Assembly: GCA_964304625.1 (NCBI GenBank) | Contig: OZ199839.1 | Location: 8,040,497 to 8,104,496, forward strand | Length of the DNA stretch: 64,000 bases | DNA from: Kudoa neothunni | Taxonomy: Eukaryota > Animalia > Cnidaria | Reading direction: 5' to 3' | Shown here: piece after piece, positions 1 to 64,000 of the stretch | Position numbering within the stretch: the first letter of the stretch is position 1 | Layout: each line of letters starts with the position of its first letter | Program-made: the position numbers and the translations under genes | Notes under the pieces: generated by a model | Told to the model about the DNA's origin: nothing | Database searches by the model: none | What the model saw: only the letters and a program-made list of their open reading frames with translations

Positions 1-350
1 CACCAAAAATTTTTCCACCCATGTACTGGTATATTTTAAAATAATGGCGTACATAACAGATCTAAATATTATTCGGAAAGTATAAATTGTATTTTGTAGT
101 AAAAACGGAAAGACACTAGGACAACTATTCATAATATTTGTAACACATGTTCTGGATGCCAACGACGGGTTCATCGACCATAACATTCAGTTCTTGTGTA
201 TTAATGAGTTAAGTTGTATATCTGTATCAATATCAAATTTTTCTAACGATAAATAATCATGAAACGAAGAAAATAAATTTTACTCTAAATACTCATTCTT
301 GTTTCGATGAAACACGTTATGGATGAAAAAAATTTGCCGAAAAACCAACT
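1..350 (-). mobile_element. piggyBac transposase N-terminal remnant (duplicate of ~46742-47100)
   Basis: Near-identical to 46742-47100, which continues into the piggyBac-like ORF 46502-46762. The minus strand reads WSMNPSLASRTCVTNIMNSCP, resembling WSLTKPVVSKASAENMSSHPGP of the piggyBac ORF 57185-57712. End coordinate approximate. Confidence 0.5.
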
Positions 351-1643
351 ATAAAGATTTACTTCAATAAGGTAGTTAGTTTATTTTTAATTATAATGAA
401 GGACTAAAATTAAAAATCCACATTAAAATTGATTTTTTTTAAATTTGCAACCCCATGATCCTTTGAAATCTTGGATCAATTTTAGTAAATGAAAAATTTG
501 AAATTTTGTAACCGAATATTTTCAACGAATCTAAATAATTCCATTTCATTAAAAATTTCGGAAACTAATGAATATTTTGTTTACCTACAAAACAATGAAT
601 GTGTATCTTCAATGGAAGTTCTCTTTATATAAAATTTAAAATAGTTATAATTAAATAAGAATACAAATGTTCCCTATTTTCCATAGAAAATGTAGAAAAC
701 TTTGAGCTAAATTTTTTCATTGCCAACTTATTTTCGAGAAACATAGAATTAGGTGAGAAAAGCGTATTTTCTTATTAAACTTTTCTGATATTAAAATAGG
801 AAATATTTTATAAGATATTTTATCAGTTAAAACCATATTGCGGAGAAAATCACTGAAATTTAATTTCTCAGATTTCGTTTTTGTGCAAACTAAGAGATTA
901 ATTTTGAAGAGAAAAATAAGTTAATAATGTATATTGATAATGTGTTGAATGATTTATGCATGTTGTGTAAAATACGCGATATAATTATTTAGCTTCATTT
1001 TGAATGAATAAAATAATTATTAATCAGGTTTTAGAGTTTTGTCCAAATATAAAAATGCTTGGAACTAGAGAAGTTATCCAAAAACTTAAAAATCAATTGA
1101 GAGTGCTTATATTGATAAATTTATCTATTTACTCATTTTAAGACACACGTGTACTACATGAAAATAATATTCGATACAACACTTGAATTTTAAATGACAA
1201 TAAAAAGATTTAATGTTAGCCCATAAATTGTTGGTTTTCATAACATCAATTATTACGGCTTTGTAAACTTATCGCCTAGTTTAAAAACGATAAATATTTT
1301 AACGTATCTAAAAATTACTTTGAATATTAAATATGTGTAGTTTTAACTGATAAAATGATTTTCAACCTATAATCAGATAAAACAACCTAAACAAATAAGA
1401 TTTATTATTACATTTAAATATAATTAATCGAATATTGAAAAAATTGGATTTTAGTTTTCCCATAATAAATGATATAGAATAAAGACAGAAACAATTTTCG
1501 AAATAATAAATATGCATGAAAATACATATTCAAGTTTTTTAAGTTATAGCTGAAGAAATACAATAGATAATTAATATCTATGATATTAATACTGTCACTA
1601 AATCGAACGTCAATTTGTGAAAGTATTCTTCATAAATAAAAAT

Positions 1644-4511
1644 CTAGTTTTTATTTTTCCAGTATCCGAAATAGAATCCCACACCAACAACAACGATGAG
1701 CGCTGGAACTACAACAGCAATAATTCTAAAATAATTGATTAACAAAATATCTCCATCAATAATTACATAGTATTTTTCGACCTAAAATAAATAAATTATA
1801 ATTCAAAAATTTTATTTTACATGGATTTGTTTGATTCGTCATCTAATCAAAATATCAGAACTAATGAACACTAATATTTAATCAATTACCTTTCTGGATC
1901 TCGACAAAACCAGTGATATTGTTATCCGTGCCATGATACAACATTAAACGGTAATTGTTGGTGTTATCCACATTTGAAATTGTAAATTCCTTGCATGATG
2001 GAAAAACAGAACAACCTTGTTCACCAGTTGTCATGCATTTTTGGACGATTGGTTTGGATGGATCATCCCAATTTTTCAATTCCCATTTGCATAACGACTG
2101 TTCATCAACGCCTGTAGGAAGAGAAGTTTTAACTTTTATGTTTTCGCCTTCTCTTGTAAACACCACAGTTAATTTGATCGGATTATTGGTGGGGGTAGGC
2201 TGTGGGTCTAAATTAAAATTTAATTAAAATATGAACGATATGAATTTAGAATTAGATGTTTTATTACTTATGGGTACTTGGATGGTAGTTTCTGCAGATC
2301 TGCCAACAGCCGTAACTAAAACTTCATATTCCTTGTCTGCTTCGTATCCTTCCTTGAATATAATTTCAATGCATAATGGCGGTTGTGCACATGGAGTGAT
2401 TTCTTTTTTTTTATTTGAAGATGGCACATTCTGTGGTTGCTGTCCATTAGTCGCCCTAGATATCGCTATTTTAGAAGGGTTTAGATACTGCAGAGGGTGT
2501 CCCAATCTTTGTTGTTGATGACGGTGGTGGGCATTGGTAGATCAACTCGGATTCTTGCCCTTTTTTTACGTTTACTTTATAGTGACAAACAGCCGTAGGA
2601 TATGGTGTTGACAGTACACCTGTCACTTTGAAGCCTTTTTCTATAAATTCTGATTGTAATGTGAGCGTTGAAAAAGCTTGAAACATAATTAGTTATATAA
2701 TTCGAGGTCAATTATTTATATACTCGTTGTAATTTTATATTCTTTTTCTCCATAATCCTTATGTGCAACAACCTTTAGGTCATATTCAGTTCCAGGCATT
2801 AATCCTATAATTTTTTGAGACTCCTTACAAAAACCCCTGCAAGGATAGCTATCTTCGCACATGGCACACACATATACATCCTTTCGATGAGGGCTTATAT
2901 AATAAGCACAAGTCTTGTCAGTAGATGCAATTTGTTCATTCCCATTTATTGCTTTAACAGACGCGGTTGTATCCGTTACTGTTGGAGTTGTTTCAGAAAA
3001 GGTTGGACCAGATTTCTTTGCTATATATTTATTTTAAACAATATTTTTTTCGATTATATTACCTGTTCGAAAGAATATATGTTCTTTAAAATCATTAGAC
3101 ATACCATTCGAATTCGGGGCTGCAATTTTAAGAATATATGGTTTTCCACTATCCAATCCTGTAATCGTAAATGCAACATCACAGTTCGTGCCACAATCTT
3201 CTTGGTCAGTTCCACACTTTGCCGTTACAACAACTGCAGGTTTGGGTTTGTCTGCTTCATAAAAAGTTACAGTACAAGTATCAAATCTAGGTTCATTTTC
3301 TGGTTTAAACAAGGGAACATTTAGCGTAACACCAGTAAGTGAGTGTGTTGACAATAAGGTAGGATCGGCAGATTCTGTGATAACTATAAGAAGAATATAA
3401 ATAAATAAAGCTTCATGAAATACCAAATTTTTTCTGAACATATCCGTCAAACGTGACGTCATTGATGGTCAATGGTAGATGTCTAGTTTGAATCAATATT
3501 TCAACAATAGATTTGGAGTCTTCAAATACGAGCTCAACATTATTACAAGGTGCATAACATTTATTCGTCGATCCACACACTGATTTGTATTCATTGTTAC
3601 TTGCGGATGCTAACACTTCTCTTACACTGAAAAGACATATTTCAAACGGAAATTTGTTTGTAAACTTTAGCATATACTTTGTCTTCACATTCGAACTATA
3701 GGTCACGTAATATTGTGGCTTATAAACATCAAAATTGAATAGGGTGTATTTATTTTGCAGGTTGTAAAAGAAACTGGGATAATTATCGCATTTCATTTCA
3801 TAATATGGAATCATCAAATTAAACTCCATTTCGCTTTCATTATTATCAATGCAACTTTCCTTAACTGTTCCGTCTTGGTATTTTACATCCTTGTAAAATA
3901 TCGGACATTTCACCGGTGTACAAGTTTTTGTACTCAGTTTCAGCTTTTGGTTGTTTGTTGTTATTGTTACTTGGGGATTGACCAATAATGCTAATAAAAA
4001 TTTATGAACAATCTTAGGTGCTTTAATTACTCAATTCCAATCCAAATACAACCCCACGATTATTTTTTGCTGCAGCGGTTGCTGCTGTATTATCCGTAAA
4101 AACGGCAATATACTTTGTTTTCGGAGAAAACTTGTCAAAACCAAGCTTATTTCCACTACTTGAACATGCCCAAACACATTGGTCATTATTTGTTCCTTCA
4201 ACACGACCAGGGCATTCGTTAATTTCAACAAGATCAGTGTTTTCAGTATTAGATTTTTTGATATGGCAATTTTTCCCCGAAACATAATTATTTCCACCTA
4301 ATATCAAATTAACCTCTAATTGATTATTCTGTTTCAAAAGTTTGTATTTTAAAGTATTTTCAGTATCAGCTGAATTTGGAGCATCTCGTTGGGCCACTTC
4401 TGTACTCATGAGCGGAGTGGAGGCTATATATAATTAGTTATATTTTTTGTGATTTTTATATATACATGAGAGGAAAGTGAAAATTCCTAAAAGGTAGACA
4501 AAGTCTTTCAT
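1644..4511 (-). CDS. Family A copy A1: spliced type I membrane protein with 7 Cys-rich FN3-like modules (one apparent +1 frameshift near 2478)
   Basis: ATG at 4511 (MKDFVYLLGIFTFLS, signal peptide-like). Exons are collinear with A2 and bounded by GT..AG. Ends ...VVGVGFYFGYWKNKN TAG at 1644. An extra C in a CCC run near 2478 splits ORFs 2471-2686 and 2224-2505. Confidence 0.85.
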
Positions 4512-5192
4512 TATATTTTGCAAAAGATAAAAACGATAGCTGTCGTTCAATATGAAACTCAAAAAGTTGATCGGATTATAATTCATATATTATATGTATA
4601 CCCAGAATTAATGTTCGTCTTTAAACCAATGAAGCATCAATGCAAATATTCCGGAAATACTAATTCATCTTAACAATTATTTTGACGGACAGTAATTTAT
4701 TATCTTGAATATTAATTTAAAGTAATATTACGAAAATGAGAAACATTCATAATATCAGAAGGAAATCCAACCTCAACTTTATCCCACACCATATATATCC
4801 ATTCACACATTTCCAATAAAAAAGAAGAGAGGATATAATGTTTCCATGAAATTGATAATTTTATTAAGTTTCGTAATCTTGGGAAATATTTTAAACAAAG
4901 TTCGATTGTTTTTTGTGTACGTAAAAAATGTCTTGTCAATTCCAACGTATAGGCTCCATTAGATTATAAAGTAACTCAAACGTTAAATTCTACAAAATTT
5001 ATTTTCTTAAAAAGGGTAAAATTAATCTTCCTTTTATGTATAACCGGTAAGACAATTTTATATAAATCTATTAGAATATTCATAAAAAGCGTACTAAAAA
5101 TTTGAACAAATATCTGTCCCCGAGCTTTTTTGAATATCTTATGAAATATTTTGTAGCATAATAATTTTTTACTTGTTGATGATTATTAATTA

Positions 5193-5556
5193 CTAGCGCA
5201 AAAGTCCCGCTTCTCTCGGGCTTCTTTGCCCAACCCAGTTAGGCTATGGTCTTTTAGAGTTCAAATTTAATGAAGTGTGCTTAGATAAATGGCACAAATA
5301 TTACACCAAAAAATTAAATCTAATAGATTAACAAATGAACATAATCTTATTTTGTAGCGTTATAATAAACTTTTAGGAATTTTACATATGGTATACCATA
5401 AAATAATCCCTGTTTAAATAGCACAAAAGCTAATCCAGAGTTTATATAATATTAGTTTGATTCTATCAATATGATGCAGTCTTATTGATATAAGTATTAA
5501 ATGTACATACACCTAAGGACACAAAAACTTTATATATATAGTCGATAGTAGATAGA
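5193..5556 (-). mobile_element. Short non-autonomous Helitron-like element
   Basis: Minus strand begins A|TCTATCTACTATCGACTATATATATA and ends with the hairpin CCCG-agagaag-CGGG followed 9 nt later by CTAG|T: TC...CTAG termini between A and T, no TSD. Confidence 0.55.
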
Positions 5557-6003
5557 TTAATGTTTTTTAATATAACAACAAGTATTTAAACGTATAATAT
5601 GTTTATTTATTTGTAACAAATTTAATACAAAAATTATACTTTTTAAAATATTCAACCTAAATATAAGATAATCAATCGTTTAATTCAGGGATAAAATAAA
5701 ATATTACATCCACACCAGGATAATATATAGCACCAGTTAGAAAATTTATGTTTTTATTAAAATTTTTAAATGAGGCAAACATTATTACTTCGTTAAATTA
5801 TTTTTGCTTATAATTGTTTCATTAATTTTGGAGGTTCTGACAATATATAAATTCATTATTTTCCATCGGTTGTCATGAAGATCTAATTTTCTTAATTAAA
5901 TACGTTACGCAAAGTCAAAAATATGCTCAAAACATGCAGATACAAATTTATGTGCAATTCTATGTTATTTAAAATTATTCATTGACAACTTTTTTTTAAA
6001 TTA

Positions 6004-8252
6004 CCCCTCCGATGACATGGGGTAGAATCTACCCCAATGCAATTTTAAAATTCATATATCTCCTTATGTTGGAAATGTTGGAATTTAAAATTCTATGCAT
6101 TCCTGTAACATACATTTATTTTTAATTTTAGTCGAAAATATTTTTTAAATACTATATATTAAAAAATTTATTACAGGTTTCTCTCCTAAAGTACTTTGGG
6201 TTAGAAATTACCCTATCTATTCTTTTACGTTTAAATTAAAAAAAAATATAAAAAACTCTTTTAATTCATATATATATATATATATATATATAATGTTTTT
6301 ATAGGCACAATTGAAATAAATTTACATATCTCACGTCAGTTCATTGTGGTTTAATCTGCTCCATTAATAATTCATTATAAATCTGTATGACGTAATTGTA
6401 TATCAGGGTTAGACGCATTCAAGTAATTAAATATAGTTTTCGGAAAAAACATTAATTTTGGGGAATATTTATTTTGAACAATCTAAATAACTGTTTGAAG
6501 AATGTATTGGACAATAAAATTTGTAGCATTTATGGCACTATCTTGTAATTTTTGTCATTCTCTCGAGGAAAAACCTAACATCGTGCACTTTTTATGTTTA
6601 CAGGTGGTTCCAGATGGGAAATATTTGCTTTACTGAGATTCCTTTTTGCTGGTACATGGGTAGAATGTTTGGCCAACAATAGTTTATATAGTTGCTCTGC
6701 AATCTCTCTTAAGAAGGTTCTTCCATTATTCGATTCACCAAATATTTCTTTATACAATGCAAAAACACCCACCAATGACAAGTCGACTATGCTAAAGAAT
6801 ACGAATAGGAGCCATCTCCTTGTAAATCAACGAACAAAAACCGATGCAAGCATCCTGTCGACGTTATCTACGCCGCCCTTAGTTTTATTATAATCCAATA
6901 TTAATTGAGGTTTGAACTTAAGGTATTCTCCAGCAACATGATAATTCTGTTGCTGGAAGTTAGAAGAATCACGAATTTACCTTTTTTTCCACATATGATA
7001 ACAACATATATTTATCGTGAAACAAAAAAATGATGGAATAAAGAGGCCTTTTTCTTGAAGGTTGAAGACAAGGTGGCACCTCATTTTTGTTTTTTCACAC
7101 TGCTCCCAACAACTGCAACTTTCTTTCCAACAATTTCCCCGCAAGAGGCATCGATGTGAAGAAATTATCCGCGAGAACATTTCGGCCGTAATCAAACAAA
7201 TGAGTTGTAAGGTTGAGTACGATGTTTTTACCTATGTTAGTTTGTTTGTTTGTCTCAGAATTATTGTTTCCCAAGTAAACGCTGGCATTACAAACGTGAT
7301 TGGCGATTGGATCAACCAGTAGAAAAAATTCTTACCATAGTTTGCCGGCATTATGGGCATATACTGTTGGAAACGACATCTTCCCCGGAACGGAACCAAT
7401 TGTTCATCGACGGTAACATCCTCGTTCGGAGAAAAATATTTAGGTAGCATTTCAACCCACTTCTCCCATATATCACGAATGGCACAGAATTTGTCCAACT
7501 TTTTACATTCTACTCGTGTATTACAGTTATCGAAATGCATTGCTAGGGAAATATGTTTGAAGCGCCGAAGCGAAAATGATTGCCGATAGATTTCTCTTCC
7601 TTCCTTCTAACTGAACAACTCACCTATATGCTCCTCTCTATCCTTATGGATAGGTATGAAAATTGACAATCGTAAACATCCCCTAATTTCTATCAAATCA
7701 AGATCGTACCATTGGTCGCCGAAATGAAGTTTTCCAAACATATTTGTAAACAAAACGATTTCGTTACTTATTTCATAATTTTAAAATAACAAAAAACGGT
7801 CCAGTATGCTTTTTATTTTTGTTTGAGCGTAAGCAGTAGGTCCTGGGAGTGGATACATTTTACTCTCCAAACCTTTCTTTGTTGGACGAGGCTTCGAAGC
7901 GCTCCATTGAATACTATCTTTACTCGTAAGAACGTCAATACCAATGTCGATTATTTCCATTTCGTCTGAAAATTTTTCATCTTCGGAAAGTGAGCGTGGA
8001 GGTCACTTTCCGAAGAACAGAATTCATCGTACAAATCATCCGAGCCGCTCATTGAAAAAATACATGCTCGCGCCAACAATAAATATATCACTTTATCGTG
8101 TGGTTAAAACTAAATCTGCCGGCTTGAAATCTGTTAGATTCTAATTTATAAAACTTTGTAATATGTTTCGTATTTTAAACGAAAAAAGTAGTTGGCGTAT
8201 TTTTTTCCCCAAAATACTTTACACGTACATTGTTTTTGTCATCATCAAAAGG
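6004..8252 (-). mobile_element. Degenerate piggyBac DNA transposon (PGBD4-like transposase pseudogene)
   Basis: ORF 7232-7540 contains VTVDEQLVPFRGRCRFQQYMP..YG (piggyBac DDD transposase). A YNKTKGGVD motif lies near 6870-6890. Right end reads ...gtcatcatcaaaaGG-TTAA; subterminal palindrome GGGGTAGAATCTACCCC near 6019. Many stops and frameshifts. Confidence 0.85.
6268..6292. repeat. (TA)n microsatellite
   Basis: About 12 uninterrupted AT units. Confidence 0.9.
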
Positions 8253-8589
8253 TTAATGAACTCAGGATGATTGCACTACCGAAAATTTATTCATCTTGAA
8301 ACTTTTAAAAACTTACGAAAAATTAAGATAAGTAAATATCAGACAACACGTAAAATATGAATAAAATATAACCAGTAGTTTTAGAGATATTCATTCCTTG
8401 AGATATAGACACTTCCAAAAATAAAACCTCCTCATCTAGATACAGTCGTTTAGTTTTATTCATAAATCGATCGAATAGGTTCAATCAAAATACTTTAAAT
8501 TAAATGAATTGAACAGACTCAATGACAAACTTTGATTAAATAAATTATCACTAATCGACTTTTTGAGTATTGTTTGTCAGAAAAATAGT

Positions 8590-8918
8590 TTTCATTCCAT
8601 CGGAAAACATACCGTATCTCTATTTTAACCAAATCTGATTAACGATTTCCGGAAAGAGTATTTTCTTTTGCTGGAACTATCCAAACCATCAGATGAAATA
8701 GAAATTGTACTCTACATTAGGTGCCCTTATTCGAATGAGGAAATTTTTCAACACATCGACAAAATTTTTGTTATAACTTTGAAGTTTTTGAGTCAATTAT
8801 AAATTTAAATAATGTATATATAATTAAATATTATTTCGATTGTTGAAAAAAATTCTGATTTGTCCGATTTTGCCCGGCAAAAATTTGGCCGCATGTCCAA
8901 TCTGGGTTGACAACGCTG
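8590..8918. mobile_element. hAT-like element end remnant (same family as 41670-42805 and the inverted end at ~54642)
   Basis: Similar to 42520-42805 (ggaaaacataccgtatctc...tgtccgattt). Terminates GGGTTGACAACGCTG, a CAG-type TIR. Left coordinate approximate. Confidence 0.6.
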
Positions 8919-8919
8919 T

Positions 8920-9674
8920 TAAATATGCCATATTAGCACCAATGTCATCAGTTAACTATTTAAATTCATCAAAAATCTGCGTATACAAAATTATTATTCC
9001 TATGGGATTAATGAAATATTCAGCTGTAAAATATTTCATTGGATTATCAAAAGACAATGATGTAGTGATACTAGCCAAAATTTTTCTTTCCTTATTTATG
9101 AATATGTTAATAGATTGTTTTTAAATAGATTTATCAGTAAAATTTCAAGTGAAGTAAAATGTTATCCTTCTTAAGAAAATAAACTTTTTTAATTCAACAT
9201 TTGAGTTATTTTGTACTCTAATGGATCCCATAATTTAGAGACGACAATGAATGGTTTTACGAGTCCAAAACCTGTTGAATTTTATTAAAAAGCTTACCAA
9301 AGATTACATAATTTAACAAAATTGTCAATGTCAAAGAAAACATGCATCCTCTTTTCTTTTTAATTGAAAGTAGGTGAATGGATATATATGGTGTGGAATA
9401 AAGTTTAGGTCGGATTTCCTTCTGATTATTAAGAATGTATCGAATTTTAATCGTATCTCTTTAAATTTATTTTAGGAGTTATAAATTACCATCCGCCAGA
9501 ATATTTTTTAAGATGAGCTAATATATCCGAGATTTTTGTATTGATGATCCATTGAGTTCAAGTCAAACATCAATTCTTTATGTATATATATATATATATA
9601 TGAATTATAATCCGATCAAATTTTTGAGTTTCATATTGAACGACAACTATCGTTTTTATCTTTTGCAAAATATA
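8920..9674 (+). promoter_or_regulatory. Conserved upstream region of family A genes (putative promoter/5'UTR)
   Basis: Recognisably homologous upstream of all five A copies (e.g. atatggtgtggaataaagtttaggtcggatttccttctgattatt), with a TA-rich tract about 75-95 nt before the ATG. Function is inferred from position only. Confidence 0.5.
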
Positions 9675-12591
9675 ATGAAAGCCTTTGTCTACCTTATGGG
9701 AATTTGTACTTTATTGTCATGTATATATCCAATTTCCAAAGAAATATTAATAACTTGTAGCCCCTTATTTGCTTATACACACTCAAGGAGGTCAGGGAGA
9801 TGCTCAAAATCCAGTTACTACTGAAAACTCTCTAACTTACAAACTTGTAAAAGTAGACAATGAATTGAAGGTTAATTTAATATTAAATGGAAATGACTAT
9901 CCCAGGGAGAAAAAGTGCCATATCAAAATATCAAATAATGAGGAAACAAACCTTTTTGATATTACTACATGTCCTGGTGGTGAGCAAGAAGTCAACAGTA
10001 ATCAATGTGTTTGGGCATGCTCAGGAGGTTCCGATAAACTGGGTTTTGATAAGTTTACTCACAACACTAAATATGTTGCCATCTTTACAGATAGCGCTGT
10101 AACCGCTGCTGCAAATAAAAATAATGGTGGAGCCGTATTTGGATTGGAATTTCGTAATTAAAGAACCTAATATTGTCAATAAATCTTTTTTAGAATTATT
10201 GGTCAATCCGAAAGTTGCAATTACGAAAAACAATCAAAAACTACAATTTAACACCAAAACTTATAAACCAGTGAAATGCCCCATATTTTACAAGGATGTG
10301 GAATTTAAAGAAGGAACACCTGAAAATACTTGCGATGAAAATTGTGAAAGGGAAGTGGAGTTTAATTTGATGATCCCACACTATGAAATGAAATGCGAGA
10401 ATTATCCTAGTTTCTTTTACATCCTTCAAAACAAATACACTTTATCAAACTTTGATGTTTATCAGCCACAATATTACGTGATCTATAGTTCGAGTGCTAC
10501 AACGAAATATATGCTAAAGTTTACAAACAAATTTCCATTTGAAATGTGTCTTTTCAGTATAAGAGATTCGTCAACAACAATTACAGAGACAACTACCGAT
10601 GACTATACATCAAAGTGTGGTTCGGACAACAAAAAATGTTTTGCACCTTGTAATAATGTTGAACTTGAATTCGCGACTTCCACTTCTGTAATTGAAGTAT
10701 TGATTCAAACCAGACACGTATCGTTGGTTAAAAGTGGCATCAAATACAATGGATATATTCAGAAAAAATTTGGTATTTAATGAATATTTACTCATTTATA
10801 ACCTTCTCATAGTTGTCACAGAAACTACTGCCACTCCATTATTGTCAACATACTCGCCTACTGGCGTTACATTAAATATTCAGTTGTTTAAGCCAGAAAG
10901 CAATCTCAAATTTTCTACTTGTACTGTAACTTATTTTGAAGCAGACAAACCTAAACCTGCTTCTTCTGAAGTTTCGAAATGTGAAGATGACAGCCCAACC
11001 TGTAGAACAGAGTGCACTAATGCAATAACGATTAAAGAGCTCGATAGTGGAAAACCATATATTCTCGAAATCGCAGCAGGCAATGGCGACGGTATTCTTA
11101 ACAATTTTAAAGAACATATATTCTTTCGAACAGGTAATATAATAGAAAACAAATATTTTTTAAAATAAATATATAGCAAAAAAACCTGAATCCACCTTTT
11201 TTGAGACAAGCCCAACAGTAAAGGACACTACTGCGTCAATTAAAGCAATAGATGTAATTGGTACAATTACACATGAAGACAAAACTTGTGCTTACTATAT
11301 AAGCCCTCATGGAAAGGATGTATATGTGTGTGCCATATGTGAAGATAGTTATCCTTGTAGGGGTTTTTGTAAGGATTCTCAAAAAATTATTGGGTTAATG
11401 CCCGGAACCGAATATGACCTAAAGATAGTTGCACATGAGGATTATGGAGAAAAAAAACATAAAATTACAACGAGTATATAAATAATTGACCTCGAATTAA
11501 ATAACTAATTATGTTTCAAGCATTTTCAACGCTCATACTACAATCGGAATTTATAGAAAAGGGCTTCAAAGTGACAGGTGTACTTTCAACACCACATCCT
11601 ACAGCTGTTTGTCAATATAAAGTAAAAGTAAAGAAAGGGCAAGAATCCAAATTGGTCTATCAGTGCCCACCACCAGCTTCTACAACAAACACTGGCCCAT
11701 CCTCCAATGCACCAAAAACTTCTAAAATAGCACTAGCTAGGACAACTAATGGACAACAACCACAGAACGTGCCGCCTTTAAATAAAAAAACCGGAATCAC
11801 CCCATGCACACAACCTCCATTGTGCACTGATATTATATTCAATGAAGGATACGAAGAAGACAAGGAATATATAGTTTTGGTTACGGCTGTCGGCAGATCT
11901 GCAGAAACTACCATCAAAATACCCATAAGTAATAAAACATCTAATTCATATCGTCTTACTTTGGTTGAGTTTTTAAAATTATTAAAAATATGTACATTAA
12001 TTCTTATTATACTAAATTTTAATTTAGATCCACAACCTACCCCCAGTAACAATCCAATCAAATTAACTGTGGTGTTTACAAGAGAAGGCGAAACCATAAA
12101 AGTTAAAACTTCTCTTCCTACAGGCGTTGATGAACAGTCGTTATGCAAATGGGAATTGAAAAATTGGGATGATTCATCCAAACCAATCGTCCAAAAATGC
12201 ATGGCAACTGGTGAACAAGGTTGTTCAGCTTTTCCATCATGCAAGGAATTTTCAATTTCAAATGTGGATAATACCAACAACTACCGTTTGATGTTATATC
12301 ATAGTACAGATAGCAATATCACTGGTTTTGTCGAGATCCAGAAAGGTACTTGAAAAAATGTTATTGGTCGCTATTTCTCATTTTTGATTAGATGATGAAT
12401 CAAATAAATCCATGTAAAATAAAATTTTTAAATTCTTATTTATTTATTTTAGGTCGAAAAATACAATGTACTTCTTGATAATGATATCTTGTTAATCAAT
12501 TATTTTAGAATTATTGCTGTAGTAGTTCCAGTGCTCATCATTGTCGTTGGTGTGGGGATTCTATTTCGGATACTGGAAAAATAAAAACTAG
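9675..12591 (+). CDS. Family A copy A2: ~825-aa spliced type I membrane protein with 7 Cys-rich FN3-like modules
   Basis: Exons: 9675-9720, 9761-10153, 10194-10772, 10813-11133, 11177-11473, 11521-11928, 12028-12345, 12392-12413, 12453-12467, 12509-end. All introns are GT..AG (40, 40, 40, 43, 47, 99, 46, 39, 41 nt) and the frame stays open. Signal-like MKAFVYLMGICTLLS; FN3-like GLMPGTEYDLKIVAH; TM IIIAVVVPVLIIVVGVG. An extra G near 12555 gives the tail ILFRILEK* (stop 12584) instead of FYFGYWKNKN* (12591). Confidence 0.9.
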
Positions 12592-13325
12592 ATTTTTATT
12601 TTAGAAGAGTGCTTTCACAAGCTGACGTTCGATTTTAGCGACCGTATTAATATCATAGATATTAATTATCTATTATATTTCTTCATTACTTACTTTTAGA
12701 TGTATAATTATTTATTTACATGCAAATTTATTTATTCGGAAATTGTATTTCTCTCTTTATTTTTTATTATTTATTTGTAAAAACTAAGACATAATTCTTT
12801 CAATACAGTAATAATTGTTATTTGAAAATAATAAGAAATTTTTGTTATAGATTACTTCTTTTATCTTACGAAAATTAGTAAAGCATGGTGCCTATTAAAG
12901 AGGGTAAAAACTTTTTGAAATAATATATTGATGTACTTTTGATTGTAAATTAAATGTTTTGATCATAAAACCTAATAATTAATAATAAATGAATCATCAA
13001 TTTATGAGCTAACCTAGAAATCCTATATTATTTGTGTCATTTATAATTTAAATGATGTACTAAATAAATAGTTTGATGTAGAATGTATTTTTCATTGTAT
13101 TATCAAGCAAACCAAAAAATTAATTAGTTAGTAAATAAGAACACTCTCAATTGATTTTTGGTTTTTTGAATAAACCATTTAATTCCGAATATCTTTAGGA
13201 TTGGAAAATACGCTTAAACTTAATTAATAATAAATGTAGAATCCATCTGAAACAATACTAAATAATTTTTCCATGATGCATCTTAATAAATATAACGAAA
13301 CACATTAGTATTATCAATATATATT

Positions 13326-13400
13326 AGGCAGTGGCTATTGCTACAGATCCGTATAATCCGCATGCGGGGGTTGTCTATTGCTACGAGAGGGAATAACTCC
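13326..13400 (+). repeat. Dispersed repeat terminus TAGGCAGTGGCTATT..., probable transposon end (second copy at ~41440-41515)
   Basis: taggcagtggctattgctac...gtataatcc...ctattgctacga here versus taggcagtggctattaccac...gtataatcc...caattgccacga at 41440. Confidence 0.55.
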
Positions 13401-14336
13401 AAATCTAAGAATCCAATTAGAGTTTGAAATTCACATTTGTAATTAATGATTTTTGGCCTAACATAATTAATTGTTTTGGAAAAAATTTGAGTTACTGATA
13501 TTTCTAATATTATGACTATATATTTCGTGCTTTATGTTTTGTTATGAGTAATGTTAAATGCATATTTTAATTTTTTAATAATAAAAGTTTCTTTAACTAA
13601 AAAACCAAATACCAGACAATGTGTTTTAGGTATAAAAACGCCCACCCCATTACCTCTGATTGAACCTAATATGTTTAATCTAGCTCAGCTAATGTAATCT
13701 GTTAAAATATGTTTATCTATGTTTTTATAAAATGAAATAATTGTATTAGTTATATACAGTAAGGTCTCGATATTACGAGGTTCGATATAGGATAGTCGAT
13801 ATTTTTTTACAAATTTCTGTAACCAACATTGTAACCTTTTCGATGTATATAATCTTCTACTCTAGCGCTCTACCCCGAAAATACGAAATAATATTTAAAA
13901 ACGAATTTTTTGTAAAATTCAGGGTCTTGCTATTGGGCAGTGATTCTTCAAATTTGAATACAATTAATCCACTAAATTACTCATTCAAACGTTCGGTATT
14001 GTGAAAGAAGAAAGAAATGTTGGTAAAAAATTGAAACTATTCAATATTATGATTCAATTACCTCAATCTGAAATGCCAAAAAATGGCTCTATTGTGCCAG
14101 AGAATATCATAAATTCTGTTATTGTGAATTTTATTCAAATTTAAATTAGTTATCCTTTTCTGAATAGAATTTTGTCTGATAGATCTGATATAATGTATTC
14201 CAATGTTGTTCTCCTCAGTAAAGGAATTATAAATAAAAAACACATCCAACTTCAAATTGTATTATATAACCGGATTGTATCAGAGCACCAAAAAAAGAGA
14301 TATTCTAGAGTTATTATCATTGATAGTCAAAACTAT

Positions 14337-14787
14337 GCCGAGGACAGATAGCACATCGGTGTGACACTCAGACTCAGAACCATGAGGAAATGGTTCGAAT
14401 CCGCCGGTGGTCGGACTACTGCTTCCGTTTCGGTGGGTCTCCATCCCATATTTGGGAGCTGTGGTTAAAGTGTAGGCTCACTGTGGAATGGGGTGTATTA
14501 ACAGCCAAATTCGCGTGAATAGGAGTTTGAATCTCCGGAACCCATTGAAAAGGCAAGTAATTTGCAGTCCCCACAGAGTCAATGTCCTTAAAGGGATAAG
14601 GTTTGGGTGGTGGTCGCCCTGAGACGAGGATGTTAAGTGGATTAAAGGTCCCACATTACTGCATAAAGATAAGGGGTGGGGTTTCATGTTATGTCCTGTG
14701 GTGCCTAAAGCGTTAATGGAAGAGGTCTGACCAACCAGAATTCCACAACCTAATAAGTTGCCCCAGGGGTTTTCTCTATCAAACAAA
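14337..14787 (+). mobile_element. tRNA-derived SINE, copy 1 (~450 bp)
   Basis: GC-rich island with a Pol III A-box-like TAGCACATCGG and B-box GGTTCGAATCC in the first 70 nt, then ~380 nt of body. An inverted second copy lies at 36204-36679. Confidence 0.8.
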
Positions 14788-17120
14788 TAGAAATTACCTT
14801 ATTCGTAAATATTTAACTTTCTTTTCAGTAACACTACCATACATGACTAGATACGACGAATATTTTATTATTTTTTGCGACTTTTTTCGTAGAGAAAATG
14901 TCTCAGATCATTAACTATAATTCATTTTTTTGGAAAAATAATCGTAAATTATATCTGTAATAACTATATGTAAGTTTTATAGAGATTGACTAAATAAGAA
15001 AAAATTAAAAAAACCTTTATTTATAATTTTACAACATTTTATCTTAATACTTACCAACAATTTTCCAAAAATGTAAGTTCTAAATGAGGAAGAGGTACAT
15101 AAATGATTTTAATGTCTCGTGGCTCTTGAAAATTTGGGAAAACTTAAGGTTGGCTACCGATCTTGATAAGTCTGGCCATCCTTGATATATATAGTAGATA
15201 AAGGATAAATTTCTTTCAGCATGAAATAATTAAAATACTATTTTTAAACGTATTAATCGTAATTATGGGATTTCGCAAGCATAGTCGCAAAAAAAGAGGT
15301 TAAAATTGCTGAGTTCAAAAATGACCCCAAACGTTCCCCGTAGAATTTTTCCGAGCACCGTTCTTCGGGGGTTCAAATTAAGAAAGAATTTAACGGTACA
15401 ACAATTAAAATTAAACATATTTTAACGGAAAACAAAGTAATTTGCAACATTAATAGCACTTCAAAAGAAGAAATCATAAGTAAAATTGACACGAGCGGGC
15501 AGCAACAGCGGATGATCGTATAAAATCGGGAACAACGGATTAAAATGAATAAAGATGTCTTGTCACTAATTTGTAATTTACCGTAAGTTTTAAGGCATAT
15601 GTAAAATGCACAGTTCAAATTAACTCTTGATATTTGATTTATACGTTCTTTTTTTCAGGCCTAATTTGTTATTAGCAAACTAGATTAGTTGCGTTATTTC
15701 TGTTACGTAATTTTTAATTTTCATTGCATTGCTCTGTTTTAAAAAAATTTTTCCTTATAAATTGAATAATATAATAAATAGATTTTCAGAATTATAAAGT
15801 TAAATTTAAAAAAAATTCCACTATGTTTAAACTACTTGATTGATTCTCTTTAAAAAATCACTAAAATTAAATGTTTTAACGGAGGAACTACATACATCCT
15901 TCTAGCGAAAAGCTTAGAGTAAAGAAAAGTAAAGTAAATATGAGATTAGATAAGTTATTTGGGGATTAAGACTCGGTAATCCGCAAGGAAATTCTATAAT
16001 AAGCAAAGTTTCATCATTTACTCAATTAAATATTACATTCTAAATCAATAAATCTACAATTATAATAGAAAAATAAATTTTCTCAGTACATGTCTGTTTT
16101 CCTTAAAAACGAAACATATTTTTGTCGCTAAAGACAAAAAAAATCATTAAAATTAGCCGATAATAATTTTTTAAAATGAATTGTTTTTATGCCATTCTAA
16201 GTGTTATACATTTTTAGAAGAATTCCGGAATTTATGGATGGTTTAGCTTTGTATGTCGAAAATTAGGTTCAAAATTCGTTGGCTTTGGGTCCACGCGGAC
16301 CCCACTCCGGACTGGGAGGGTTAACCGGAACCCCACTATCCAGAAAGAAAATAGTCGGTCAAAAATATTCCAGATAATCGAAGTTTGACTGTATATAGTA
16401 GACAGTAGATTGCACCAATACCAACAACCAAATATTTTTTAATTCGTCGTAAATCTCTCTGTCAAAAAATTATGATTCCTCAGAGATTAATGAAATATTC
16501 GGCTTTAAAAAGTTTTATTGGATTTTCCAAAAACTTTGGTATAGCGATATTAGATAAACTTTTCTGTTCTTTATTTATAAATATTCTGATAGGTTGATCT
16601 TAAATTTTGTTGTCAGTAACACTTGAAAAGAGGTTAAATTTCCCCTCCCGTAAGAAAATGAAAATAAATAAACAACAATTTGGGGTTATTGTATAATCTA
16701 ATGGATTCCATACTTTAGAAATGACAATCATTTGTTTAACGTATCCAAGACCTGTTGATCTTTATCTAAAATCTTAACCAAGATTACATAATTTAATAAA
16801 ATTGTCAATGTCAAGAAAACCATATACCCTCTTTTCTTTTTTATTGAAAGTATGTGAATGAATATAAATGGTTTGGAATAAAGTTTAGGTCAGATTTCTT
16901 TCTGATTATTAAGAATGTATTCAATTTCCGTGATATACCTTTAAATTAATATTCAGGATAATAAATGACTATTTGTCAAAATATTTGTATTGTTGTTTCA
17001 TTAGATTTAAGGCGAACGTTAATTCTGTATATATATTATATATATATGAATTATAATCCGATCAAATTTTTGAGTTTCATATTGAACGGCAATTATCGTT
17101 TATACCTTTTTCAAAATATA

Positions 17121-20046
17121 ATGAAAGACTTTATCTACATTTTGGGAATTTGTATCTTTCTGCCGTGTATATATACACATAAAACAAACAACATTACTAA
17201 TAATATATAGCCTACTTATCGCTTATAGACGCGCAACCGGCCCAGGGAGATGCCTCAAGTCCAGTTTCTACTGAAAGCCCTTTAACTTATAAACTTGTAA
17301 AAGAGACAAGTGGATTGAAGATTAATTTATATTAAGTGGAGCCGATTATACTGGGGAGAAAAATTGTCATATTAAACAATCCAACAAACATGACACGAAT
17401 CTTGTTGAAATTGACGAATGCTCTGGTCGTGTTGCAGGTGTATCTAGTGGTAAATGTGTTTGGACATGCTCTGGAGATGATAATAAATTCGCTTTTGACA
17501 ACTTTTCTCCAAGGACTAAATATATTGCTGTTTTATACGGATAATGTTGCTACCATCGCTGAAGCGAAAAATAATAACGGGGCTGTATTTGGATTGGAAT
17601 TTCGTAACTAAAGCATGCTAATATTTTCCATCAATTTCTTTTAGCATTATTGGTCAATCCACAGGTTACAATAACGAAACAAGAACAGACAAAAACTGAA
17701 ATTTGCCACAAAAACTTGTACACCGGTGAACTGTCCGATATTTTTACAAGGACGTGGAATATGCAGTAGGGACAGCTCAGGTAAGTTGCGATGCAAATAA
17801 TGAAAGTGAAATGGAATTTAATTTGATGATTCCACATTATGAAATGAAATGCAAGAATTACCCCCAGTTTCTTTTATAAACTGCAAAATAAATACACACT
17901 ACAAACATTTGATGTTTATCAACCACAGTATTATGTTACCCTCTAGTTCGAGTGCTGCAACGAAGTATATGCTAAAGTTTACAAACAAATTTCCTTTTGA
18001 AATATGTCTTTTCAAAATAAAAGAGGTGCCAACAACTGGTAATAGCGACTACATGTCCAAATGTGGTTCAGCAGATACATGTCATGCACCTTGTAATAAC
18101 GTAGAACTTGAACTCACCACTTCAAAGCTTATTGTTGAAATATTGATTCAAACTAGGCACGTATCTTTGGTTAAAAAGGACGACACATATGAAGGATATA
18201 TTCAGAAAAAATTTGGTATTTAATGGATATTTGCTCATTTATAACCTATTCATAGTTGTCAAAGAAACTACTGACTCTACCTTATTGTCGGCACACACAC
18301 CTACCGGTGTTACATTAAATGTTCAGTTGTTTAAGCCAAATGATACACCTAATTTTGAGGGTTGTACTGTAACTTATTATGAAGCAGATAAACCTAAGCC
18401 TGATACTGCTGCTCAAACGCCAAAATGCGGAAACTCTGATACACCATGTAGAGCGGAATGCACTGCTGCTCTAGTGATTTTGGGGCTTGATGGTGGAAAA
18501 CCATATATTCTTGAAATTGCAGCAAGCAATTCCAATAGTCCTGTTAGCGGCTTAATAGAACATATATTCTTTCGAACAGGTAATATAATAATAAAAATCT
18601 TTTTTAAAATAGATATATAGAAACGAAACCTGGTTCTACCTATTCAACGACAAACCCGACAGTAAAGGATACTACTGCATCAATCAAAGCAATAGATGGA
18701 ACTGAAACAATTACACATGAAGACAAAACTTGTGCTTACTATATAAGCCCTCATGGAAAAGATGTATATGTGTGTGCCATGTGCGAAGATAGTTATCCTT
18801 GCAGGGGTTTTTGCAAGGAGTCACAAAAAATTATAGGATTAATGCCTGGAACCGAATATGACCTAAAGATAGTTGCACATGAGGATTATGGAGAAAAAAA
18901 AACATAAAATTACAACGAGTATATAAATAGTTGAATTCTAATTATATAACTAATTATGTTTCAAGCTTTGTCAACGCTCACACTACAATCAGAATTTATA
19001 GAAAAAGGCTTCAAAGTGACAAGTGTACTTTCAACACCACATCCTACAGCTGTTTGTCACTATAAAAATAAACGTAAAAAAAGGGAATGAATACGAGTTG
19101 GTCTACCAATGCCCACCATTGGCTTCTACAACAAAGATTGGGACACCCTCTGCAGCATCTAAACCTTCTAAAATAGCGATATCTAGGGCAACTAATGGAC
19201 ATCAACCACAAGGTCTGCCACCTTCAAATAAAAAAACCGGAATCACTCCATGCACACAACCACCATTGTGCACTGATATTATATTCAATGAAGGATACGA
19301 AGAAGACAAGGAATATATAGTTTTGGTTACGGCTGTCGGCAGATCTGCAGAAACTACCATCAAAATACCCATAAGTAATAAAACATCTAATTCTAAATTC
19401 ATATCTTTTATATTTTAATTAAATTTTTAAAATTATTAAAAATATGTACATTAATTCTAGTTATACTAAATTTTAATGTAGATCCACAACCTACCCTCAC
19501 TAATAATCCAATCAAATTAACTGTGGTGTTTACAAGAGAAGGCGAAAAACATAAATGTTAAAACTTCTCTTCCTACAGGCGTTGATGAACAGTCGTTATG
19601 TAAATGGGAATTGAAAAATTGGGATGATCCATCCAAACCAATCGTCCAAAAATGCATGACAACTGGTGAACAAGGTTGTTCTGTTTTTCCATCGTGCAAG
19701 GAATTTACAATTTCCAATGTGAATAATACCAACAATTACCGTTTGATGTTATACCATAGTACCAATAACAATATCTCTGGTTTTGTCGAGATCCAGAAAG
19801 GTAATGGATTAAATATTATTTGTCATTATTTCTGATATTTTTATTAGATGATGAATCAAACAAATCCATGTAACATCAAGTTGTTAAATTATAATTGATT
19901 TATTTTAGGTCGAAAAATACAATGTACTTATTGATGGAGATATTTTGTTAATCGACTATTTTAGAATTATTGCTGTAGTAGTTCCTGCGCTCATCATTGT
20001 TGTTGGTGTGGGATTCTATTTCGGATACTGGAAAAATAAAAACTAA
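17121..20046 (+). CDS. Family A copy A3 (several single-base frameshifts: pseudogene or sequencing errors)
   Basis: ATG 17121 (MKDFIYILGICIFLP). Same exon layout as A2; ends VVGVGFYFGYWKNKN TAA at 20046. Indels, mostly in homopolymer runs, break exons 2, 3, 5, 6 and 7. Confidence 0.8.
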
Positions 20047-20351
20047 ATTTTTGTTTTTGAAGAATGCTTTCACAAATTGACTTACTATTTAGCGACAGTA
20101 TTAATATTATATCATATGTATTAGTAATCTATCAGATTTCTTCATTACTTACTTTTAAATTCATAATTATTTAGTTTAATGCAAATTTATTTATTCGAAA
20201 ATTGTATTTCTGTCTTTATTCTATATCATTTAATATGGGAAATTAATATTATTATTTCATGATAAGAATATTTTATTTAATAGTAAGAATCAACCCTTTT
20301 GGATGTATTATTTTATCTCATTACTAGTGGAAATCGTGATATCCGTTAACC

Positions 20352-21722
20352 CATGGGTTCTCAACCGGGGTAAAATTTAAATGAGATGGGGTAAATTAAA
20401 TGACATCAAAATTAGACAGGGAGAATTTTTGCATTATGGGTTTGAGACGTACTTTCGGATTTCTAAGGAATTATATTATTCAGGGAAATTAAACTCAATA
20501 AGAATTGGGCAAAAACTCATAAAATATTTTTAGGAATAAGTTTTTAACAGCTATTTATCAAACTATTCTCAGTCTTCTTTTTTTATGCCTCGTTTATCTT
20601 TTAGTGGTGTAGCTTAATAATAATAATACTTAAAATGACTGTTTTCATGATAAATAATATTCAAGCGTCGTTAGTTTTGACTATTTTTAATTATTTCTAG
20701 TCCGTACGAGCGAAGGATTGGGAAATAATTAATTTGATTTAGCAAAATCTAAAAAATTAAATCTGTATACAGATTTTGGTGGGCTGATGGGATTAAAAAT
20801 TGTAATTATGCAAGCACACGTGTTTTTTAGGGCCAGAATTTATCCTTCAAATAACCTCTGTTATATCTGAACGAGTACAAAACCTCAAGGCGGTGTTCCT
20901 TAATTTTTTTATCGCGTACACTTAAAAAAAAGTTACGCACCCAATCTCTTTCAAAAGTATTGATTTTTTACTTAACCTGTTGATGATTTTTTATAAAACT
21001 TCCAATCATATTAAAATTTTGAAACAATTAATATTTACATCTTTTCTCATTAACATTAAAATGTATTCGCTCAGATCTGATTTAATTTATCGATGGACCT
21101 AATAAATTAGCATCTTTAGTTGTTCATTTCATCCATAACAGCGTCAAGTGAAACTCATGGGAATCCAACCTTCATTAGGAAAGACTTTTGTTCATACTGA
21201 GATAATGAGCCGAAAATAAATAGTATAAATACAAAATCAATCAATATTATATTAAGTTTAATAAAAAAAATTGGTTAAATGATTCTGAATTAGACAAGAT
21301 TAAGGTTTAAACCATTCTGATTCTATTCGGATAAGGGAACTTTAAATATTATTATTAATTGGTATATAATTAATCATTGATTTTTGTATTTTTTTATGAT
21401 ATTAATCGTCACTTAAAAATCAGCGATATCGAAAATCGCGATATTGGCTTCAAAGTACGTCATATTGCCAAATTATCTCACCACTATCCATGTTACATCA
21501 ATACTCAGGATTTTACGCGTTTCACTAGAGTGCTTCATTAAACATTCAAAAATTTCGATGCCACATCAAACTTTTTTTCGTGTCCCACCGGTGAGGCGTG
21601 GAACTCACGTTTGGGAACATTACTTTAAGGTAAATATGAATTGAGCTTTCAAGTTAGGGGGTAATTTTCAATTTTTCGTTAGACTCAAGGGGTAAATTTG
21701 AAAAAACGGTTAAGAACCCCTG
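20352..21722. mobile_element. Non-autonomous hAT (Charlie-like) element
   Basis: TIRs CATGGGTTCTCAACC / GGTTAAGAACCCCTG, with GGGGTAA subterminal repeats. 8-bp TSD CGTTAACC / CCTTAACC (one mismatch). Confidence 0.75.
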
Positions 21723-21728
21723 CCTTAA

Positions 21729-24031
21729 CCCACTCCGGGTTTTCATCCCCTTTTCGGTCCCTCATTGTTGCCTTTCTAAGAATGGTAATAATTCGTCGAT
21801 GAGTATTATTTCAATATATCTCGTAATTATCCATTAGGAATGTAATTAAAAATTAAGATCCAATTATGAATTTATATCTTTCGAGATTACGTATTATACA
21901 ATAATTATGGTATACTGGGGTAGAAAAAGAAGACTAATTACTTAAAAATAGAAAATTTAGAATTCAAAAAGATTAGATAAATGATATTGTTTCAAAATTT
22001 GTCAAATCGTCATTGGGGGAAAGAAACATAAGCAATATAATGCAGTGCCGAAAACGGAACGAAGAACCACCATCGTGCAAAATTTCAAATAATTTTTCAC
22101 TTTGCCTTGTACATACAACGTTATAATGAGATACACAAATTTAATTGATTTTGTCTATGCTAATTAAAATGATGATGGTTTTCTAAACTCCATTGATTTT
22201 GTGACAGTACCTCCAGACAATGTTGATATTTTGACTGATGAAGAAGGTCTCTTTGTTTCAAGAGATTGCGACAACATTGACATTGGAACATTCCTAGAAA
22301 TATGCGGTGCAATAGAAACTTTCTCATGTATTGATAATATTTGTGCCACATGGTGTAAAATATCTCAATCAAATGATTCATCTGTAATTGCCACTGAATG
22401 CCTACCAGTTCCTCAAAATAAATATACTATTATGCACGATGACTCAGCCACTAGATATGAATCCTACGAAATATTCTTAAAATTTTTCGATGAAATTTTG
22501 CTCTTACATATTGTTGGAGACAAATATTTATGCACAACAAAAGAATGATCACACGTTTCACTCAACCATAAAAGAACATAAATCTTTCATTGGTATCTTT
22601 TTATTATCGGATACAATCGATTATCTCAGCGACATATGTACTGGGGAACTTCAATGGATTCTGGGGTTGAAATCGTAAAATAGTCGATGACCTATAAAAG
22701 ATTCAGGTTGATACAACAACACCTCCACTTTAATTATAATTCAAAACTCGATACAGATGATAAGCTGTTCAAGTCCAATAATTCGAAAATTGAACGAAAA
22801 TTTGGATATTTCCACGACAATTTGTCTGTTGATGAACAGATGGTTCCATATACTGGTCACCATTCCTGAAAAATGTAAATAAAGGGAAAACCCATCCGTT
22901 TCGGTTTCAAGCAGTGGGTTTGGCATCTTCTGATGAATATGTGAATAGTTTTAGTGTATACACAGGTAAGACTGAAATATACAACAAAAATTTTGGCCTA
23001 GGTGGAAGCTTCGTACTAAATTTTGTCGATGAGCTAAAGGATAGAGGTATTTCCCATGTCTGCTTCGACAATTTCTACACCTCTTACAAATAATTGGTTG
23101 AATTGAATAGAAGAGGTGTTAATGCTACTGGAACAGTGAGGTTGAACCGAACGTCGAACCGTCCCTTGATGACTCCGTAATTAATAAGTAAAAACCACCG
23201 AGGCTATCATGAATATTTTAAAGATTCTATAACTGAAATCAACTGTATTCAACGGAATGATACGAACCCTGTTACTATTGTTAGTAATTCGCTTACTGTT
23301 GAACCAATTCAACATGTGAAACGTTACTGCAGAACCAAAAAGCGCCATGTATCGATCGTGCAGCCTCAAATTTGTCGTATGTACAACAAGTACATGGGTG
23401 GTGTTGATACCGTAGACAATTCCTTATCTTGCTACAGAATAAGAATTCGCTCTAAAAATGGTATTGTTGTATTTTTACTACTATGATATCGCTTGCAGCA
23501 GTTAATTTATGAAGAAAGTTTAATTACCAAAACCAAGAAAAAATCATTTTATTAAATCACATTAGATATATTGTAGCCAATTTGGCAAGTATAAATAATT
23601 CTGAAAAACAAACCCCTCGATCATCCATCGAAAATATTCATGCTACGTCTTTGTGTAGCCGGCCTATGAAGAGTACTAATGCTGAGAAAAGGAGACGATG
23701 TGTTGCATATAAAAAAGAAGACCATCTACTTTCGTCAAGATTATCAAAATTATATTCGTGCTAAATGTTCGATAGATTTTCATAATCAACAATAATTTGC
23801 TCTCTTATCGATATGAAACCGTTTATTTTTCGCACGTTTTGTGACACAACGTTTATTCAGAAAATCTAACGCCTGTGGGCTTTCGTTCCCTTTACGGCCT
23901 CTTGGTAATTTTACCGTTTTCCTATACAAATTTAATTTTTAATTAATAATACTTTAACGTAACAATTAAAAAATTATTTTAAACGTATATTTCCAATTTT
24001 AAGGAAATTTAAATATTGGACCAGGAATGGG
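21729..24031 (+). mobile_element. Degenerate piggyBac transposon (PGBD2/3-like transposase pseudogene)
   Basis: TTAA-CCCACTCCGG ... CCAGGAATGGG-TTAA ends. Motifs LSVDEQMVPYTGHH, KGKPIRFGFK, CFDNFYTS and YNKYMGGVD; multiple stops. Confidence 0.9.
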
Positions 24032-25209
24032 TTAACCCTTCCTGTCAGGGGTGGGGTATTTGCCATATCCCAACAGAAATATTTTTTGTTTTGCTCAAAG
24101 CACGAGAATTTTTAGAATGCTCCTACAAACTTATAAGGCTTTCATTTAAGCAAAAAAATTGTATTCGAAATTTTATAAACTAAAAATTATACATTTCTGA
24201 AAATCGAGAAATAATTATTTCTTGTATAATGTACAATGTATCGCAAATTTATATTTCTATTTAATATACACTTTAACATCATTTAATAATTAAAATTCCT
24301 ATATCACTAACCAGAAAAAACATGTTTTCATCAAAGTAAAACTGATTGGGTATTTACCAAAGTTAATTCGATAATACTTTACTAATCTGACGACTTGCAC
24401 GCAGTCTCAATTTGTATAAATTTTTCATTCGTTAAGGTAACTTCTTGCCTTTAATTGATTAAAAAAACTTTTTATAAATTAAGGAAACTTTTGGGACCTC
24501 ATTTAGTATAAGCTCCTAATCCTCAAATACATAATGGGGATTATTGTTTATTACGCCGTCATGTATGAGACTAGACCAAAAGTTTTTCCTTAAAATTTTT
24601 GAGGAAATCTTGATTCGCTACAGATGATGAGAGCAAATAAGATTTTTCGAGACCATTTTTGACAAAAAAAACTGAAAAAGAGCGCTAAAATTGGGGGCCA
24701 CAAGCTCCACAATTACCCGTAAGTTCAGCCAATTATTGTTGTTATTATTATCGCGCGTTTAACCCTCCTTCATTTTTCAAATAGATATCGATTCTTTAAT
24801 TTAAACCAACTCGATTTCCGCAATTAGCTATAACACTCACGCACAAGTGGATTCAAACCAGGGGGAGACTTAATCCAATTATTCTGATAAAATAAATGGG
24901 GCCAGGAACTTGTGATGTTTCTCATGAGCAACAATGTTTGCTAATAATTATGTATTCTTATTTTACGACCATATTGATTCATTCATTCATGTGGTTTAAA
25001 TCATTGTTTGGTTGAAAAATAGGGGGATTGGTTAGTTGTACGCTCTTGTAGCTGCACTTTATTGTATTTGCAATATTATCGTTTTATTTATTACAAAGGA
25101 TAGAACAATTTCTCAATGTTAACGTCTATTAATATATATGTTCATGATAGTTTACATTATGTAGGCTCCGAAGGATTTAAAATTGACTAAGGCATATTTT
25201 TGCTGAGGT

Positions 25210-26303
25210 GGCTAACGTTTACCACAGCCCTACACTCGGGTTTTTTGGTTACCTAGGTCATTTGGTTCTCAATAAACCACGAATGCTTCCCGCTATTTAT
25301 TCAACTGATAATCTAGATGAACTAATCTTTGAAGAAATAATATATTTCAAAGATAGGAAGGATGAACTGTTGAAAATTTTAATTGAAATTGGACTTTTGA
25401 CTAGAGAGGGAATATAAAATTGTGGATGTAGAATGGTTATGGCGATTCGACCACGATATTCAGATGGATACAGTTTCAGATGCCATAATCGTGGTTGCCT
25501 AAAAGAACTATCTGTCAGATATAATAATTTCTTGTACCAATCGAAACTCTCATATCGCATTTTAAAAATTATATATCTGTGGTGAAATTAAATGCAGAAC
25601 CAACGTAACCTCATGAAAGAATGCAGACTAGAGTCTACCAGGGCAAGATACGACTAGAAAAATTTCATGCGAGGCTTATATCTGAGCTATTATATCATGA
25701 ACCCCACTAAAATAGGCGGACCCGGAATAAAGGTGCAAATTGACGAAAGTCAAATTTGCAAAAGAAAGTTTCATGTTGGAAAGATTTCTCAAACTCAGAG
25801 TGTATAGATTGTCGGAGGTGTCGATGAAAACGGAGAGGTTTCCATGGTTCAAACTGAAATTAGAGATCAGCGGACATTAGAAGGGATTATTCTTCAATAT
25901 GTTAATCAGTGCTCAATAATACGCACCGATGGATGGCCAAGCTACGAAAACTTAGAAAAATATTGGATACCAGCATGACGTAGTGATTCATAAGTATGAA
26001 ATCGTCAATGCCACTGGCGTTCAGTTCACATTAACAGAATCGAAAGTTTGTCGAGAGCTTTAAACGTAAGTGTAGGAGTATAACAAACAAGAAAAAAGAG
26101 ATGATTTCATCCTATATTTCTGAGTGGTGTTTTAAGAGAAGGCACAAAAATTAAATATTTTCTGAATTTATAAATGTAACAAAATTAGTTTTTAATTTTG
26201 AGAGTTAAAATGTACAGTTTTCAGTCGTTATATTTTGCGTAGCGTTTTGTTGATACTTGAGAACGAACAATCCCAAGTGTTGCGGGTGTGTTAAACTTTA
26301 GCC
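25210..26303 (+). mobile_element. Merlin (ISXO2/IS1595-related) DNA transposon, degenerate
   Basis: ~31-bp TIRs GGCTAACGTTTACCACAGCCCTACACTCGGG / CCCAAGTGTTGCGGGTGTGTTAAACTTTAGCC. Translation near 25710-25960 gives KIGGPGIKVQIDESQICKRKFHVG...VGGVDENG...IIRTDGWPSY. Confidence 0.85.
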
Positions 26304-27320
26304 TGAAGGGTCGTAAGCATTAAGCTTAAGAATAATATTGTCCAAATGATGGGTCGTGAACATTTGGAGAGAATCAAGAATTTTTGTTCTTTGAAAGATA
26401 GAATAGATATAACGTCATATTATAAAAGAATGTCCAATGGGAAAAATAGATAACCTAAAATCCTCAATTATTTTAGCTGAAAATCTCCATCCTCCTTAAT
26501 ATGATTTTGGGTAATGAAGAATCCATTATGATGGCTCATAATGAAATGAGAACTACAAATAAACGCAAAACATTACAAAAATTAAAGTAAGACCTCGGTA
26601 TAGCGTAATTAATGATTTTTCGGTGTTTTTCAACATAAAAAGTTCAACAAATAACATTAACTATTGCGAACGGTAATGGGGGGATATCCACCTCCAAAAA
26701 TTCGTCTTTTTCGCGTGTGCAAACCTTCTGATTTTATAATGAATCTTCTGTTTACATTTTTTAAATATGGAGTGATCACAAATATCTTTAAAAATATCAG
26801 TTTAAAAAAATCAACCAAAATACAGCGTTGGCTATTATCGTAGCGAGCGCGTAACTTTGTTCGTTCTTTTTTTATGCTGTATTCCTCTAAGTTTCCACAT
26901 ATATATACAACTTTGAGATTATTATTATTATCTCCTATCTAGTTTCGTTATAGCATTTGTGTGTAAAACCCATATCTAACTCAGTAGTCAGTAATAATAG
27001 ATTTAGATAATTTGTTTGAATTTAAATTAACTTTTACCCGGACAGGACTCTATATATTAAAGTTTCGTTGAACAGAAATGTCAAAACCAACAAACTTTAG
27101 TTTATTTAATTTTCTTGGTGGTTTATTTTTTTAATGGTGCAAGATATTGTGATATTACTATGACCACCATAATATTTTCCATATTTATAATACATTAGAA
27201 ACTTATAAATTATTTAGTAAATTATTGTATATGGGAAATATAAAAACTGGAACGATATATTTGTAAATGTAAGAATTACTTTTGTATAAGAAAGTTATAT
27301 CATGATCCTTAGTTCTAGGC

Positions 27321-28971
27321 CAGTGTGTTCCCTACAGGGGATGCGAAGAGCCATCGTTAGGGGATGGGAGTCATTCAAGAATAAATTTAACAATTAATCT
27401 TAGTTTATTCACTTCGTATTGTTCATTAGCCCCCGTTTAAATCATGTAAGGACGTAATGCGTATAGTAATTATTAGGTATTGGACGCATACCTCTTCGAT
27501 ATAAGGATTAGCGATATCCGCGAACTATATTGTATTAAGGCACAACACGTGTATTCATTTTGTTGTTGTTCAGTTAGGGTTGTCTCTTGATAGCGCACAT
27601 TACGCTAGGCTTCTTAGACGTAACAGTAATATTTCTGGTTGTTTCGATATCAATCAGTATCGGTTCAAAATGGGATTTGATAATTTATTTAATTTATAAA
27701 TCATTCTATTTGATTCTACGAAATAGCGCAGTAAGGTAATAGTTTTTATTATGCATGTTCAGCGTACAAAATCTAACTATCGCTCTTTTCATGTAAAATA
27801 GTTACTTTGATATCTTTCAAAATAACATATTTATATTCTTAAGCTGTAATTAGGTTGTCAGCATTTTTATCTACTTAGAAATAATCTATATCCATAAAAA
27901 TAAAACCACGATGTAGTTTTAACTTCGTTTTCTGTCTAAATTTGAGATCTATCATTTAATTACATAGTTTTTATAATGGTACATATTAAATTTTACTTTC
28001 AAATTTGTGCCCTGCCTCTGATATAAATATAAGTTAAATTGTTCTTGAAAGTATAAGTAAAACAAGGATCAAAGCATTCATTTATATACATAAATAAACG
28101 AAAACAAACTTTAACAATATATTAGTTATTTTATTCGAGTATGTTTAGAAGGCATATTTTTTGAATTTTCGGAATTTTTCTTAACCCACTGCCTCAAAAT
28201 TTATATTAAAATATGACTCAATATAGAATAAGGAATTCGCTAGGTTTTTCCGTACAAGATGGTATATGAGACAAGCTTATCGACTTCATTATATACAAAT
28301 AATAATTATCGGAATTCATTAATCCCCGAAAACGATTTCATGTTTCATATTCCTACAAAATGTCCTGCTTTGAATTACTGATGAAAACCCAGCGGGAGTT
28401 AGAGAACCGCCCGCTCAAATAAATGCTGAATAACAATTGATTTTGAAATAATGTTTCTTGTGAACCATACGAATCGGCTATTTTTATTTGACTCATTTCA
28501 TTTTTACCTTTAAGCACAGGACTTATTTAAGCGACCATACTGTTTATAGTTTAGTATTACGTTTATATTTATTTTTGACGTCTAATATTTTGGAATAATT
28601 GTAATAACATTATTTATTACTTTACATAAAAATGGTATATATAAGCAGGAATGAATAATAGCTCCAATCATTGAGTGTTAAATCATGAGGAGCGAAAAGA
28701 TAATATCGTCCATTTTCGATTATACATAGCAAGTTGAGTTAACCAAAACATTTTGGTTTTAATTTATTTTAGACGTGAAGGGGAAAATTTGAAGTTAAAT
28801 ATAAACTAAAATAATAAAAATTTTAATTCTAAGACATTTTTCATTGGTATTATTATTTTCGCATTTAAATAAAAAGTATAATTGAGTCTTGACATTCACA
28901 TGGAGGAGGGGATACAAAATGAACGTGGAAATTAGGATGGGGATATGGATGTAAAATTTGTAGGGAACACA
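27321..28971. mobile_element. Non-autonomous hAT-like element
   Basis: Left end CAGTGTGTTCCCTAC; right end GTAGGGAACACA (last 3 nt missing); GGGGAT subterminal repeats at both ends. No matching TSD. Confidence 0.65.
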
Positions 28972-28974
28972 TTT

Positions 28975-29302
28975 TTAAAGTCTCTAAGAAGTTGGAACTT
29001 GAATATAAATGGACGGACAATGATTTGGAAATAACAGTAAAGATGCGGGAAGAAGAGATGGAATTTGCGATTTTACCTTTGTGGAAAAAACAGAAGGAAA
29101 GGAAACAAAGCTACTTGCTGTACACGACCTAACAAACAGCTGGAATGAGCCGTGAAACTCTAAAATCACCCGTTTTGATGTTTCTGAGTACAGATCAGCC
29201 ACAGTTATTGTCCAACGCAGATCTGACGGTGAGCCAGTTGAGCTGGAACTCTTTGCCACAGCATTGACAACCGAAACAACTGCTACCACTACAAGCACCT
29301 AG
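28975..29302 (+). pseudogene. Orphan last exon of a family C gene
   Basis: Close copy of 61087-61433 (ELEYKWT...DGICDFTFVEKTEGKETKLLAVHD...ETTATTTST*). Has an in-frame TGA near 29153 and a frameshift. Upstream exons are absent, replaced by the hAT element. Confidence 0.85.
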
Positions 29303-29937
29303 AAATACTTCTGAAAATTTAATTAGTTTTCAAATATCTTTCTCTTTGATTATCAATTAAATAGTTGACAGGTTTTTTAATTTATCTTTCGTATTTATAG
29401 TATTGTCTCTGTTTTTCAATATAATATTATTTTTTACACTAATTAAAAATTCTTTTAATTAATTTTTGTCTGAATATTAATAGAAAGTATTATTTGTAAG
29501 CAATATAGATTGATTTTTTATTAAACTGAATATTTTTATGAAAAAGAAATTAATATTATTATGTTAAAGCTATGACAATAGAAATAATTATCTTAATTTG
29601 TAGTTCTATAGTTTTTAAAGGATTATTAAGTATACATTGATTTCTTAATAGGCTAATGGAAGAATAATCGATCATAAATTTAAAAAAAAATTTTTTATCT
29701 AAGTGAAGCATTTGTACTTTAATATGTTTGTTTTTTTATGACATTATTAATAAAGTAGAAAAGTTTGTAGTTTTCGTTTTATTGCTATTTATCGACTCTC
29801 AATTGTATTGTGGAAATGCTATTCAGTCTCGTAGTTCGTACTTCAATTGTCTTGTTTCGTTCCTATTGTCATCTAGAGTTATTCATTTGTATAATTATTA
29901 TTAAAATTAATAACGCCGTTATAATTAAGAACCAAAA

Positions 29938-32200
29938 ATGTTGGTCATTGCATTGTTAATCATTTCTCTCTGCTACAATGGTGAAATAAGCAAGAAGTGG
30001 GATTATCTATAATAGATATATTTAGCCCACTCACACAAATACTACGTCCAACGAGATCAAACCGAATTAGAGGATACAATCCATTTAAAACTTGAAGGAG
30101 TTTCTGGAAGTAAAATGCAACGTTCAATTGTTGGAAAGAAACGAATTTTTCTATCACTATATTGGGAGTGAATCTGAAGGAAAACAACTTAAGGATGTCT
30201 CTTGTGTCGGGAAATACACTATTCCAACTGGAGCTGCTTTTCCATTCTATTATGTACAGATAAGATCCGAATATGCAACTGAAACTCTTAAAATAATCCA
30301 TAGTAATTCAATTTTTAGAAATTTTCCCCTAATTTTCTTGTAGTCACTGACACTATCCCTCAAACTCAATTTAAAAGTAAACGAAACCTCAATCGAATTC
30401 ACCCACTAAAAATGTCTGCAGTCATCCTCAAACTTGTAAACTAACAAGTGGTGACAAAGTCCTGGATGAGTTCATTCCAACCTCTGAAACCGAGTGCGAC
30501 GCTGAAACCAGGCTCGCCGGATTCTTTGATTCAATAGGCGACTCAGTTGAACTCTCTTGTGGTGTCAATCAGCCAAAAATACACATGTATAGAAAAAATA
30601 ATATGGCCATGGAATTCAATCCATTAGACAAACTTACGTATCACATTGAAAAAGTCAATGGTGGAACTAGTAAAATAAAAATTGTTTTTGATGAGGACTT
30701 GAAGGATGAAGTGTGCAAATTTGAGATTAATAAAAAATCTACAGAAGGTTTTACATCAAATTGCTCGGTTTCAAATGATAACGAGAATTGTTATCAACTC
30801 TGCGCTGATGTTGCAATGGACTTAACATTTGCTGACACAGACAAAGATTTTAAAGTTAAAGTATCGACTAGAAATCATGCAGGAATAGAGAAAATTCTAA
30901 GAAGTAAAATTCTTGTTTAAATAATTTTATTTAAATGTCAATTAGTTGACAAAGGTAACCTAGAAGTAACTCCAAAAGAAACCAATGCAACTCTTTCTAT
31001 CCGTGCTCTTATAGATGATTTGGGAACTGCAACTTGTGCAATTGAGTTGAAAAAGCAAGAATTCCCTAAATTTAACATTGGCGCGAAATGCAATGCCGAT
31101 TCGACGACGCCATGCCCAACAAGTTGCGAAGATGCTACCATCCTTGATCTTGAGCCAAATACAAAATATATCGTTAAAGTGACTTACACTAAAACCAGTG
31201 AGACTTCTAAAACATATATTGCAGAGAAGCTATTTAAAACTAGTAATAAATAAAAAGTAATTGATCTAAAATTTAATTAAGCTGACTACAATATAACGCA
31301 ATTGCCTGAGATTAAAGCATATTACGAGCACGTAAAAATGACTGTAGCACCGAACGTGGCTCTGTTTGACAGAGTATACTGTAAAATTCAACAAAAAATG
31401 GTGGGCGAAACTGCTTTCAGCCCATCTGAATGCGAAGAATCGGTTGATTGTTCAGGTTTATGTGGACAGCCACTCACTATTAAAAACCTTTTTCACGATA
31501 CTGAATACGAATTTAAATATTTATTTGGAAAGTACGTTAGTGACCTTGATAAAAACAAGGTGACAGTATCGACAAGTAATGTACAATATAAATCTCCCAA
31601 TGACATTTATTAAGTTGCAACGCTTCAAAAAATCAATGTTACCCACACGTGGAATAACACCGATCTGATAGTCACAACGACAATGGAACAGATGGATCCA
31701 GACCAAATTTGTGATTATACATTTGCCCAAATAGTAGATGGAGTTGTCAAATATACTTACGGATTATATGATAAAACTACTGGATGGGAGGGGAAATGCA
31801 ACCAAGAAATAACCTTTTACAACGCTGCCTTCCTACAGAAGGGGATCAATGAAAGTACAGGCCAGATACGTTAGTGAGCCGATCGTTGTGAGCCTTTGGG
31901 CTGGAGGAAATGAGGATAATTTTGATCCAAACTTTCCAGAAACTGGTAAACAAGGTAAATAATATTATATAACCATTATTTATAATCCATTTTAGGCACT
32001 TCGAATAGGTAGGATAGTTTTATGTTAGAGTATTCAATTAACTATTAACTTTAATTTAGCGCTAATGTTGGTGGAACCAAAATTCTGTAATATTATCTGT
32101 TCCCATACAGTTCTAATGATGATTTAGGTTGATTGTTGGCGGCGTTTTAATAGCACTGATGGTTTTCGCTATTGTTTTCTTGGTTTTGACAAAGAAATAA
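29938..32200 (+). CDS. Family B copy B1: spliced type I membrane protein with 6 Cys-rich FN3-like modules (about four homopolymer indels)
   Basis: ATG 29938 (MLVIALLIISLCYN). GT..AG introns at 29981-30025, 30303-30343, 30904-30945, 31243-31281, 31576-31614, 31955-31995, 32009-32059, 32087-32127. FN3-like ILDLEPNTKYIVKV and IKNLFHDTEYEFKY; TM LIVGGVLIALMVFAIVFLVL followed by TKK*. Confidence 0.85.
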
Positions 32201-34493
32201 ATCATATCTCATTATTCCATTGAATGAAATATTATTTGAATTTTTAGTTTAATTAGTTGATAATGAGATTGAAGTTTGTGTTAAAATGATATATATTGGC
32301 TAATAAATGTTCGTCGCATTTTATATAAAGACGCGCATCAATTACAATAGTAAATTTTAGTATATTATCAAATGTTTGTACCATTTGAATAAAGATAAGA
32401 ATAAAATTAGTGTCACATAAGATTTAATAAATTACATTAGTTTTGTACTATTTCTTTTCTTAAAAATGAAAAATATAGTTATTTATGAGAGAAATAAGCA
32501 TAAATATAATTTTTTTGTCACATTAAATCTTACAGTTTTTAAAAATTTTAAGAGTATTTTATAGGTATGCTAGTAAATGGGAGGAATAAAATGTTTTTTA
32601 ATTACTTTAATTGAAACGAATATTTTACTATTATAAATTTGTTTATATGATGTAATATTGATACAAATGAAATAAATTGATAACAGTTATATTTATATTA
32701 ATCGTTTGATTTCCTGGAGTTTTGTAGTACTCAGATTACTTTTTATCAAATGAAGAATTAAAATAAATTTTTATATGTAATAAATTAATGGGGATAATTA
32801 AAAAACCACCAATATCAATAAAAGTTAATTTTATGGGGCTTGTGCAAGAAATATTTTATTACTTGGAATTTATGAAGATGAATAATAAAGCTATTATATT
32901 TGACTGTGATTACTTTTACTTAATAAAGATTTAATTAATTATCTACAATTTATGGTTAATAATTCTTGATTTTATTTTTGGATATTGGATCACTGAATTT
33001 GAACCTAAATCAAAAAATATATATTCATAATAAATCAAATAGCCATTATGATCCTAAATAATTATCCCATCAGATAAAAAGAAATAACAACGTTCACTAT
33101 TGATTTGAGTCACTTTATATATAATGATGTATGAATAGTTGGGTAGATACAAGTTATTTCCTGTTATTACCCACAATAGAACGCAAATTATCCCCGCAAA
33201 ACTACATATGTAAAATCATTCCTATCGCATCATAAAAAGATTATACATATTTTTGTTAATCAACTTTTTAATTGATACATGAATTAATGATACTTAATTT
33301 AGTATTTATATGTATGGAATATTCTCATTTTTATGTACAGTCGAAACTCCGTTTATCCGAAAATCGCGCTATCCGAATGATTTTTTAAAATTTGTTTGAA
33401 AATCATGTAGATTCTAAATAAAAAAAATTTCGTTTAATCGAAATTTCAGCAACCACGATCGGAAACCTCTTTTTTCTGGAATTTTCGGATAAAAATGTCT
33501 TGATGTCTGGATTAGTGCCAGGTTAAAATGGCACATACAGTTATTTTTTTGATACATACATTCGTTATTTATTCAATTTAAGTTTATGTTTGATTAACAG
33601 AAATAGTATAACGTAGATAATTAATTTTTTATGTTCAAAATGCAACCATGTTCATGATGAACGAACAAATGTTGGGTAAATACAAATTTCTTTATATATT
33701 TTCATGGGTCATATAATATAATATAAAAAATGGAATTTATAGGATTGCTTAATCACAAATTAGCAGTAACTTCATACGACCAATATATCCACGGAGTTGA
33801 CGCAATTCAACAATGTTCACACATCTGTTTTAAAACCATAACATCACAACTTTTAGATCTTATTGAGTCGTAATAATCATTAACCAATATAAAATTGTTG
33901 GAATAAGACATGTCTTAATTAAAGAAGAAAATTCTAAATGTCGTTATGGAGAAGTCTGCGAAAATACTCCTCATTGTCACTTTGTTATTCATACCATCAT
34001 TATTAGTACAGCTCGTAATGTCCAAATAGGGAAGAAATTATAAAAAAATTAATAACAATAATCCATTTTTTAGAATATAGAATGTATCATTTTAATATGG
34101 CGCGGTGGCGTTGAGGTGGCACATATCGACAATACGCGTGCGCACACTACGTTGGATCTAGAACTACTGTACCTTAAATTAATGTTTCCACGTTGTCTTC
34201 ACTAGTACAACCTATATAAAATAGGCAACCGATTTTGCATAATCCCTCCCGGACCATGAAAAAAATGTGCGAAATCGATCCAGAACCGATTTTACACACG
34301 TTGGTACATGCGCAATCTCCATTTAAATCAGCGCTTCCTAACTAAAACTGGACTCGCACCCATTTGCATACGATAAAGTGTAACTGACTTAAAATTTATC
34401 AAAAATTATTTTTAATTTTGATTGGATCTCGCAACCATTTAAGACCAAAGTTCGCACCCCCAATTGGGAGCCCCTAATTTAAATATTACATTT

Positions 34494-36162
34494 TTAACAC
34501 TTAAAAGTAAAAATTTTAATTCTTAATCCCCGAGGAAACATGTTTGGATAAAGATGAGATGCAATATAATAAACTAGACTATATATTCTAACATTTGAAA
34601 AAAAATTTATTTTCGATTGTTTAATATTTTTCCACATGAAATCGTATAAGTCGTTCTCAAGATCTGAAAGAATTCTTAATCGATCATTGTCGTTGTTGAG
34701 AAAGAATTTTTTAAATTCGCTGATGGAATCAATAGCCTCTTTGAAATTCAGAACAGGGGTATCCCTCAAATTTATCTTCAAGCATTTCCTTATCAGATCC
34801 ATCACCATTATTAAACAAATCTACTAAATTATCCCTACTATCTAAATCTAACGTAGAATGACCATTATATAGGCAAAAAATTCCATCCTCCTCCTGAAAC
34901 ATCTCCTTTATTTCACCATTAATTTGCTCTGGGCATATAATATCATTGCTTTCTCAATTAGATGCATTATTTATTATTAAATCCTCGCTTAGTGATATAG
35001 AGGACAATTCATCAATAGGAAAATAAGCTTTTTTAAAACAATTCCTAATTGTTTCTGGAGCAACCATACCCCAAGCATCCCTTATAAGAAACATTGCCTC
35101 TATTATGTTCGGAGGGATGGGCCAATACCTGTTTCAACACGAGCAATATATCGCTTAATCATAGCCCTTTTTTTAGGCAGATTTAAACGGATATATTATC
35201 CCCTGTTCAAGAGGTTGTAAAACACTCGTGGTTTTTGGGTGAGAAAAACCATTCTTATATTGCTCAAATTTTTTTTACAATGGCAGGATGTATTATCAAG
35301 AAACAATAACACATGCTTATTCCTTTTTTTCAAATAATGGATTAAGCTTGGTTATATATCTCAAGAATACATCATTATTTATCCAACCTTTATTATTGTT
35401 TTCATATGACACAGGAAATTTTTTAATATTCTTAAAACAACGAGGGTTTTTATGTTTTTAGTGGTTCGAGCTTTTCACCATTCATTGAGGCACCTAACAA
35501 AATAGTTACTCGCTTCATAGATTGTTCGGTCCCTTTAAACTCCTCTTTGATGAAACTACAAAACCTTTACCTACAAAATAAATCAAAACGTTAAAAAAAC
35601 TACATATACCTCTCTGTTGCTGGTAGAATAATTGCAGATTCGTCGATATTATATGTACAATCTGAATTATAATTTTCACATGTCTTTAAGTTGTGGAATC
35701 CACTCTTCAACGACTGCAGAATCCACATCTGCGGCTTCGCCATGGAAATTAATTGTTCTTAGGTTTAAATCGCTTTTTAAAACCCTTAAACCACCCAATT
35801 GTCCACACTTCTGGCTTCTTATTTTCAACATAAAGCTCAATTCTTTTGTTGATGATATCAGAGGGGGTGATTTCGATTTTTTTATCCCTCATCAAACAGA
35901 TCAAATCACAAATACCTTGATCATAATTAATGCTTGATACGTTATGAATGTTCTTTCTTTAATTTTATGCTAATCCTCCTTCAATAATAGAAATCATTTT
36001 CTCCTTCTTACGAAGAATCCCATTTAGGGTGGCAATATTCGTAATTTGGAAATGTTTTACTGTTGCTATTTGAGAATGTTTAAAGGGTAAACTTTCGAAA
36101 TACTTTATTATTTTGAATTTCTCTTCCAAAGTTCTAACAACTTTAGCATTAGTTCTTGCCAT
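34494..36162 (-). mobile_element. pogo/Tigger-like transposase pseudogene (CENP-B-type HTH plus DDE_1)
   Basis: N-terminal RTLEEKFKIIKYF...TLNGILRKKEK HTH. Downstream fragments FHGEAADVD, DESALFY, KRVTILLGASMNGEKLEP, VLLFLDN..CH and TTSVLQPLEQGII. Confidence 0.85.
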
Positions 36163-36203
36163 CTGTATTATTTAATTGATATCAAACAAAAATTTAATCA
36201 ACG

Positions 36204-36679
36204 ATTTTTTTTGTTTACAAGGTAAAACCCTTGACGCAACTTGTTAGGTTGAGGAATTCTGGTTGATCAGACCTCTTCCATTAACGCTTTAGGCACCGCA
36301 GGACGTAACATGAAACCCCGTCGCTTATCTTTATGCGGTAGTGTGGGACTTTAACCCACAAAACATCCTCGTCTCAGGGCGACCACCACCCCAAACCCTA
36401 TCCCTTTAAGGACGTTGGCTCTGCGGGAACTGCAAATCATTTTGCCTTTCGATGGGTTCCGGAGATTTAAACTCCTATTCACGCTCACCCCCACTTCACG
36501 CAAATCTGGCTGCCAGTGCATCCCACCCCACAGCGAGCGTACACGTTAATCACAGCTCCCAAATATGGGATAGAGACCCACCGACACGGAAGCAGTAGTC
36601 TGACCACCGGCGGATTCGAATGCATTACCTCAAGGTTCTGAGTCCGAGTGTCACACCAATGTGCTATCTGTCCACGGGC
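36204..36679 (-). mobile_element. tRNA-derived SINE, copy 2
   Basis: Reverse complement aligns end to end with 14337-14787 and ends in an A-rich tail (GTAAACAAAAAAA). Confidence 0.8.
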
Positions 36680-36689
36680 TCTTCTCCTT

Positions 36690-37225
36690 TCTTATATTGG
36701 ATGAAGACTGCACCAATGTGGATATTAAAATAGAGACAATTAACTCTCGAAAACTCAAATCTTTTTTCCATAAATGATCCCGACAAATTTTGATTCGATG
36801 TATCAGAAAAAGAATTGGCGATGTTCCTAAATATCCATTAATTTCAAAATTAATGATGAGCTTGCTCTCATTACCTTTCTTCTTCTGCTTGTTCCGAAAG
36901 AATAGTTTTCCAATTGAACATAATCAAAACGAAAAATAGATCATTATTGAAGATCGAAACATTAAACAGCTTGATTTATTCTAAAAGTTTATTTTATAAT
37001 AAACTTTGTACAAAATGGAATCTGCCTGAAAATTTAGTAACATCGTTCATAGAGAGAAACCTTTACGACGATAATTGTAATTACACAATTTCATTTTATA
37101 TAAATTAAAAAACATTTTAAATAACTACATTTTTTTTACGTTTTAATCTCTTTTTTGCGGCGATTAACTGTTGATACATTTTACTTGATTTCGGTACATT
37201 TTTCATAAATCTGCTGACAACCCTG
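36690..37225 (+). mobile_element. 3' remnant of a hAT transposon (C-terminal dimerisation region plus TIR)
   Basis: SSACSERIVFQLNIIKTKNRSLL at ~36882-36950 matches the hAT C-terminal SxxxERxFS..K...R..L pattern. Ends CTGACAACCCTG. Left coordinate approximate. Confidence 0.7.
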
Positions 37226-37824
37226 GCTCGAGGGGACTCAACGGGTCGTGGGCACCTCGAACCCGATTCCTATTTTAGTGCTCACGGCCCGTCCGCCACT
37301 GTATTATTTAATGATATAATTTAAATAAAATGATTGTAGAATAATATCGTTGTATAAATTCGAAGGGACAAAATTTTTCCCTGCAGCGCTCGCGTGAAAA
37401 GTTCGAAAAATCGGTTACCTACTGTAGCACGCTCCCGAGGAAACCCGTAGTTTTCGTGCTAGTATTACATAATTTAATAAAGTTATCAATGTCAAAAGAA
37501 TCACATATATTCTTTTCTTTTTGACTGTATATATGTGAATAGATATATATGGTGTGGAATAAATTTCAGGTCGATTTCCTTCTAATTATAAAGAATGTGT
37601 CTAATTTCCGTGATATTCCTTTGAATTAATATTCAGGATAATAAAATTATTATCCTTCAAAATATTTGTTAAGATCAATTAATATTTCCGAAATATTTGT
37701 ATTGATGTTTCATTGGGTTTAAAGCGAACATTAATTCTGTGTATATATGTATTAATTATAATCCGGTTAAAATTTTGATTTTTATATTGAACGAAAACTA
37801 TCGTTATTTCTTTTGCAAAATATA

Positions 37825-40681
37825 ATGAAAGACTCTGTTTACGTTTTAAGAATTTGTACTTATCTGACGTGTATATACACACAAACGGTCCTGGGAGGTG
37901 CTTCAAATCCAACTACTACTGAAACCCCTTTAATTTATAAACTTGTGGAAGAGAGCAATCAATTAAACGTTAATTTTATATTAAATGGAAATTATTATAC
38001 TGGGGACAAGAAATGTCATATAAAAAAAGCTGATGATGATGGCACGAAACCTTGTTGAAATTGCTACATGCCCCGGTGATGCTTATACAACAGATGGTGA
38101 AAAATGTGTTTGGACATGTTCAGGAAGTACCAATAAGCTAGCTTTTGACAAGTTCTCCCCAAAGACTAAATATATCGCTATCTTTAGCGATAATGACGCA
38201 GCGACCGCGGCTTCGAAAAATAATAATGGGATTGTATTTGGATTGGAATTTTGTAACTAAAGGATCTGTGTTCAGTAAATTTCCTTTAGCATTACTGGTG
38301 AATCCGCGAGTTTCAATAACAAGGGAGGGGAAAAAACTGAAATTGAGCACAAAAGCTTGTAACTCGGTGAAATGTCCCATATTTTACAAGGGCGTGATAT
38401 ATGATGAGGGAACAACTCAGAGAAGTGGCATTGCAAATATTGAAAGTGAAATGGAGTTTAATTTGATGATTCCACATTATGCAATGAAATGCGATAATTA
38501 TCCCAGTTTCTTTTACACCCTGCAAAATAAATACACTCTTTTTAACATAGATGTTTATCAACCACAATATTACGTGACCTCTAGTTCGAGTGCTCCAACG
38601 AAGTATATGCTAAAATTTACAAACAAATTTCCCTTCGAAACGTGTCTTTTCAGTATAAGAGAAGTGCCAACAGCAGGTAGTAACGGTGGATACACATCGA
38701 AATGTGGTTCAGCAGATAAATGTTATGCGCCATGTAATAATGTTGAACTTGAATTCACAGCATCCAAGTCTGTTGTTGAAATATCGATTAAAACCAGACA
38801 CGTACCACTGACCATCAATAACATCCCTTATATTGGGTATATTCAAAAAAAATATGGTAATCCAAAAACATTTTAACTATGATAATCTTCTTATAGTTGT
38901 CATCGAAACTACTGCTCCTACCTTATTGTCAGAGCATTCATCTACTGGTGTTAAGTTAAATGTTCCCTTGTTTCAATCACAAGCTGCTGTTAAATTTTCT
39001 GGATGTACTGTAACTTATTATGAAGCAGACAAACCAAAACCTGCTGACCTTGTTCCTGATGGGGCGAAATGTGGAACTGGTAAAACAGACTGTGGCAACG
39101 AGTGCACGACTGCTCTAGAAATTACAGGATTGGATAGTGGAAAACCATATATTCTTGAAATTGCAGCTGGTAATAACGCTAGCCCTCTTCAAGATTTTAA
39201 AGAACGTGTATTCTTTCGAACAGGTACTATAATCGAAAAAAATATTCTTTTAAATAAATATATAGCAAAGAAATCTGATCCAACCTTTTCTGAAACAACT
39301 CCAACAGTAACGGATACAACCGCGTCTGTTAAAGCAATAGATGTAACTGGTACAATCACAAAAGACGACAAAACTTGTGCTTACTATATAAGCCCTCATA
39401 GAAAAGATGTATATGTGTGTGCAATGTGCGAAGATAGTTATCCTTGCAGGGGTTTTTGCAAGGATTCTCAAAAAATTATTGGGTTAATGCCTGGAACCGA
39501 ATATGACCTAAAGGTAGTTGCACATGAGGATTATGGAGAAAAAGAACATAAAATCACAACGAGTATATAAATTGATGAATTCTAATTATATAACTAATTA
39601 TGTTTCAAGCTTTGTCAACGCTCACACTAAAATCGGAATTTATAGACAAAGGCTTTAAGGTGATAGGTGTACTTTCAACACCATATCCTACGGCTGTTTG
39701 TCACTATAAAGTAAACGTAAAAAAAGGGAGTGAATCCGAGTTGGTCTACCAATGCCCACCATTGGCTTCTACAGCAAACACTGGAGCAACCTCTAAAGTA
39801 TCCAAGACTACTAAAATAGCACTAGCTAGGACAACTAATGGACACCAACCACAGAACGTGCCGCCTCCAAATAAAAAACCAGAAATCACTCCATGCACAC
39901 AACCTCCATTGTGCACTGATATTATATTCAAAGAAGGATACGAAGCAGACAAGGAATATGTAGTTTTGGTTACTGCTGTCGGCAGATCTGCAGAAACTAC
40001 CATCAAAATACCCATAAGTAATAAAAAATCTAATTCTAAATTCATATCGTTTATATTTTAATTACATTTTTAAAATTATATACATTAATTTTTTATTATA
40101 CTAAACTTTAATTTAGGCCCACAGTCCATCCCCACTAATATCCAATCAAATTAACTGTGGTGTTTACAAGAGAAGGCGAAAACCATAAAAGTTAAAAACT
40201 TCTCTTCCTACAGAGCGTTGATGAGCAGTCGTTATGCAAATGGGAATTGAAAAATTGGGATGATCCATCCAAACCAATCGTCCAAAAATGCATGGCAACT
40301 GGTGAACAAGGTTGTTCAGCTTTTCCATCATGCAAGGAATTTTCAATTTCAAATGTGGATAACACCAACAATTATCGTTTGATGTTATATCATAGTACAG
40401 ATAGCAACATCTCTGGTTTTGTCGAATCCAGAAAGGTACTTGAAAAAATGTTACTGGTCATTATTTCTGATAATTTGATTAGATGATGAATCAAACAAAT
40501 CCATGTAACATCAAGTTGTTAAATTATAATTGATTTATTTTAGGTCAAAAAAATACAATGTACTTATTGATGGAGATATCTTGTTAATCAATTATTTTAG
40601 AATTATTGCTGTAGTAGTTCCAGTGCTCATCATTGTTGTTGGTGTGGATTCTATTTCGGATACTGGAAAAATAAAAACTAG
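37825..40681 (+). CDS. Family A copy A4 (intron 1 lost by deletion; several single-base frameshifts)
   Basis: ATG 37825 (MKDSVYVLRICTYLTCIYTQ...). ORFs 38145-38876, 38833-39570 and 39600-40061 match A2 exons. TM exon at ~40601-40681. Indels at ~38048, 40140-40215, ~40427 and ~40647. Confidence 0.8.
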
Positions 40682-40744
40682 ATTTTTATTTATGAAGAAT
40701 GCTTTCACAAGCTGACGTTCGATTTAGCGACCGTAATTAATATC

Positions 40745-41430
40745 ATAGATATTAATTATCTATTGTATTTCTTCAGCTATAACTTTTAAAATCTGAATAT
40801 GTATTTTCATGCATATTTATTATTTCGAAAATTGTTTCTGTCTTTATTCTATATCATTTATTATGGGACAACTAAATCCAATTTTTTCAATATTCGATTA
40901 ATTATATTTAAATGTAATAATAAATCTTATTTGTTTAGGTTGTTTTATTTGACAAAAAGTTGAAAATCATTATACCAGTTAAAAGTACCCATATTTAATC
41001 TTCAAAGTAATTTTTAGATATGTTAAAATATTTATCGTTTTTAAACTAGGCGATACGTTTACAAAGCTGTAATAATTGATGTTATGGAACCAACAATTTA
41101 TGGGCTAACATTAAATCTTTTTTATTGTCATTTAAAATTCAAGTGTTGTATCGAATATTATTTCATGTAGCACACGTGTGTCTTAAAATGAGTAAATAGA
41201 TAAATTTATCAATATGAGCACTCTCAATTGATTTTAAGTTTCTGGATAAATTATCTAGTCCAAGCATTTTTATATTTGGACAAAACTCTAAAACCTGATT
41301 AATAATTAATATTTTATTCATTCAAAATGAGGCTAAATAATTTTATCGCGTATTTTACACAACATGCATAAATCATTTAATACATTATCAATATACATTA
41401 TTAACTTACTTATCTCTTCAAAATTAATCC
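40745..41430. repeat. Inverted near-identical copy of ~895-1590 (3' flank shared by A1 and A4)
   Basis: For example, gtgtcttaaaatgagtaaatagataaatttatcaatat at ~41178 is the reverse complement of ~1109-1146; collinear throughout. Confidence 0.85.
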
Positions 41431-41655
41431 CATTTAATTTAGGCAGTGGCTATTACCACGCTAGCGTATAATCCCATGTCGAGGCTGTCAATTGCCACGA
41501 AAGCGAATTTCTCCTAATATTTTGATTTCTTAGACCTATAACTTTCATTACCACTTAAACATTTTTTATATTAAATTTTAAATTTTCGTGTTAAAATTTA
41601 CCATCTAGATTTTACAATAAAGATCAATCTTTATGCTGGGTTTAACAAAAATCTG

Positions 41656-43852
41656 GGCTAAATTCCAGTCAGTGTCGCCAACCGTGTCCGATTTCGGACA
41701 AATTAGTCAAAATTGTCCAATTTTTTCCATGTCGTATTTTATCCGATTTTTAGTCTTGTTCTTCGAAAGTCTGAATAATCGCAAAACAAAGTTTCAAAGA
41801 TTGGAGTTTTTGCAAATTCCCAAAAAATGGAATCTAATCGTTACTGATTTCATGACGAGAAATCTTCGAGTAGAAAATTTTATACTTGGAACAATGCTTT
41901 ATTTCGAATTAAAATGCCTGCAATAGATGTTCACCAAACACAAGACACAGTTAAGAATTTTAATAAGTCTTAAAGCCCATGTAATACAAAATTGAGCTTA
42001 GAAAAACATGCCAAAAATTTATCAAAATGAACACATTTTTAAATTTTATGCTCCCGTTAAGACCAATATTTTGGATTTTTTACCATTATCATTATTGACG
42101 GCAATACACCGTTTTATCATGACCATGAACCATTTTGGAATTATTACGAAGAGATTTTTGTGCTTGAATTTAAAAGACTCATGATGGTGATATCTAATTG
42201 TAAGTTATCATTACAAGTGTTTGTTATCAATTTTCAAAAAATTCCAATTTTAGGTATTACCTAAAAAAATGAAAATTTAACTAAATTTTAACTACTTGAC
42301 TAATTTTTCTTAATTTTAATGAATGAATGGTCGCACATAAAAACGAAACCTCATCTGGGTATAGTTGTTACATGAAATTTAAAAGTTGGACGATAGACTG
42401 TAATAGAATTGTTTGAAATTAGAGGAATTTAATAGGTTAAAACAAGGTTTGTTAGACTAAATTATTAATAATCGCCTTTTTAGCCATTGTTTATCGGCAA
42501 ATAAATTTTAATTCTATCGGAAAATACCACACATCTTTATTTCCCCATGCTCTGATCAACGCTTCTCCGGAAGCAGCACTTTCTCTTTTGGAATTATCGA
42601 ACACATCAGAAGAAATAGAATGTTGTGCTCTACATTAGATAATCTTGTTCTAATGAGGAATTTTTTCAACACATTGACAAAATGATGCCATAAATTTGAG
42701 GTTTCTGAGTTAATTATAAATTAACGTAATATTTATACATATAATTAAATATTAGTTTCGTTTTTACAAAAAATCTGATTTGTCCGATTTGCGTTGGCGG
42801 CACTGATTTCAGTGACTGCGACACGCTTCGGAGATATTAGTAACTGGTCGTTATATTTGTGGCGCGGCTAATCTTAACAAGAAAATATATACTTTCGTGA
42901 ACAGTAACGATATCACTAATTTGGATTATGGTTATTTCCACGATGATTTAGATTATACAATAAAGACATTACAAAGTCTTGGATTGATACCAAGTTTTTC
43001 TAAATGTTTGTGTGGCGGTCAAAATTTTTTTGCTAAAAGAAAAGATACTGATGATTGATATCAGTATAAATACATTTTATGCAGAAAAAGATAGATTCAA
43101 AAGGGAACAATTTTTGAAATATCTAGACTTCTGTTGCGGAAGATCTTCATATTTATCGTTTCTATAATTCAGCACTCATCCATGACTTATGAGGATATTC
43201 GAAAATATGTTAGAATATCATCAAATTCCACCATATGTGAATGGAAAAATGTAATATATGATTTTGTGACCTTTAAATTGGATGAGGAATCTCCAAAAAT
43301 TGGCGGACGGGGAGTTATCTTTCAAATTGATGAGACTGTCATATCTAAAAGAAAATACAACATGGAAAGGATTCTTCGTAATCAACAATATTGGATGGTT
43401 GGTGGTATCGACGAGAATGGAAATTGTTTTTTACGCTTAACACAACCAAGAAATAAAGACATACCTGTAAGAATTATCCTTGACAACGTCGAAGAAGAGT
43501 CGATCATTTGGACGGACGGTTGGAAAGGATATAATAGCTTGACAATGTTGGGTTCTGTGCATGGGTAATTATTCACGGATGGAAGTTCGTTTCCTCCGAG
43601 GGAACACATTCTAATCCAATTAAACCTACTTGGGGAGCTTTTAAGCGTAAATATCGGAGCGCAACAAATAAAAACCCAGAGACTCTTCCTCACTATGTGG
43701 CCGACTTTAAGTATCGAAGAAAATATTCCGGCAAAGAATTATCATCATTATTTAAATATATAATGATTAACAATAATATATTTTAATTTTTACGATGTTT
43801 CTGAAGTTTGTCTATTTTACCCGAAACGAGCCACAGTCATTGTAATTTAGCC
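41656..43852 (+). mobile_element. Merlin (ISXO2/IS1595-related) transposon, interrupted by a hAT insertion in its left TIR
   Basis: Perfect 8-bp TSD AAAATCTG on both sides. TIR GGCTAAATT[..]CAGTGACTGCGACACGCTTCGG / CCGAAACGAGCCACAGTCATTGTAATTTAGCC. ORF 43134-43568 contains KIGGRGVIFQIDETVISKRKYN...WMVGGID...IWTDGWKGY. Confidence 0.9.
41670..42805. mobile_element. Non-autonomous hAT element nested in Merlin
   Basis: TIRs CAGTGTCGCCAAC / GTTGGCGGCACTG; 8-bp TSD ATTCCAGT / ATTTCAGT. Confidence 0.8.
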
Positions 43853-44875
43853 AAAATCTGTGACTTAAAAATCTAAAATATCAGTTTATTTATATAAAAA
43901 ATATGGTCGTTTAAATAATTTTTGATTTTATTTTATCACAATTAAATATTTCTAGACTGTTTTGGGTCCTAATTCGATGATCTATCCTCAAATCGACTTA
44001 ACTAAATCATATCTATTATAAGTACATAACCTGTATATGCATATATATACATTTTTTTGTTCATTAAAAGAAATCTAGTATCTAAATTTTTGGATTATGA
44101 TATTTACCTGACTTTTTAGGGTACTTTAAAACGGATAACTCTAAAAAGGGTATTGGAGTGTTATGAAAATAAACTTACAAAACTTGTAATACTTATAATT
44201 ATGAATTATGTTTATATGTTATATTTAACATTAATGATTATAAATAATAAATAATTTTGCCGCACTTATGTGAATTTTTTTGATATTTATAATATGCGAG
44301 AATAAGAAATAATATAAGGCAGTGCTGAGAATAATATCTTTTAAGTAGAAAGATTTATCTCGTTTCATCAACTAGAAGATTCTTTAAAGTCTTACGAAAA
44401 AAAATCACTATGTAACTTAATAGATAGAAATAAAAAAATTATTTATATCAAACGTTTTCTCTTCCAAAAAATTTAATGGGGAATTAAAACACTGTTATAT
44501 TTAATACATTTGTTATTTTGGCAACCATTATTGTAATAGAGCAAAGGGTGTAAGAGAGGCTAAAACATTGTGAGGCACCTGCCAGACTCATTTAGGTAGG
44601 AGTCAGTTCCGATGGAAAAAAACTTGAAGTAAAATTTTTACAACTAGCACATAACCACAGGAGAAATCGTGTTTTCTTCAAATGTGCCGCCACAACGCAA
44701 ATTACACAGCAATAATAAATTAATATCAGAATTAATTTCTGTTTGCCAATGAAAGAATGCTGCCTGTCTAAAATACAAAAAGCAACGGGTGTAATAATTA
44801 CTCTCAAGTCCATACATTACACGGAAAATATATTTTCATAACGTAATGGAATAAACTTTTTCTATAAGATTTTAA

Positions 44876-47100
44876 CCCTCCTAAGTCACATGAAAATTTA
44901 TACCTTCCAAGTATAATTGGGGTCCAGAAGACCTCACATTTTTATTTGATAAAATAATAATATGTATTTTAGAAGTTTTTAAAATATTTGATAGATTATA
45001 TCTTCGGTAATTTCATAAATGACATCATGTAAATTAACATGATGTAATATTGGTGTACGCATGTGGCAAATGATAAAGAAATATTTTAACCACGGGCGTA
45101 TGTATTACTTTCGAGATCGCATATGTTCTATAAACATAACTCAAAATTCAGCTCATGTAGTAAAATTAATTTTTTATATAATTTTCGCTTAAAGTGATCA
45201 AGAATATCATAATCCCGGCATAGACTATTGCATAAAACAGGTAAACGTAGAAACACAGGAAATTTTTCCTTAGGGCAGAAACGACGCTTAAAAAATCCAC
45301 CTAAATATGCCATAGTTCAATCAACATGGAAACAATTACCGGACTGTTTTGTTATCTCAATATTTTCCATACCCAGGGGTCGGCAACCGATATGGCTGAA
45401 AGAGCCAATTATTGATGGTGCGAAAAATTTTTTTACTTCTGGAATCGCACATTCAGTTTAGGATCGAAAATAAAAATATTTAATTTTGAAATCAGGAATA
45501 CATAACATTTCAGAAAAATATGGAGAAAAAATCCAATTAGTCAATTTACGCGTTTTTCGATAACTAATTAAACCTATTATTTTTATTATTAGTATTTAAA
45601 TGCAGGGAGAAATAATAAAAAACAAAAAAAGTATACACTTGAAATTTGTCTGATTATTTCAAATAATATTGTATTACGTTTTTGGAAATTTCCCATTATG
45701 AAGAATTAGATATTTAACCATTGTCGTATATACAACAAATATACCATATAAAATTCACTTTCATGGATGTTATTGTCAAAAAAAAGAAATTTCAACCATA
45801 TAATTTAATCTTTTAAACTTGAAAGAGATACTTTTCTAGTGTATTTTCATGAATTTAGTTATTTTTACGACACGCTATATTGGGTTTTCTTCGCATTAAA
45901 ACTAAAGAACGTTCATTATTACAAGAAAATTCTTTGTAATGGATAAAATTTAATGAAAACGTGTATAGCTACATTTTTATGTAAAAAAGTTGATTAAACA
46001 AAATTTTTAAATTGGAAAAACTATCCACACTTTTATGAGTCTAATTTAAAGATTTAAAAAAGTTGTGCATATAAACAAATAAGATTTATTTGTATAATAT
46101 TCGAAAATTTACTTTTAAATAGTTTCACTTTAATAATAACCTTTTTATTAGGGAAAAATGTTTATTAAGGACAAAATAATTTGTTGATTTCAAATCATAG
46201 ATAAAATTAAGAACATTTCGAGTTATTTTGTCTCGTTAATTATTGCATAAGCATAGGACGATGTTCTATGAGGAATTTAATGTTTATATGTTATTTATTT
46301 TTGTTGAATCTTTCCTTTCTATATCTAACTTTTAAGTTGAAAATTAAGAGAATTAGTTCAAGTTGGTGAAACTGGAGTACCATACAATCATTTCAATACT
46401 CATATTTTCATTAAAAATGATTTGTCTGATGAAAATTTAAAATTTGAACGCAATAATGAGTTCAACGACTAGGAATTACATAATACCTTCGCATTTTAAC
46501 ATTAGATATTGTAGTTTATATTATGTACGTAAGGTGGGGAGCCACAGGTTGCCAACCCCTGTTCCATACCATCAAAATGTGAAACTCTCGTTATATAGAG
46601 AAATTTATGTAGTGAGAATAAAGCACGATACATCTTTCCTTCTTCTAATCCAAATATCTCTTTAACCGATTCTCGATTATCCCTGTGATATCCCATCAGA
46701 AATAAACATCTAATGAAACCCATCCAATTCGATGCATCTATCACCAAAATTTTTCCACCCATGTACTGGTATATTTTAACATAATGGCGTACATAACAGA
46801 TCTAAATATTATTCGGAAAGTATAAATTGTATTTGTAATAAAAAAAACGGAAAGACACTAGGACGACTATTCATAATATTTGTAACACTTGTTCTGGATG
46901 CCAACGACGGGTTCATCGACCATAACATTCAGTTCTTGTGTATTAGTGAGTTAAGTTGTATGTCTGTATCAATATCAAATTTTTCTAACGATAAATAATC
47001 ATGAAAAGAAGAAAATAAATTTTACTCTAAATACTCATCTCGTTTCGATGAAACACGTTATGGATGAACAAAATTTGCCCGAAAAACTAACTATAAAGAT
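44876..47100 (-). mobile_element. Internally deleted piggyBac remnant interrupted by a hAT element
   Basis: TTAA-CCC end at 44872-44878 with a GGGGTC..GACC subterminal motif. ORF 46502-46762 (IDASNWMGFIRCLFLMGYHRDNRESVKEIFG.EEG..YRALFS..KF....HFD) resembles the piggyBac ORF 57185-57712. Right boundary not determined. Confidence 0.65.
45373..46561. mobile_element. Non-autonomous hAT element
   Basis: TIRs CAGGGGTCGGCAACC / GGTTGCCAACCCCTG; 8-bp TSD TTCCATAC. Confidence 0.85.
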
Positions 47101-50100
47101 TTACTCTAATAAGGTAGTTAGTCATTTTTAATTATAATGAAGGACTAAAATTAAAAATCACATTAAACTTGATTTTTTAAAAATTTGCAACCCCATGATC
47201 CTTTGAAATCTTGGATCAATTTTAACAAATGAAAAAATATGGAATTTTGTAACCGAATATTTTAAACGAATCCAAATAATTCCATTTCATTAAAAATTTC
47301 CGAAACTAATGAATATTTGTTTATTTACAAAATAAGAATGTGTACCTTCAACGGAAATTTTCTTTACATAAAACTTAAATTAGTTACAATTAAATAAGAA
47401 TAAAATGTTCCATATTTTCCATAGCAAATGTAGAAAACTTTGAGCTAAATTTTTTCAATGCCAATTTATTTGGAGAAACATAGATTAGGTGAGAAAAGTG
47501 TATTTTCATAATAAACTTTATTGATATTAAAGTAGGAAATATTTTATAAGATATTTTATCAGTTAAAATCATATTGTGGAGAAAGTCACTCAAATCATTT
47601 TTTTTATATTTCGTTTGTATGCAAACTAGGAGATTAATTTTGAAGAGTAAAATAAGTTAATAATGTATATATGATAATGCGTTGAATGATTCATGTAGGT
47701 TATATAAAGTATGTGATATAATTATTTAATTTCCTTTTGAATGAATAAACAAAATGTTAATTATTAATGAGGTTTTTAAAGTTATCCCCGAATCTAAAAA
47801 TGTTTGGAACTAGGGAACTTATCTAGAAACTTAAAAATCAATTGAGAGTGTTCATATTGATAAATAACCTACTTAGTAATTGATGACACACATGTACTGC
47901 ATAAAATATATATTCGATACAATATTTGAATTTTCAATAGTAATAAAAAGATTTTATATCTGCTCATAAACTGTTGGTTCCATTGCATCAATTATTGCGC
48001 CTTTGTAAACTTATTATCGTCTAATTTAAAAAAGATAAATATTTTGAAATTTCTAAAATTAATTTGGAGATTAAATATATATAATTTTAACTGGTATAAT
48101 GATTTTCAACTTCTTGTCAAATAAAACAACCTAAACAAATAAGATTTATTATTAGATGTAAATATAATTATTCGAATATTGAAAAAATAATATTAATTTT
48201 CTCACATAAAATAAAGAAATACAATTAAAAAAAATATGCGTGAAACTAAATAATTATGTTCCTAATAGTAATGAATGAAGAAATCTAATAGATAGCTAAA
48301 ATTTGTTATTTTATGAATACAATCACCAAATCGAACGGAAATTCGTGAGAGTATTCTTCTAAAATAAAAATCTAGTTTTTATTTTTCCAGTATCCGAAAT
48401 AGAATCCAACGCCAACAACAATGATGAGCGCAGGAACTACTACAGCAATAATTCTAAAATAATTGATTAACAAAATATCTCCATTAAGAAGTACATTGTA
48501 TTTTTCGACCTAAAATAAATTAATAAATAAGAATTCAAAATTTTTATTTTACATGGATTTATTTGATTCATCATCTAATCAAAAATGAGAAATAGCGACC
48601 AACAACATTTTTTTCAACTACCTTTCTGGATTTCGACAAAACCAGTGATATTGTTATCCGTACTATGATACAACATTTAAACGGTAATTGTTGGTGTTAT
48701 CCACATTTGAATTGTAAATTCCTTGCATGATGGAAAAACAGAGCAAACCTTGTTCACCAGTTGTCATGCATTCTTGGACGATTGGTTTGGATGGATCATC
48801 CCAATTTTTCAATTCCCATTTGCATAACGACTGTTCATCAACGCCTGTAGGAAGAGAAGTTTTAACTTTTATGTTTTCGCCTTCTCTTGCAAACACCACA
48901 GTTAATTTGATTGGATTATTAGTGGCGGTAGGTTGTGGATCTAAATTAAAATTTAGTATAATAAGAATTAATTTACATATTTTAATGATTTAAAAATTTA
49001 ATTAATTTAGAATTAGATTTTTTATTACTTATGGATATATTGATGGTAGTTTCTGCAGATCTGCCGACAGCAGTAACCAAAACTACATATTCCTTGTCTG
49101 CTTCGTATCCTTCTTTGAATATAATATCAGTGCACAATGGAGGTTGTGTGCATGGAGTTATTTCGGTTTTTTTATTTGAAGATGGCAGACCTTGAGGTTG
49201 TTGTCTATTAGTTGATCTAGATAATCGCTATTTTAGAAGTTTTTGGTGCATTGGAGGATGGGCCAGTGTTAGTTGTTGATGACGGTGGTGGGCATTGATA
49301 GACCCAATTCGGATTCTTGTCCTTTCTTTACTTTTACTTTATATTGACAAACAGCTGTAGGATATGGTGTTGAAAGTACACCTGCCACCTTGAGCCTTTT
49401 TCTATAAATTCTGATTGTAGTGTGAGCGTTGACAAAGCTTGAAACATAATTAGTTATATAATTCGAGATCAATTTATTTATATACTTGTTATAATTCGGT
49501 GTATCTTATCCCCATATTCCTCATGAGCAATTACCTTTAGGTCATATTCAGTTCTAGGCATTAACCCAATAATTTTTTGAGAATCCTTACAAAAAACCCC
49601 TGCAAGGATAACTATCTTCGCATACGGCACACACATATACATCCTTTCCATGAGGGCTTATATAGTAAGCACAGGTCTTGTCTTGTGCGTTAAGTGGTCC
49701 AGTATCTGTTATTGCCTTAATTGATGCATTCGTATCCTTCACAATTGGTTTTGTTTCCGAAAAGGTAGAAGTGCCCTTTTTCTCTATTTATTCATCAAGA
49801 AATTTTTTTTCTATTGTGTTACCTGTACGAAAGAATATGTGTTCTTTAAAAACCTTGAAGAGGACTAGCGTCATTGTCTGCGGCAATTTCAAGAATATAT
49901 GGTTTCCCATTATCAAGCCCTGTAATCTCCAGAGAAGCAGTACACACGTTGTCACAGTTTGTTTTACCAGTTCCACATTTGCCCTCCAGGAGTAGTAGAT
50001 CTAGGTTTGTCTGCCTCAAAATAAGTTACAGTACAAGTAGAAAATTTAGGCTCATTTGTTGGTTGAAACAACTGAACATTTAATCTAACACCAGTAGGTG

Positions 50101-51820
50101 AGTATGTTGACAATAATGGAGTGGCAATAGTTTCTGTGACAACTATGAGAAGGTTATATTTGAATAAATATCCATTAAATACCAAATTTTTTCTGAATAT
50201 ATCCTTCATACGTGTCTTCACTTTTGGCCAAAGATACATGTCTAGTTTGAATCAATACTTCAACAACGGACTTGGAATCGTCGAAAATGAGCTCAACATT
50301 ATTACAAGGTGCATGACATTTACTTGCTGAACCACACTTTGACTTGTATTCAACACTGTTATCGGCTGTTGACTTATCTCTTATACTGAAAAGACACATT
50401 TCGAAGGAAATTTGTTTGTAAACTTTAACATATACTTCGTTGTATCACTCGAAATAGAGGTCACGTAATATTGTGGTTGATAAATATCAATGTTTTAATA
50501 GAGTATATTTATTTTGCAGTTTGTAAAAGAAGCTAGGATAATTGTCGCATTTCATTTCATAGTGTGGAATCAATCAAATTAAAATCCATTTCACTTACAA
50601 TATTTTCTGTGCAAGCATTTTTAGCTTCTCCTTCCGCATATTTCACGCCCTTGTAAAATATGGGGCATTTCACCGGATTACATGTTTTTGTACTAAATTT
50701 CAGTTTTTTCACATTTTTCTCGATTGTAACCTGTGGGTTAAACCAATAATGCTAAATGAAATTTACTAAAAATATTCGATGCTTTAATTACGCCATTCTA
50801 ATCCAAACATCCAGCCCCCATCTTTATTTTTATTTGCAGCAGTCGCTGCTGAACTATCCGTAAAGACGGCAACATACTTTGTCCTCGGAGGAAACTTGTC
50901 AAAACCAAGATTATGTTCATTTCCTGAGCATGCCCAAACACATTTGCTATTATTTGCATCGTCAACGCGACCAGAGCAATCGTTAATTTCAACAAGATCC
51001 GTGTCTACATCATTAGATTTTTTGATGTGGCAACTTTTCTCCGTAGAATAGTCGCTCCCAGTTAAAATTAAACTTAACTTTAATTGATTGCCCTCTTCCA
51101 CAAGTTTGTAAATTAAAGGGGTTGCAGTAGAGACTGGGTTTGGAGCACCTCCTGGACAGTTTGCGTGTATATAAGTGAAAAGTAGGCTATACGTTATTAG
51201 TAGCATTCTGTTGTAGTATGTGTATTTACGCAACAGAAAATTACAAATTCCTAAAAGGTAGATAAAGTCTTTCATTATATTTTGGAAAAGAAATAAACGA
51301 TAGTTTTCGTTCAATATAAAAATCAAAAATTTGATAGATTATAATTAATATATATACACAGAATGAATGTCGCCTTAAAACCCAATGAAACATCGATATA
51401 AATATTCGGAAATATTAATCCATCTTAATAAATATTCTGAGGGATAGTAATTTATAACCCCTAAAATTAAATTAAAGAATACGATTAAAATTCGACACAT
51501 TCTAACCAATATGAAGGAAGTTTAGACTAAATATTATTTCACATCGTAATGCTGATTTAAATATTTATAATAAAAAAGACAAGGGGATATAGGGCTTCCT
51601 TGACATTGATAATTTTATAAAATCTTGTGATATTAGGTAAGATTTTAAATATAATTAGATTGTTTTCGTATAAATAAAAATATTTGTTATCATTTCTAGA
51701 ATATAGATTCCATTAAATTATAGATTAACTCAAATGTTAAATGCAACGAAATTTATTTTCTCAAGCAAGAAATAATTTTACTTCTCTTCAAACGTTACTG
51801 ATAAACCAATCAAAAACTAT
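46742..51820. repeat. Direct segmental duplication of ~1-5070 (3' flank, family A gene and upstream region)
   Basis: 46742 onward reproduces the first bases of the window almost exactly and stays collinear through A5/A1 and their upstream regions. Confidence 0.85.
48372..51275 (-). CDS. Family A copy A5 (multiple single-base frameshifts: pseudogene or sequencing errors)
   Basis: ATG 51275 (MKDFIYLLGICNFLL). Same exon layout; ends VVGVGFYFGYWKNKN TAG at 48372. Indels in exons 3-7. Confidence 0.8.
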
Positions 51821-51827
51821 ACATTAA

Positions 51828-54455
51828 CTCTTTCATGCCAAATGTCCACCCTGGTACCCCACAAATTATACATACCATAAACATGCATTTAAATTTATTT
51901 AGATGATTTATTGAATTATTACATTTTTTTAAAAGTTAAATGTTTGTTTTCAGTAATGGCCAATTAGGTAAACTAAGAGATCTAGCATTTATAATAAGTT
52001 AAATAGTAATCCTTACATAAAATCAACAAGGAATACAAAAAATTCAAATTTATACTCATGAGTCGGCTTTTTCTTATCAAGAAAAATTAAAATTACGAAC
52101 ATTAAAACGTGGTTCAATGCGCTATATTTCATAAGATATTTAGCAACCTATCAAAAGATAATGACCTAATCAACACTTGGGTACTAGGAAGGACATTTGG
52201 CATTCGTGGATCTCCGGCTTTCGAACACATGTATCACAATTTGGTTTTTAAATGTTCAAAAGAGGGAATCATAAAAACTGAAATTGTGATATTTCCTGAT
52301 CCAGAGGAATATGTTGAAGTCTTTGGAACACAGAATCTCGAACGAAGGGTTCTTGAAGCTTACACTGACAATAATCAAGATTCAGACTGTTCTGATGAGG
52401 AAGTTGTACCAATCTTTAACTGTTTAATAAGTGAAACCCTTGGAAATATGCCAAATATTCCGGAGACGGAAGATATTGTTTTTAGTGAAGTTACCGATCT
52501 CGTTTTACCGATAGATTATATCAACTTCTTTTTCAATGAAGACCTAATTCTGTTAATTATTGAAAAAATGAATTTATATTCAGTTCAGCAAAATTATAAT
52601 TTTCAAGTTAGTAAAGAAGATATAAAACGTTTATAGGAACGTTGATTATCTTGGGAATTGTCAAAATGCGGAGATGTCGTTGCTATTGGTCTAAAATTCT
52701 GAATTATCCACCTGTTTCTGAGTTTATGTCGAGAACCCGCTTTGAAAATATTTCAAAATATTTACACTTCACTGATAATATGAAAATTATCACAAATCCG
52801 AATTCTTCAGAATATGATAAATTTGCAAAGATTCGACCGGTTTTAGATTCTATTAGAGCAAATTGTTTGAAAGTTGAATGTTGAAGAAAGAATTCAATTG
52901 ACAAGAAAATTATTCCATTCAAAGGTAGGTGTAAATTGAAACAATATGCTCAAAAGAAACCGACGAAATGGGGATTCAAAATGTCCGCGAGATGTGGAGT
53001 TAATAGGCTAATGCATGATTTTTATTTGTACGATGGGGAAAAACCTGATGTGGTTAAAAGTTGTGGTCTAGTATCCGGTGACTTTGTTAGAAAGTTGTGT
53101 GAAAGTTTACCCTTGTCCAAAATTTATTTTGTCTACTTCGACAACTGGTTTATATCCATTCCCCTTCAAATTTTATTAAAACAAAGGAGCATTTACTCGG
53201 TGGGAACCATTTGCAAGAATAAATTAAAGGGATGTCTATTACAGAATGAGACTGATTTAAAAATCCGGGGTCGAGGAGCATTTGAGAGTGTGCACAACGC
53301 TAATGATAATATTTCCATAACACGTTGGTTTGATGGATCTGTTGTAACTCTCTCATCTATTCATTCTTTGATCCAACCGAATAAAATTGCGAAAAGATTT
53401 GACCGCCCAAAAAATCATGAATGACATTCCGTGTCCTGCAGTTGTAGACGAATATAACCAAAATATGGGAGGAGTGGACCCTTCAGATATGTTGATGTCG
53501 CTCTACGTAACGAAACATAAATGTAAAAAATATTACATGCGAATTTTCTTCTGGGCTCTCAATACATGTATTATAAATGCGTGATTATTACACAAACGAA
53601 ATTGTAAGATTCAAAAAATTCCTAAGAGAGATAGAGTAGACTTGATGAATTTTTCGTTAATAATAGGCGAAAGTCTTCGTTACTACCAAATAGCAAGTGC
53701 TCCGAAAAAACATGATAGAGTGTCTCTTAATAATTCTTTAGAAAAAATTGATGATAAATATGGAAGATCTAAAATAAGAAAACATCCTCTCAGTAATCAT
53801 ATTCGAATGGATAACGTAGGGCATTTTCCTGAAATAGTGTGAGTTAAATTCAGATGTAGAATATGCTGTTATATCCTTCGAGATTAAGCAATAAACATAA
53901 TTAATTTACCGCTCACTTTGAGGGATTATATAATATATTCTCCTAGTTATCGTATTTTGAGTTTACTCGTGCCTCTTTCTTAGCGTAAATTTGCAATTAT
54001 TTACATATGCCAACGAAAAACTCAATTTAAATGCACTAAATGCTATTCTTTTTGTTGTATTGTGAAAGATAGAAACTGTTTTTTAAATTATCATAGTTCA
54101 AATATCTAAAGAATTTTCAAATTTATTTTGTTTGTTTTTGTGCGCAGTTTAATGCGCGAAATCGTTGTTTACCACCAATGCCAAATGTCCACCTCGGTAT
54201 CCGCGCTAAAAACAGCTGAAATTATACTTTTAATCAATTTATATCTCAATAAAATCATTAAATATAGGATATTGAGTGCTGTAACAATACTACGCGTACA
54301 TTAAACAGGGAGCGGCGGCTCTGTTGAACCACTAATAACCTATATAGTATTGAGTCATATTGGTGCATTTATTCATTGAGTATCTATTCGTTATAAGTGC
54401 CTGTAATATATTAAAAAAATCGTGAAATGAAATACAAAATTTGGGTACGAAAGGG
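51828..54455 (+). mobile_element. Degenerate piggyBac transposon inserted upstream of A5
   Basis: TTAA-CTCTTTCATGCCAAA ... TTTGGGTACGAAAGGG-TTAA. Motifs MSRTRFENISKYLHFTDN, KPTKWGFK, VYFDNWFIS, YNQNMGGVD and a C-terminal Cys-rich finger. The family A upstream homology resumes on the far side. Confidence 0.9.
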
Positions 54456-55913
54456 TTAAAATATTCATAAACAGGGCCGAGAAAATTTTGGCTAATATCG
54501 CTTTACCAAAGTTTTCGGAGAATCCGATAAAACATTTTAAAGCTGAATATCTGATTAAACCCTGAGGGTTAACAATTTTTTCGACGGAGATTCATGATGA
54601 ATTTAAACTATATTTAATTGCTGGTGTTGATATAATAATTAGCACTGCCAACCCAAATCGGACATTCGGCAAAAATTTTTCCGGACAAAATCTGACCAAT
54701 CAGAATTTTTTATGAAAATAGAATTAATATTTAATTACAGTCGGGTCTCGGTATTGCGTAATATTTTGGGACCGGGAAAAAATTCCGCAATATCGAACCA
54801 CCTGCGCACGCACAGCAACGTTAATTTAACATTTCTTACAAAATAAATCATCTACTTGATATTTTTTATTTATTTATTGATAATTTCGCATGAGGCATAC
54901 TTAAATTGATATACAGAAAATAATTTAATAGGATTCTCAATGACTCGTTTTTTCGCGGATTTATAAGATTTTATACTTGAAACGTTGTAACGATTTCATC
55001 ATTGTCTATGAGATCAGGATCTTCACTCCAAAAAGTAAATTTACCTTGATCATCTTAATTTAAATGTAAAATTTCGTTTCTTCCAAAAAATAATATCATA
55101 ATATATTATTATCTACACATATGAATATTGAAATTTTACTATCAATTACTGCATAATGTTATTTCATCATCACATTACTTTAAAATTTTGTCTTGCTAGT
55201 TTTTAAATAAAAAAGAAGAATAATCAATTATTTTGGTTGGAAAATAGGTGGCTTATTAGTTCAATTATTAATTTTTTAACACTATCCATTCCCGAACCAA
55301 TTTAAACGCATTTAAATATTCAAATAAGGCATATTTAAATATTTTTGGATCTTTCTCTCCGAATAGAACATTTATGCACATTATTTTTCTCTAATTGGGT
55401 GTTAAGCGATGAATTATTCCCAGATCAATTTGCCGCACCACACAAACATTGTTTTTGATAGAAATAGGAGCTGGTTGCTTTCGAAATAATCGATAGATTA
55501 AGGACGATATGAGAAATGTTCTAATAAAGTTAAAACCTTTCTGTTTTCTTTAATGAATCTCTGGTTCATATATTTGAGGATATGATAAAATATAGATGAA
55601 GATAATAACGCATTCATTTGCGAATGACATTAAACTGAGAGCTCATTATTTCCCCTGAAACAGCGATTATTGTTAAAATTTTCTTATCACGTGTAATTGC
55701 AATTTTTCTTCGGTCATTGTAGCAGTGATAAACATCGTAGCACGCTTTTGAATTGTTTTACACCCACACATTGTGCTAATTTTTAATAGTGGACGTACGC
55801 TGTATCATCTGTTCATAAAAGTGAACCCCTCTCATCCAAATTTAATATGTATTCCAGATTGTACCTTGACAAAATCTCGGTAAAATCTCCCATCTATTGA
55901 TAAATATATTTAA

Positions 55914-58256
55914 CCCTTTAAAGACGCAAAAAAAACTATCCTCATATAACATTAGGGTCAATATGACTCCAGATATTTATTTGGTAAATTTTTGAAATTT
56001 ATCTACCAGCAGATTTTCAAATAAAACGATAATAAATAATCAATTGATCCGCTTTTAGGACAGAAAATTACACATATATAATTTTTATAGGAAAAATAAA
56101 CTCTATAATTATATTCAAAAGAGAATCTAGGTAATAATTAATTCAAACAATTGCAACATTTGTTGGATGAGTGTACTCGGCAGTATGGTCTATTACAATT
56201 CGAACAACGAAGGAACGTTTTCTTATCATTTCCACTAGAACAATAACTACATCATGTTCTTTGGTTTTTTATTTGGGGAATATTTGTAATTGGTTCGGGG
56301 AAAGGTGATTTTCTTTTAACAACTTTGCTATTATTCAAATTTAGATTGATAAGTGGTTGGTAAAGAGTTTCAGCGATTTCTTTTAGAAAGGTTCGACGGA
56401 TTTTATTTTGGCTATTAAAAATATTCTTACTTAATGCCAAAGAATTAATCAAGAATAAGTCGAGAATATTGAAAAAAATTATCATTGGCCATCTGCGAAG
56501 AGAAACTGAGGCAAGCATTCGACCAATGGTGTCGACCTCATCCTTCGCTTTATTGTAGCATATGATCACTTCAAGCTTTTTTTTGTGTGAGGTATCGAGG
56601 ATGTTAACATTGGAGGTTCCAGTTGAGATTAAAATGACAGCTTTATTTTTTTATTGACATACGACGTTAGCGTATTTTTCTCAAAAAAGGCAAAAGTTGC
56701 ACTATATAATTCCCTTTTTTCGAAGCAAGCACGCAAGTTGGAAGTTCCCTTTTGTTGTGCCGAATAATACCCAAGTATGTCAATTTTGTTTGTAGCAGCT
56801 TTGATGCAAGTGGAAAAAAAGAAAAAAAATTATCAGCCACGATATTTCTTCCTGAATGATGTATTGGTTCAGAGAATGATAGGACGATACCTTCAGCAAC
56901 ATTTAGATTTTGTTCGATATTTTCATTTTTACCCAGGTATGGGGAGATATTTAAAACATACTTTTCGATTGGATTGACAAGTAAAAAAAATTTTAAGCCA
57001 TATCTTGCTGATTTCAAAGGCATATATTGCTTAAGGGGACATCTTCCCTTGAATGCAACAAACTGCTCGTCAATTGTGACGTCTTGGTTTAGGTAGAAAC
57101 ATTTTGGTAGTTTTCTTGTCCATATTTCCCATACTTCACGTATTGGGAAAAATTTATCTGTGATTCTTCTCTCTAGACTAGTTTTTACGTCATCAAAATA
57201 AACAGATCGTGAATTTGGTAAAATCTTGTCCTTGAAAAAATTGTTCGATAGATTTCTCTACCCTCAGACACACCGAACAATCCTGCCATGGGCTCCTCCC
57301 GATCTTTATGAACAGAAATAAGGATAAGTACGCCTAAATATCCAATAAACTCCGTGGAGTCAATGTCAGTCCAATTTTCTTTAAAATGACTATGCCCAAA
57401 AATATTTGTACATTCAATAATTCTTTGACGTATACTTGTAGTGAACATTATGGAAAGACAGTCCAAAATATCACGAACTCTCCGTAAACAATAAAATGTC
57501 GGACCAGGATGAGAGCTCATGTTTTCAGCTGATGCTTTAGAAACAACAGGTTTGGTTAAGCTCCAGGTGATTCCACTTATATTAGTTGTAAAGCTATCGG
57601 TTTCAACAATTTCCGAAAGTTCATCTGACGATTTTAGAAATTTCAGACAAAACGTCTTCAAACTCGCTTCCTGACGATTCGTATCGCCAGTTGACATCTC
57701 AACACCACTCATCGTCCCGCGATAAAATTGCGCACAATATTGAGGTTGTTAATATATTACTATAATATAATGTTGAATAAAACAGGATCATGGCTTTGTC
57801 AAATAATTTAGTATAGTTAAAATGTAATATGAAAAATATTTTCGTATTAACTCTTAAAACAAACACAACACTATTTTGTTAATCCAACGGTAATGAGCGA
57901 AATGAAGATGAAGTAAACCGATGAAGATTAAATGGGATTAATTAACGTATTTAATATCGTTTTACTCGAAATTCAACCATTAGAATTTTTTTAATACTTT
58001 ATCATTGTGATTATAAAAATTTATTACCCTAATTTATCAAATAAAAATCTGGGGTCATATTGACCCCAACATAATTTGAGGACAGTTTTTTATTAAATTT
58101 TCCAGTCATTATTTTTTATCATTTTTCGTTGAAATTACTACTACAAAAATATAGGAGAATAGATGGAATCTTGTGATGTAATGAAGAATCCTAACCAAGT
58201 TACTGGAGAATTAATCAGGCTTTGGGGTCATATTAACCCCAATGTCTTTAGAGGCG
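55914..58256 (-). mobile_element. Degenerate piggyBac transposon (PGBD4-like)
   Basis: TTAA-CCCTTTAAAGAC ... GTCTTTAGAGGCG ends; palindromic GGGGTCATATTGACCCC subterminal motifs. Motifs TIDEQFVAFKGRCP, MPLKSARYGLK, RNIVADNFFS and RRWPMIIFFNILD. Confidence 0.9.
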
Positions 58257-59424
58257 TAAAATCAGCGCTTTCCTTCTCCGTGCAATTTGAGTTATTCAGA
58301 CCGTAACGCCTCATGCAATTATTAAACTAACCCTCGCTTCCGTTAAAATCTTTTATTCAATTATCTTTGACAATAATAAAAGATTATTTGATCATTAAAA
58401 TGTTAGATAGTAGCTTTTTCTCGCATTGAAACCATCCAATTGTAAAAATAATTTTAATATCTTTATATTTTCCGGGTTTGAATATTTTGAAATGTTTGAA
58501 TCTATGGTTTCGTCTTGTTTAGAAAAACTTCTAAAAAGATTTAAATAATCTATTTTAAATTATCGAACAATACTGAAGTAAATATAATTTGGTTAACCGA
58601 AACGCTTTATAGTAATATCATTGGCGCCACGTATAAACTTATAAAATTTTAGAATTCGATCATTTTTATTATATTCTCTTTAGTTATTTGAGAACTTACA
58701 ATGCTTGTTTTAGCGCATCCATCAGACTAAAGGGATTTAAATTAAAAAAAATGAGGTACGCAATAGCGAGACACAAGGTTTTTCCTAATTTGTTTGATAT
58801 CCGCTTGTTCATAGTTTTGTTTTTTTATATAGTTACCCATTTAAGCATACTTAATATGATTATTATGTTTTGTTTAGTGAATTAAAACGCATAATGCCAA
58901 TAAAGCTAAGTTACGCATTATCGGGCACAACTATAATTGTATTTATTCCATCCCTATTGTTAATTGAGATATCAAAGTTTTTACTTTTAGTTAAATTAGT
59001 AAATATTTATGAATAAGAAGCATTAAATCTCGAAAATGGACATTGACACGGATCATAATATCCTGGTGGGCATAGTTTTTACTGCATTAAATGCAGCAGA
59101 GTCCAAAAAATAAACTTTATAGGTCAACTGTAGATAGGAGTTGCCATATTGGATTAAAAACTTTCGTGTCAATACCTAATGCCTTACATTATGTATATCC
59201 ACTAAAATAATAGATTAAAAAACCTGAGGTTGAGTTAATGTTGCAATGATTTAAGAACAAAGTTGAAATATTTTGTGATAAAAAAGGTCTTGTCATTTTT
59301 AATAAACATTTTTTGGTCTTGACCACTCGTATTCAATTAACTCAATTCAGCTTTCTAATTAATATTATTAATTTCGTTAATCCTTATTGAATTTATTATT
59401 CATCATCGACGATAGTACAAAATT

Positions 59425-61433
59425 ATGAAATTAGTTTTTTTGTGCTTTACTCTACTTTATACAGGTAACCTAATTCAATATTGGTTTATACATAATTTCG
59501 GGCGTAGTCCAACTTCATAGGTATTATATCGTGAGAAATAATGAGCTTCACAAGAATACCATTCATCTGAACTTAGAAGGAAATCCAACTCATCTTTGTC
59601 GCATCAAATTATTCACCAAAGATGAGACTTCTTATTTTTATCGAGATGTTAATTGTGGGGGTCGAAATATTTGTGAAGTTCCCTGCAGTGGAGAGTACAC
59701 TATTCACACCGACCACATAGCTCCTCATCATTTTCTTCAAATAGCCTCAAAGGCTAAAACAGACTACCTCAAAGTTGTTCACAGTATATTCATGGTGAGT
59801 CATATTTTTAAGTGATACTGTTCTCTAGCCACTTCATCTGCTCCTTTCTCCTCATACCACTTTGATGATTCAAGTGTGATCTTTATCACCAAGCATCTGT
59901 GCGAAGAGTCGCCTTTCGTTTGTCAGATTAGATCTGGACAGTTTACCGTTAAGAGTTACACTATTGATTCACAGCCTCGATGTGGTGATGAATACTTGCT
60001 GAGCAGTTATTACAATATTTACAATAAACCGCTTGAACTATACTGCGGACCTCACAATCCAAAACTTTTCTTTGATAAAAATATGTTACTAAATAACAAA
60101 GCAAACCTACTGAAAAGATTTCCTGTGAGAATCAAAAATAATACTGCCGCAAACAAAATGAACATCATATTCGATGAACCCATTCCCGACACAATTTGTA
60201 AATTCGAAATCGCTAAAAAGACTGGTACTTTAGAATCTAAATGCGAAGTCACTAATGATGGTGCCTGTTACCAAATGTGCCAAAATGTTACAATGGAGAC
60301 AAATTATATTACTACCGATAAAAATTTTAATGTTAAAATAACCACCAGGGATGGAATAACCGAATCATTGTTGATGTCAAGTAATTTAGTAATATTTAAA
60401 CCTCTTTTATATTTTTATTAGACGAAAAAAATGATATTGAAATAAAGGATATAGGCAAGTATAAAGCTACTTTAGGGGTCGCCGCACTTCATGAGAATAG
60501 TGCTCAATGCAAGGTTGAACTATATTTACAAGCTAACTACGTAAAAATAGACTCAAAATCTGTAGGATTACAAGGGTATACAAATTTTGTAACATGTAAT
60601 GCTGATATAACTATATTAAATCTTATGGCTGATACAAAATATGTTGTCAGCGTACAATATAAATCTTCTAGTAGTGAGGCTGCAGTGCACATTAATAAAA
60701 TTTTTAAAACAGGTAAATGAATTTATTTTATAGCAATTAACAATATTTATAAAAGCTAAAATTGGTGACGTTACCGCTGAAATCACAACATACCCTCGAA
60801 ATGTTGTTATTATTCCACAACAAATAGAACATGAAAATTATCAAGCAGAGTGCGTAATAATGCAAGCATTAAATGGCAACCAGGATTTTGTTCGATCAGT
60901 GTGTGAAGAATCACACAACTGCTTGGGGTTGTGCACCTCAACATTTACCATCACCAGGTTGAAACCGGATACCGAATATAAATTTAAAGCTGTTCCATTG
61001 AGTTTCTATGTGGAGACCGACGCTCTAACGAAAAGCGTTCGAACAGGTATTCATTGTTTGTAAATTTAAAATTGACAAACTTTTAGAGTCTTTATTCAAG
61101 AAGGTGGAGCTTGAATATAAATGGACGGAAAATGATTTGGAGATAACAGTAAAGGTGCAAGGTAGGAATGATGGAATTTGCGACTTTACCTTTGTGGAAA
61201 AAACTGAAGGAAAGGAAACAAAACTACTTGCTGTACACGACCAAACAAACGGCTGGAATGAACCATGCAACTCCAAAATCACCTTTTTTGATGTTCCTGA
61301 GTACAAATCAGCCACAGTGATAGTCCAACGCAGATATGACGGTGAGCCAGTTGAGTTGGAACTCTTTATCACAGACCCAGAAGCTGTGACTGCATCGACA
61401 ACTGAAACAACTGCTACTCCTACAAGCACCTAA
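59425..61433 (+). CDS. Family C: intact 598-aa spliced protein with signal peptide, 6 Cys-rich FN3-like modules and a Thr-rich C-terminus, no in-frame TM
   Basis: Exons: 59425-59464, 59508-59783, 59829-60380, 60422-60712, 60756-61046, 61087-61433. Introns 43, 45, 41, 43, 40 nt, all GT..AG and phase 1; no frameshift needed. FN3-like ITRLKPDTEYKFKAV and ILNLMADTKYVVSV. Homologous to family B (TIHLNLEG versus TIHLKLEG). Confidence 0.9.
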
Positions 61434-61786
61434 AAATACTTATTATAAACTCTTTAATTTTAGGTTACCTTATTTTTTAGTTATCGATGAGATAATTAAT
61501 ACATTTTTTGAATTTATCTTTCTTATTTATAGTATTGTCTCTTTTTTTCAATGTAATATTATTTTTTACACTAATTAAAAAAATATTAAATTAATTTTTG
61601 TCTGAATAATAATGGAAAATATTATTTTTCTGCAGTATAAATTGATTTTTTATAATACAGAAATTAATATTATTCTATTAAAGCTATGGCAATATCAACA
61701 TCTTTTAAAGAACTAATTTTGGCATAAAATATAATAATGATCTTTATTGGTAGTTCTAGATTTTTCAAAGGTTTAATAAGTATATA

Positions 61787-62946
61787 CAGTAGCGCAGGGT
61801 TATTACGTAGCAAGATTATTGGTTATTGCGCACTTTTAGAAATAGTGTGAAAAATTCAAAATATACGAATTATCTATAGATATAAATCGTGAGATAAGAG
61901 TAAAATACGTCGATTAATTTAATTAGAGAATTAAGAAACAATATTTCCGTTGGGAAAAACAGGAGTGCACACTTATTGCAAACTTCATGATTATTACGCA
62001 CCTGAGATTTATTGTTTGATTACATCGGCATGGTTAGTACGCAGTGGGAAAATAGGGAAAATTATTGCTTACTTGAAGAAAACATGTAGATTATTAAATA
62101 ATTTGAAAAATTAGGGACCAAGAGTGGAAATAAAGTGAACATCATTAGGCGCTCCGGCCTTAAATCAATCACCCCATTGAATACAATTGTATCAATAAAA
62201 TCAAAAATATTTTCAGACTTAATTTAAAGTGATTTAAGATTTTATCCCAAAACTCTTAAAAAAAATTCAAACTACTCGATATAAGAATAAATGAATGGAT
62301 CTAACTTTCGAGAACAAGAAATATAAAACTGTCCAGAGAGCACAATATAATTGGAAAATAAATTAGTCAATGGCATAAAGGACGACACGAAAGACAGCAC
62401 TCCTATAACTGCCGGTCGAGGACAGTTCCATGAGTTTCCTTCGAAAACAGTCTAAAAATGAACAGATTAAATATAAATCTAAAAGAAGGAAAGAAATTTT
62501 TCGTTTTGCAAAATATAATAAACTTTGTTTAAAACAAGAGAAATAACGAATTTCATGTTGAGAAAATAATTCTGTCTTAAACTACCTTATTTATTTTCAA
62601 GATACTCTGAACAATAAAAAAATTATTACGAAAATTTTTCACATCTCTCTATTCAAGTTATTATTAATGCAACGAAAGTGTGGTGCCCCTTATATAATAT
62701 AATAACTTCTATAGTATGATCGACCATCGTCGCGGGACAGGTATTATTAGTTTGCGAATTGTGGTTTTATCGCCTGCCACCGCTGCATTAGAGAGGGAAT
62801 AAATAAAAAACGCAGGAAAAGTGGTCGCGCCCCGCCAAATTTTCCCGTATATGCACAGGCGCTAAAGCATGGATATTAAATAGTGCAGGGATATTACGCA
62901 CTCGAATTTTTGTCCCAAAAAAGTGCGTAATATCCCTGCATAACTG
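61787..62946. mobile_element. Non-autonomous Tc1/mariner/pogo-type element (MITE-like)
   Basis: TA-CAGTAGCGCAGGGTTATTACG ... CGTAATATCCCTGCATAACTG-TA. Absent at the paralogous empty site near 29632 (aagtatacattgatttcttaatagg). Confidence 0.85.
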
Positions 62947-63254
62947 TATTTGATTTCTTAATAGGTAAATAGAAAAGTAGCTGATCATGAATTAGCAACA
63001 AATATCTTTTTTTATCTAAGTGAAGCATTTGTACTTTAATATGATTATTTTTTTGTGACATTATTAGTAAAGTAGAAAAGTTTGTAGTTTTCGTTTTAAT
63101 GCTATTTATCGGCTCTCAATTGTATTGTTGAAATGTTATTCAGTCTTATAGTTCGTGCTTCAATTACACAGTTTCGTACCTATTGTCATCTAGAGTTATT
63201 CATTTGTATAATTATTATTAAAATTAATAACGCCGTTATAATTAAGAACCAAAA

Positions 63255-64000
63255 ATGTTGGTCATTGCATTGTTAATCATTTCTCTCTGCTACAATGGTG
63301 AAATAAGCTGGAAGTGGGATTATCTATAATAGATATATTTAGCCCACTCACACAAATACTACGTCCAACGAGATCAAACCGAATTAGAGGATACAATCCA
63401 TTTAAAACTTGAAGGAGTTTCTGGAAGTAAATGCAACGTTCAATTGTTGGAAAGAAACGAATTTTTCTATCACTATATTGGGAGTGAATCTGAAGGAAAA
63501 CAACTTAAGGATGTCTCTTGTGTCGGGAAATACACTATTCCAACTGGAGCTGCTTTTCCATTCTATTATGTACAGATAAGATCCGAATATGCAACTGAAA
63601 CTCTTAAAATAATCCATAGTAATTCTATTTTTTGAATATTTTTTCCTAATTTTCTTATAGTCACTGACAGTATTCCTCAAACTCAATTTAAAGTAAATGA
63701 AACTTCAATCGAATTCACCACTAAAAATGTCTGCAGTCATCCTCAAACTTGTAAACTAACAAGTGGTGACAAGGTCCTGGATGAGTTTACTCCAACCTCT
63801 GAAACCGAGTGCAACACTGAAACCAAGCTCACCGGGTTTTTTGATTCAGTCGGTGATTCAGTCGAACTCTCTTGTGGTGTCAATCAGCCAAAAATACACA
63901 TGTATAGAAAAAATAACAAGGCTATGGAATTCAGTCCTTTGGACAAACTTCCCTATCACATTGTTAAAGGAGATGCGGATAATAAGATAAAAATCGTTTT
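63255..64000 (+). CDS. Family B copy B2, 5' part (truncated by window end)
   Basis: MLVIALLIISLCYN start identical to B1, with the same introns 1 and 2. Reading frame is open without the extra bases seen in B1. Confidence 0.85.

Follow-up and report, generated by a model that had tools for sequence, protein, structure and literature searches.

Does a 64,000-nucleotide stretch of the genome of the fish-muscle parasite Kudoa neothunni (contig OZ199839.1 of GCA_964304625.1, positions 8,040,497 to 8,104,496; hereafter the window) encode a diversifying family of surface proteins, and if so, is this a system of antigenic variation, of recognition, or of something else? A sequence-only reading had proposed that every non-transposon gene that could be reconstructed in the window belongs to one superfamily of spliced, Cys-rich, FN3-like surface proteins, hidden from open reading frame lists by introns of about 40 nt, and had inferred a system analogous to trypanosome VSG, Giardia VSP, Plasmodium var/rif or Hydractinia Alr. 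We found that the genes it described are real and are part of a family of roughly 250-350 related genes, which encode predicted cell-surface proteins built from chains of cysteine-stapled fibronectin-like modules that swap segments with one another. The proposed interpretation was only partly supported, and on present evidence the family is a candidate immune-evasion or host-recognition repertoire, with expression inferred from sequence alone.

Gene models in the window

All nine items of the sequence-only reading (five A genes, two B genes, one C gene and a C remnant) are present. The A genes have 10 exons, encoding a signal, seven FN3-like modules (m1 to m7, with m2 and m3 in one exon), two micro-exons, and a TM segment with a tail of about 5 aa. 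A2 (9675-12591, forward strand) has exons at 9675-9720 (signal), 9761-10153 (m1), 10194-10772 (m2+m3), 10813-11133 (m4), 11177-11473 (m5), 11521-11928 (m6), 12028-12345 (m7), 12392-12413 and 12453-12467 (micro-exons) and 12509-12591 (TM and tail, with one extra G against nearly all paralogs). The other copies are A1 (4511-1644, reverse strand), which ends in the tail KNKN and has one extra base in exon 6; A3 (17121-20046, forward), with at least 7 single-base indels in short homopolymers; A4 (37825-40681, forward), in which intron 1 and the start of exon 2 were removed by a deletion that stays in frame, with several single-base indels; and A5 (51275-48372, reverse), with at least 11 single-base indels. 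B1 (29938-32200, forward) encodes a signal, six modules (m1, m2+m3, m4, m5 and m6), micro-exons of 13 and 27 nt, a TM and the tail TKK, and also carries several single-base indels, while B2 (63255 to beyond 64000, forward) is the 5' part of a B gene that runs off the window. Both B products are predicted to be membrane-bound. The C gene (59425-61433, forward), the partner of B2, is an intact 6-exon gene of 598 aa with a signal, six modules, a Ser/Thr tail and no TM, and its product is predicted to be secreted. We considered a hidden hydrophobic last exon or GPI signal in C reached through a GC donor, but rejected it because it is not conserved in divergent C copies. The C remnant (28967-29634, forward) retains the last module, the Ser/Thr tail and the 3' flank, with a stop and a frameshift, and lies directly upstream of B1.

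Introns are GT-AG and mostly 39-47 nt (intron 6 is about 60-107 nt in the window copies), with phase 1 between modules, and the micro-exons of the A genes are 22 and 15 nt. The exon boundaries and exon lengths that are multiples of three are kept in 28 paralogs at 46-67% mean amino-acid identity per exon, far beyond chance, and 15 read open at 821-842 aa with signal and TM. Some refinements to the sequence-only reading are needed. Every A copy and B1 in the window carries 1 to about 13 single-base indels, so that as assembled none is a clean open reading frame except C (A2 reads open only with a shifted TM tail). Most of these frameshifts are probably long-read errors, since short reads restore the frame in A5, where short-read contigs show the frame-keeping base at about 8 of the indels. 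A pseudogene graveyard was therefore rejected for most copies, given the absence of in-frame stops in exons of correct length, the intact splice sites, the position of the indels in homopolymers and the frame kept by short reads. ‘Cys-rich’ here means 3.4-3.9% Cys (15 full models), or four per module.

About 20-35 nt upstream of the A-type ATG we identified a conserved near-palindromic element, AACG-N7-TCG (9641-9656, forward, at A2), with a TA/TG repeat of variable length about 90 nt upstream of the ATG (coordinates approximate); the element is not specific to the family genome-wide. The genes lie among DNA transposons: a piggyBac-type remnant (6000-8260, reverse; PF13843) that is multicopy genome-wide, a Tc5/pogo-type transposase remnant (35749-36162, reverse; CENP-B_N and HTH_Tnp_Tc5, both weak), an ISXO2/IS1595-like (Merlin-type) transposase remnant (43134-43568, forward; weak Pfam hit), and, within 52109-57712, two piggyBac-type transposase remnants on opposite strands (52936-53424, forward; 56667-57712, reverse). 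No other non-transposon gene was seen in the open reading frame lists, although genes with short exons could be missed in this way.

Copy number, sequence exchange and selection

To assess the size of the family in the genome (40.26 Mb, three chromosomes), we searched with a strict motif and found 243 places, against 5 in the control, or about 320 after a sensitivity correction; a first look gave 601 candidates. Distant subfamilies enter these counts but not the gene models. The family lies in clusters on all three chromosomes, so the window is not a special locus, and members reach down to about 43% amino-acid identity in the top 150. All 14 C genes or remnants precede a B gene.

Paralogs are mosaics. 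A2 and a neighbour, for example, are 100% identical in module 6 but 74% in module 4, and trees of the individual exons mostly reject one another. The sequence-only reading drew its analogies from N-terminally variable families; here variation is highest in modules 1 and 4 and low in the exon of modules 2-3, and is thus not a plain N-to-C gradient. Selection is mainly purifying, with dN/dS of 0.17-0.37. When columns were chosen on an independent set, dN/dS was 0.16 at conserved columns, and 0.96, 1.08 and 1.37 at variable columns of m1, m2-3 and m4, against 0.39-0.66 in m5-m7. The values at variable positions are about 1 and not clearly above it, and are blurred by conversion.

Predicted fold and homologs

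A full-length match to a known conserved family had been set as a test of the proposal; searched exon by exon, the spliced models matched no named family. The best Pfam fn3 score (PF00041) was 23.5 bits (E 6.5e-5) for m4+m5, below the gathering cut-off of 25, and m1 and m2-m3 gave no hit; PDB sequence searches with m2-m3 also returned nothing. The EF-loop/tyrosine-corner motif L-x-P-x-T-x-Y is present, with Leu and Tyr invariant in 29 m4/m5 modules, and the profile hits titin, fibronectin and neogenin over this stretch. AlphaFold models of m2-m3 (pLDDT 76) and m1 (pLDDT 75) are nearly all-beta, with the seven-stranded Ig-like sandwich of about 90-100 aa of FN3 domains, and align to FN3 domains at Z 6-7 and rmsd 2.6-3 A over 80-85 residues, a middling score that supports the assignment at fold level only. 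A three-module alignment for folding placed m4 onto m3 and was dropped. ESM Atlas gave generic fn3 clusters for m4-m5 and nothing above 0.9 for m2-m3. Profile-profile scores between module types were weak (E 0.007-0.016, probability under 6%), so the common origin of all modules rests on Cys spacing and fold.

Unnamed homologs with the same layout occur in five other samples, and subfamilies A and B/C predate the split from another species. Low-copy conserved members also exist. Word-index homolog searches recovered only the query's own members, and a search with m1 of the L043 gene found no syntenic orthologue of that gene. Literature searches for the family and for the sample accessions found no description of it. 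No RNA run covered the stretch, and one raw RNA run gave 0 reads.

Interpretation

We favour, at roughly even confidence, a repertoire of variant surface-coat or adhesin proteins at the parasite-host interface. What the sequence itself shows is that each A gene encodes a signal peptide, a chain of seven FN3-like beta-sandwiches (most with four conserved Cys), a short stalk, one TM helix and a tail too short to signal; that several hundred copies arose by duplication of 4-5 kb cassettes and tens-of-kb segments and keep exchanging tracts of about 100-600 nt; and that framework residues, Cys, TM and tail are conserved while loop positions of the membrane-distal modules 1-4 vary freely. The remainder is inferred, including transcription and splicing, surface display (predicted from signal and TM only), recognition by host antibody, exclusive expression and antigenic switching. 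In this view, the Cys would pair within modules and fix a scaffold that tolerates loop change, the chains would stand as rods on the plasma membrane, and subsets would be expressed by stage, cell layer or clone, so that fish antibodies or receptors raised against one set miss the next. The C-B cassette would supply a secreted and a membrane-bound form that may act together. Stage-wise antigen change is reported in myxozoans including K. thyrsites, with the molecules unknown (PMC8481699). Against this view, there is no RNA or protein evidence, dN/dS does not clearly exceed 1, the clusters are mostly interstitial, no expression site or silent-archive structure was seen, sporogonic Kudoa lives inside muscle cells (PMC8481699) and is partly hidden from antibody, and the low-copy conserved members suggest an older housekeeping role.

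A stronger form of this idea, not ruled out but doubtful on present evidence, is that an animal parasite has built a true antigenic-variation system from an FN3 scaffold, with several hundred mosaic genes (about 5% of its gene count) expressed one or a few at a time and renewed by gene conversion, and the linked secreted/membrane C-B pair as a second arm. The interpretation of the sequence-only reading is partly supported: multicopy, transposon-embedded proteins of surface type on an FN3-like scaffold, without a named family and diversifying actively by segment exchange, are supported, whereas the VSP and Alr analogies fail as membership, and the family is not a cytokine receptor either.

Among the alternatives, an unlikely but possible one is a co-expressed or stage-fixed repertoire of recognition or adhesion receptors (for host tissue, annelid versus fish host, or self/non-self among the parasite's cell-in-cell layers), working like Alr, Dscam or clustered protocadherins rather than by immune-driven switching. 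FN3 chains are typical adhesion ectodomains, a cnidarian precedent for clustered polymorphic recognition genes exists (PMC9546547), and the age of the subfamilies agrees with this; however, the tails of 4-5 aa leave no room for signalling, and we infer that several hundred copies with ongoing mosaic exchange fit an arms race better than fixed specificities. We consider it less likely still that the copy number of a structural coat or spore-wall protein grew largely by drift and transposon-assisted duplication. Relaxed constraint would fit dN/dS of about 1 at variable sites, the genome is 46% repeats (PMC12239612) and gene conversion occurs in any tandem family, but most copies stay intact and under purifying selection, and variable positions are free in m1-m4 yet constrained in m5-m7.

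Similarly unlikely are decoy receptors for fish cytokines or other immune ligands, with C as the soluble decoy and A and B as the tethered forms. The top Foldseek rows for m2-m3 are cytokine receptor FN3 tandems (IL-2R gamma at E 7.8e-5, IL-20RB, gp130 and a poxvirus IFN-gamma binding protein), m1 ranks IFNAR1 and IL-9R first (Z 6.3 and 6.2), and a secreted subtype exists. These are generic fold matches, given TM-scores of 0.3-0.4, identity of 12% or less and Z of 6-7 tied with fibronectin and bacterial Ig-like domains; the WSXWS and Box1 motifs of class I cytokine receptors are absent from the A2 and C models, and a decoy does not need hundreds of copies. An assembly artefact, with uncollapsed haplotypes or decayed repeats, is largely refuted. 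Read coverage is low, frameshifts are many, and a 49-kb twin of window positions 896-46400 lies directly upstream at 93-98% identity, but the window copies are only 78-83% identical, members occur on all three chromosomes, short reads hold the sequences and show high summed depth on shared 3' exons, and the junction pattern of the twin fits unequal crossing-over, leaving at most a few copies as haplotypes.

Myxozoans are reported to change surface antigens, but the molecules are unknown outside candidate VSP/RIFIN-like genes of one species. A genome reduced to about 5,300 predicted proteins that still keeps several hundred intact, recombining surface genes names the likely host-interface molecules of Kudoa and makes the question testable, and the conserved membrane-proximal modules and tail are possible pan-family diagnostic or vaccine targets for aquaculture.

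Comparison with known systems

The closest fold is that of the fibronectin type III superfamily, including the tandem-FN3 ectodomains of fibronectin, neogenin/DCC, class I/II cytokine receptors and tissue factor, with which the family shares the predicted sandwich in m1, m2 and m3, the m4/m5 motif, a phase-1 exon-per-module design, and weak Pfam and PDB sequence hits. It differs in having four conserved Cys per module in a C..C..CxxxC pattern, an ectodomain made only of such modules, no cytoplasmic domain and several hundred paralogs, and in scoring below the Pfam cut-off. Diplomonad VSPs, and the 18 VSP-like genes reported in Sphaerospora molnari (bioRxiv 10.64898/2026.02.11.705288), likewise have a signal peptide, a variable Cys-containing ectodomain, one TM and a short conserved basic tail, and are multicopy in a parasite; in our family, signal and TM are predicted from hydropathy peaks at both ends, and the motif FYFGY(W/M) occurs in 81 genes against 3 in the control. 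However, VSPs have more than 10% Cys and more than 5 CXC/CXXC motifs, against 3.4-3.9% and one CXXC per protein here (CXC not counted), and the Kudoa genes have an FN3-like fold, are spliced by prediction, and are more than ten times as many as in S. molnari.

The Hydractinia Alr family (PMC9546547) also consists of cnidarian clustered paralogs for single-pass proteins with Ig-like sandwiches, extra invariant Cys and one FN3-like domain. Alr proteins have an N-terminal V-set domain followed by I-set Ig domains, but the m1-m3 models rank FN3-type domains first in the wide search, with antibody V domains appearing for m1 only at E>0.05, and in place of a cytoplasmic tail with ITAM/ITIM and a single genomic complex, we found tails of 3-5 aa and clusters on all three chromosomes. 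The recombining variant surface families of protists and fungi (Plasmodium var/rif, Trypanosoma cruzi trans-sialidase and Pneumocystis Msg) are similar in being large, with a conserved anchor and scaffold, variable distal regions and mosaic formation by ectopic conversion, and the Kudoa family has the large paralog pool, conserved anchor, variable parts predicted to be exposed, and recombination that are typical of antigenic-variation systems. It differs in its unrelated fold, an animal host-cell-type scaffold, and in its mainly interstitial clusters, with no evidence yet for exclusive expression. Finally, the micro-exon gene surface antigen of Tetracapsuloides bryosalmonae (cited in PMC8481699) is a myxozoan surface protein with micro-exons. 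Micro-exon genes have a coding sequence made mostly of short symmetric exons, whereas on exon layout alone the Kudoa genes have only two micro-exons, both in the stalk, comprising 37 of about 2475 coding nt, with the coding sequence lying in module exons of 300-600 nt.

Genome context and gene structure

The window corresponds to C2:8040497-8104496 of the Kudoa neothunni assembly (G000; 40,260,978 bases in 4 contigs, three of which are 17.15, 12.04 and 11.05 Mb). The curated assembly is described as 40.2 Mb with an N50 of 12.0 Mb, three chromosomes plus mitochondrion, a GC content of 30.4%, a median intron of 49 nt and 5,316 predicted proteins, annotated without RNA after repeat masking (PMC12239612).

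When comparing the window with itself, we found five copies of a 4-5 kb cassette at 78-83% identity. Gene A2 splices, in our model, into ten exons with GT-AG introns of 39-47 nt (one of 99), in phase 1 between modules. The same boundaries, module exons of 3n length, 22- and 15-nt micro-exons and TM exon recur in 28 paralogs from all chromosomes, of which 15 read open at 821-842 aa with about 30 Cys, 2-7 N-glycan sequons, a hydrophobic N-terminus, one TM and a tail such as KNKN. Gene C is an intact 598-aa gene without TM, whereas the B type has six modules, micro-exons of 13 and 27 nt, a TM and the tail TKK. The space between these genes holds piggyBac-, pogo- and Merlin-type transposase remnants. 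Indirect support for a splice junction comes from a homolog from another sample that lacks intron 2 and joins m1 to m2 (modules 1 and 2) with the same spacing as our model. Homologs from one other sample lack some introns (the m1-m2 junction in contig L037, at 480-500; several in contig L040) while keeping others, reflecting either intron loss or partly spliced RNA. Other departures from the common layout include A4, which has lost intron 1 and the start of exon 2 by a deletion between short TA-rich direct repeats (window 37871-37878) that leaves the frame open, a 923-nt intron 6 at L021:3832-4757, probably an insertion, in an otherwise intact gene, and a GC donor at intron 7 of locus L027.

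In most A genes, a near-palindrome AACG-N7-TCG lies just upstream of the ATG, with a TA/TG repeat of variable length about 90 nt upstream (window about 9580-9656 and equivalents). This may be a core promoter, but the 172 genome-wide hits (64 for the control) include many elsewhere. A repeated element containing AACGTCCTATATCGATCGCTGAG occurs many times on C1 and C2, is unrelated to the family and is probably a transposon end.

Frameshifts in the assembled copies

Of 34 single-base exon indels, 29 lie in runs of two or more and 19 in runs of three or more (23% of bases lie in such runs), and 22 fall in A3, A4 and A5. Short-read contigs of one sample aligned to A5 show the frame-keeping base at about eight sites. 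Two of these contigs match the variable exon 4 with no substitution and 2-3 gaps, so they come from this locus, while those on the 3' exons may be paralogs. Most indels are therefore probably errors of the low-coverage long reads, although some copies, and three C remnants, are truly broken. The RNA run gave no reads, which is no test. A further short-read contig differs from A5 exon 2 (window 50997-51186) at 7 of 191 bases, about half of which change amino acids; given that the next-best assembled paralog is 86% identical, it represents a divergent allele or an unassembled copy.

Family size and the C-B cassette

To assess the size of the family, we searched the genome with one exon of A2, which gave at least 150 matches, all with E<1e-48, and with a broader profile, which gave 601 candidates. 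A strict module-3 motif occurs 243 times against 5 for the control and catches 21 of 28 known A genes, so that we estimate about 320 genes, with 240 as a floor. All 14 predicted-secreted C genes or their remnants lie 1-5 kb upstream of a predicted membrane-bound B gene on the same strand, at six or more regions on three chromosomes, including two places in the window (59425-64000 and 28967-32200). Three C copies are broken while B remains, and six B-like genes have no C. Co-duplication alone can explain this linkage, and co-function is inferred. The analysis covered 36 genome loci, biased to A-type.

Sequence diversification

Overall dN/dS is 0.17-0.37, and amino-acid identity is lowest in m1 (46%) and m4 (55%). 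Within the local cluster dS falls from 0.60 in m1 to 0.15 in m7, matching a summed short-read depth of 60-120 on 3' exons against 3-5 on 5' exons. A2 and the paralog at locus L017 are 100% identical in about 800 nt of upstream flank and in m6 but only 78% in m1 and 74% in m4, and the best donor changes every 150-600 nt. Most exon trees reject each other in AU tests, though m1 and m2-3 agree and m4 resolves poorly. With variable columns defined on distant genes and tested on cluster genes, dN/dS is 0.96, 1.08 and 1.37 in m1, m2-3 and m4, respectively, and 0.39-0.66 in m5-m7, whereas conserved columns give 0.16. This shows freedom or mild diversifying selection in distal loops, not proven positive selection.

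A 49-kb tandem twin of window 896-46400 lies directly upstream (C2:7992014-8040189) at 93-98% identity, with one A gene where the window has A2 and A3. The twin is a segmental duplication or a retained haplotype; identities around the junction fit unequal crossing-over, but the haplotype is not excluded.

Predicted fold and relatives

Searches and structure models were made with parts of the proteins rather than with the joined spliced products. Models of m2-m3 (pLDDT 76) and m1 (75) are beta-sandwiches whose best matches are FN3 domains of cytokine receptors, tissue factor and fibronectin at Z 6-7 and low identity, and m4-m5 carries the FN3 motif. Disulfide pairing could not be read from the models. 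Among 1.84 billion representatives only 19 unnamed proteins match, all from Logan or ENA contigs, and no named NCBI protein matched. Contigs read from five samples have a GC content of 17-38%, and those inspected show the same exon order; one holds a whole seven-module A-type gene, and another a B-like gene with one clear best match in G000. SNF5 and mitochondrial rpS14 are neighbours in the same relative orientation in both a 20%-GC relative (L043:1350-4820) and G000 (C3:1349920-1356904), each next to family genes, which form a cluster. The source species of these contigs are likely related myxozoans.

Interpretation

We read the anatomy as that of a non-signalling surface rod with a fixed frame and variable distal loops, renewed by duplication and conversion. 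The exon layout, copy number, mosaic identities and site pattern are shown in the sequence, whereas splicing, expression, surface display and any role in immune evasion are inferred from sequence alone, from a low-coverage assembly and without RNA. On this basis we favour, at about even confidence, a variant coat/adhesin repertoire under host immune pressure. A fixed recognition code remains possible but is less well favoured, neutral structural expansion and cytokine decoys both appear unlikely, the latter slightly more so, and an assembly artefact is very improbable. We found no description of the family in the literature searched, which leaves out most subscription journals. At the level of genome organisation it works like var, trans-sialidase or VSP pools, but by the features tested it is not a member of the VSP, Alr, MEG or cytokine-receptor families.

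Follow-up and report, generated by a model that had tools for sequence, protein, structure and literature searches.

Concerted evolution is well documented in tandem gene families, including primate globin and opsin duplicates, MHC and KIR clusters, and the resistance-gene clusters of Drosophila and plants. In the var family of Plasmodium falciparum (and in rif/stevor), ectopic recombination yields chimeric genes. The vlsE, msp2 and Trypanosoma brucei VSG systems are built on one or a few expression sites and on promoterless or truncated silent donors, are located at telomeres or on plasmids, and change somatically or clonally during infection. Phenotypic reports of antigenic variation exist for some myxozoans, where its molecular basis is not known, and candidate variant surface proteins of VSP-like and RIFIN/STEVOR-like types have been described in Sphaerospora molnari (bioRxiv 10.64898/2026.02.11.705288). 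The published genome description of another myxozoan, the tuna parasite Kudoa neothunni, did not settle how much recombination contributes (PMC12239612).

We analyzed a tandem cluster of one K. neothunni gene family, here called family A, on chromosome 2. The cluster comprises at least 15 copies within 215 kb, in both orientations, and each unit is 4.3 kb long with 10 exons. The chromosome is 12.04 Mb long, and the cluster spans 7.96-8.17 Mb on it; a telomere has been assembled at one end only (telomere repeat at 12.04 Mb), some 3.9 Mb away. The cluster probably contains a 46-49 kb higher-order duplication. All 15 copies are full-length, from exon 1 (predicted signal peptide) through exon 10 (predicted transmembrane); each has a 5' flank of its own, and the AG/GT splice sites are conserved. 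Family A copies are also dispersed outside the cluster, and a separate pair is present on chromosome 3. Five copies, A1 to A5, lie in the window, by which we mean the whole 64,000-nt stretch of DNA that was analyzed; their coordinates are given in Table 1.

Table 1. Family A features in the window (positions in nt from its first base; E, exon).
Feature	Position	Strand	Description	Basis
Mosaic range in exon 6	11661-11885	+	Part of A2 exon 6: Cys-bracketed P/S/T/N/K-rich loop and the next two predicted strands	Translation, AF2 model, incompatible split runs
A2 exon 6	11521-11928	+	408 nt, phase 1-1, intact	AG/GT boundaries, reading frame
A2-c05 identical tract	11242-11886	+	645 bp; spans exon 5, intron 5 and almost the whole of exon 6	
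Unit A2	8950-13300	+	Family A	
A2 exons 1-5	E1 9675-9720, E2 9761-10153, E3 10194-10772, E4 10813-11133, E5 11177-11473	+		
A2 exons 6-10	E6 11521-11928, E7 12028-12345, E8 12392-12413, E9 12453-12467, E10 12509-12585 (predicted transmembrane)	+		
Unit A1	1016-5166	-	Exon 6 at 2268-2676; 1-nt insertion in exon 6 near 2479	
Unit A3	16437-20232	+	Exon 6 at 18966-19374; pseudogene	
Unit A4	37464-41344	+	Exon 6 at 39610-40017	
Unit A5	48141-51836	-	Exon 6 at 49029-49437; pseudogene	

At least three copies of the cluster are pseudogenes, and frame disruptions are unevenly distributed: A3, A5 and c13 carry five to six each, and c04, c05 and c12 carry none. The lesions of A3 are an in-frame stop in exon 2, which is not indel-derived, and frameshifts in exons 3, 5, 6 and 7. 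A5 has frameshifts in exons 2 to 7, three of them within exon 6, and a G run in exon 10 of A2 has one base more than in the other 14 copies. Single-nucleotide indels are present in the assembled exon 6 of A1 (about 2479), A3 (about 19064) and A5 (about 49394, 49305 and 49224), so the peptides that a first-pass annotation of this DNA had compared for these copies cross frameshifts.

That annotation had reported that exon 6, which is 85-90% identical in nucleotide sequence among the five copies, is a patchwork of short blocks shared in mutually incompatible combinations. We find that the patchwork is real, and five of the six contrasts on which it was based correspond to runs of linked nucleotide sites. 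Successive runs join A3 with A4 (11673-74), A1 with A5 (11676-81), A1 with A3 and A2 with A5 (11690-11718), A2 with A4 (11732-42), A3 with A5 (11765-69), and A2 with A3 (11794-11871), and blocks hold up to 12 linked, co-varying sites. The remaining contrast, HQPQ versus QQPQ, exists at the amino-acid level only: the histidine codons of A3 and A4 differ (CAT versus CAC), and HQPQ is therefore not a shared tract. The accompanying claim that no single tree fits the exon 6 copies held in every test applied. The PHI test was significant for exon 6 of the five copies (p<=0.0005) and when restricted to 11661-11885 (p=0.001). A run test found 15 adjacent site pairs with the same split, against 4.0 expected (p<=1e-4), and a GENECONV-like test gave global p values of <0.002 for A4-A5, 0.008 for A2-A3 and 0.026 for A2-A5. 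Triplet tests reached p<=0.004 in 154 of 910 parent-parent-child triplets. The Hudson-Kaplan Rmin was 12, that is, at least 12 recombination events within the 408 nt of exon 6. Together, the PHI, run, GENECONV-like and triplet tests strongly support recombination or gene conversion among paralogues.

The scale of exchange had been put at a change of partner every ~15-60 nt and attributed to short-tract recombination. Among the five copies partners do switch over short intervals, but painting with 15 possible donors gives mosaic segments of typically 50-160 nt; the shorter figure arises in part because five of at least 15 exchanging copies were compared. Similarly, exchange between paralogues is borne out but its tracts are longer than proposed, since recent ones are perfectly identical over 120-790 bp, in pairs of copies with an overall identity of 72-85%.

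Mosaicism spans the entire unit, introns and flanks included, in all 15 copies. PHI was significant (p<=0.001) in each partition of the unit, for 5 copies and 15 copies alike, and the nearest neighbor of a copy changes along the whole unit, also in introns and flanks. Exon 6 was considered as a recombination hotspot and rejected: its density of painted breakpoints is 5.1 per copy per kb, versus 7-10 in exons 2-5. Perfect tracts of 716, 666, 645, 334, 273, 245 and 202 bp join copies with the overall identities given above. The 645-bp tract is shared by A2 and c05, a copy 43.5 kb upstream and outside the window, in units that are otherwise about 76-82% identical; in the painting, A2 11232-12038 is one c05 segment with 5 mismatches. 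A4 has an identical 202-bp tract (about 39741-39942) in common with c12, an inverted copy, and A5 has identical tracts of 334 bp and 273 bp with c14 and c15. Exon 6 of A3 is c12-like, then c13-like (about 19044-19225), then A2-like, and a double-switch patch in A3 reads A2, c13, A2 (p<=5e-5). Tracts common to inverted copies, namely A4(+)/c12(-), A5(-)/c14(+) and A3(+)/c13(-), point to conversion rather than simple crossover.

Replacement is also visible in two near-identical pairs, A1/c04 and A4/c06, whose differences are mainly 7-10 discrete patches of 10-700 bp. A1 is ~100% identical to c04 outside about 10 replaced patches; A4 matches c06 at close to 99-100% identity over its 5' 2.4 kb and has been overwritten across exons 5-10. 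Some replaced patches have donors elsewhere in the cluster that are 99-100% identical, and many have no perfect donor in the assembly (best match 83-95%), their donors being either lost, diverged or unsampled. Long shared tracts are confined to linked copies: identical tracts of at least 100 bp occur in 40 of 105 within-cluster pairs versus 0 of 120 cluster-to-dispersed pairs, and the sole further instance involves two copies separated by 6.4 kb. No distance dependence was detected within the cluster (Spearman p 0.2-0.7). Pseudogene copies share tracts with intact copies.

Divergence falls steeply along the unit. dS drops four-fold, from 0.56 in exon 2 to 0.15 in exon 7, and the introns of the 3' half (82-90% identical) are more alike than the exons of the 5' half (71-80%). 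In the membrane-proximal half, the net outcome of exchange is homogenization, not diversification. The distal exons are strongly divergent (dN 0.16-0.29). Family A is under purifying selection, with dN/dS below 1 in each exon (0.27-0.62, as exon-wide averages). No part of exon 6 evolves faster than the loop, whose dN/dS, as a region average, is 0.44 (dS 0.27, dN 0.12).

As judged from the translations and from structure prediction, the family A product is probably a type I membrane protein of beta-sandwich (FN3/Ig-like) modules, with a signal peptide, one transmembrane helix and a minimal tail, and it is likely to be located at the cell surface. Pfam searches of six exon translations, run singly, gave sub-threshold matches only, to fn3 and DSCAM-Fn3 in exons 4 and 5 (E 6e-4 to 0.08), and no match for exon 6. 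The AF2 model of exon 6 has 7 strands (pLDDT 60), and residues 53-91, between strands 4 and 5, form the exon 6 loop (pLDDT <50). In a Foldseek search of this model against the PDB, no match reached E<=0.001; the best had E 0.05, and the top matches were all FN3/Ig-type domains. An ESM Atlas query with exon 3 returned nothing useful. When the exon 6-7 reading frame was searched exhaustively with HMMER against 1.84 billion representative proteins, only 15 matches were recovered, all of them short and unnamed fragments of ENA and Logan assemblies. By these searches, family A appears to be a large, unannotated, lineage-restricted membrane-protein family.

We consider it highly probable that the mosaic is explained by interlocus gene conversion together with unequal crossing-over, in the germ line and over evolutionary time. 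Copies would exchange sequence through homology-directed repair, as non-reciprocal interlocus conversion; unequal crossing-over would act alongside and be the source of the higher-order duplication. One event would copy roughly 100-800 bp, and overlapping events, with donors mostly beyond the window, would make exon 6 of the five copies resemble a 15-60 nt patchwork. Exchange would be most effective in exons 5-10, the membrane-proximal half, where identity is high and where exons, introns and silent sites would be homogenized alike. The exon 6 loop, with its predicted disorder and probably weaker constraint, would retain older variant blocks in reshuffled form. The molecular pathway and the germ-line timing are what we infer; we analyzed one genome, which does not reveal in what direction or when the events took place.

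Of the other readings, the one that survives best is that the same recombination has been co-opted as a generator of diversity. Mitotic or meiotic ectopic recombination would then produce new chimeric surface proteins on which fish immunity selects, in a var-like manner at the population level and with no dedicated expression site. We regard this reading as unlikely. Several features are in its favor, including the predicted signal peptide, beta-sandwich ectodomain and single transmembrane helix, the large size and lineage restriction of the family, the strong divergence of the distal exons, the use of pseudogenes as exchange partners, and the phenotypic antigenic variation known from some myxozoans (bioRxiv 10.64898/2026.02.11.705288). 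However, dN/dS is below 1 both exon-wide and in the exon 6 loop, and exposed loops are no more mosaic than introns. K. neothunni resides inside muscle fibers, where antibody pressure is doubtful, and this too counts against it. There is a small chance that family A constitutes a repertoire of variant surface proteins facing the host, in which recombination keeps making chimeric ectodomains and pseudogenes serve as the reservoir; if so, a cnidarian that parasitizes vertebrates would possess a diversity system of the var or chicken-Ig type.

We think it very unlikely that the mosaic is an assembly artefact, arising from chimeric contigs or from haplotype or strain mixing when a natural infection was meta-assembled at low coverage. 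The assembly (QV 48.5) used HiFi data only and no polishing, was made with hifiasm-meta at a published k-mer coverage of about 7x, and had haplotypic duplication purged (PMC12239612), and a 200-N scaffold gap immediately before the window adjoins a 94-97% identical 43 kb block. The coverage, the assembler, the purging and the gap make such an artefact conceivable. Nevertheless, the blocks are 15-200 nt long and 10-20% different from their neighbors; they are far shorter than HiFi reads, and overlap assembly therefore cannot stitch them. There was no short-read polishing, the five window copies share one gap-free contig, and the same pattern is found in all 15 copies and in the separate chromosome 3 pair. 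Across 4.3 kb with 45 homopolymer runs of at least 5 nt, just two 1-nt indels separate A1 from c04, which points to good base accuracy. We also considered whether the c04-c05-c06 block is a retained haplotig and judged this the less likely reading, as its sequence is colinear with the next repeat unit across the 200-N gap; the start of the second contig has no match at the expected place in the first. The block is more likely, from its sequence, to be a true higher-order tandem duplication. Homopolymer errors are unlikely overall to have caused the frameshifts, since the disruptions are too uneven among copies, and the in-frame stop of A3 also counts against such an origin. A QV of 48.5 predicts <1 error in all the coding sequence examined (PMC12239612). 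For the single-indel copies, A1 and A2, exclusion of homopolymer error is uncertain.

The first-pass annotation had likened the locus to vlsE, msp2 and mosaic VSGs, in which programmed segmental gene conversion copies silent donors piecewise into one expressed locus during infection. Partner switching across short intervals, and the tracts that several pseudogenes still have in common with intact copies, would be expected of such a mechanism, but the analogy does not hold up and we find it scarcely credible here. There is no expression-site and cassette architecture, as every one of the 15 copies has exon 1, the transmembrane exon and splice sites, and none is a promoterless or truncated cassette. 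The cluster is internal to the chromosome. Exchange looks reciprocal and touches introns, flanks and each copy, exon 6 is no hotspot, and dN/dS is below 1, also in the loop. Ordinary copying between linked copies fits the data, and nothing shows programmed antigen switching. Finally, a reading without recombination, by parallel substitutions at fast-evolving sites of a low-complexity loop, is suggested by the rate of the loop and by the amino-acid-level convergence at HQPQ, but is already refuted by the spatial clustering of incompatibility (PHI and run tests), the blocks of linked sites and the several-hundred-bp perfect tracts between divergent copies.

The mosaicism is evidence of active homologous exchange in a myxozoan genome, in a family whose products may be exposed to the fish host. 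For family A, trees, orthology calls and dN/dS estimates can be relied on only when made segment by segment, and the copy number and pseudogene status of the cluster call for read-level validation. Among known systems, vlsE, msp2 and VSG resemble family A in segmental, non-reciprocal-looking transfer among related copies and in pseudogene partners, but family A has none of their testable features: an expression site with cassettes, a telomere or plasmid locus, and confined, diversifying variation. The var genes are similar in being many full-length surface-protein genes (the surface location of family A being our inference), in fitting no single tree, and in recombining as paralogues without dedicated cassettes. 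They differ in being largely subtelomeric, under strong diversifying selection and expressed in a mutually exclusive manner, whereas family A is an internal cluster with dN/dS below 1. The S. molnari candidates are, like family A, expanded lineage-restricted myxozoan membrane-protein families for which immune evasion is discussed; they are Cys-rich CXXC or RIFIN-like rather than composed of predicted FN3/Ig-like modules, and were described without a gene-conversion analysis (bioRxiv 10.64898/2026.02.11.705288). The mechanism is that of textbook concerted evolution and no new kind of system. As in the classic cases, linked paralogues in both orientations share patchy tracts that are tens to hundreds of bp long, homogenization extends to introns and silent sites, exchange depends on linkage and local identity, and both intact genes and pseudogenes take part. 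Family A is set apart from these cases by its myxozoan cnidarian host, by belonging to an undescribed gene family, and by a strong 5'-to-3' gradient of homogenization within the gene.

The blocks that the first-pass annotation described as a patchwork at 11661-11885 lie within exon 6 of A2, one of five copies (A1-A5) of family A, a 10-exon membrane-protein gene in a 4.3 kb unit. A2 comprises, in order, a signal-peptide exon, six domain-sized exons, two micro-exons and a transmembrane exon. Exons 2-7 are all phase 1-1 modules separated by phase-1 introns of 40-99 nt, and likewise in the other copies. Identity among the five units is 78-83% over their whole length and rises to 85-90% for exon 6. 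When the genome was searched, at least 23 close exon-6 copies turned up, 15 of them in a single cluster at C2:7.956-8.171 Mb on chromosome 2, and all 15 cluster units (c-numbered where they lie outside the window) were aligned together.

Features in the window, with sites that group copies in exon 6 given in A2 coordinates
Feature	Position	Strand	Remark
Unit A1	1016-5166	-	
Unit A2	8950-13300	+	
Unit A3	16437-20232	+	
Unit A4	37464-41344	+	
Unit A5	48141-51836	-	
A2 signal-peptide exon	9675-9720		first of 10
A2 exons 2-7	9761-12345		
A2 exon 6	11521-11928		408 nt, AG/GT bounded, phase 1-1
A2 transmembrane exon 10	12509-12585		last
Grouping A3+A4	11673-74		
Grouping A1+A5	11676-81		
Grouping A1+A3 with A2+A5	11690-11718		~12 sites
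Grouping A2+A4	11732-42		
Grouping A3+A5	11765-69		
Grouping A2+A3	11794-11871		
piggyBac-type fragment	52109-53424	+	
piggyBac-type fragment	56667-57712	-	
Repeated segments	28967-30688, 61075-64000		79-92% identity
Inverted repeat pair	14338-14787, 36210-36677		84% identity

The piggyBac-type transposase fragments (Pfam DDE_Tnp_1_7, E 1e-15 to 2e-6) lie between A5 and the next gene, and are probably decayed elements because they are broken over several ORFs. The repeated segments overlap ORFs of family B, a more distant surface-protein-like family.

The exon-6 patchwork is real and highly significant. When the five exon-6 copies are aligned with MAFFT, the described blocks are visible, and parsimony-informative sites, scored for 2|3 splits, run in mutually incompatible groupings. 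One contrast, HQPQ versus QQPQ, holds at the amino-acid level only, because the His codons differ at the nucleotide level. We also note that the assembled exon 6 of A1, A3 and A5 contains 1-nt indels, so the peptides read from these copies are conceptual. Among the five copies, PHI with permutation gave p ≤ 0.0005 for exon 6 and p = 0.001 for 11661-11885, Rmin for exon 6 was 12, and adjacent same-split pairs numbered 15 versus 4.0 expected (p ≤ 1e-4). A GENECONV-like permutation test found globally significant exon-6 fragments for A4-A5, A2-A3 and A2-A5, and 154 of 910 triplets reached p ≤ 0.004.

Sliding-window identities and nearest-neighbour painting revealed partner switching along the entire unit, including introns and both flanks, and every partition of the unit was significant by PHI. 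Cluster pairs that are only 72-85% identical overall nonetheless share perfect tracts: 716 bp (c14-c15), 666 bp (c03-c05), 645 bp (c05-A2, at A2 11242-11886, nearly the whole of exon 6), 334 bp (A5-c14), 273 bp (A5-c15), 245 bp (A2-c15) and 202 bp (A4-c12, within exon 6). When each copy was painted under a copying model with the other 14 cluster copies as donors, segments had a median of 86 columns (IQR 49-162). A2 exon 6 was one segment, A3 exon 6 was three (c12, c13 and A2), and those of A1 and A5 were five to six each. Painting rejected exon 6 as a breakpoint hotspot. Partners had been said to switch every 15-60 nt; short switches do occur among the five copies, but their spacing is partly a sampling effect over overlapping older events, since limiting donors to the four other window copies split the same exons into more, worse-fitting pieces.

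A combination of interlocus gene conversion in the germ line and unequal crossing-over, within a linked gene cluster, would in our judgement best explain the patchwork, with good confidence. Identical tracts of at least 100 bp occur in 40/105 within-cluster pairs versus 0/120 cluster-to-dispersed pairs. The sole other such tract (396 bp) is shared by two dispersed family-A-like copies on chromosome 3 (L022 and L023, C3:1734340-1741208) that lie 6.4 kb apart and whose overall identity is only ~80%; local exchange of this kind thus also works outside the main cluster. Copies in opposite orientation have tracts in common, and many tracts are internal patches with two switches, a pattern more in keeping with non-crossover conversion than with simple unequal crossover. 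Identity in introns of the 3' half, at 82-90%, exceeds that in exons of the 5' half (71-80%), and dS among copies drops steadily, four-fold, from distal exon 2 to membrane-proximal exon 7 (0.56, 0.50, 0.43, 0.36, 0.22 and 0.15 for E2 to E7); homogenisation therefore acts at the DNA level and not on the protein alone. The corresponding dN/dS values were 0.53, 0.32, 0.62, 0.28, 0.38 and 0.27, and those for the three parts of exon 6 were 0.31, 0.44 (loop) and 0.35, with no sign of exon-wide diversifying selection per exon (E2-E7) or per part of exon 6.

The assembly consists of four contigs totalling 40,260,978 bases; the fourth is 18,219 bp long, and contig 2 terminates in a (TAAACC)n array. Kudoa neothunni has a published assembly, recovered from HiFi data on yellowfin tuna, with 40.2 Mb in three chromosomes, a mitochondrial contig of 18,219 bp and telomere TAAACC; it was built with hifiasm-meta and purge_dups, with no polishing step mentioned, at a k-mer coverage of ~7x and QV 48.5, and RNA was too scarce for transcript-based annotation (PMC12239612). 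A 200-N scaffold gap (C2:8040297-8040496) directly precedes window position 1. The c04-c05-c06 block before it (C2:7992014-8040296) is colinear with the A1-A2-A4 block (window 896-46500) at 94-97% identity over 43-48 kb, and A3 is found only in the latter. The c04-c06 block could be read as a retained haplotig, but we favour a real higher-order duplication because the repeat period is carried on by the sequence at both sides of the gap. Judged from sequence, this duplication, of 46-49 kb, probably arose via unequal crossing-over. For most of their length, A1 and c04, and likewise A4 and c06, match at near 100%; their differences fall in discrete patches, 7-10 in number and 10-700 bp long, and some of these match donors elsewhere in the cluster at 99-100%. 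These patches are replacements postdating a recent duplication.

Frame disruptions, scored on the A2 exon model, were unevenly spread. Only c04, c05 and c12 were free of them; A3, A5 and c13 had five to six apiece, A3 additionally having an in-frame stop of non-indel origin, and the remaining copies had one or two. In A2 exon 10, a G run exceeds that of all 14 other cluster copies by one base; in the assembled sequence this alters the C-terminal tail and makes it shorter. Given this uneven spread, QV 48.5 and the finding of just two 1-nt indels when A1 is compared with c04 across 4.3 kb, most disruptions are probably real, which argues that the cluster is a mix of genes and pseudogenes still exchanging sequence.

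AlphaFold2, run on a 14-sequence family alignment, predicted a seven-strand sandwich for the exon-6 module with modest confidence and residues 53-91 disordered. The variable blocks fall mostly within this Cys-bracketed, P/S/T/N/K-rich loop. Foldseek with this model returned weak matches only, all to FN3/Ig-type domains, and Pfam fn3 matched exons 4 and 5 below threshold. Exons were searched one by one, and an exhaustive HMMER search with the reading frame of exons 6-7 returned 15 short, unnamed metagenomic fragments and nothing else. By these searches, family A appears to be undescribed and lineage-restricted.

Paralogue families and interlocus conversion are not discussed in the paper on the K. 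neothunni genome (PMC12239612). For Sphaerospora molnari, a 2026 preprint puts forward other variant-surface families of myxozoans and reports no conversion analysis (bioRxiv 10.64898/2026.02.11.705288). The analogy originally drawn with vlsE, msp2 and VSG breaks down on the defining features that can be tested. In contrast to such systems, with their expression-site and cassette architecture, the family-A cluster (i) has no such architecture; (ii) is internal to the chromosome; (iii) exchanges sequence also in introns and flanks, affecting every copy; and (iv) has dN/dS below 1. Compared with the cassette systems, a nearer parallel from parasites would be ectopic recombination of the var type, between full-length genes. 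Of the known processes, ordinary concerted evolution of tandem paralogues comes closest. The family-A mosaic is a new example of this well-known process, from an undescribed gene family in a parasite that has received little study.

What the first reader, a model, noticed from the sequence alone, without database searches (positions are those of the whole stretch)
10948..11035. CDR-like hypervariable loops stapled by invariant cysteines
Between the conserved anchors Y(Y/F)EADKP and LD(S/G/N)GKPYIL(E/K)IAA, each copy has a different loop with some length variation. A1 AVVVTAKCGTDQEDCGTNCDVAFT; A2 ASSEVSKCEDDSPTCRTECTNAIT; A3 DTAAQTPKCGNSDTPCRAECTAALV; A4 ADLVPDGAKCGTGKTDCGNECTTALE; A5 ...KCGTGKTNCDNVCTASLE. 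Only K-C-x6-C-x3-C is fixed. The same framework/variable alternation occurs in exon 2 (C[PS]G-x7-8-CVW[AT]CS) and exon 3. Inference: diversifying selection on exposed binding or epitope loops.
Basis: partly seen in the sequence, partly recalled or inferred. Interest (0 to 1): 0.8.

Follow-up and report, generated by a model that had tools for sequence, protein, structure and literature searches.

The report
Hypervariable cysteine-stapled loops, myxozoan surface proteins
A fish-muscle parasite (probably the myxozoan Kudoa neothunni) carries at least 150 matches to a module of apparently undescribed cell-surface proteins built from fibronectin-III-like units, and the disulfide-stapled loops at one end of the outer units evolve under diversifying selection, much like the binding loops of antibodies.

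Summary
Window 10813-11133 is one exon encoding one 106-residue module. In 30 of 30 paralogues, four cysteines (C36, C56, C63, C67) and the framework are fixed. The residues between them are almost free to vary, up to 3.1 bits of entropy.

- **Fold:** fibronectin type III (FN3). Every top structural match is an FN3 domain or a monobody.
- **Variable stretches:** the BC loop, the cysteine-stapled C'-E loop (the finding) and the FG loop. By FN3 topology these share one pole. The CC' and EF turns at the other pole are conserved.
- **Selection:** my own codon site models reject neutrality (M1a/M2a p=1.5e-10, M8a/M8 p=1e-8). About 14-22% of sites have omega 1.9-2.6. The result survives a gap-free subset and a loop-only tree (p=0.003). 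The neighbouring conserved module gives no signal. Mean loop omega is only about 0.8-1.2, so selection acts on a subset of sites.
- **Gene:** signal peptide, about seven such modules, a transmembrane helix and a very short tail.
- **Family size:** each of two modules has at least 150 matches across all three chromosomes.

The genome paper does not mention the family. Earlier first-reader notes on other parts of this genome describe the same module. Expression, disulfide pairing and function remain untested.

The parts
9675..12591 (+). Gene A2, 10 exons: E1 9675-9720 (signal peptide), E2 9761-10153, E3 10194-10772, E4 10813-11133, E5 11177-11473, E6 11521-11928, E7 12028-12345, micro-exons E8 12392-12413 and E9 12453-12467, E10 12509-12591 (TM helix plus short tail). 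It is the only one of the five window copies that is open throughout.
   Evidence: Anchors and GT..AG borders. Exon-by-exon translation of five aligned copies. Module exons start and end in phase 1.
10813..11133 (+). Exon 4: one 106-residue four-cysteine FN3-like module (codons = window 10815-11132).
   Evidence: AlphaFold model pLDDT 76.7. Foldseek PDB and Atlas top hits are all FN3 or monobody, TM 0.60-0.67. Weak Pfam fn3 hit, 15 bits. Titin FN3 E-F hairpin aligns to positions 52-95.
10953..11021 (+). Hypervariable C'-E segment (codons 47-69), stapled by C56 (10980-10982), C63 (11001-11003) and C67 (11013-11015). This is the finding.
   Evidence: Entropy up to 3.1 bits. Positively selected sites 51-53, 58, 59, 61, 62, 66.
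10920..10922 (+). C36, the fourth invariant cysteine, at the start of strand C. It is the presumed partner of one of the loop cysteines.
   Evidence: Invariant in 30/30. The pairing itself is not tested.
10890..10919 (+). BC loop (codons 26-35), second variable segment.
   Evidence: Entropy 1.5-3.0 bits. Sites 28-30 and 34 have posterior 0.84-0.99 under M8. NG86 omega 1.2-1.45 for close pairs.
11079..11105 (+). FG loop (codons 89-97), third variable segment.
   Evidence: Sites 89, 91, 96 have posterior 0.95-1.0 under M8. NG86 omega 1.5-2.7 for close pairs.
9761..10153 (+). Exon 2: the outermost module, with the same plan (C...C-P-G-x8-C-V-W-x-C). It also shows positive selection.
   Evidence: M1a/M2a 2dlnL 16.8, p=2e-4, omega 3.1 for 13% of sites, 11 paralogues.
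11177..11473 (+). Exon 5: neighbouring module whose Cys loop (C-x13-C-x2-C-x6-C-x3-C) is almost invariant. Used as the negative control.
   Evidence: M0 omega 0.23; M1a/M2a LRT 0.
12509..12591 (+). Exon 10: transmembrane helix (IIAVVVP.LI.VVGVG...) and a tail of under 10 residues. A2 has one extra G, giving an alternative short tail.
   Evidence: The extra G is kept in the X2/X3 contigs that cover 12554.
3063..3383 (-). Paralogue A1, exon 4 (gene 4511..1644; one frameshift, in E6).
18256..18579 (+). Paralogue A3, exon 4 (gene 17121..20046; several frameshifts, probably a pseudogene).
38897..39223 (+). Paralogue A4, exon 4 (gene 37825..40681; E2 damaged at its 5' end, plus frameshifts in E7, E9 and E10).
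49823..50142 (-). Paralogue A5, exon 4, frameshifted inside the loop (gene 51275..48372; many frameshifts, probably a pseudogene).

Best explanation
The stretch is the C'-to-E segment of a fibronectin-III-like module (exon 4) in a type I membrane protein. The protein has a signal peptide, about seven four-cysteine FN3-like modules (mostly one per phase-1 exon), a transmembrane helix and a very short tail. In this module the ordinary C'/D/DE region of FN3 is replaced by a small loop held by three invariant cysteines, with a fourth at the start of strand C. By FN3 topology this stapled loop, the BC loop and the FG loop all sit at the N-terminal, membrane-distal pole. That is the face that forms the binding site in engineered monobodies. 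The cysteines and the beta-sandwich core are under purifying selection, so the scaffold stays folded. A subset of residues in the three loops is under positive diversifying selection among paralogues, so each gene copy presents a different face. The gene belongs to a family whose modules give at least 150 matches each, arranged in tandem and inverted arrays that include decayed copies, in a genome consistent with Kudoa neothunni. Shown here: the gene model, the fold, the invariant and variable pattern, omega above 1 at loop sites, and the family's size. Inferred: disulfide pairing, surface location, and that the variable face is a ligand-binding or antibody-exposed surface at the host-parasite interface.
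For: Pattern: invariant in 30/30 paralogues. Fold: FN3. Gene model: signal peptide, TM helix and phase-1 module exons. Framework omega is 0.1-0.4, against loop 1.0-1.2, BC 1.2-1.45 and FG 1.5-2.7 for pairs with dS below 0.5. Site models: M1a/M2a p=1.5e-10, M7/M8 p=9e-12, M8a/M8 p=1e-8. Gap-free subset: p=4e-4 and 7e-5. Loop alone on its own tree: p=0.0028. Same signal in the outermost module E2: p=2e-4. Negative control E5: LRT 0. Loop dN (0.61) exceeds framework dS (0.48), and exceeds the divergence of the flanking introns (0.33) in 179 of 190 pairs. The PHI test finds no recombination signal within the exon, p=0.46. Family size: at least 150 scored matches (378 and 313 candidates) for E4 and E7, on all three large contigs. 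Related genomic contigs with the same exon order occur in a metagenome assembly.
Against: Loop-wide mean omega is about 0.8-1.2, so much of the variability is compatible with relaxed constraint. The site models are my own implementation, with fixed topology, one branch-length scale factor and NEB rather than BEB posteriors. Paralogues show mosaic relationships, and gene conversion can inflate such LRTs; PHI has little power at this divergence. The BC/N-terminal and FG/C-terminal segments are not significant when analysed alone. Synonymous divergence is also higher in the loop (0.65 vs 0.48), so part of the contrast may reflect homogenisation of framework and introns. Four of the five window copies carry frameshifts. 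No RNA evidence exists: the one RNA run laid none of the reads sampled (about a fifth of the run), and the genome paper reports very few parasite transcript reads. The model is least confident in the loop itself (pLDDT 58-70). I could not inspect coordinates, so clustering on one pole is topological inference.
Confidence: 0.7

Rival explanations
1. Relaxed constraint only. The loops are structurally tolerant spacers. The cysteines are kept for folding and everything between them drifts neutrally, with no selection for diversity.
For: Mean loop omega is 0.8-1.2. M2a places 30% of sites at omega=1. Length variation is tolerated. Many copies are decaying.
Against: M8a (omega capped at 1) is rejected against M8 at p=1e-8, and at p=7e-5 in the gap-free subset. 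About 14-22% of sites have omega 1.9-2.6. Loop dN exceeds framework dS and intron divergence. The equivalent loop of the neighbouring module E5 is nearly invariant, so such loops are not intrinsically unconstrained.
Confidence: 0.17
2. Gene-conversion artefact. Frequent conversion homogenises introns and framework, while old, divergent loop cassettes are shuffled among copies. The contrast, and the apparent omega above 1, would then come from mixed histories rather than from selection on amino-acid change.
For: Nearest neighbours differ between the BC, DE and FG segments; for example L011 groups with L020 for the N-terminal part and with L003 for DE/FG. The 3' half of the genes is 90-99% identical, introns included. 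Loop dS is higher than framework dS.
Against: The loop analysed alone on its own tree still rejects M1a, p=0.0028. PHI is not significant within the exon. Module E5, exposed to the same conversion regime, gives LRT 0. Keeping loops diverse against homogenisation would itself need selection.
Confidence: 0.1
3. Not a working gene family. The units are dead repeats or assembly artefacts of a low-coverage genome, and the pattern is a relic.
For: The assembly comes from about 7x HiFi coverage. 45.6% of the genome is annotated as repeats. Four of the five window copies have frameshifts. No RNA support.
Against: Framework omega of 0.1-0.25 and invariant cysteines across at least 30 copies show long-term purifying selection. 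146 of the 150 scored exon-4 matches have no internal stop. GT..AG borders, intron phase and micro-exons are conserved. A2 is open over all ten exons. The paralogue differences are substitutions, not the homopolymer indels typical of HiFi errors.
Confidence: 0.03

Closest known systems
Fibronectin type III domain, in particular 10Fn3-derived monobodies/adnectins (PDB 1fna, 1ttf, 7jw7_B and others)
   Same: Same fold: Foldseek probability 1.00, TM 0.56-0.62. The E-F hairpin motif (L..G..Y.....A.N) is recognisable by sequence. In monobodies, diversified BC, DE and FG loops at one pole form the binding site, and here the natural variability sits in the same three segments.
   Different: Below the Pfam fn3 cutoff (15 vs 25 bits). 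Carries four invariant cysteines and an enlarged, stapled C'-E segment that ordinary FN3 domains lack. The large bacterial and animal FN3 hits carry no such cysteine motif. Its diversity is natural and spread among paralogues, not engineered.
Taeniid oncosphere antigens EG95/EM95 (Echinococcus)
   Same: A parasite surface antigen with a signal peptide, one FN3 domain and a membrane anchor, encoded by a multigene family and reported to hold positively selected sites (PMC2671473).
   Different: One FN3 domain rather than about seven. GPI-anchored. Seven genes rather than at least 150 module matches per module. No four-cysteine staple was seen in the text I read. A cestode, not a cnidarian. No sequence comparison was made here.
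Cysteine-framework / hypervariable-loop gene families (conotoxins, and Giardia-type VSPs as reported for the myxozoan Sphaerospora molnari)
   Same: Fixed cysteines with rapidly diverging residues between them. Conserved flanks and introns beside a hypervariable coding block. Large families. The VSP-like, RIFIN/STEVOR-like families are the only variant-surface families that the searched literature reports for myxozoans (10.64898/2026.02.11.705288). The conotoxin comparison rests on my own knowledge.
   Different: A different fold: beta-sandwich FN3, not a knottin or a CXXC-repeat protein. There is no run of CXXC motifs and no conserved VSP-type C-terminal motif; the tail here is ...YWKNKN. These are analogies of evolutionary mode only.
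Class I cytokine-receptor homology module (FN3 with four conserved cysteines plus WSXWS)
   Same: An FN3-type domain stabilised by two conserved disulfides in an extracellular type I receptor (my own knowledge).
   Different: No WSXWS motif. The cysteines are at other positions (start of strand C plus three in C'-E). No Pfam hit to cytokine-receptor families.

Membership tests
Fibronectin type III fold | Seven-stranded beta-sandwich, structurally superposable on solved FN3 domains | tested here: met
   AlphaFold model (pLDDT 76.7) has strands at 10-14, 17-20, 35-42, 71-73, 81-89 and 98-105. All top PDB hits (TM 0.56-0.62, prob 1.00) and Atlas hits (TM 0.59-0.67) are FN3 or monobodies.
Fibronectin type III fold | Pfam PF00041 match above the gathering score | tested here: not met
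   15 bits against a cutoff of 25, E=0.029. A profile of 30 paralogues does reach titin FN3 domains (E=1.9e-7) and many FN3-repeat proteins through the E-F hairpin.
Fibronectin type III fold | Hallmark core residues (EF-loop Leu, F-strand Tyr corner, B-strand Trp) | tested here: inconclusive
   L76 is invariant and Y82 is kept in 29/30. The B-strand Trp is replaced by L24/F25.
Class I cytokine-receptor homology module | WSXWS motif and the receptor family's cysteine positions | tested here: not met
   No WSXWS in any exon translation. No Pfam hit to such families.
Giardia-type variant-specific surface proteins (VSP) | Many CXXC/CXC motifs, TM helix, conserved C-terminal pentapeptide | tested here: not met
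   The module pattern is C...C-x5-10-C-x3-5-C, one set per FN3 unit, and the tail is ...GYWKNKN. Criteria taken from 10.64898/2026.02.11.705288.
Variant surface-protein multigene family (functional class) | Large paralogous family in arrays, with decayed copies | tested here: met
   At least 150 scored matches (378 and 313 candidates) for two modules, on all three chromosomes. Five copies plus two distant ones lie in this window, four of them with frameshifts.
Variant surface-protein multigene family (functional class) | Diversifying selection concentrated on exposed parts | tested here: met
   Site models and negative control. Exposure is inferred from fold topology only.
Variant surface-protein multigene family (functional class) | Surface location, and switching or exclusive expression | not testable with these tools
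   Signal peptide and TM helix were read from the sequence. No RNA reads were laid.
Taeniid EG95/45W antigen family | Sequence homology to EG95; single FN3 domain plus GPI anchor | not tested
   Only the literature description was read. The architecture differs: about seven modules and a TM helix.

The most novel reading that the evidence does not exclude
Kudoa, a cnidarian, has evolved an FN3-based repertoire of surface receptors or antigens comparable in logic to antibody CDRs and monobodies. Each of at least 150 gene copies would present a different three-loop, disulfide-stapled face on its outer modules. New combinations would arise by segmental gene conversion from a pool that includes pseudogenes. 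The repertoire would be used for antigenic variation, or for recognising diverse host or self ligands. That would be the first FN3-scaffold variant-surface system, and the largest gene family known in a myxozoan.
Probability: 0.3. Interest if true: 0.85.

Novelty: new variant of a known kind. Interest (0 to 1): 0.7.

Why it matters
Myxozoans are economically important fish parasites; Kudoa species spoil tuna and other fish and can cause food poisoning. How they deal with host defences is poorly understood. The genome paper for this assembly reports 5,316 predicted genes and, in the text I searched, never mentions gene families or surface proteins. A family with at least 150 module matches per module would therefore make up a noticeable share of the gene set. 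It may have been partly hidden among the 45.6% of the genome annotated as repeats. The family offers concrete candidates for parasite-host interface molecules, diagnostics and vaccine antigens. It is also a natural example of the FN3 scaffold being used as protein engineers use it, with a disulfide staple that might be of interest for binder design. Finally, it makes testable the question of whether a metazoan parasite uses a variant surface repertoire in the way protozoan parasites do.

Tried and rejected
- **Pfam on five exon translations:** only sub-threshold fn3 and FN3_DSCAM hits and chance matches.
- **hmmsearch of the 30-paralogue profile against 1.84 billion representatives:** 570 hits. 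Of the 150 listed, nearly all are generic FN3-repeat proteins matched only through the E-F hairpin and lacking the cysteine motif. Only five short fragments from metagenome or Logan contigs carry the four-cysteine module. None of those checked has a name.
- **Foldseek against PDB:** no hit below E=1e-3, although all hits are FN3.
- **Reads:**
  - The one RNA run tried laid no reads, so expression is untested.
  - The DNA contigs come from one sample and may be the assembly's own source. They could not settle whether the frameshifts in A1 and A3-A5 are real.
  - At 12554 the X2/X3 contigs keep A2's extra G. The one contig lacking it carries another paralogue's variants.
- **PHI recombination test within the exon:** not significant, but weak at this divergence.
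- **BC/N-terminal and FG/C-terminal segments analysed alone:** not significant, p=0.55 and p=0.11. The formal case rests on the whole exon and on the C'-E loop.
- **Literature searches for myxozoan FN3 families or Kudoa surface families:** nothing relevant found.
- **Not done:**
All searches were made exon by exon, by reference.
Full report
**What the window is**

The window is AT-rich (25-37% GC) and eukaryotic, with short GT..AG introns. Its genome has 40,260,978 bases in 4 contigs. That matches the published Kudoa neothunni assembly: 40.2 Mb, three chromosomes plus a circular mitochondrion, built from about 7x HiFi reads of a yellowfin tuna (PMC12239612). Earlier scan notes name the same organism. 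I did not test the species assignment further.

**Checking the observation**

- A BLAST self-comparison shows five units of about 4 kb that are 78-81% identical: A1 and A5 on the minus strand, A2, A3 and A4 on the plus strand.
- Two more distant relatives lie at about 30.7-31.5 kb and 59.6-60.9 kb.
- In a MAFFT alignment of the five units, the block 10938-11052 is 63-69% identical, while the bin holding the following intron is 87% identical.
- The 3' half of the genes is 90-99% identical, introns included.
- Across 30 genomic paralogues of the exon, C36, C56, C63 and C67 are invariant and the framework motifs are at least 90% conserved.
- Positions 50-53, 57-62, 64, 66 and 69 reach 2.1-3.1 bits of entropy.

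**Gene model**

A2 has ten exons.
- E1 (9675-9720) encodes a hydrophobic signal peptide.
- E2 to E7 encode modules that each repeat the plan 'Cys at the start of strand C ... Cys-x5-10-Cys-x3-5-Cys, then strand E'.
- E8 (22 nt) and E9 (15 nt) are conserved micro-exons.
- E10 encodes a transmembrane helix and a tail of under ten residues.
- Module exons begin and end in phase 1.
- Intron 3 is exactly 40 nt in 18 of the 20 paralogues measured.

A2 is open throughout. Its extra G in E10 gives a different short tail, and the contigs covering that place keep the G. A1 has one frameshift. A4 has a damaged E2 and three frameshifts. A3 and A5 have many, so they are probably pseudogenes, though at 7x coverage some of these could be assembly errors.

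**Fold**

- An AlphaFold model built on the 30-paralogue alignment has mean pLDDT 76.7, dropping to 58-70 in the loop. Its strand pattern is that of an FN3 domain.
- Every top Foldseek hit in the PDB is an FN3 domain or a monobody (TM 0.56-0.62, probability 1.00, best E=1.7e-3).
- The ESM Atlas shape search and the feature search agree.
- Pfam fn3 is sub-threshold.
- The family profile aligns its positions 52-95 to the C'-E-F region of titin FN3 domains.

From this the segments map as follows:

| Segment | Positions | State |
|---|---|---|
| Strand B | 17-25 | |
| BC loop | 26-35 | variable |
| Strand C | 35-42 | |
| CC' turn (EADKP) | 42-46 | conserved |
| C' and stapled C'-E loop | 47-69 | hypervariable |
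| Strand E | 70-75 | |
| EF turn (L..GKPY) | 76-82 | conserved |
| Strand F | 81-89 | |
| FG loop | 89-97 | variable |
| Strand G | 98-105 | |

In FN3 topology (established knowledge) the BC, DE and FG loops share the N-terminal pole, and AB, CC' and EF share the other. The three variable segments therefore fall on one pole and the conserved turns on the opposite one. This step is inference, because I could not read the model's coordinates.

**Selection: pairwise estimates**

- Nei-Gojobori estimates, pooled over pairs with dS below 0.5, give omega 0.3-0.4 for the framework.
- Loop dN is 0.61. That exceeds framework dS (0.48).
- Loop dN also exceeds the divergence of the two flanking introns (0.33) in 179 of 190 pairs.
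- These introns are short and AT-rich, so their distance is probably underestimated.

**Selection: site models**

I wrote a GY94/F3x4 site-model likelihood program. It uses the IQ-TREE codon tree with fixed topology, one branch-length scale factor and NEB posteriors.

| Data set | Test | 2dlnL | p |
|---|---|---|---|
| E4, 22 paralogues, 105 codons | M1a/M2a | 45.3 | 1.5e-10 |
| E4, 22 paralogues | M7/M8 | 50.9 | 9e-12 |
| E4, 22 paralogues | M8a/M8 | 32.9 | 1e-8 |
| E4, gap-free 14 sequences | M1a/M2a | 15.6 | 4e-4 |
| E4, gap-free 14 sequences | M8a/M8 | 15.8 | 7e-5 |
| Codons 47-78, own tree | M1a/M2a | 11.75 | 0.0028 |
| Codons 1-46, own tree | M1a/M2a | 1.19 | 0.55 |
| Codons 79-106, own tree | M1a/M2a | 4.4 | 0.11 |
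| E5 (negative control) | M1a/M2a | 0 | 1.0 |
| E2, 11 paralogues | M1a/M2a | 16.8 | 2e-4 |

- In the full E4 set, omega is 2.6 for 13.5% of sites under M2a and 1.9 for 22% under M8.
- Sites with posterior above 0.95 are 23, 53, 58, 59, 61, 62, 66 and 91; under M8 also 28, 51, 52, 89 and 96.
- The gap-free subset picks out largely the same sites.
- The loop-only analysis gives omega 2.1 for 21% of sites, with M0 omega 0.80.
- The adjacent module E5 comes from the same genes and went through the same pipeline. Its M0 omega is 0.23, which argues against a systematic false-positive bias.
- The outermost module E2 gives omega 3.1 for 13% of sites, including sites inside its C-P-G-x8-C loop.
- A PHI test finds no recombination signal within the exon (p=0.46), but it has little power at this divergence. 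Nearest neighbours do differ between segments, which suggests mosaicism.

My reading is that purifying selection holds the scaffold and a subset of loop residues is under diversifying selection. The remaining loop residues are relaxed.

**Family size and spread**

- Exon 4 has at least 150 scored matches in the genome (378 candidates), and 146 of the 150 have no internal stop.
- The membrane-proximal module E7 has at least 150 scored matches (313 candidates) on all three large contigs, often in tight arrays.
- The ten closest E7 copies are 88-96% identical to A2, while the closest E4 copies are 56-72% identical. This fits a gradient from variable outer modules to conserved inner ones, as noted by another first-reader finding.

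Outside this genome, the exhaustive profile search found the four-cysteine module only in five short unnamed fragments.
- Two of them lie on metagenome contigs that carry E3-E4-E5 and E4-E5-E6-E7 in the same order, with introns. These contigs probably come from a related Kudoa-like organism.
- A third is a more distant relative, at 27.7% GC.

**Literature**

- The genome paper for this assembly does not mention gene families or surface proteins.
- A 2026 preprint on Sphaerospora molnari reports VSP-like and RIFIN/STEVOR-like families, not FN3.
- Searches for 'myxozoa' with 'fibronectin type III' found nothing relevant.
- The nearest precedent found is the taeniid antigen EG95. It is a single FN3 domain, GPI-anchored, encoded by a seven-gene family, and has two positively selected sites (PMC2671473).

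**What is not shown**

- Expression is untested. No reads were laid from the sampled part (about a fifth) of the one RNA run tried, and the paper reports very few parasite transcript reads.
- Disulfide pairing is untested.
- Surface location is untested.
- Any ligand or antibody interaction is untested.
- Which frameshifts are real is not known.
- The spliced protein was not joined for any search.

**Verdict**

The object is a new, disulfide-stapled variant of the FN3 domain. It is used in a large and apparently undescribed family of myxozoan surface proteins.

Noticed in passing
window 10773-10812 and the equivalent intron in loci L001-L020: The intron before exon 4 is exactly 40 nt in 18 of the 20 paralogues measured (39 and 41 nt in the other two), although its sequence diverges by 10-40%. 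Intron length itself seems to be constrained.
   Followed up: partly
window 12392-12413 and 12453-12467: Two micro-exons (22 and 15 nt, encoding DESNKS / SKNT) lie between the last module and the TM exon. They are identical in protein across all five copies, apart from one extra base in A4's E9.
   Followed up: partly
window 11177-11473 (E5) and 12028-12345 (E7): The inner modules are nearly invariant among paralogues, including their own Cys loops. E5 reads CAYYISPxGKDVYVCAMCEDSYPCRGFC in 20 or more copies, and E7 is 88-96% identical among the ten closest copies. This contrasts sharply with E2-E4 of the same genes.
   Followed up: partly
window 1644-4511(-), 17121-20046(+), 37825-40681(+), 48372-51275(-): Four of the five family-A copies carry single-base frameshifts, mostly in homopolymer runs. 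A3 and A5 have many. They are either a pseudogene pool or errors of a 7x HiFi assembly; the reads available could not decide.
   Followed up: partly
window 10953-11021 versus the rest of exon 4: Synonymous divergence is also higher in the loop (dS 0.65) than in the framework (0.48) or the flanking introns (0.33). Either the loops are older than the homogenised surroundings, or mutation is locally elevated.
   Followed up: no
window 30762-31463(+) and 59654-60934(+): Two copies of a more distant subfamily ('family B') have the same four-cysteine module plan (for example C-x6-8-C-x3-C followed by L.P.T.Y). They are interleaved with the family-A copies.
   Followed up: no
L033, L034 (ENA assembly ERZ28624939) and L032 (Logan SRR33849685): Short metagenome or run contigs carry the same modules. 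L033 and L034 have the same exon order, with introns. These are probably unrecognised Kudoa-like or other myxozoan DNA in public assemblies whose genes were called as if prokaryotic.
   Followed up: partly
window 8525-9110 versus 42442-42790 and 54456-54737; 14338-14495 versus 36519-36677: Other dispersed repeats (74-89% identity) flank the gene units. They may mark the borders of the duplicated cassettes.
   Followed up: no
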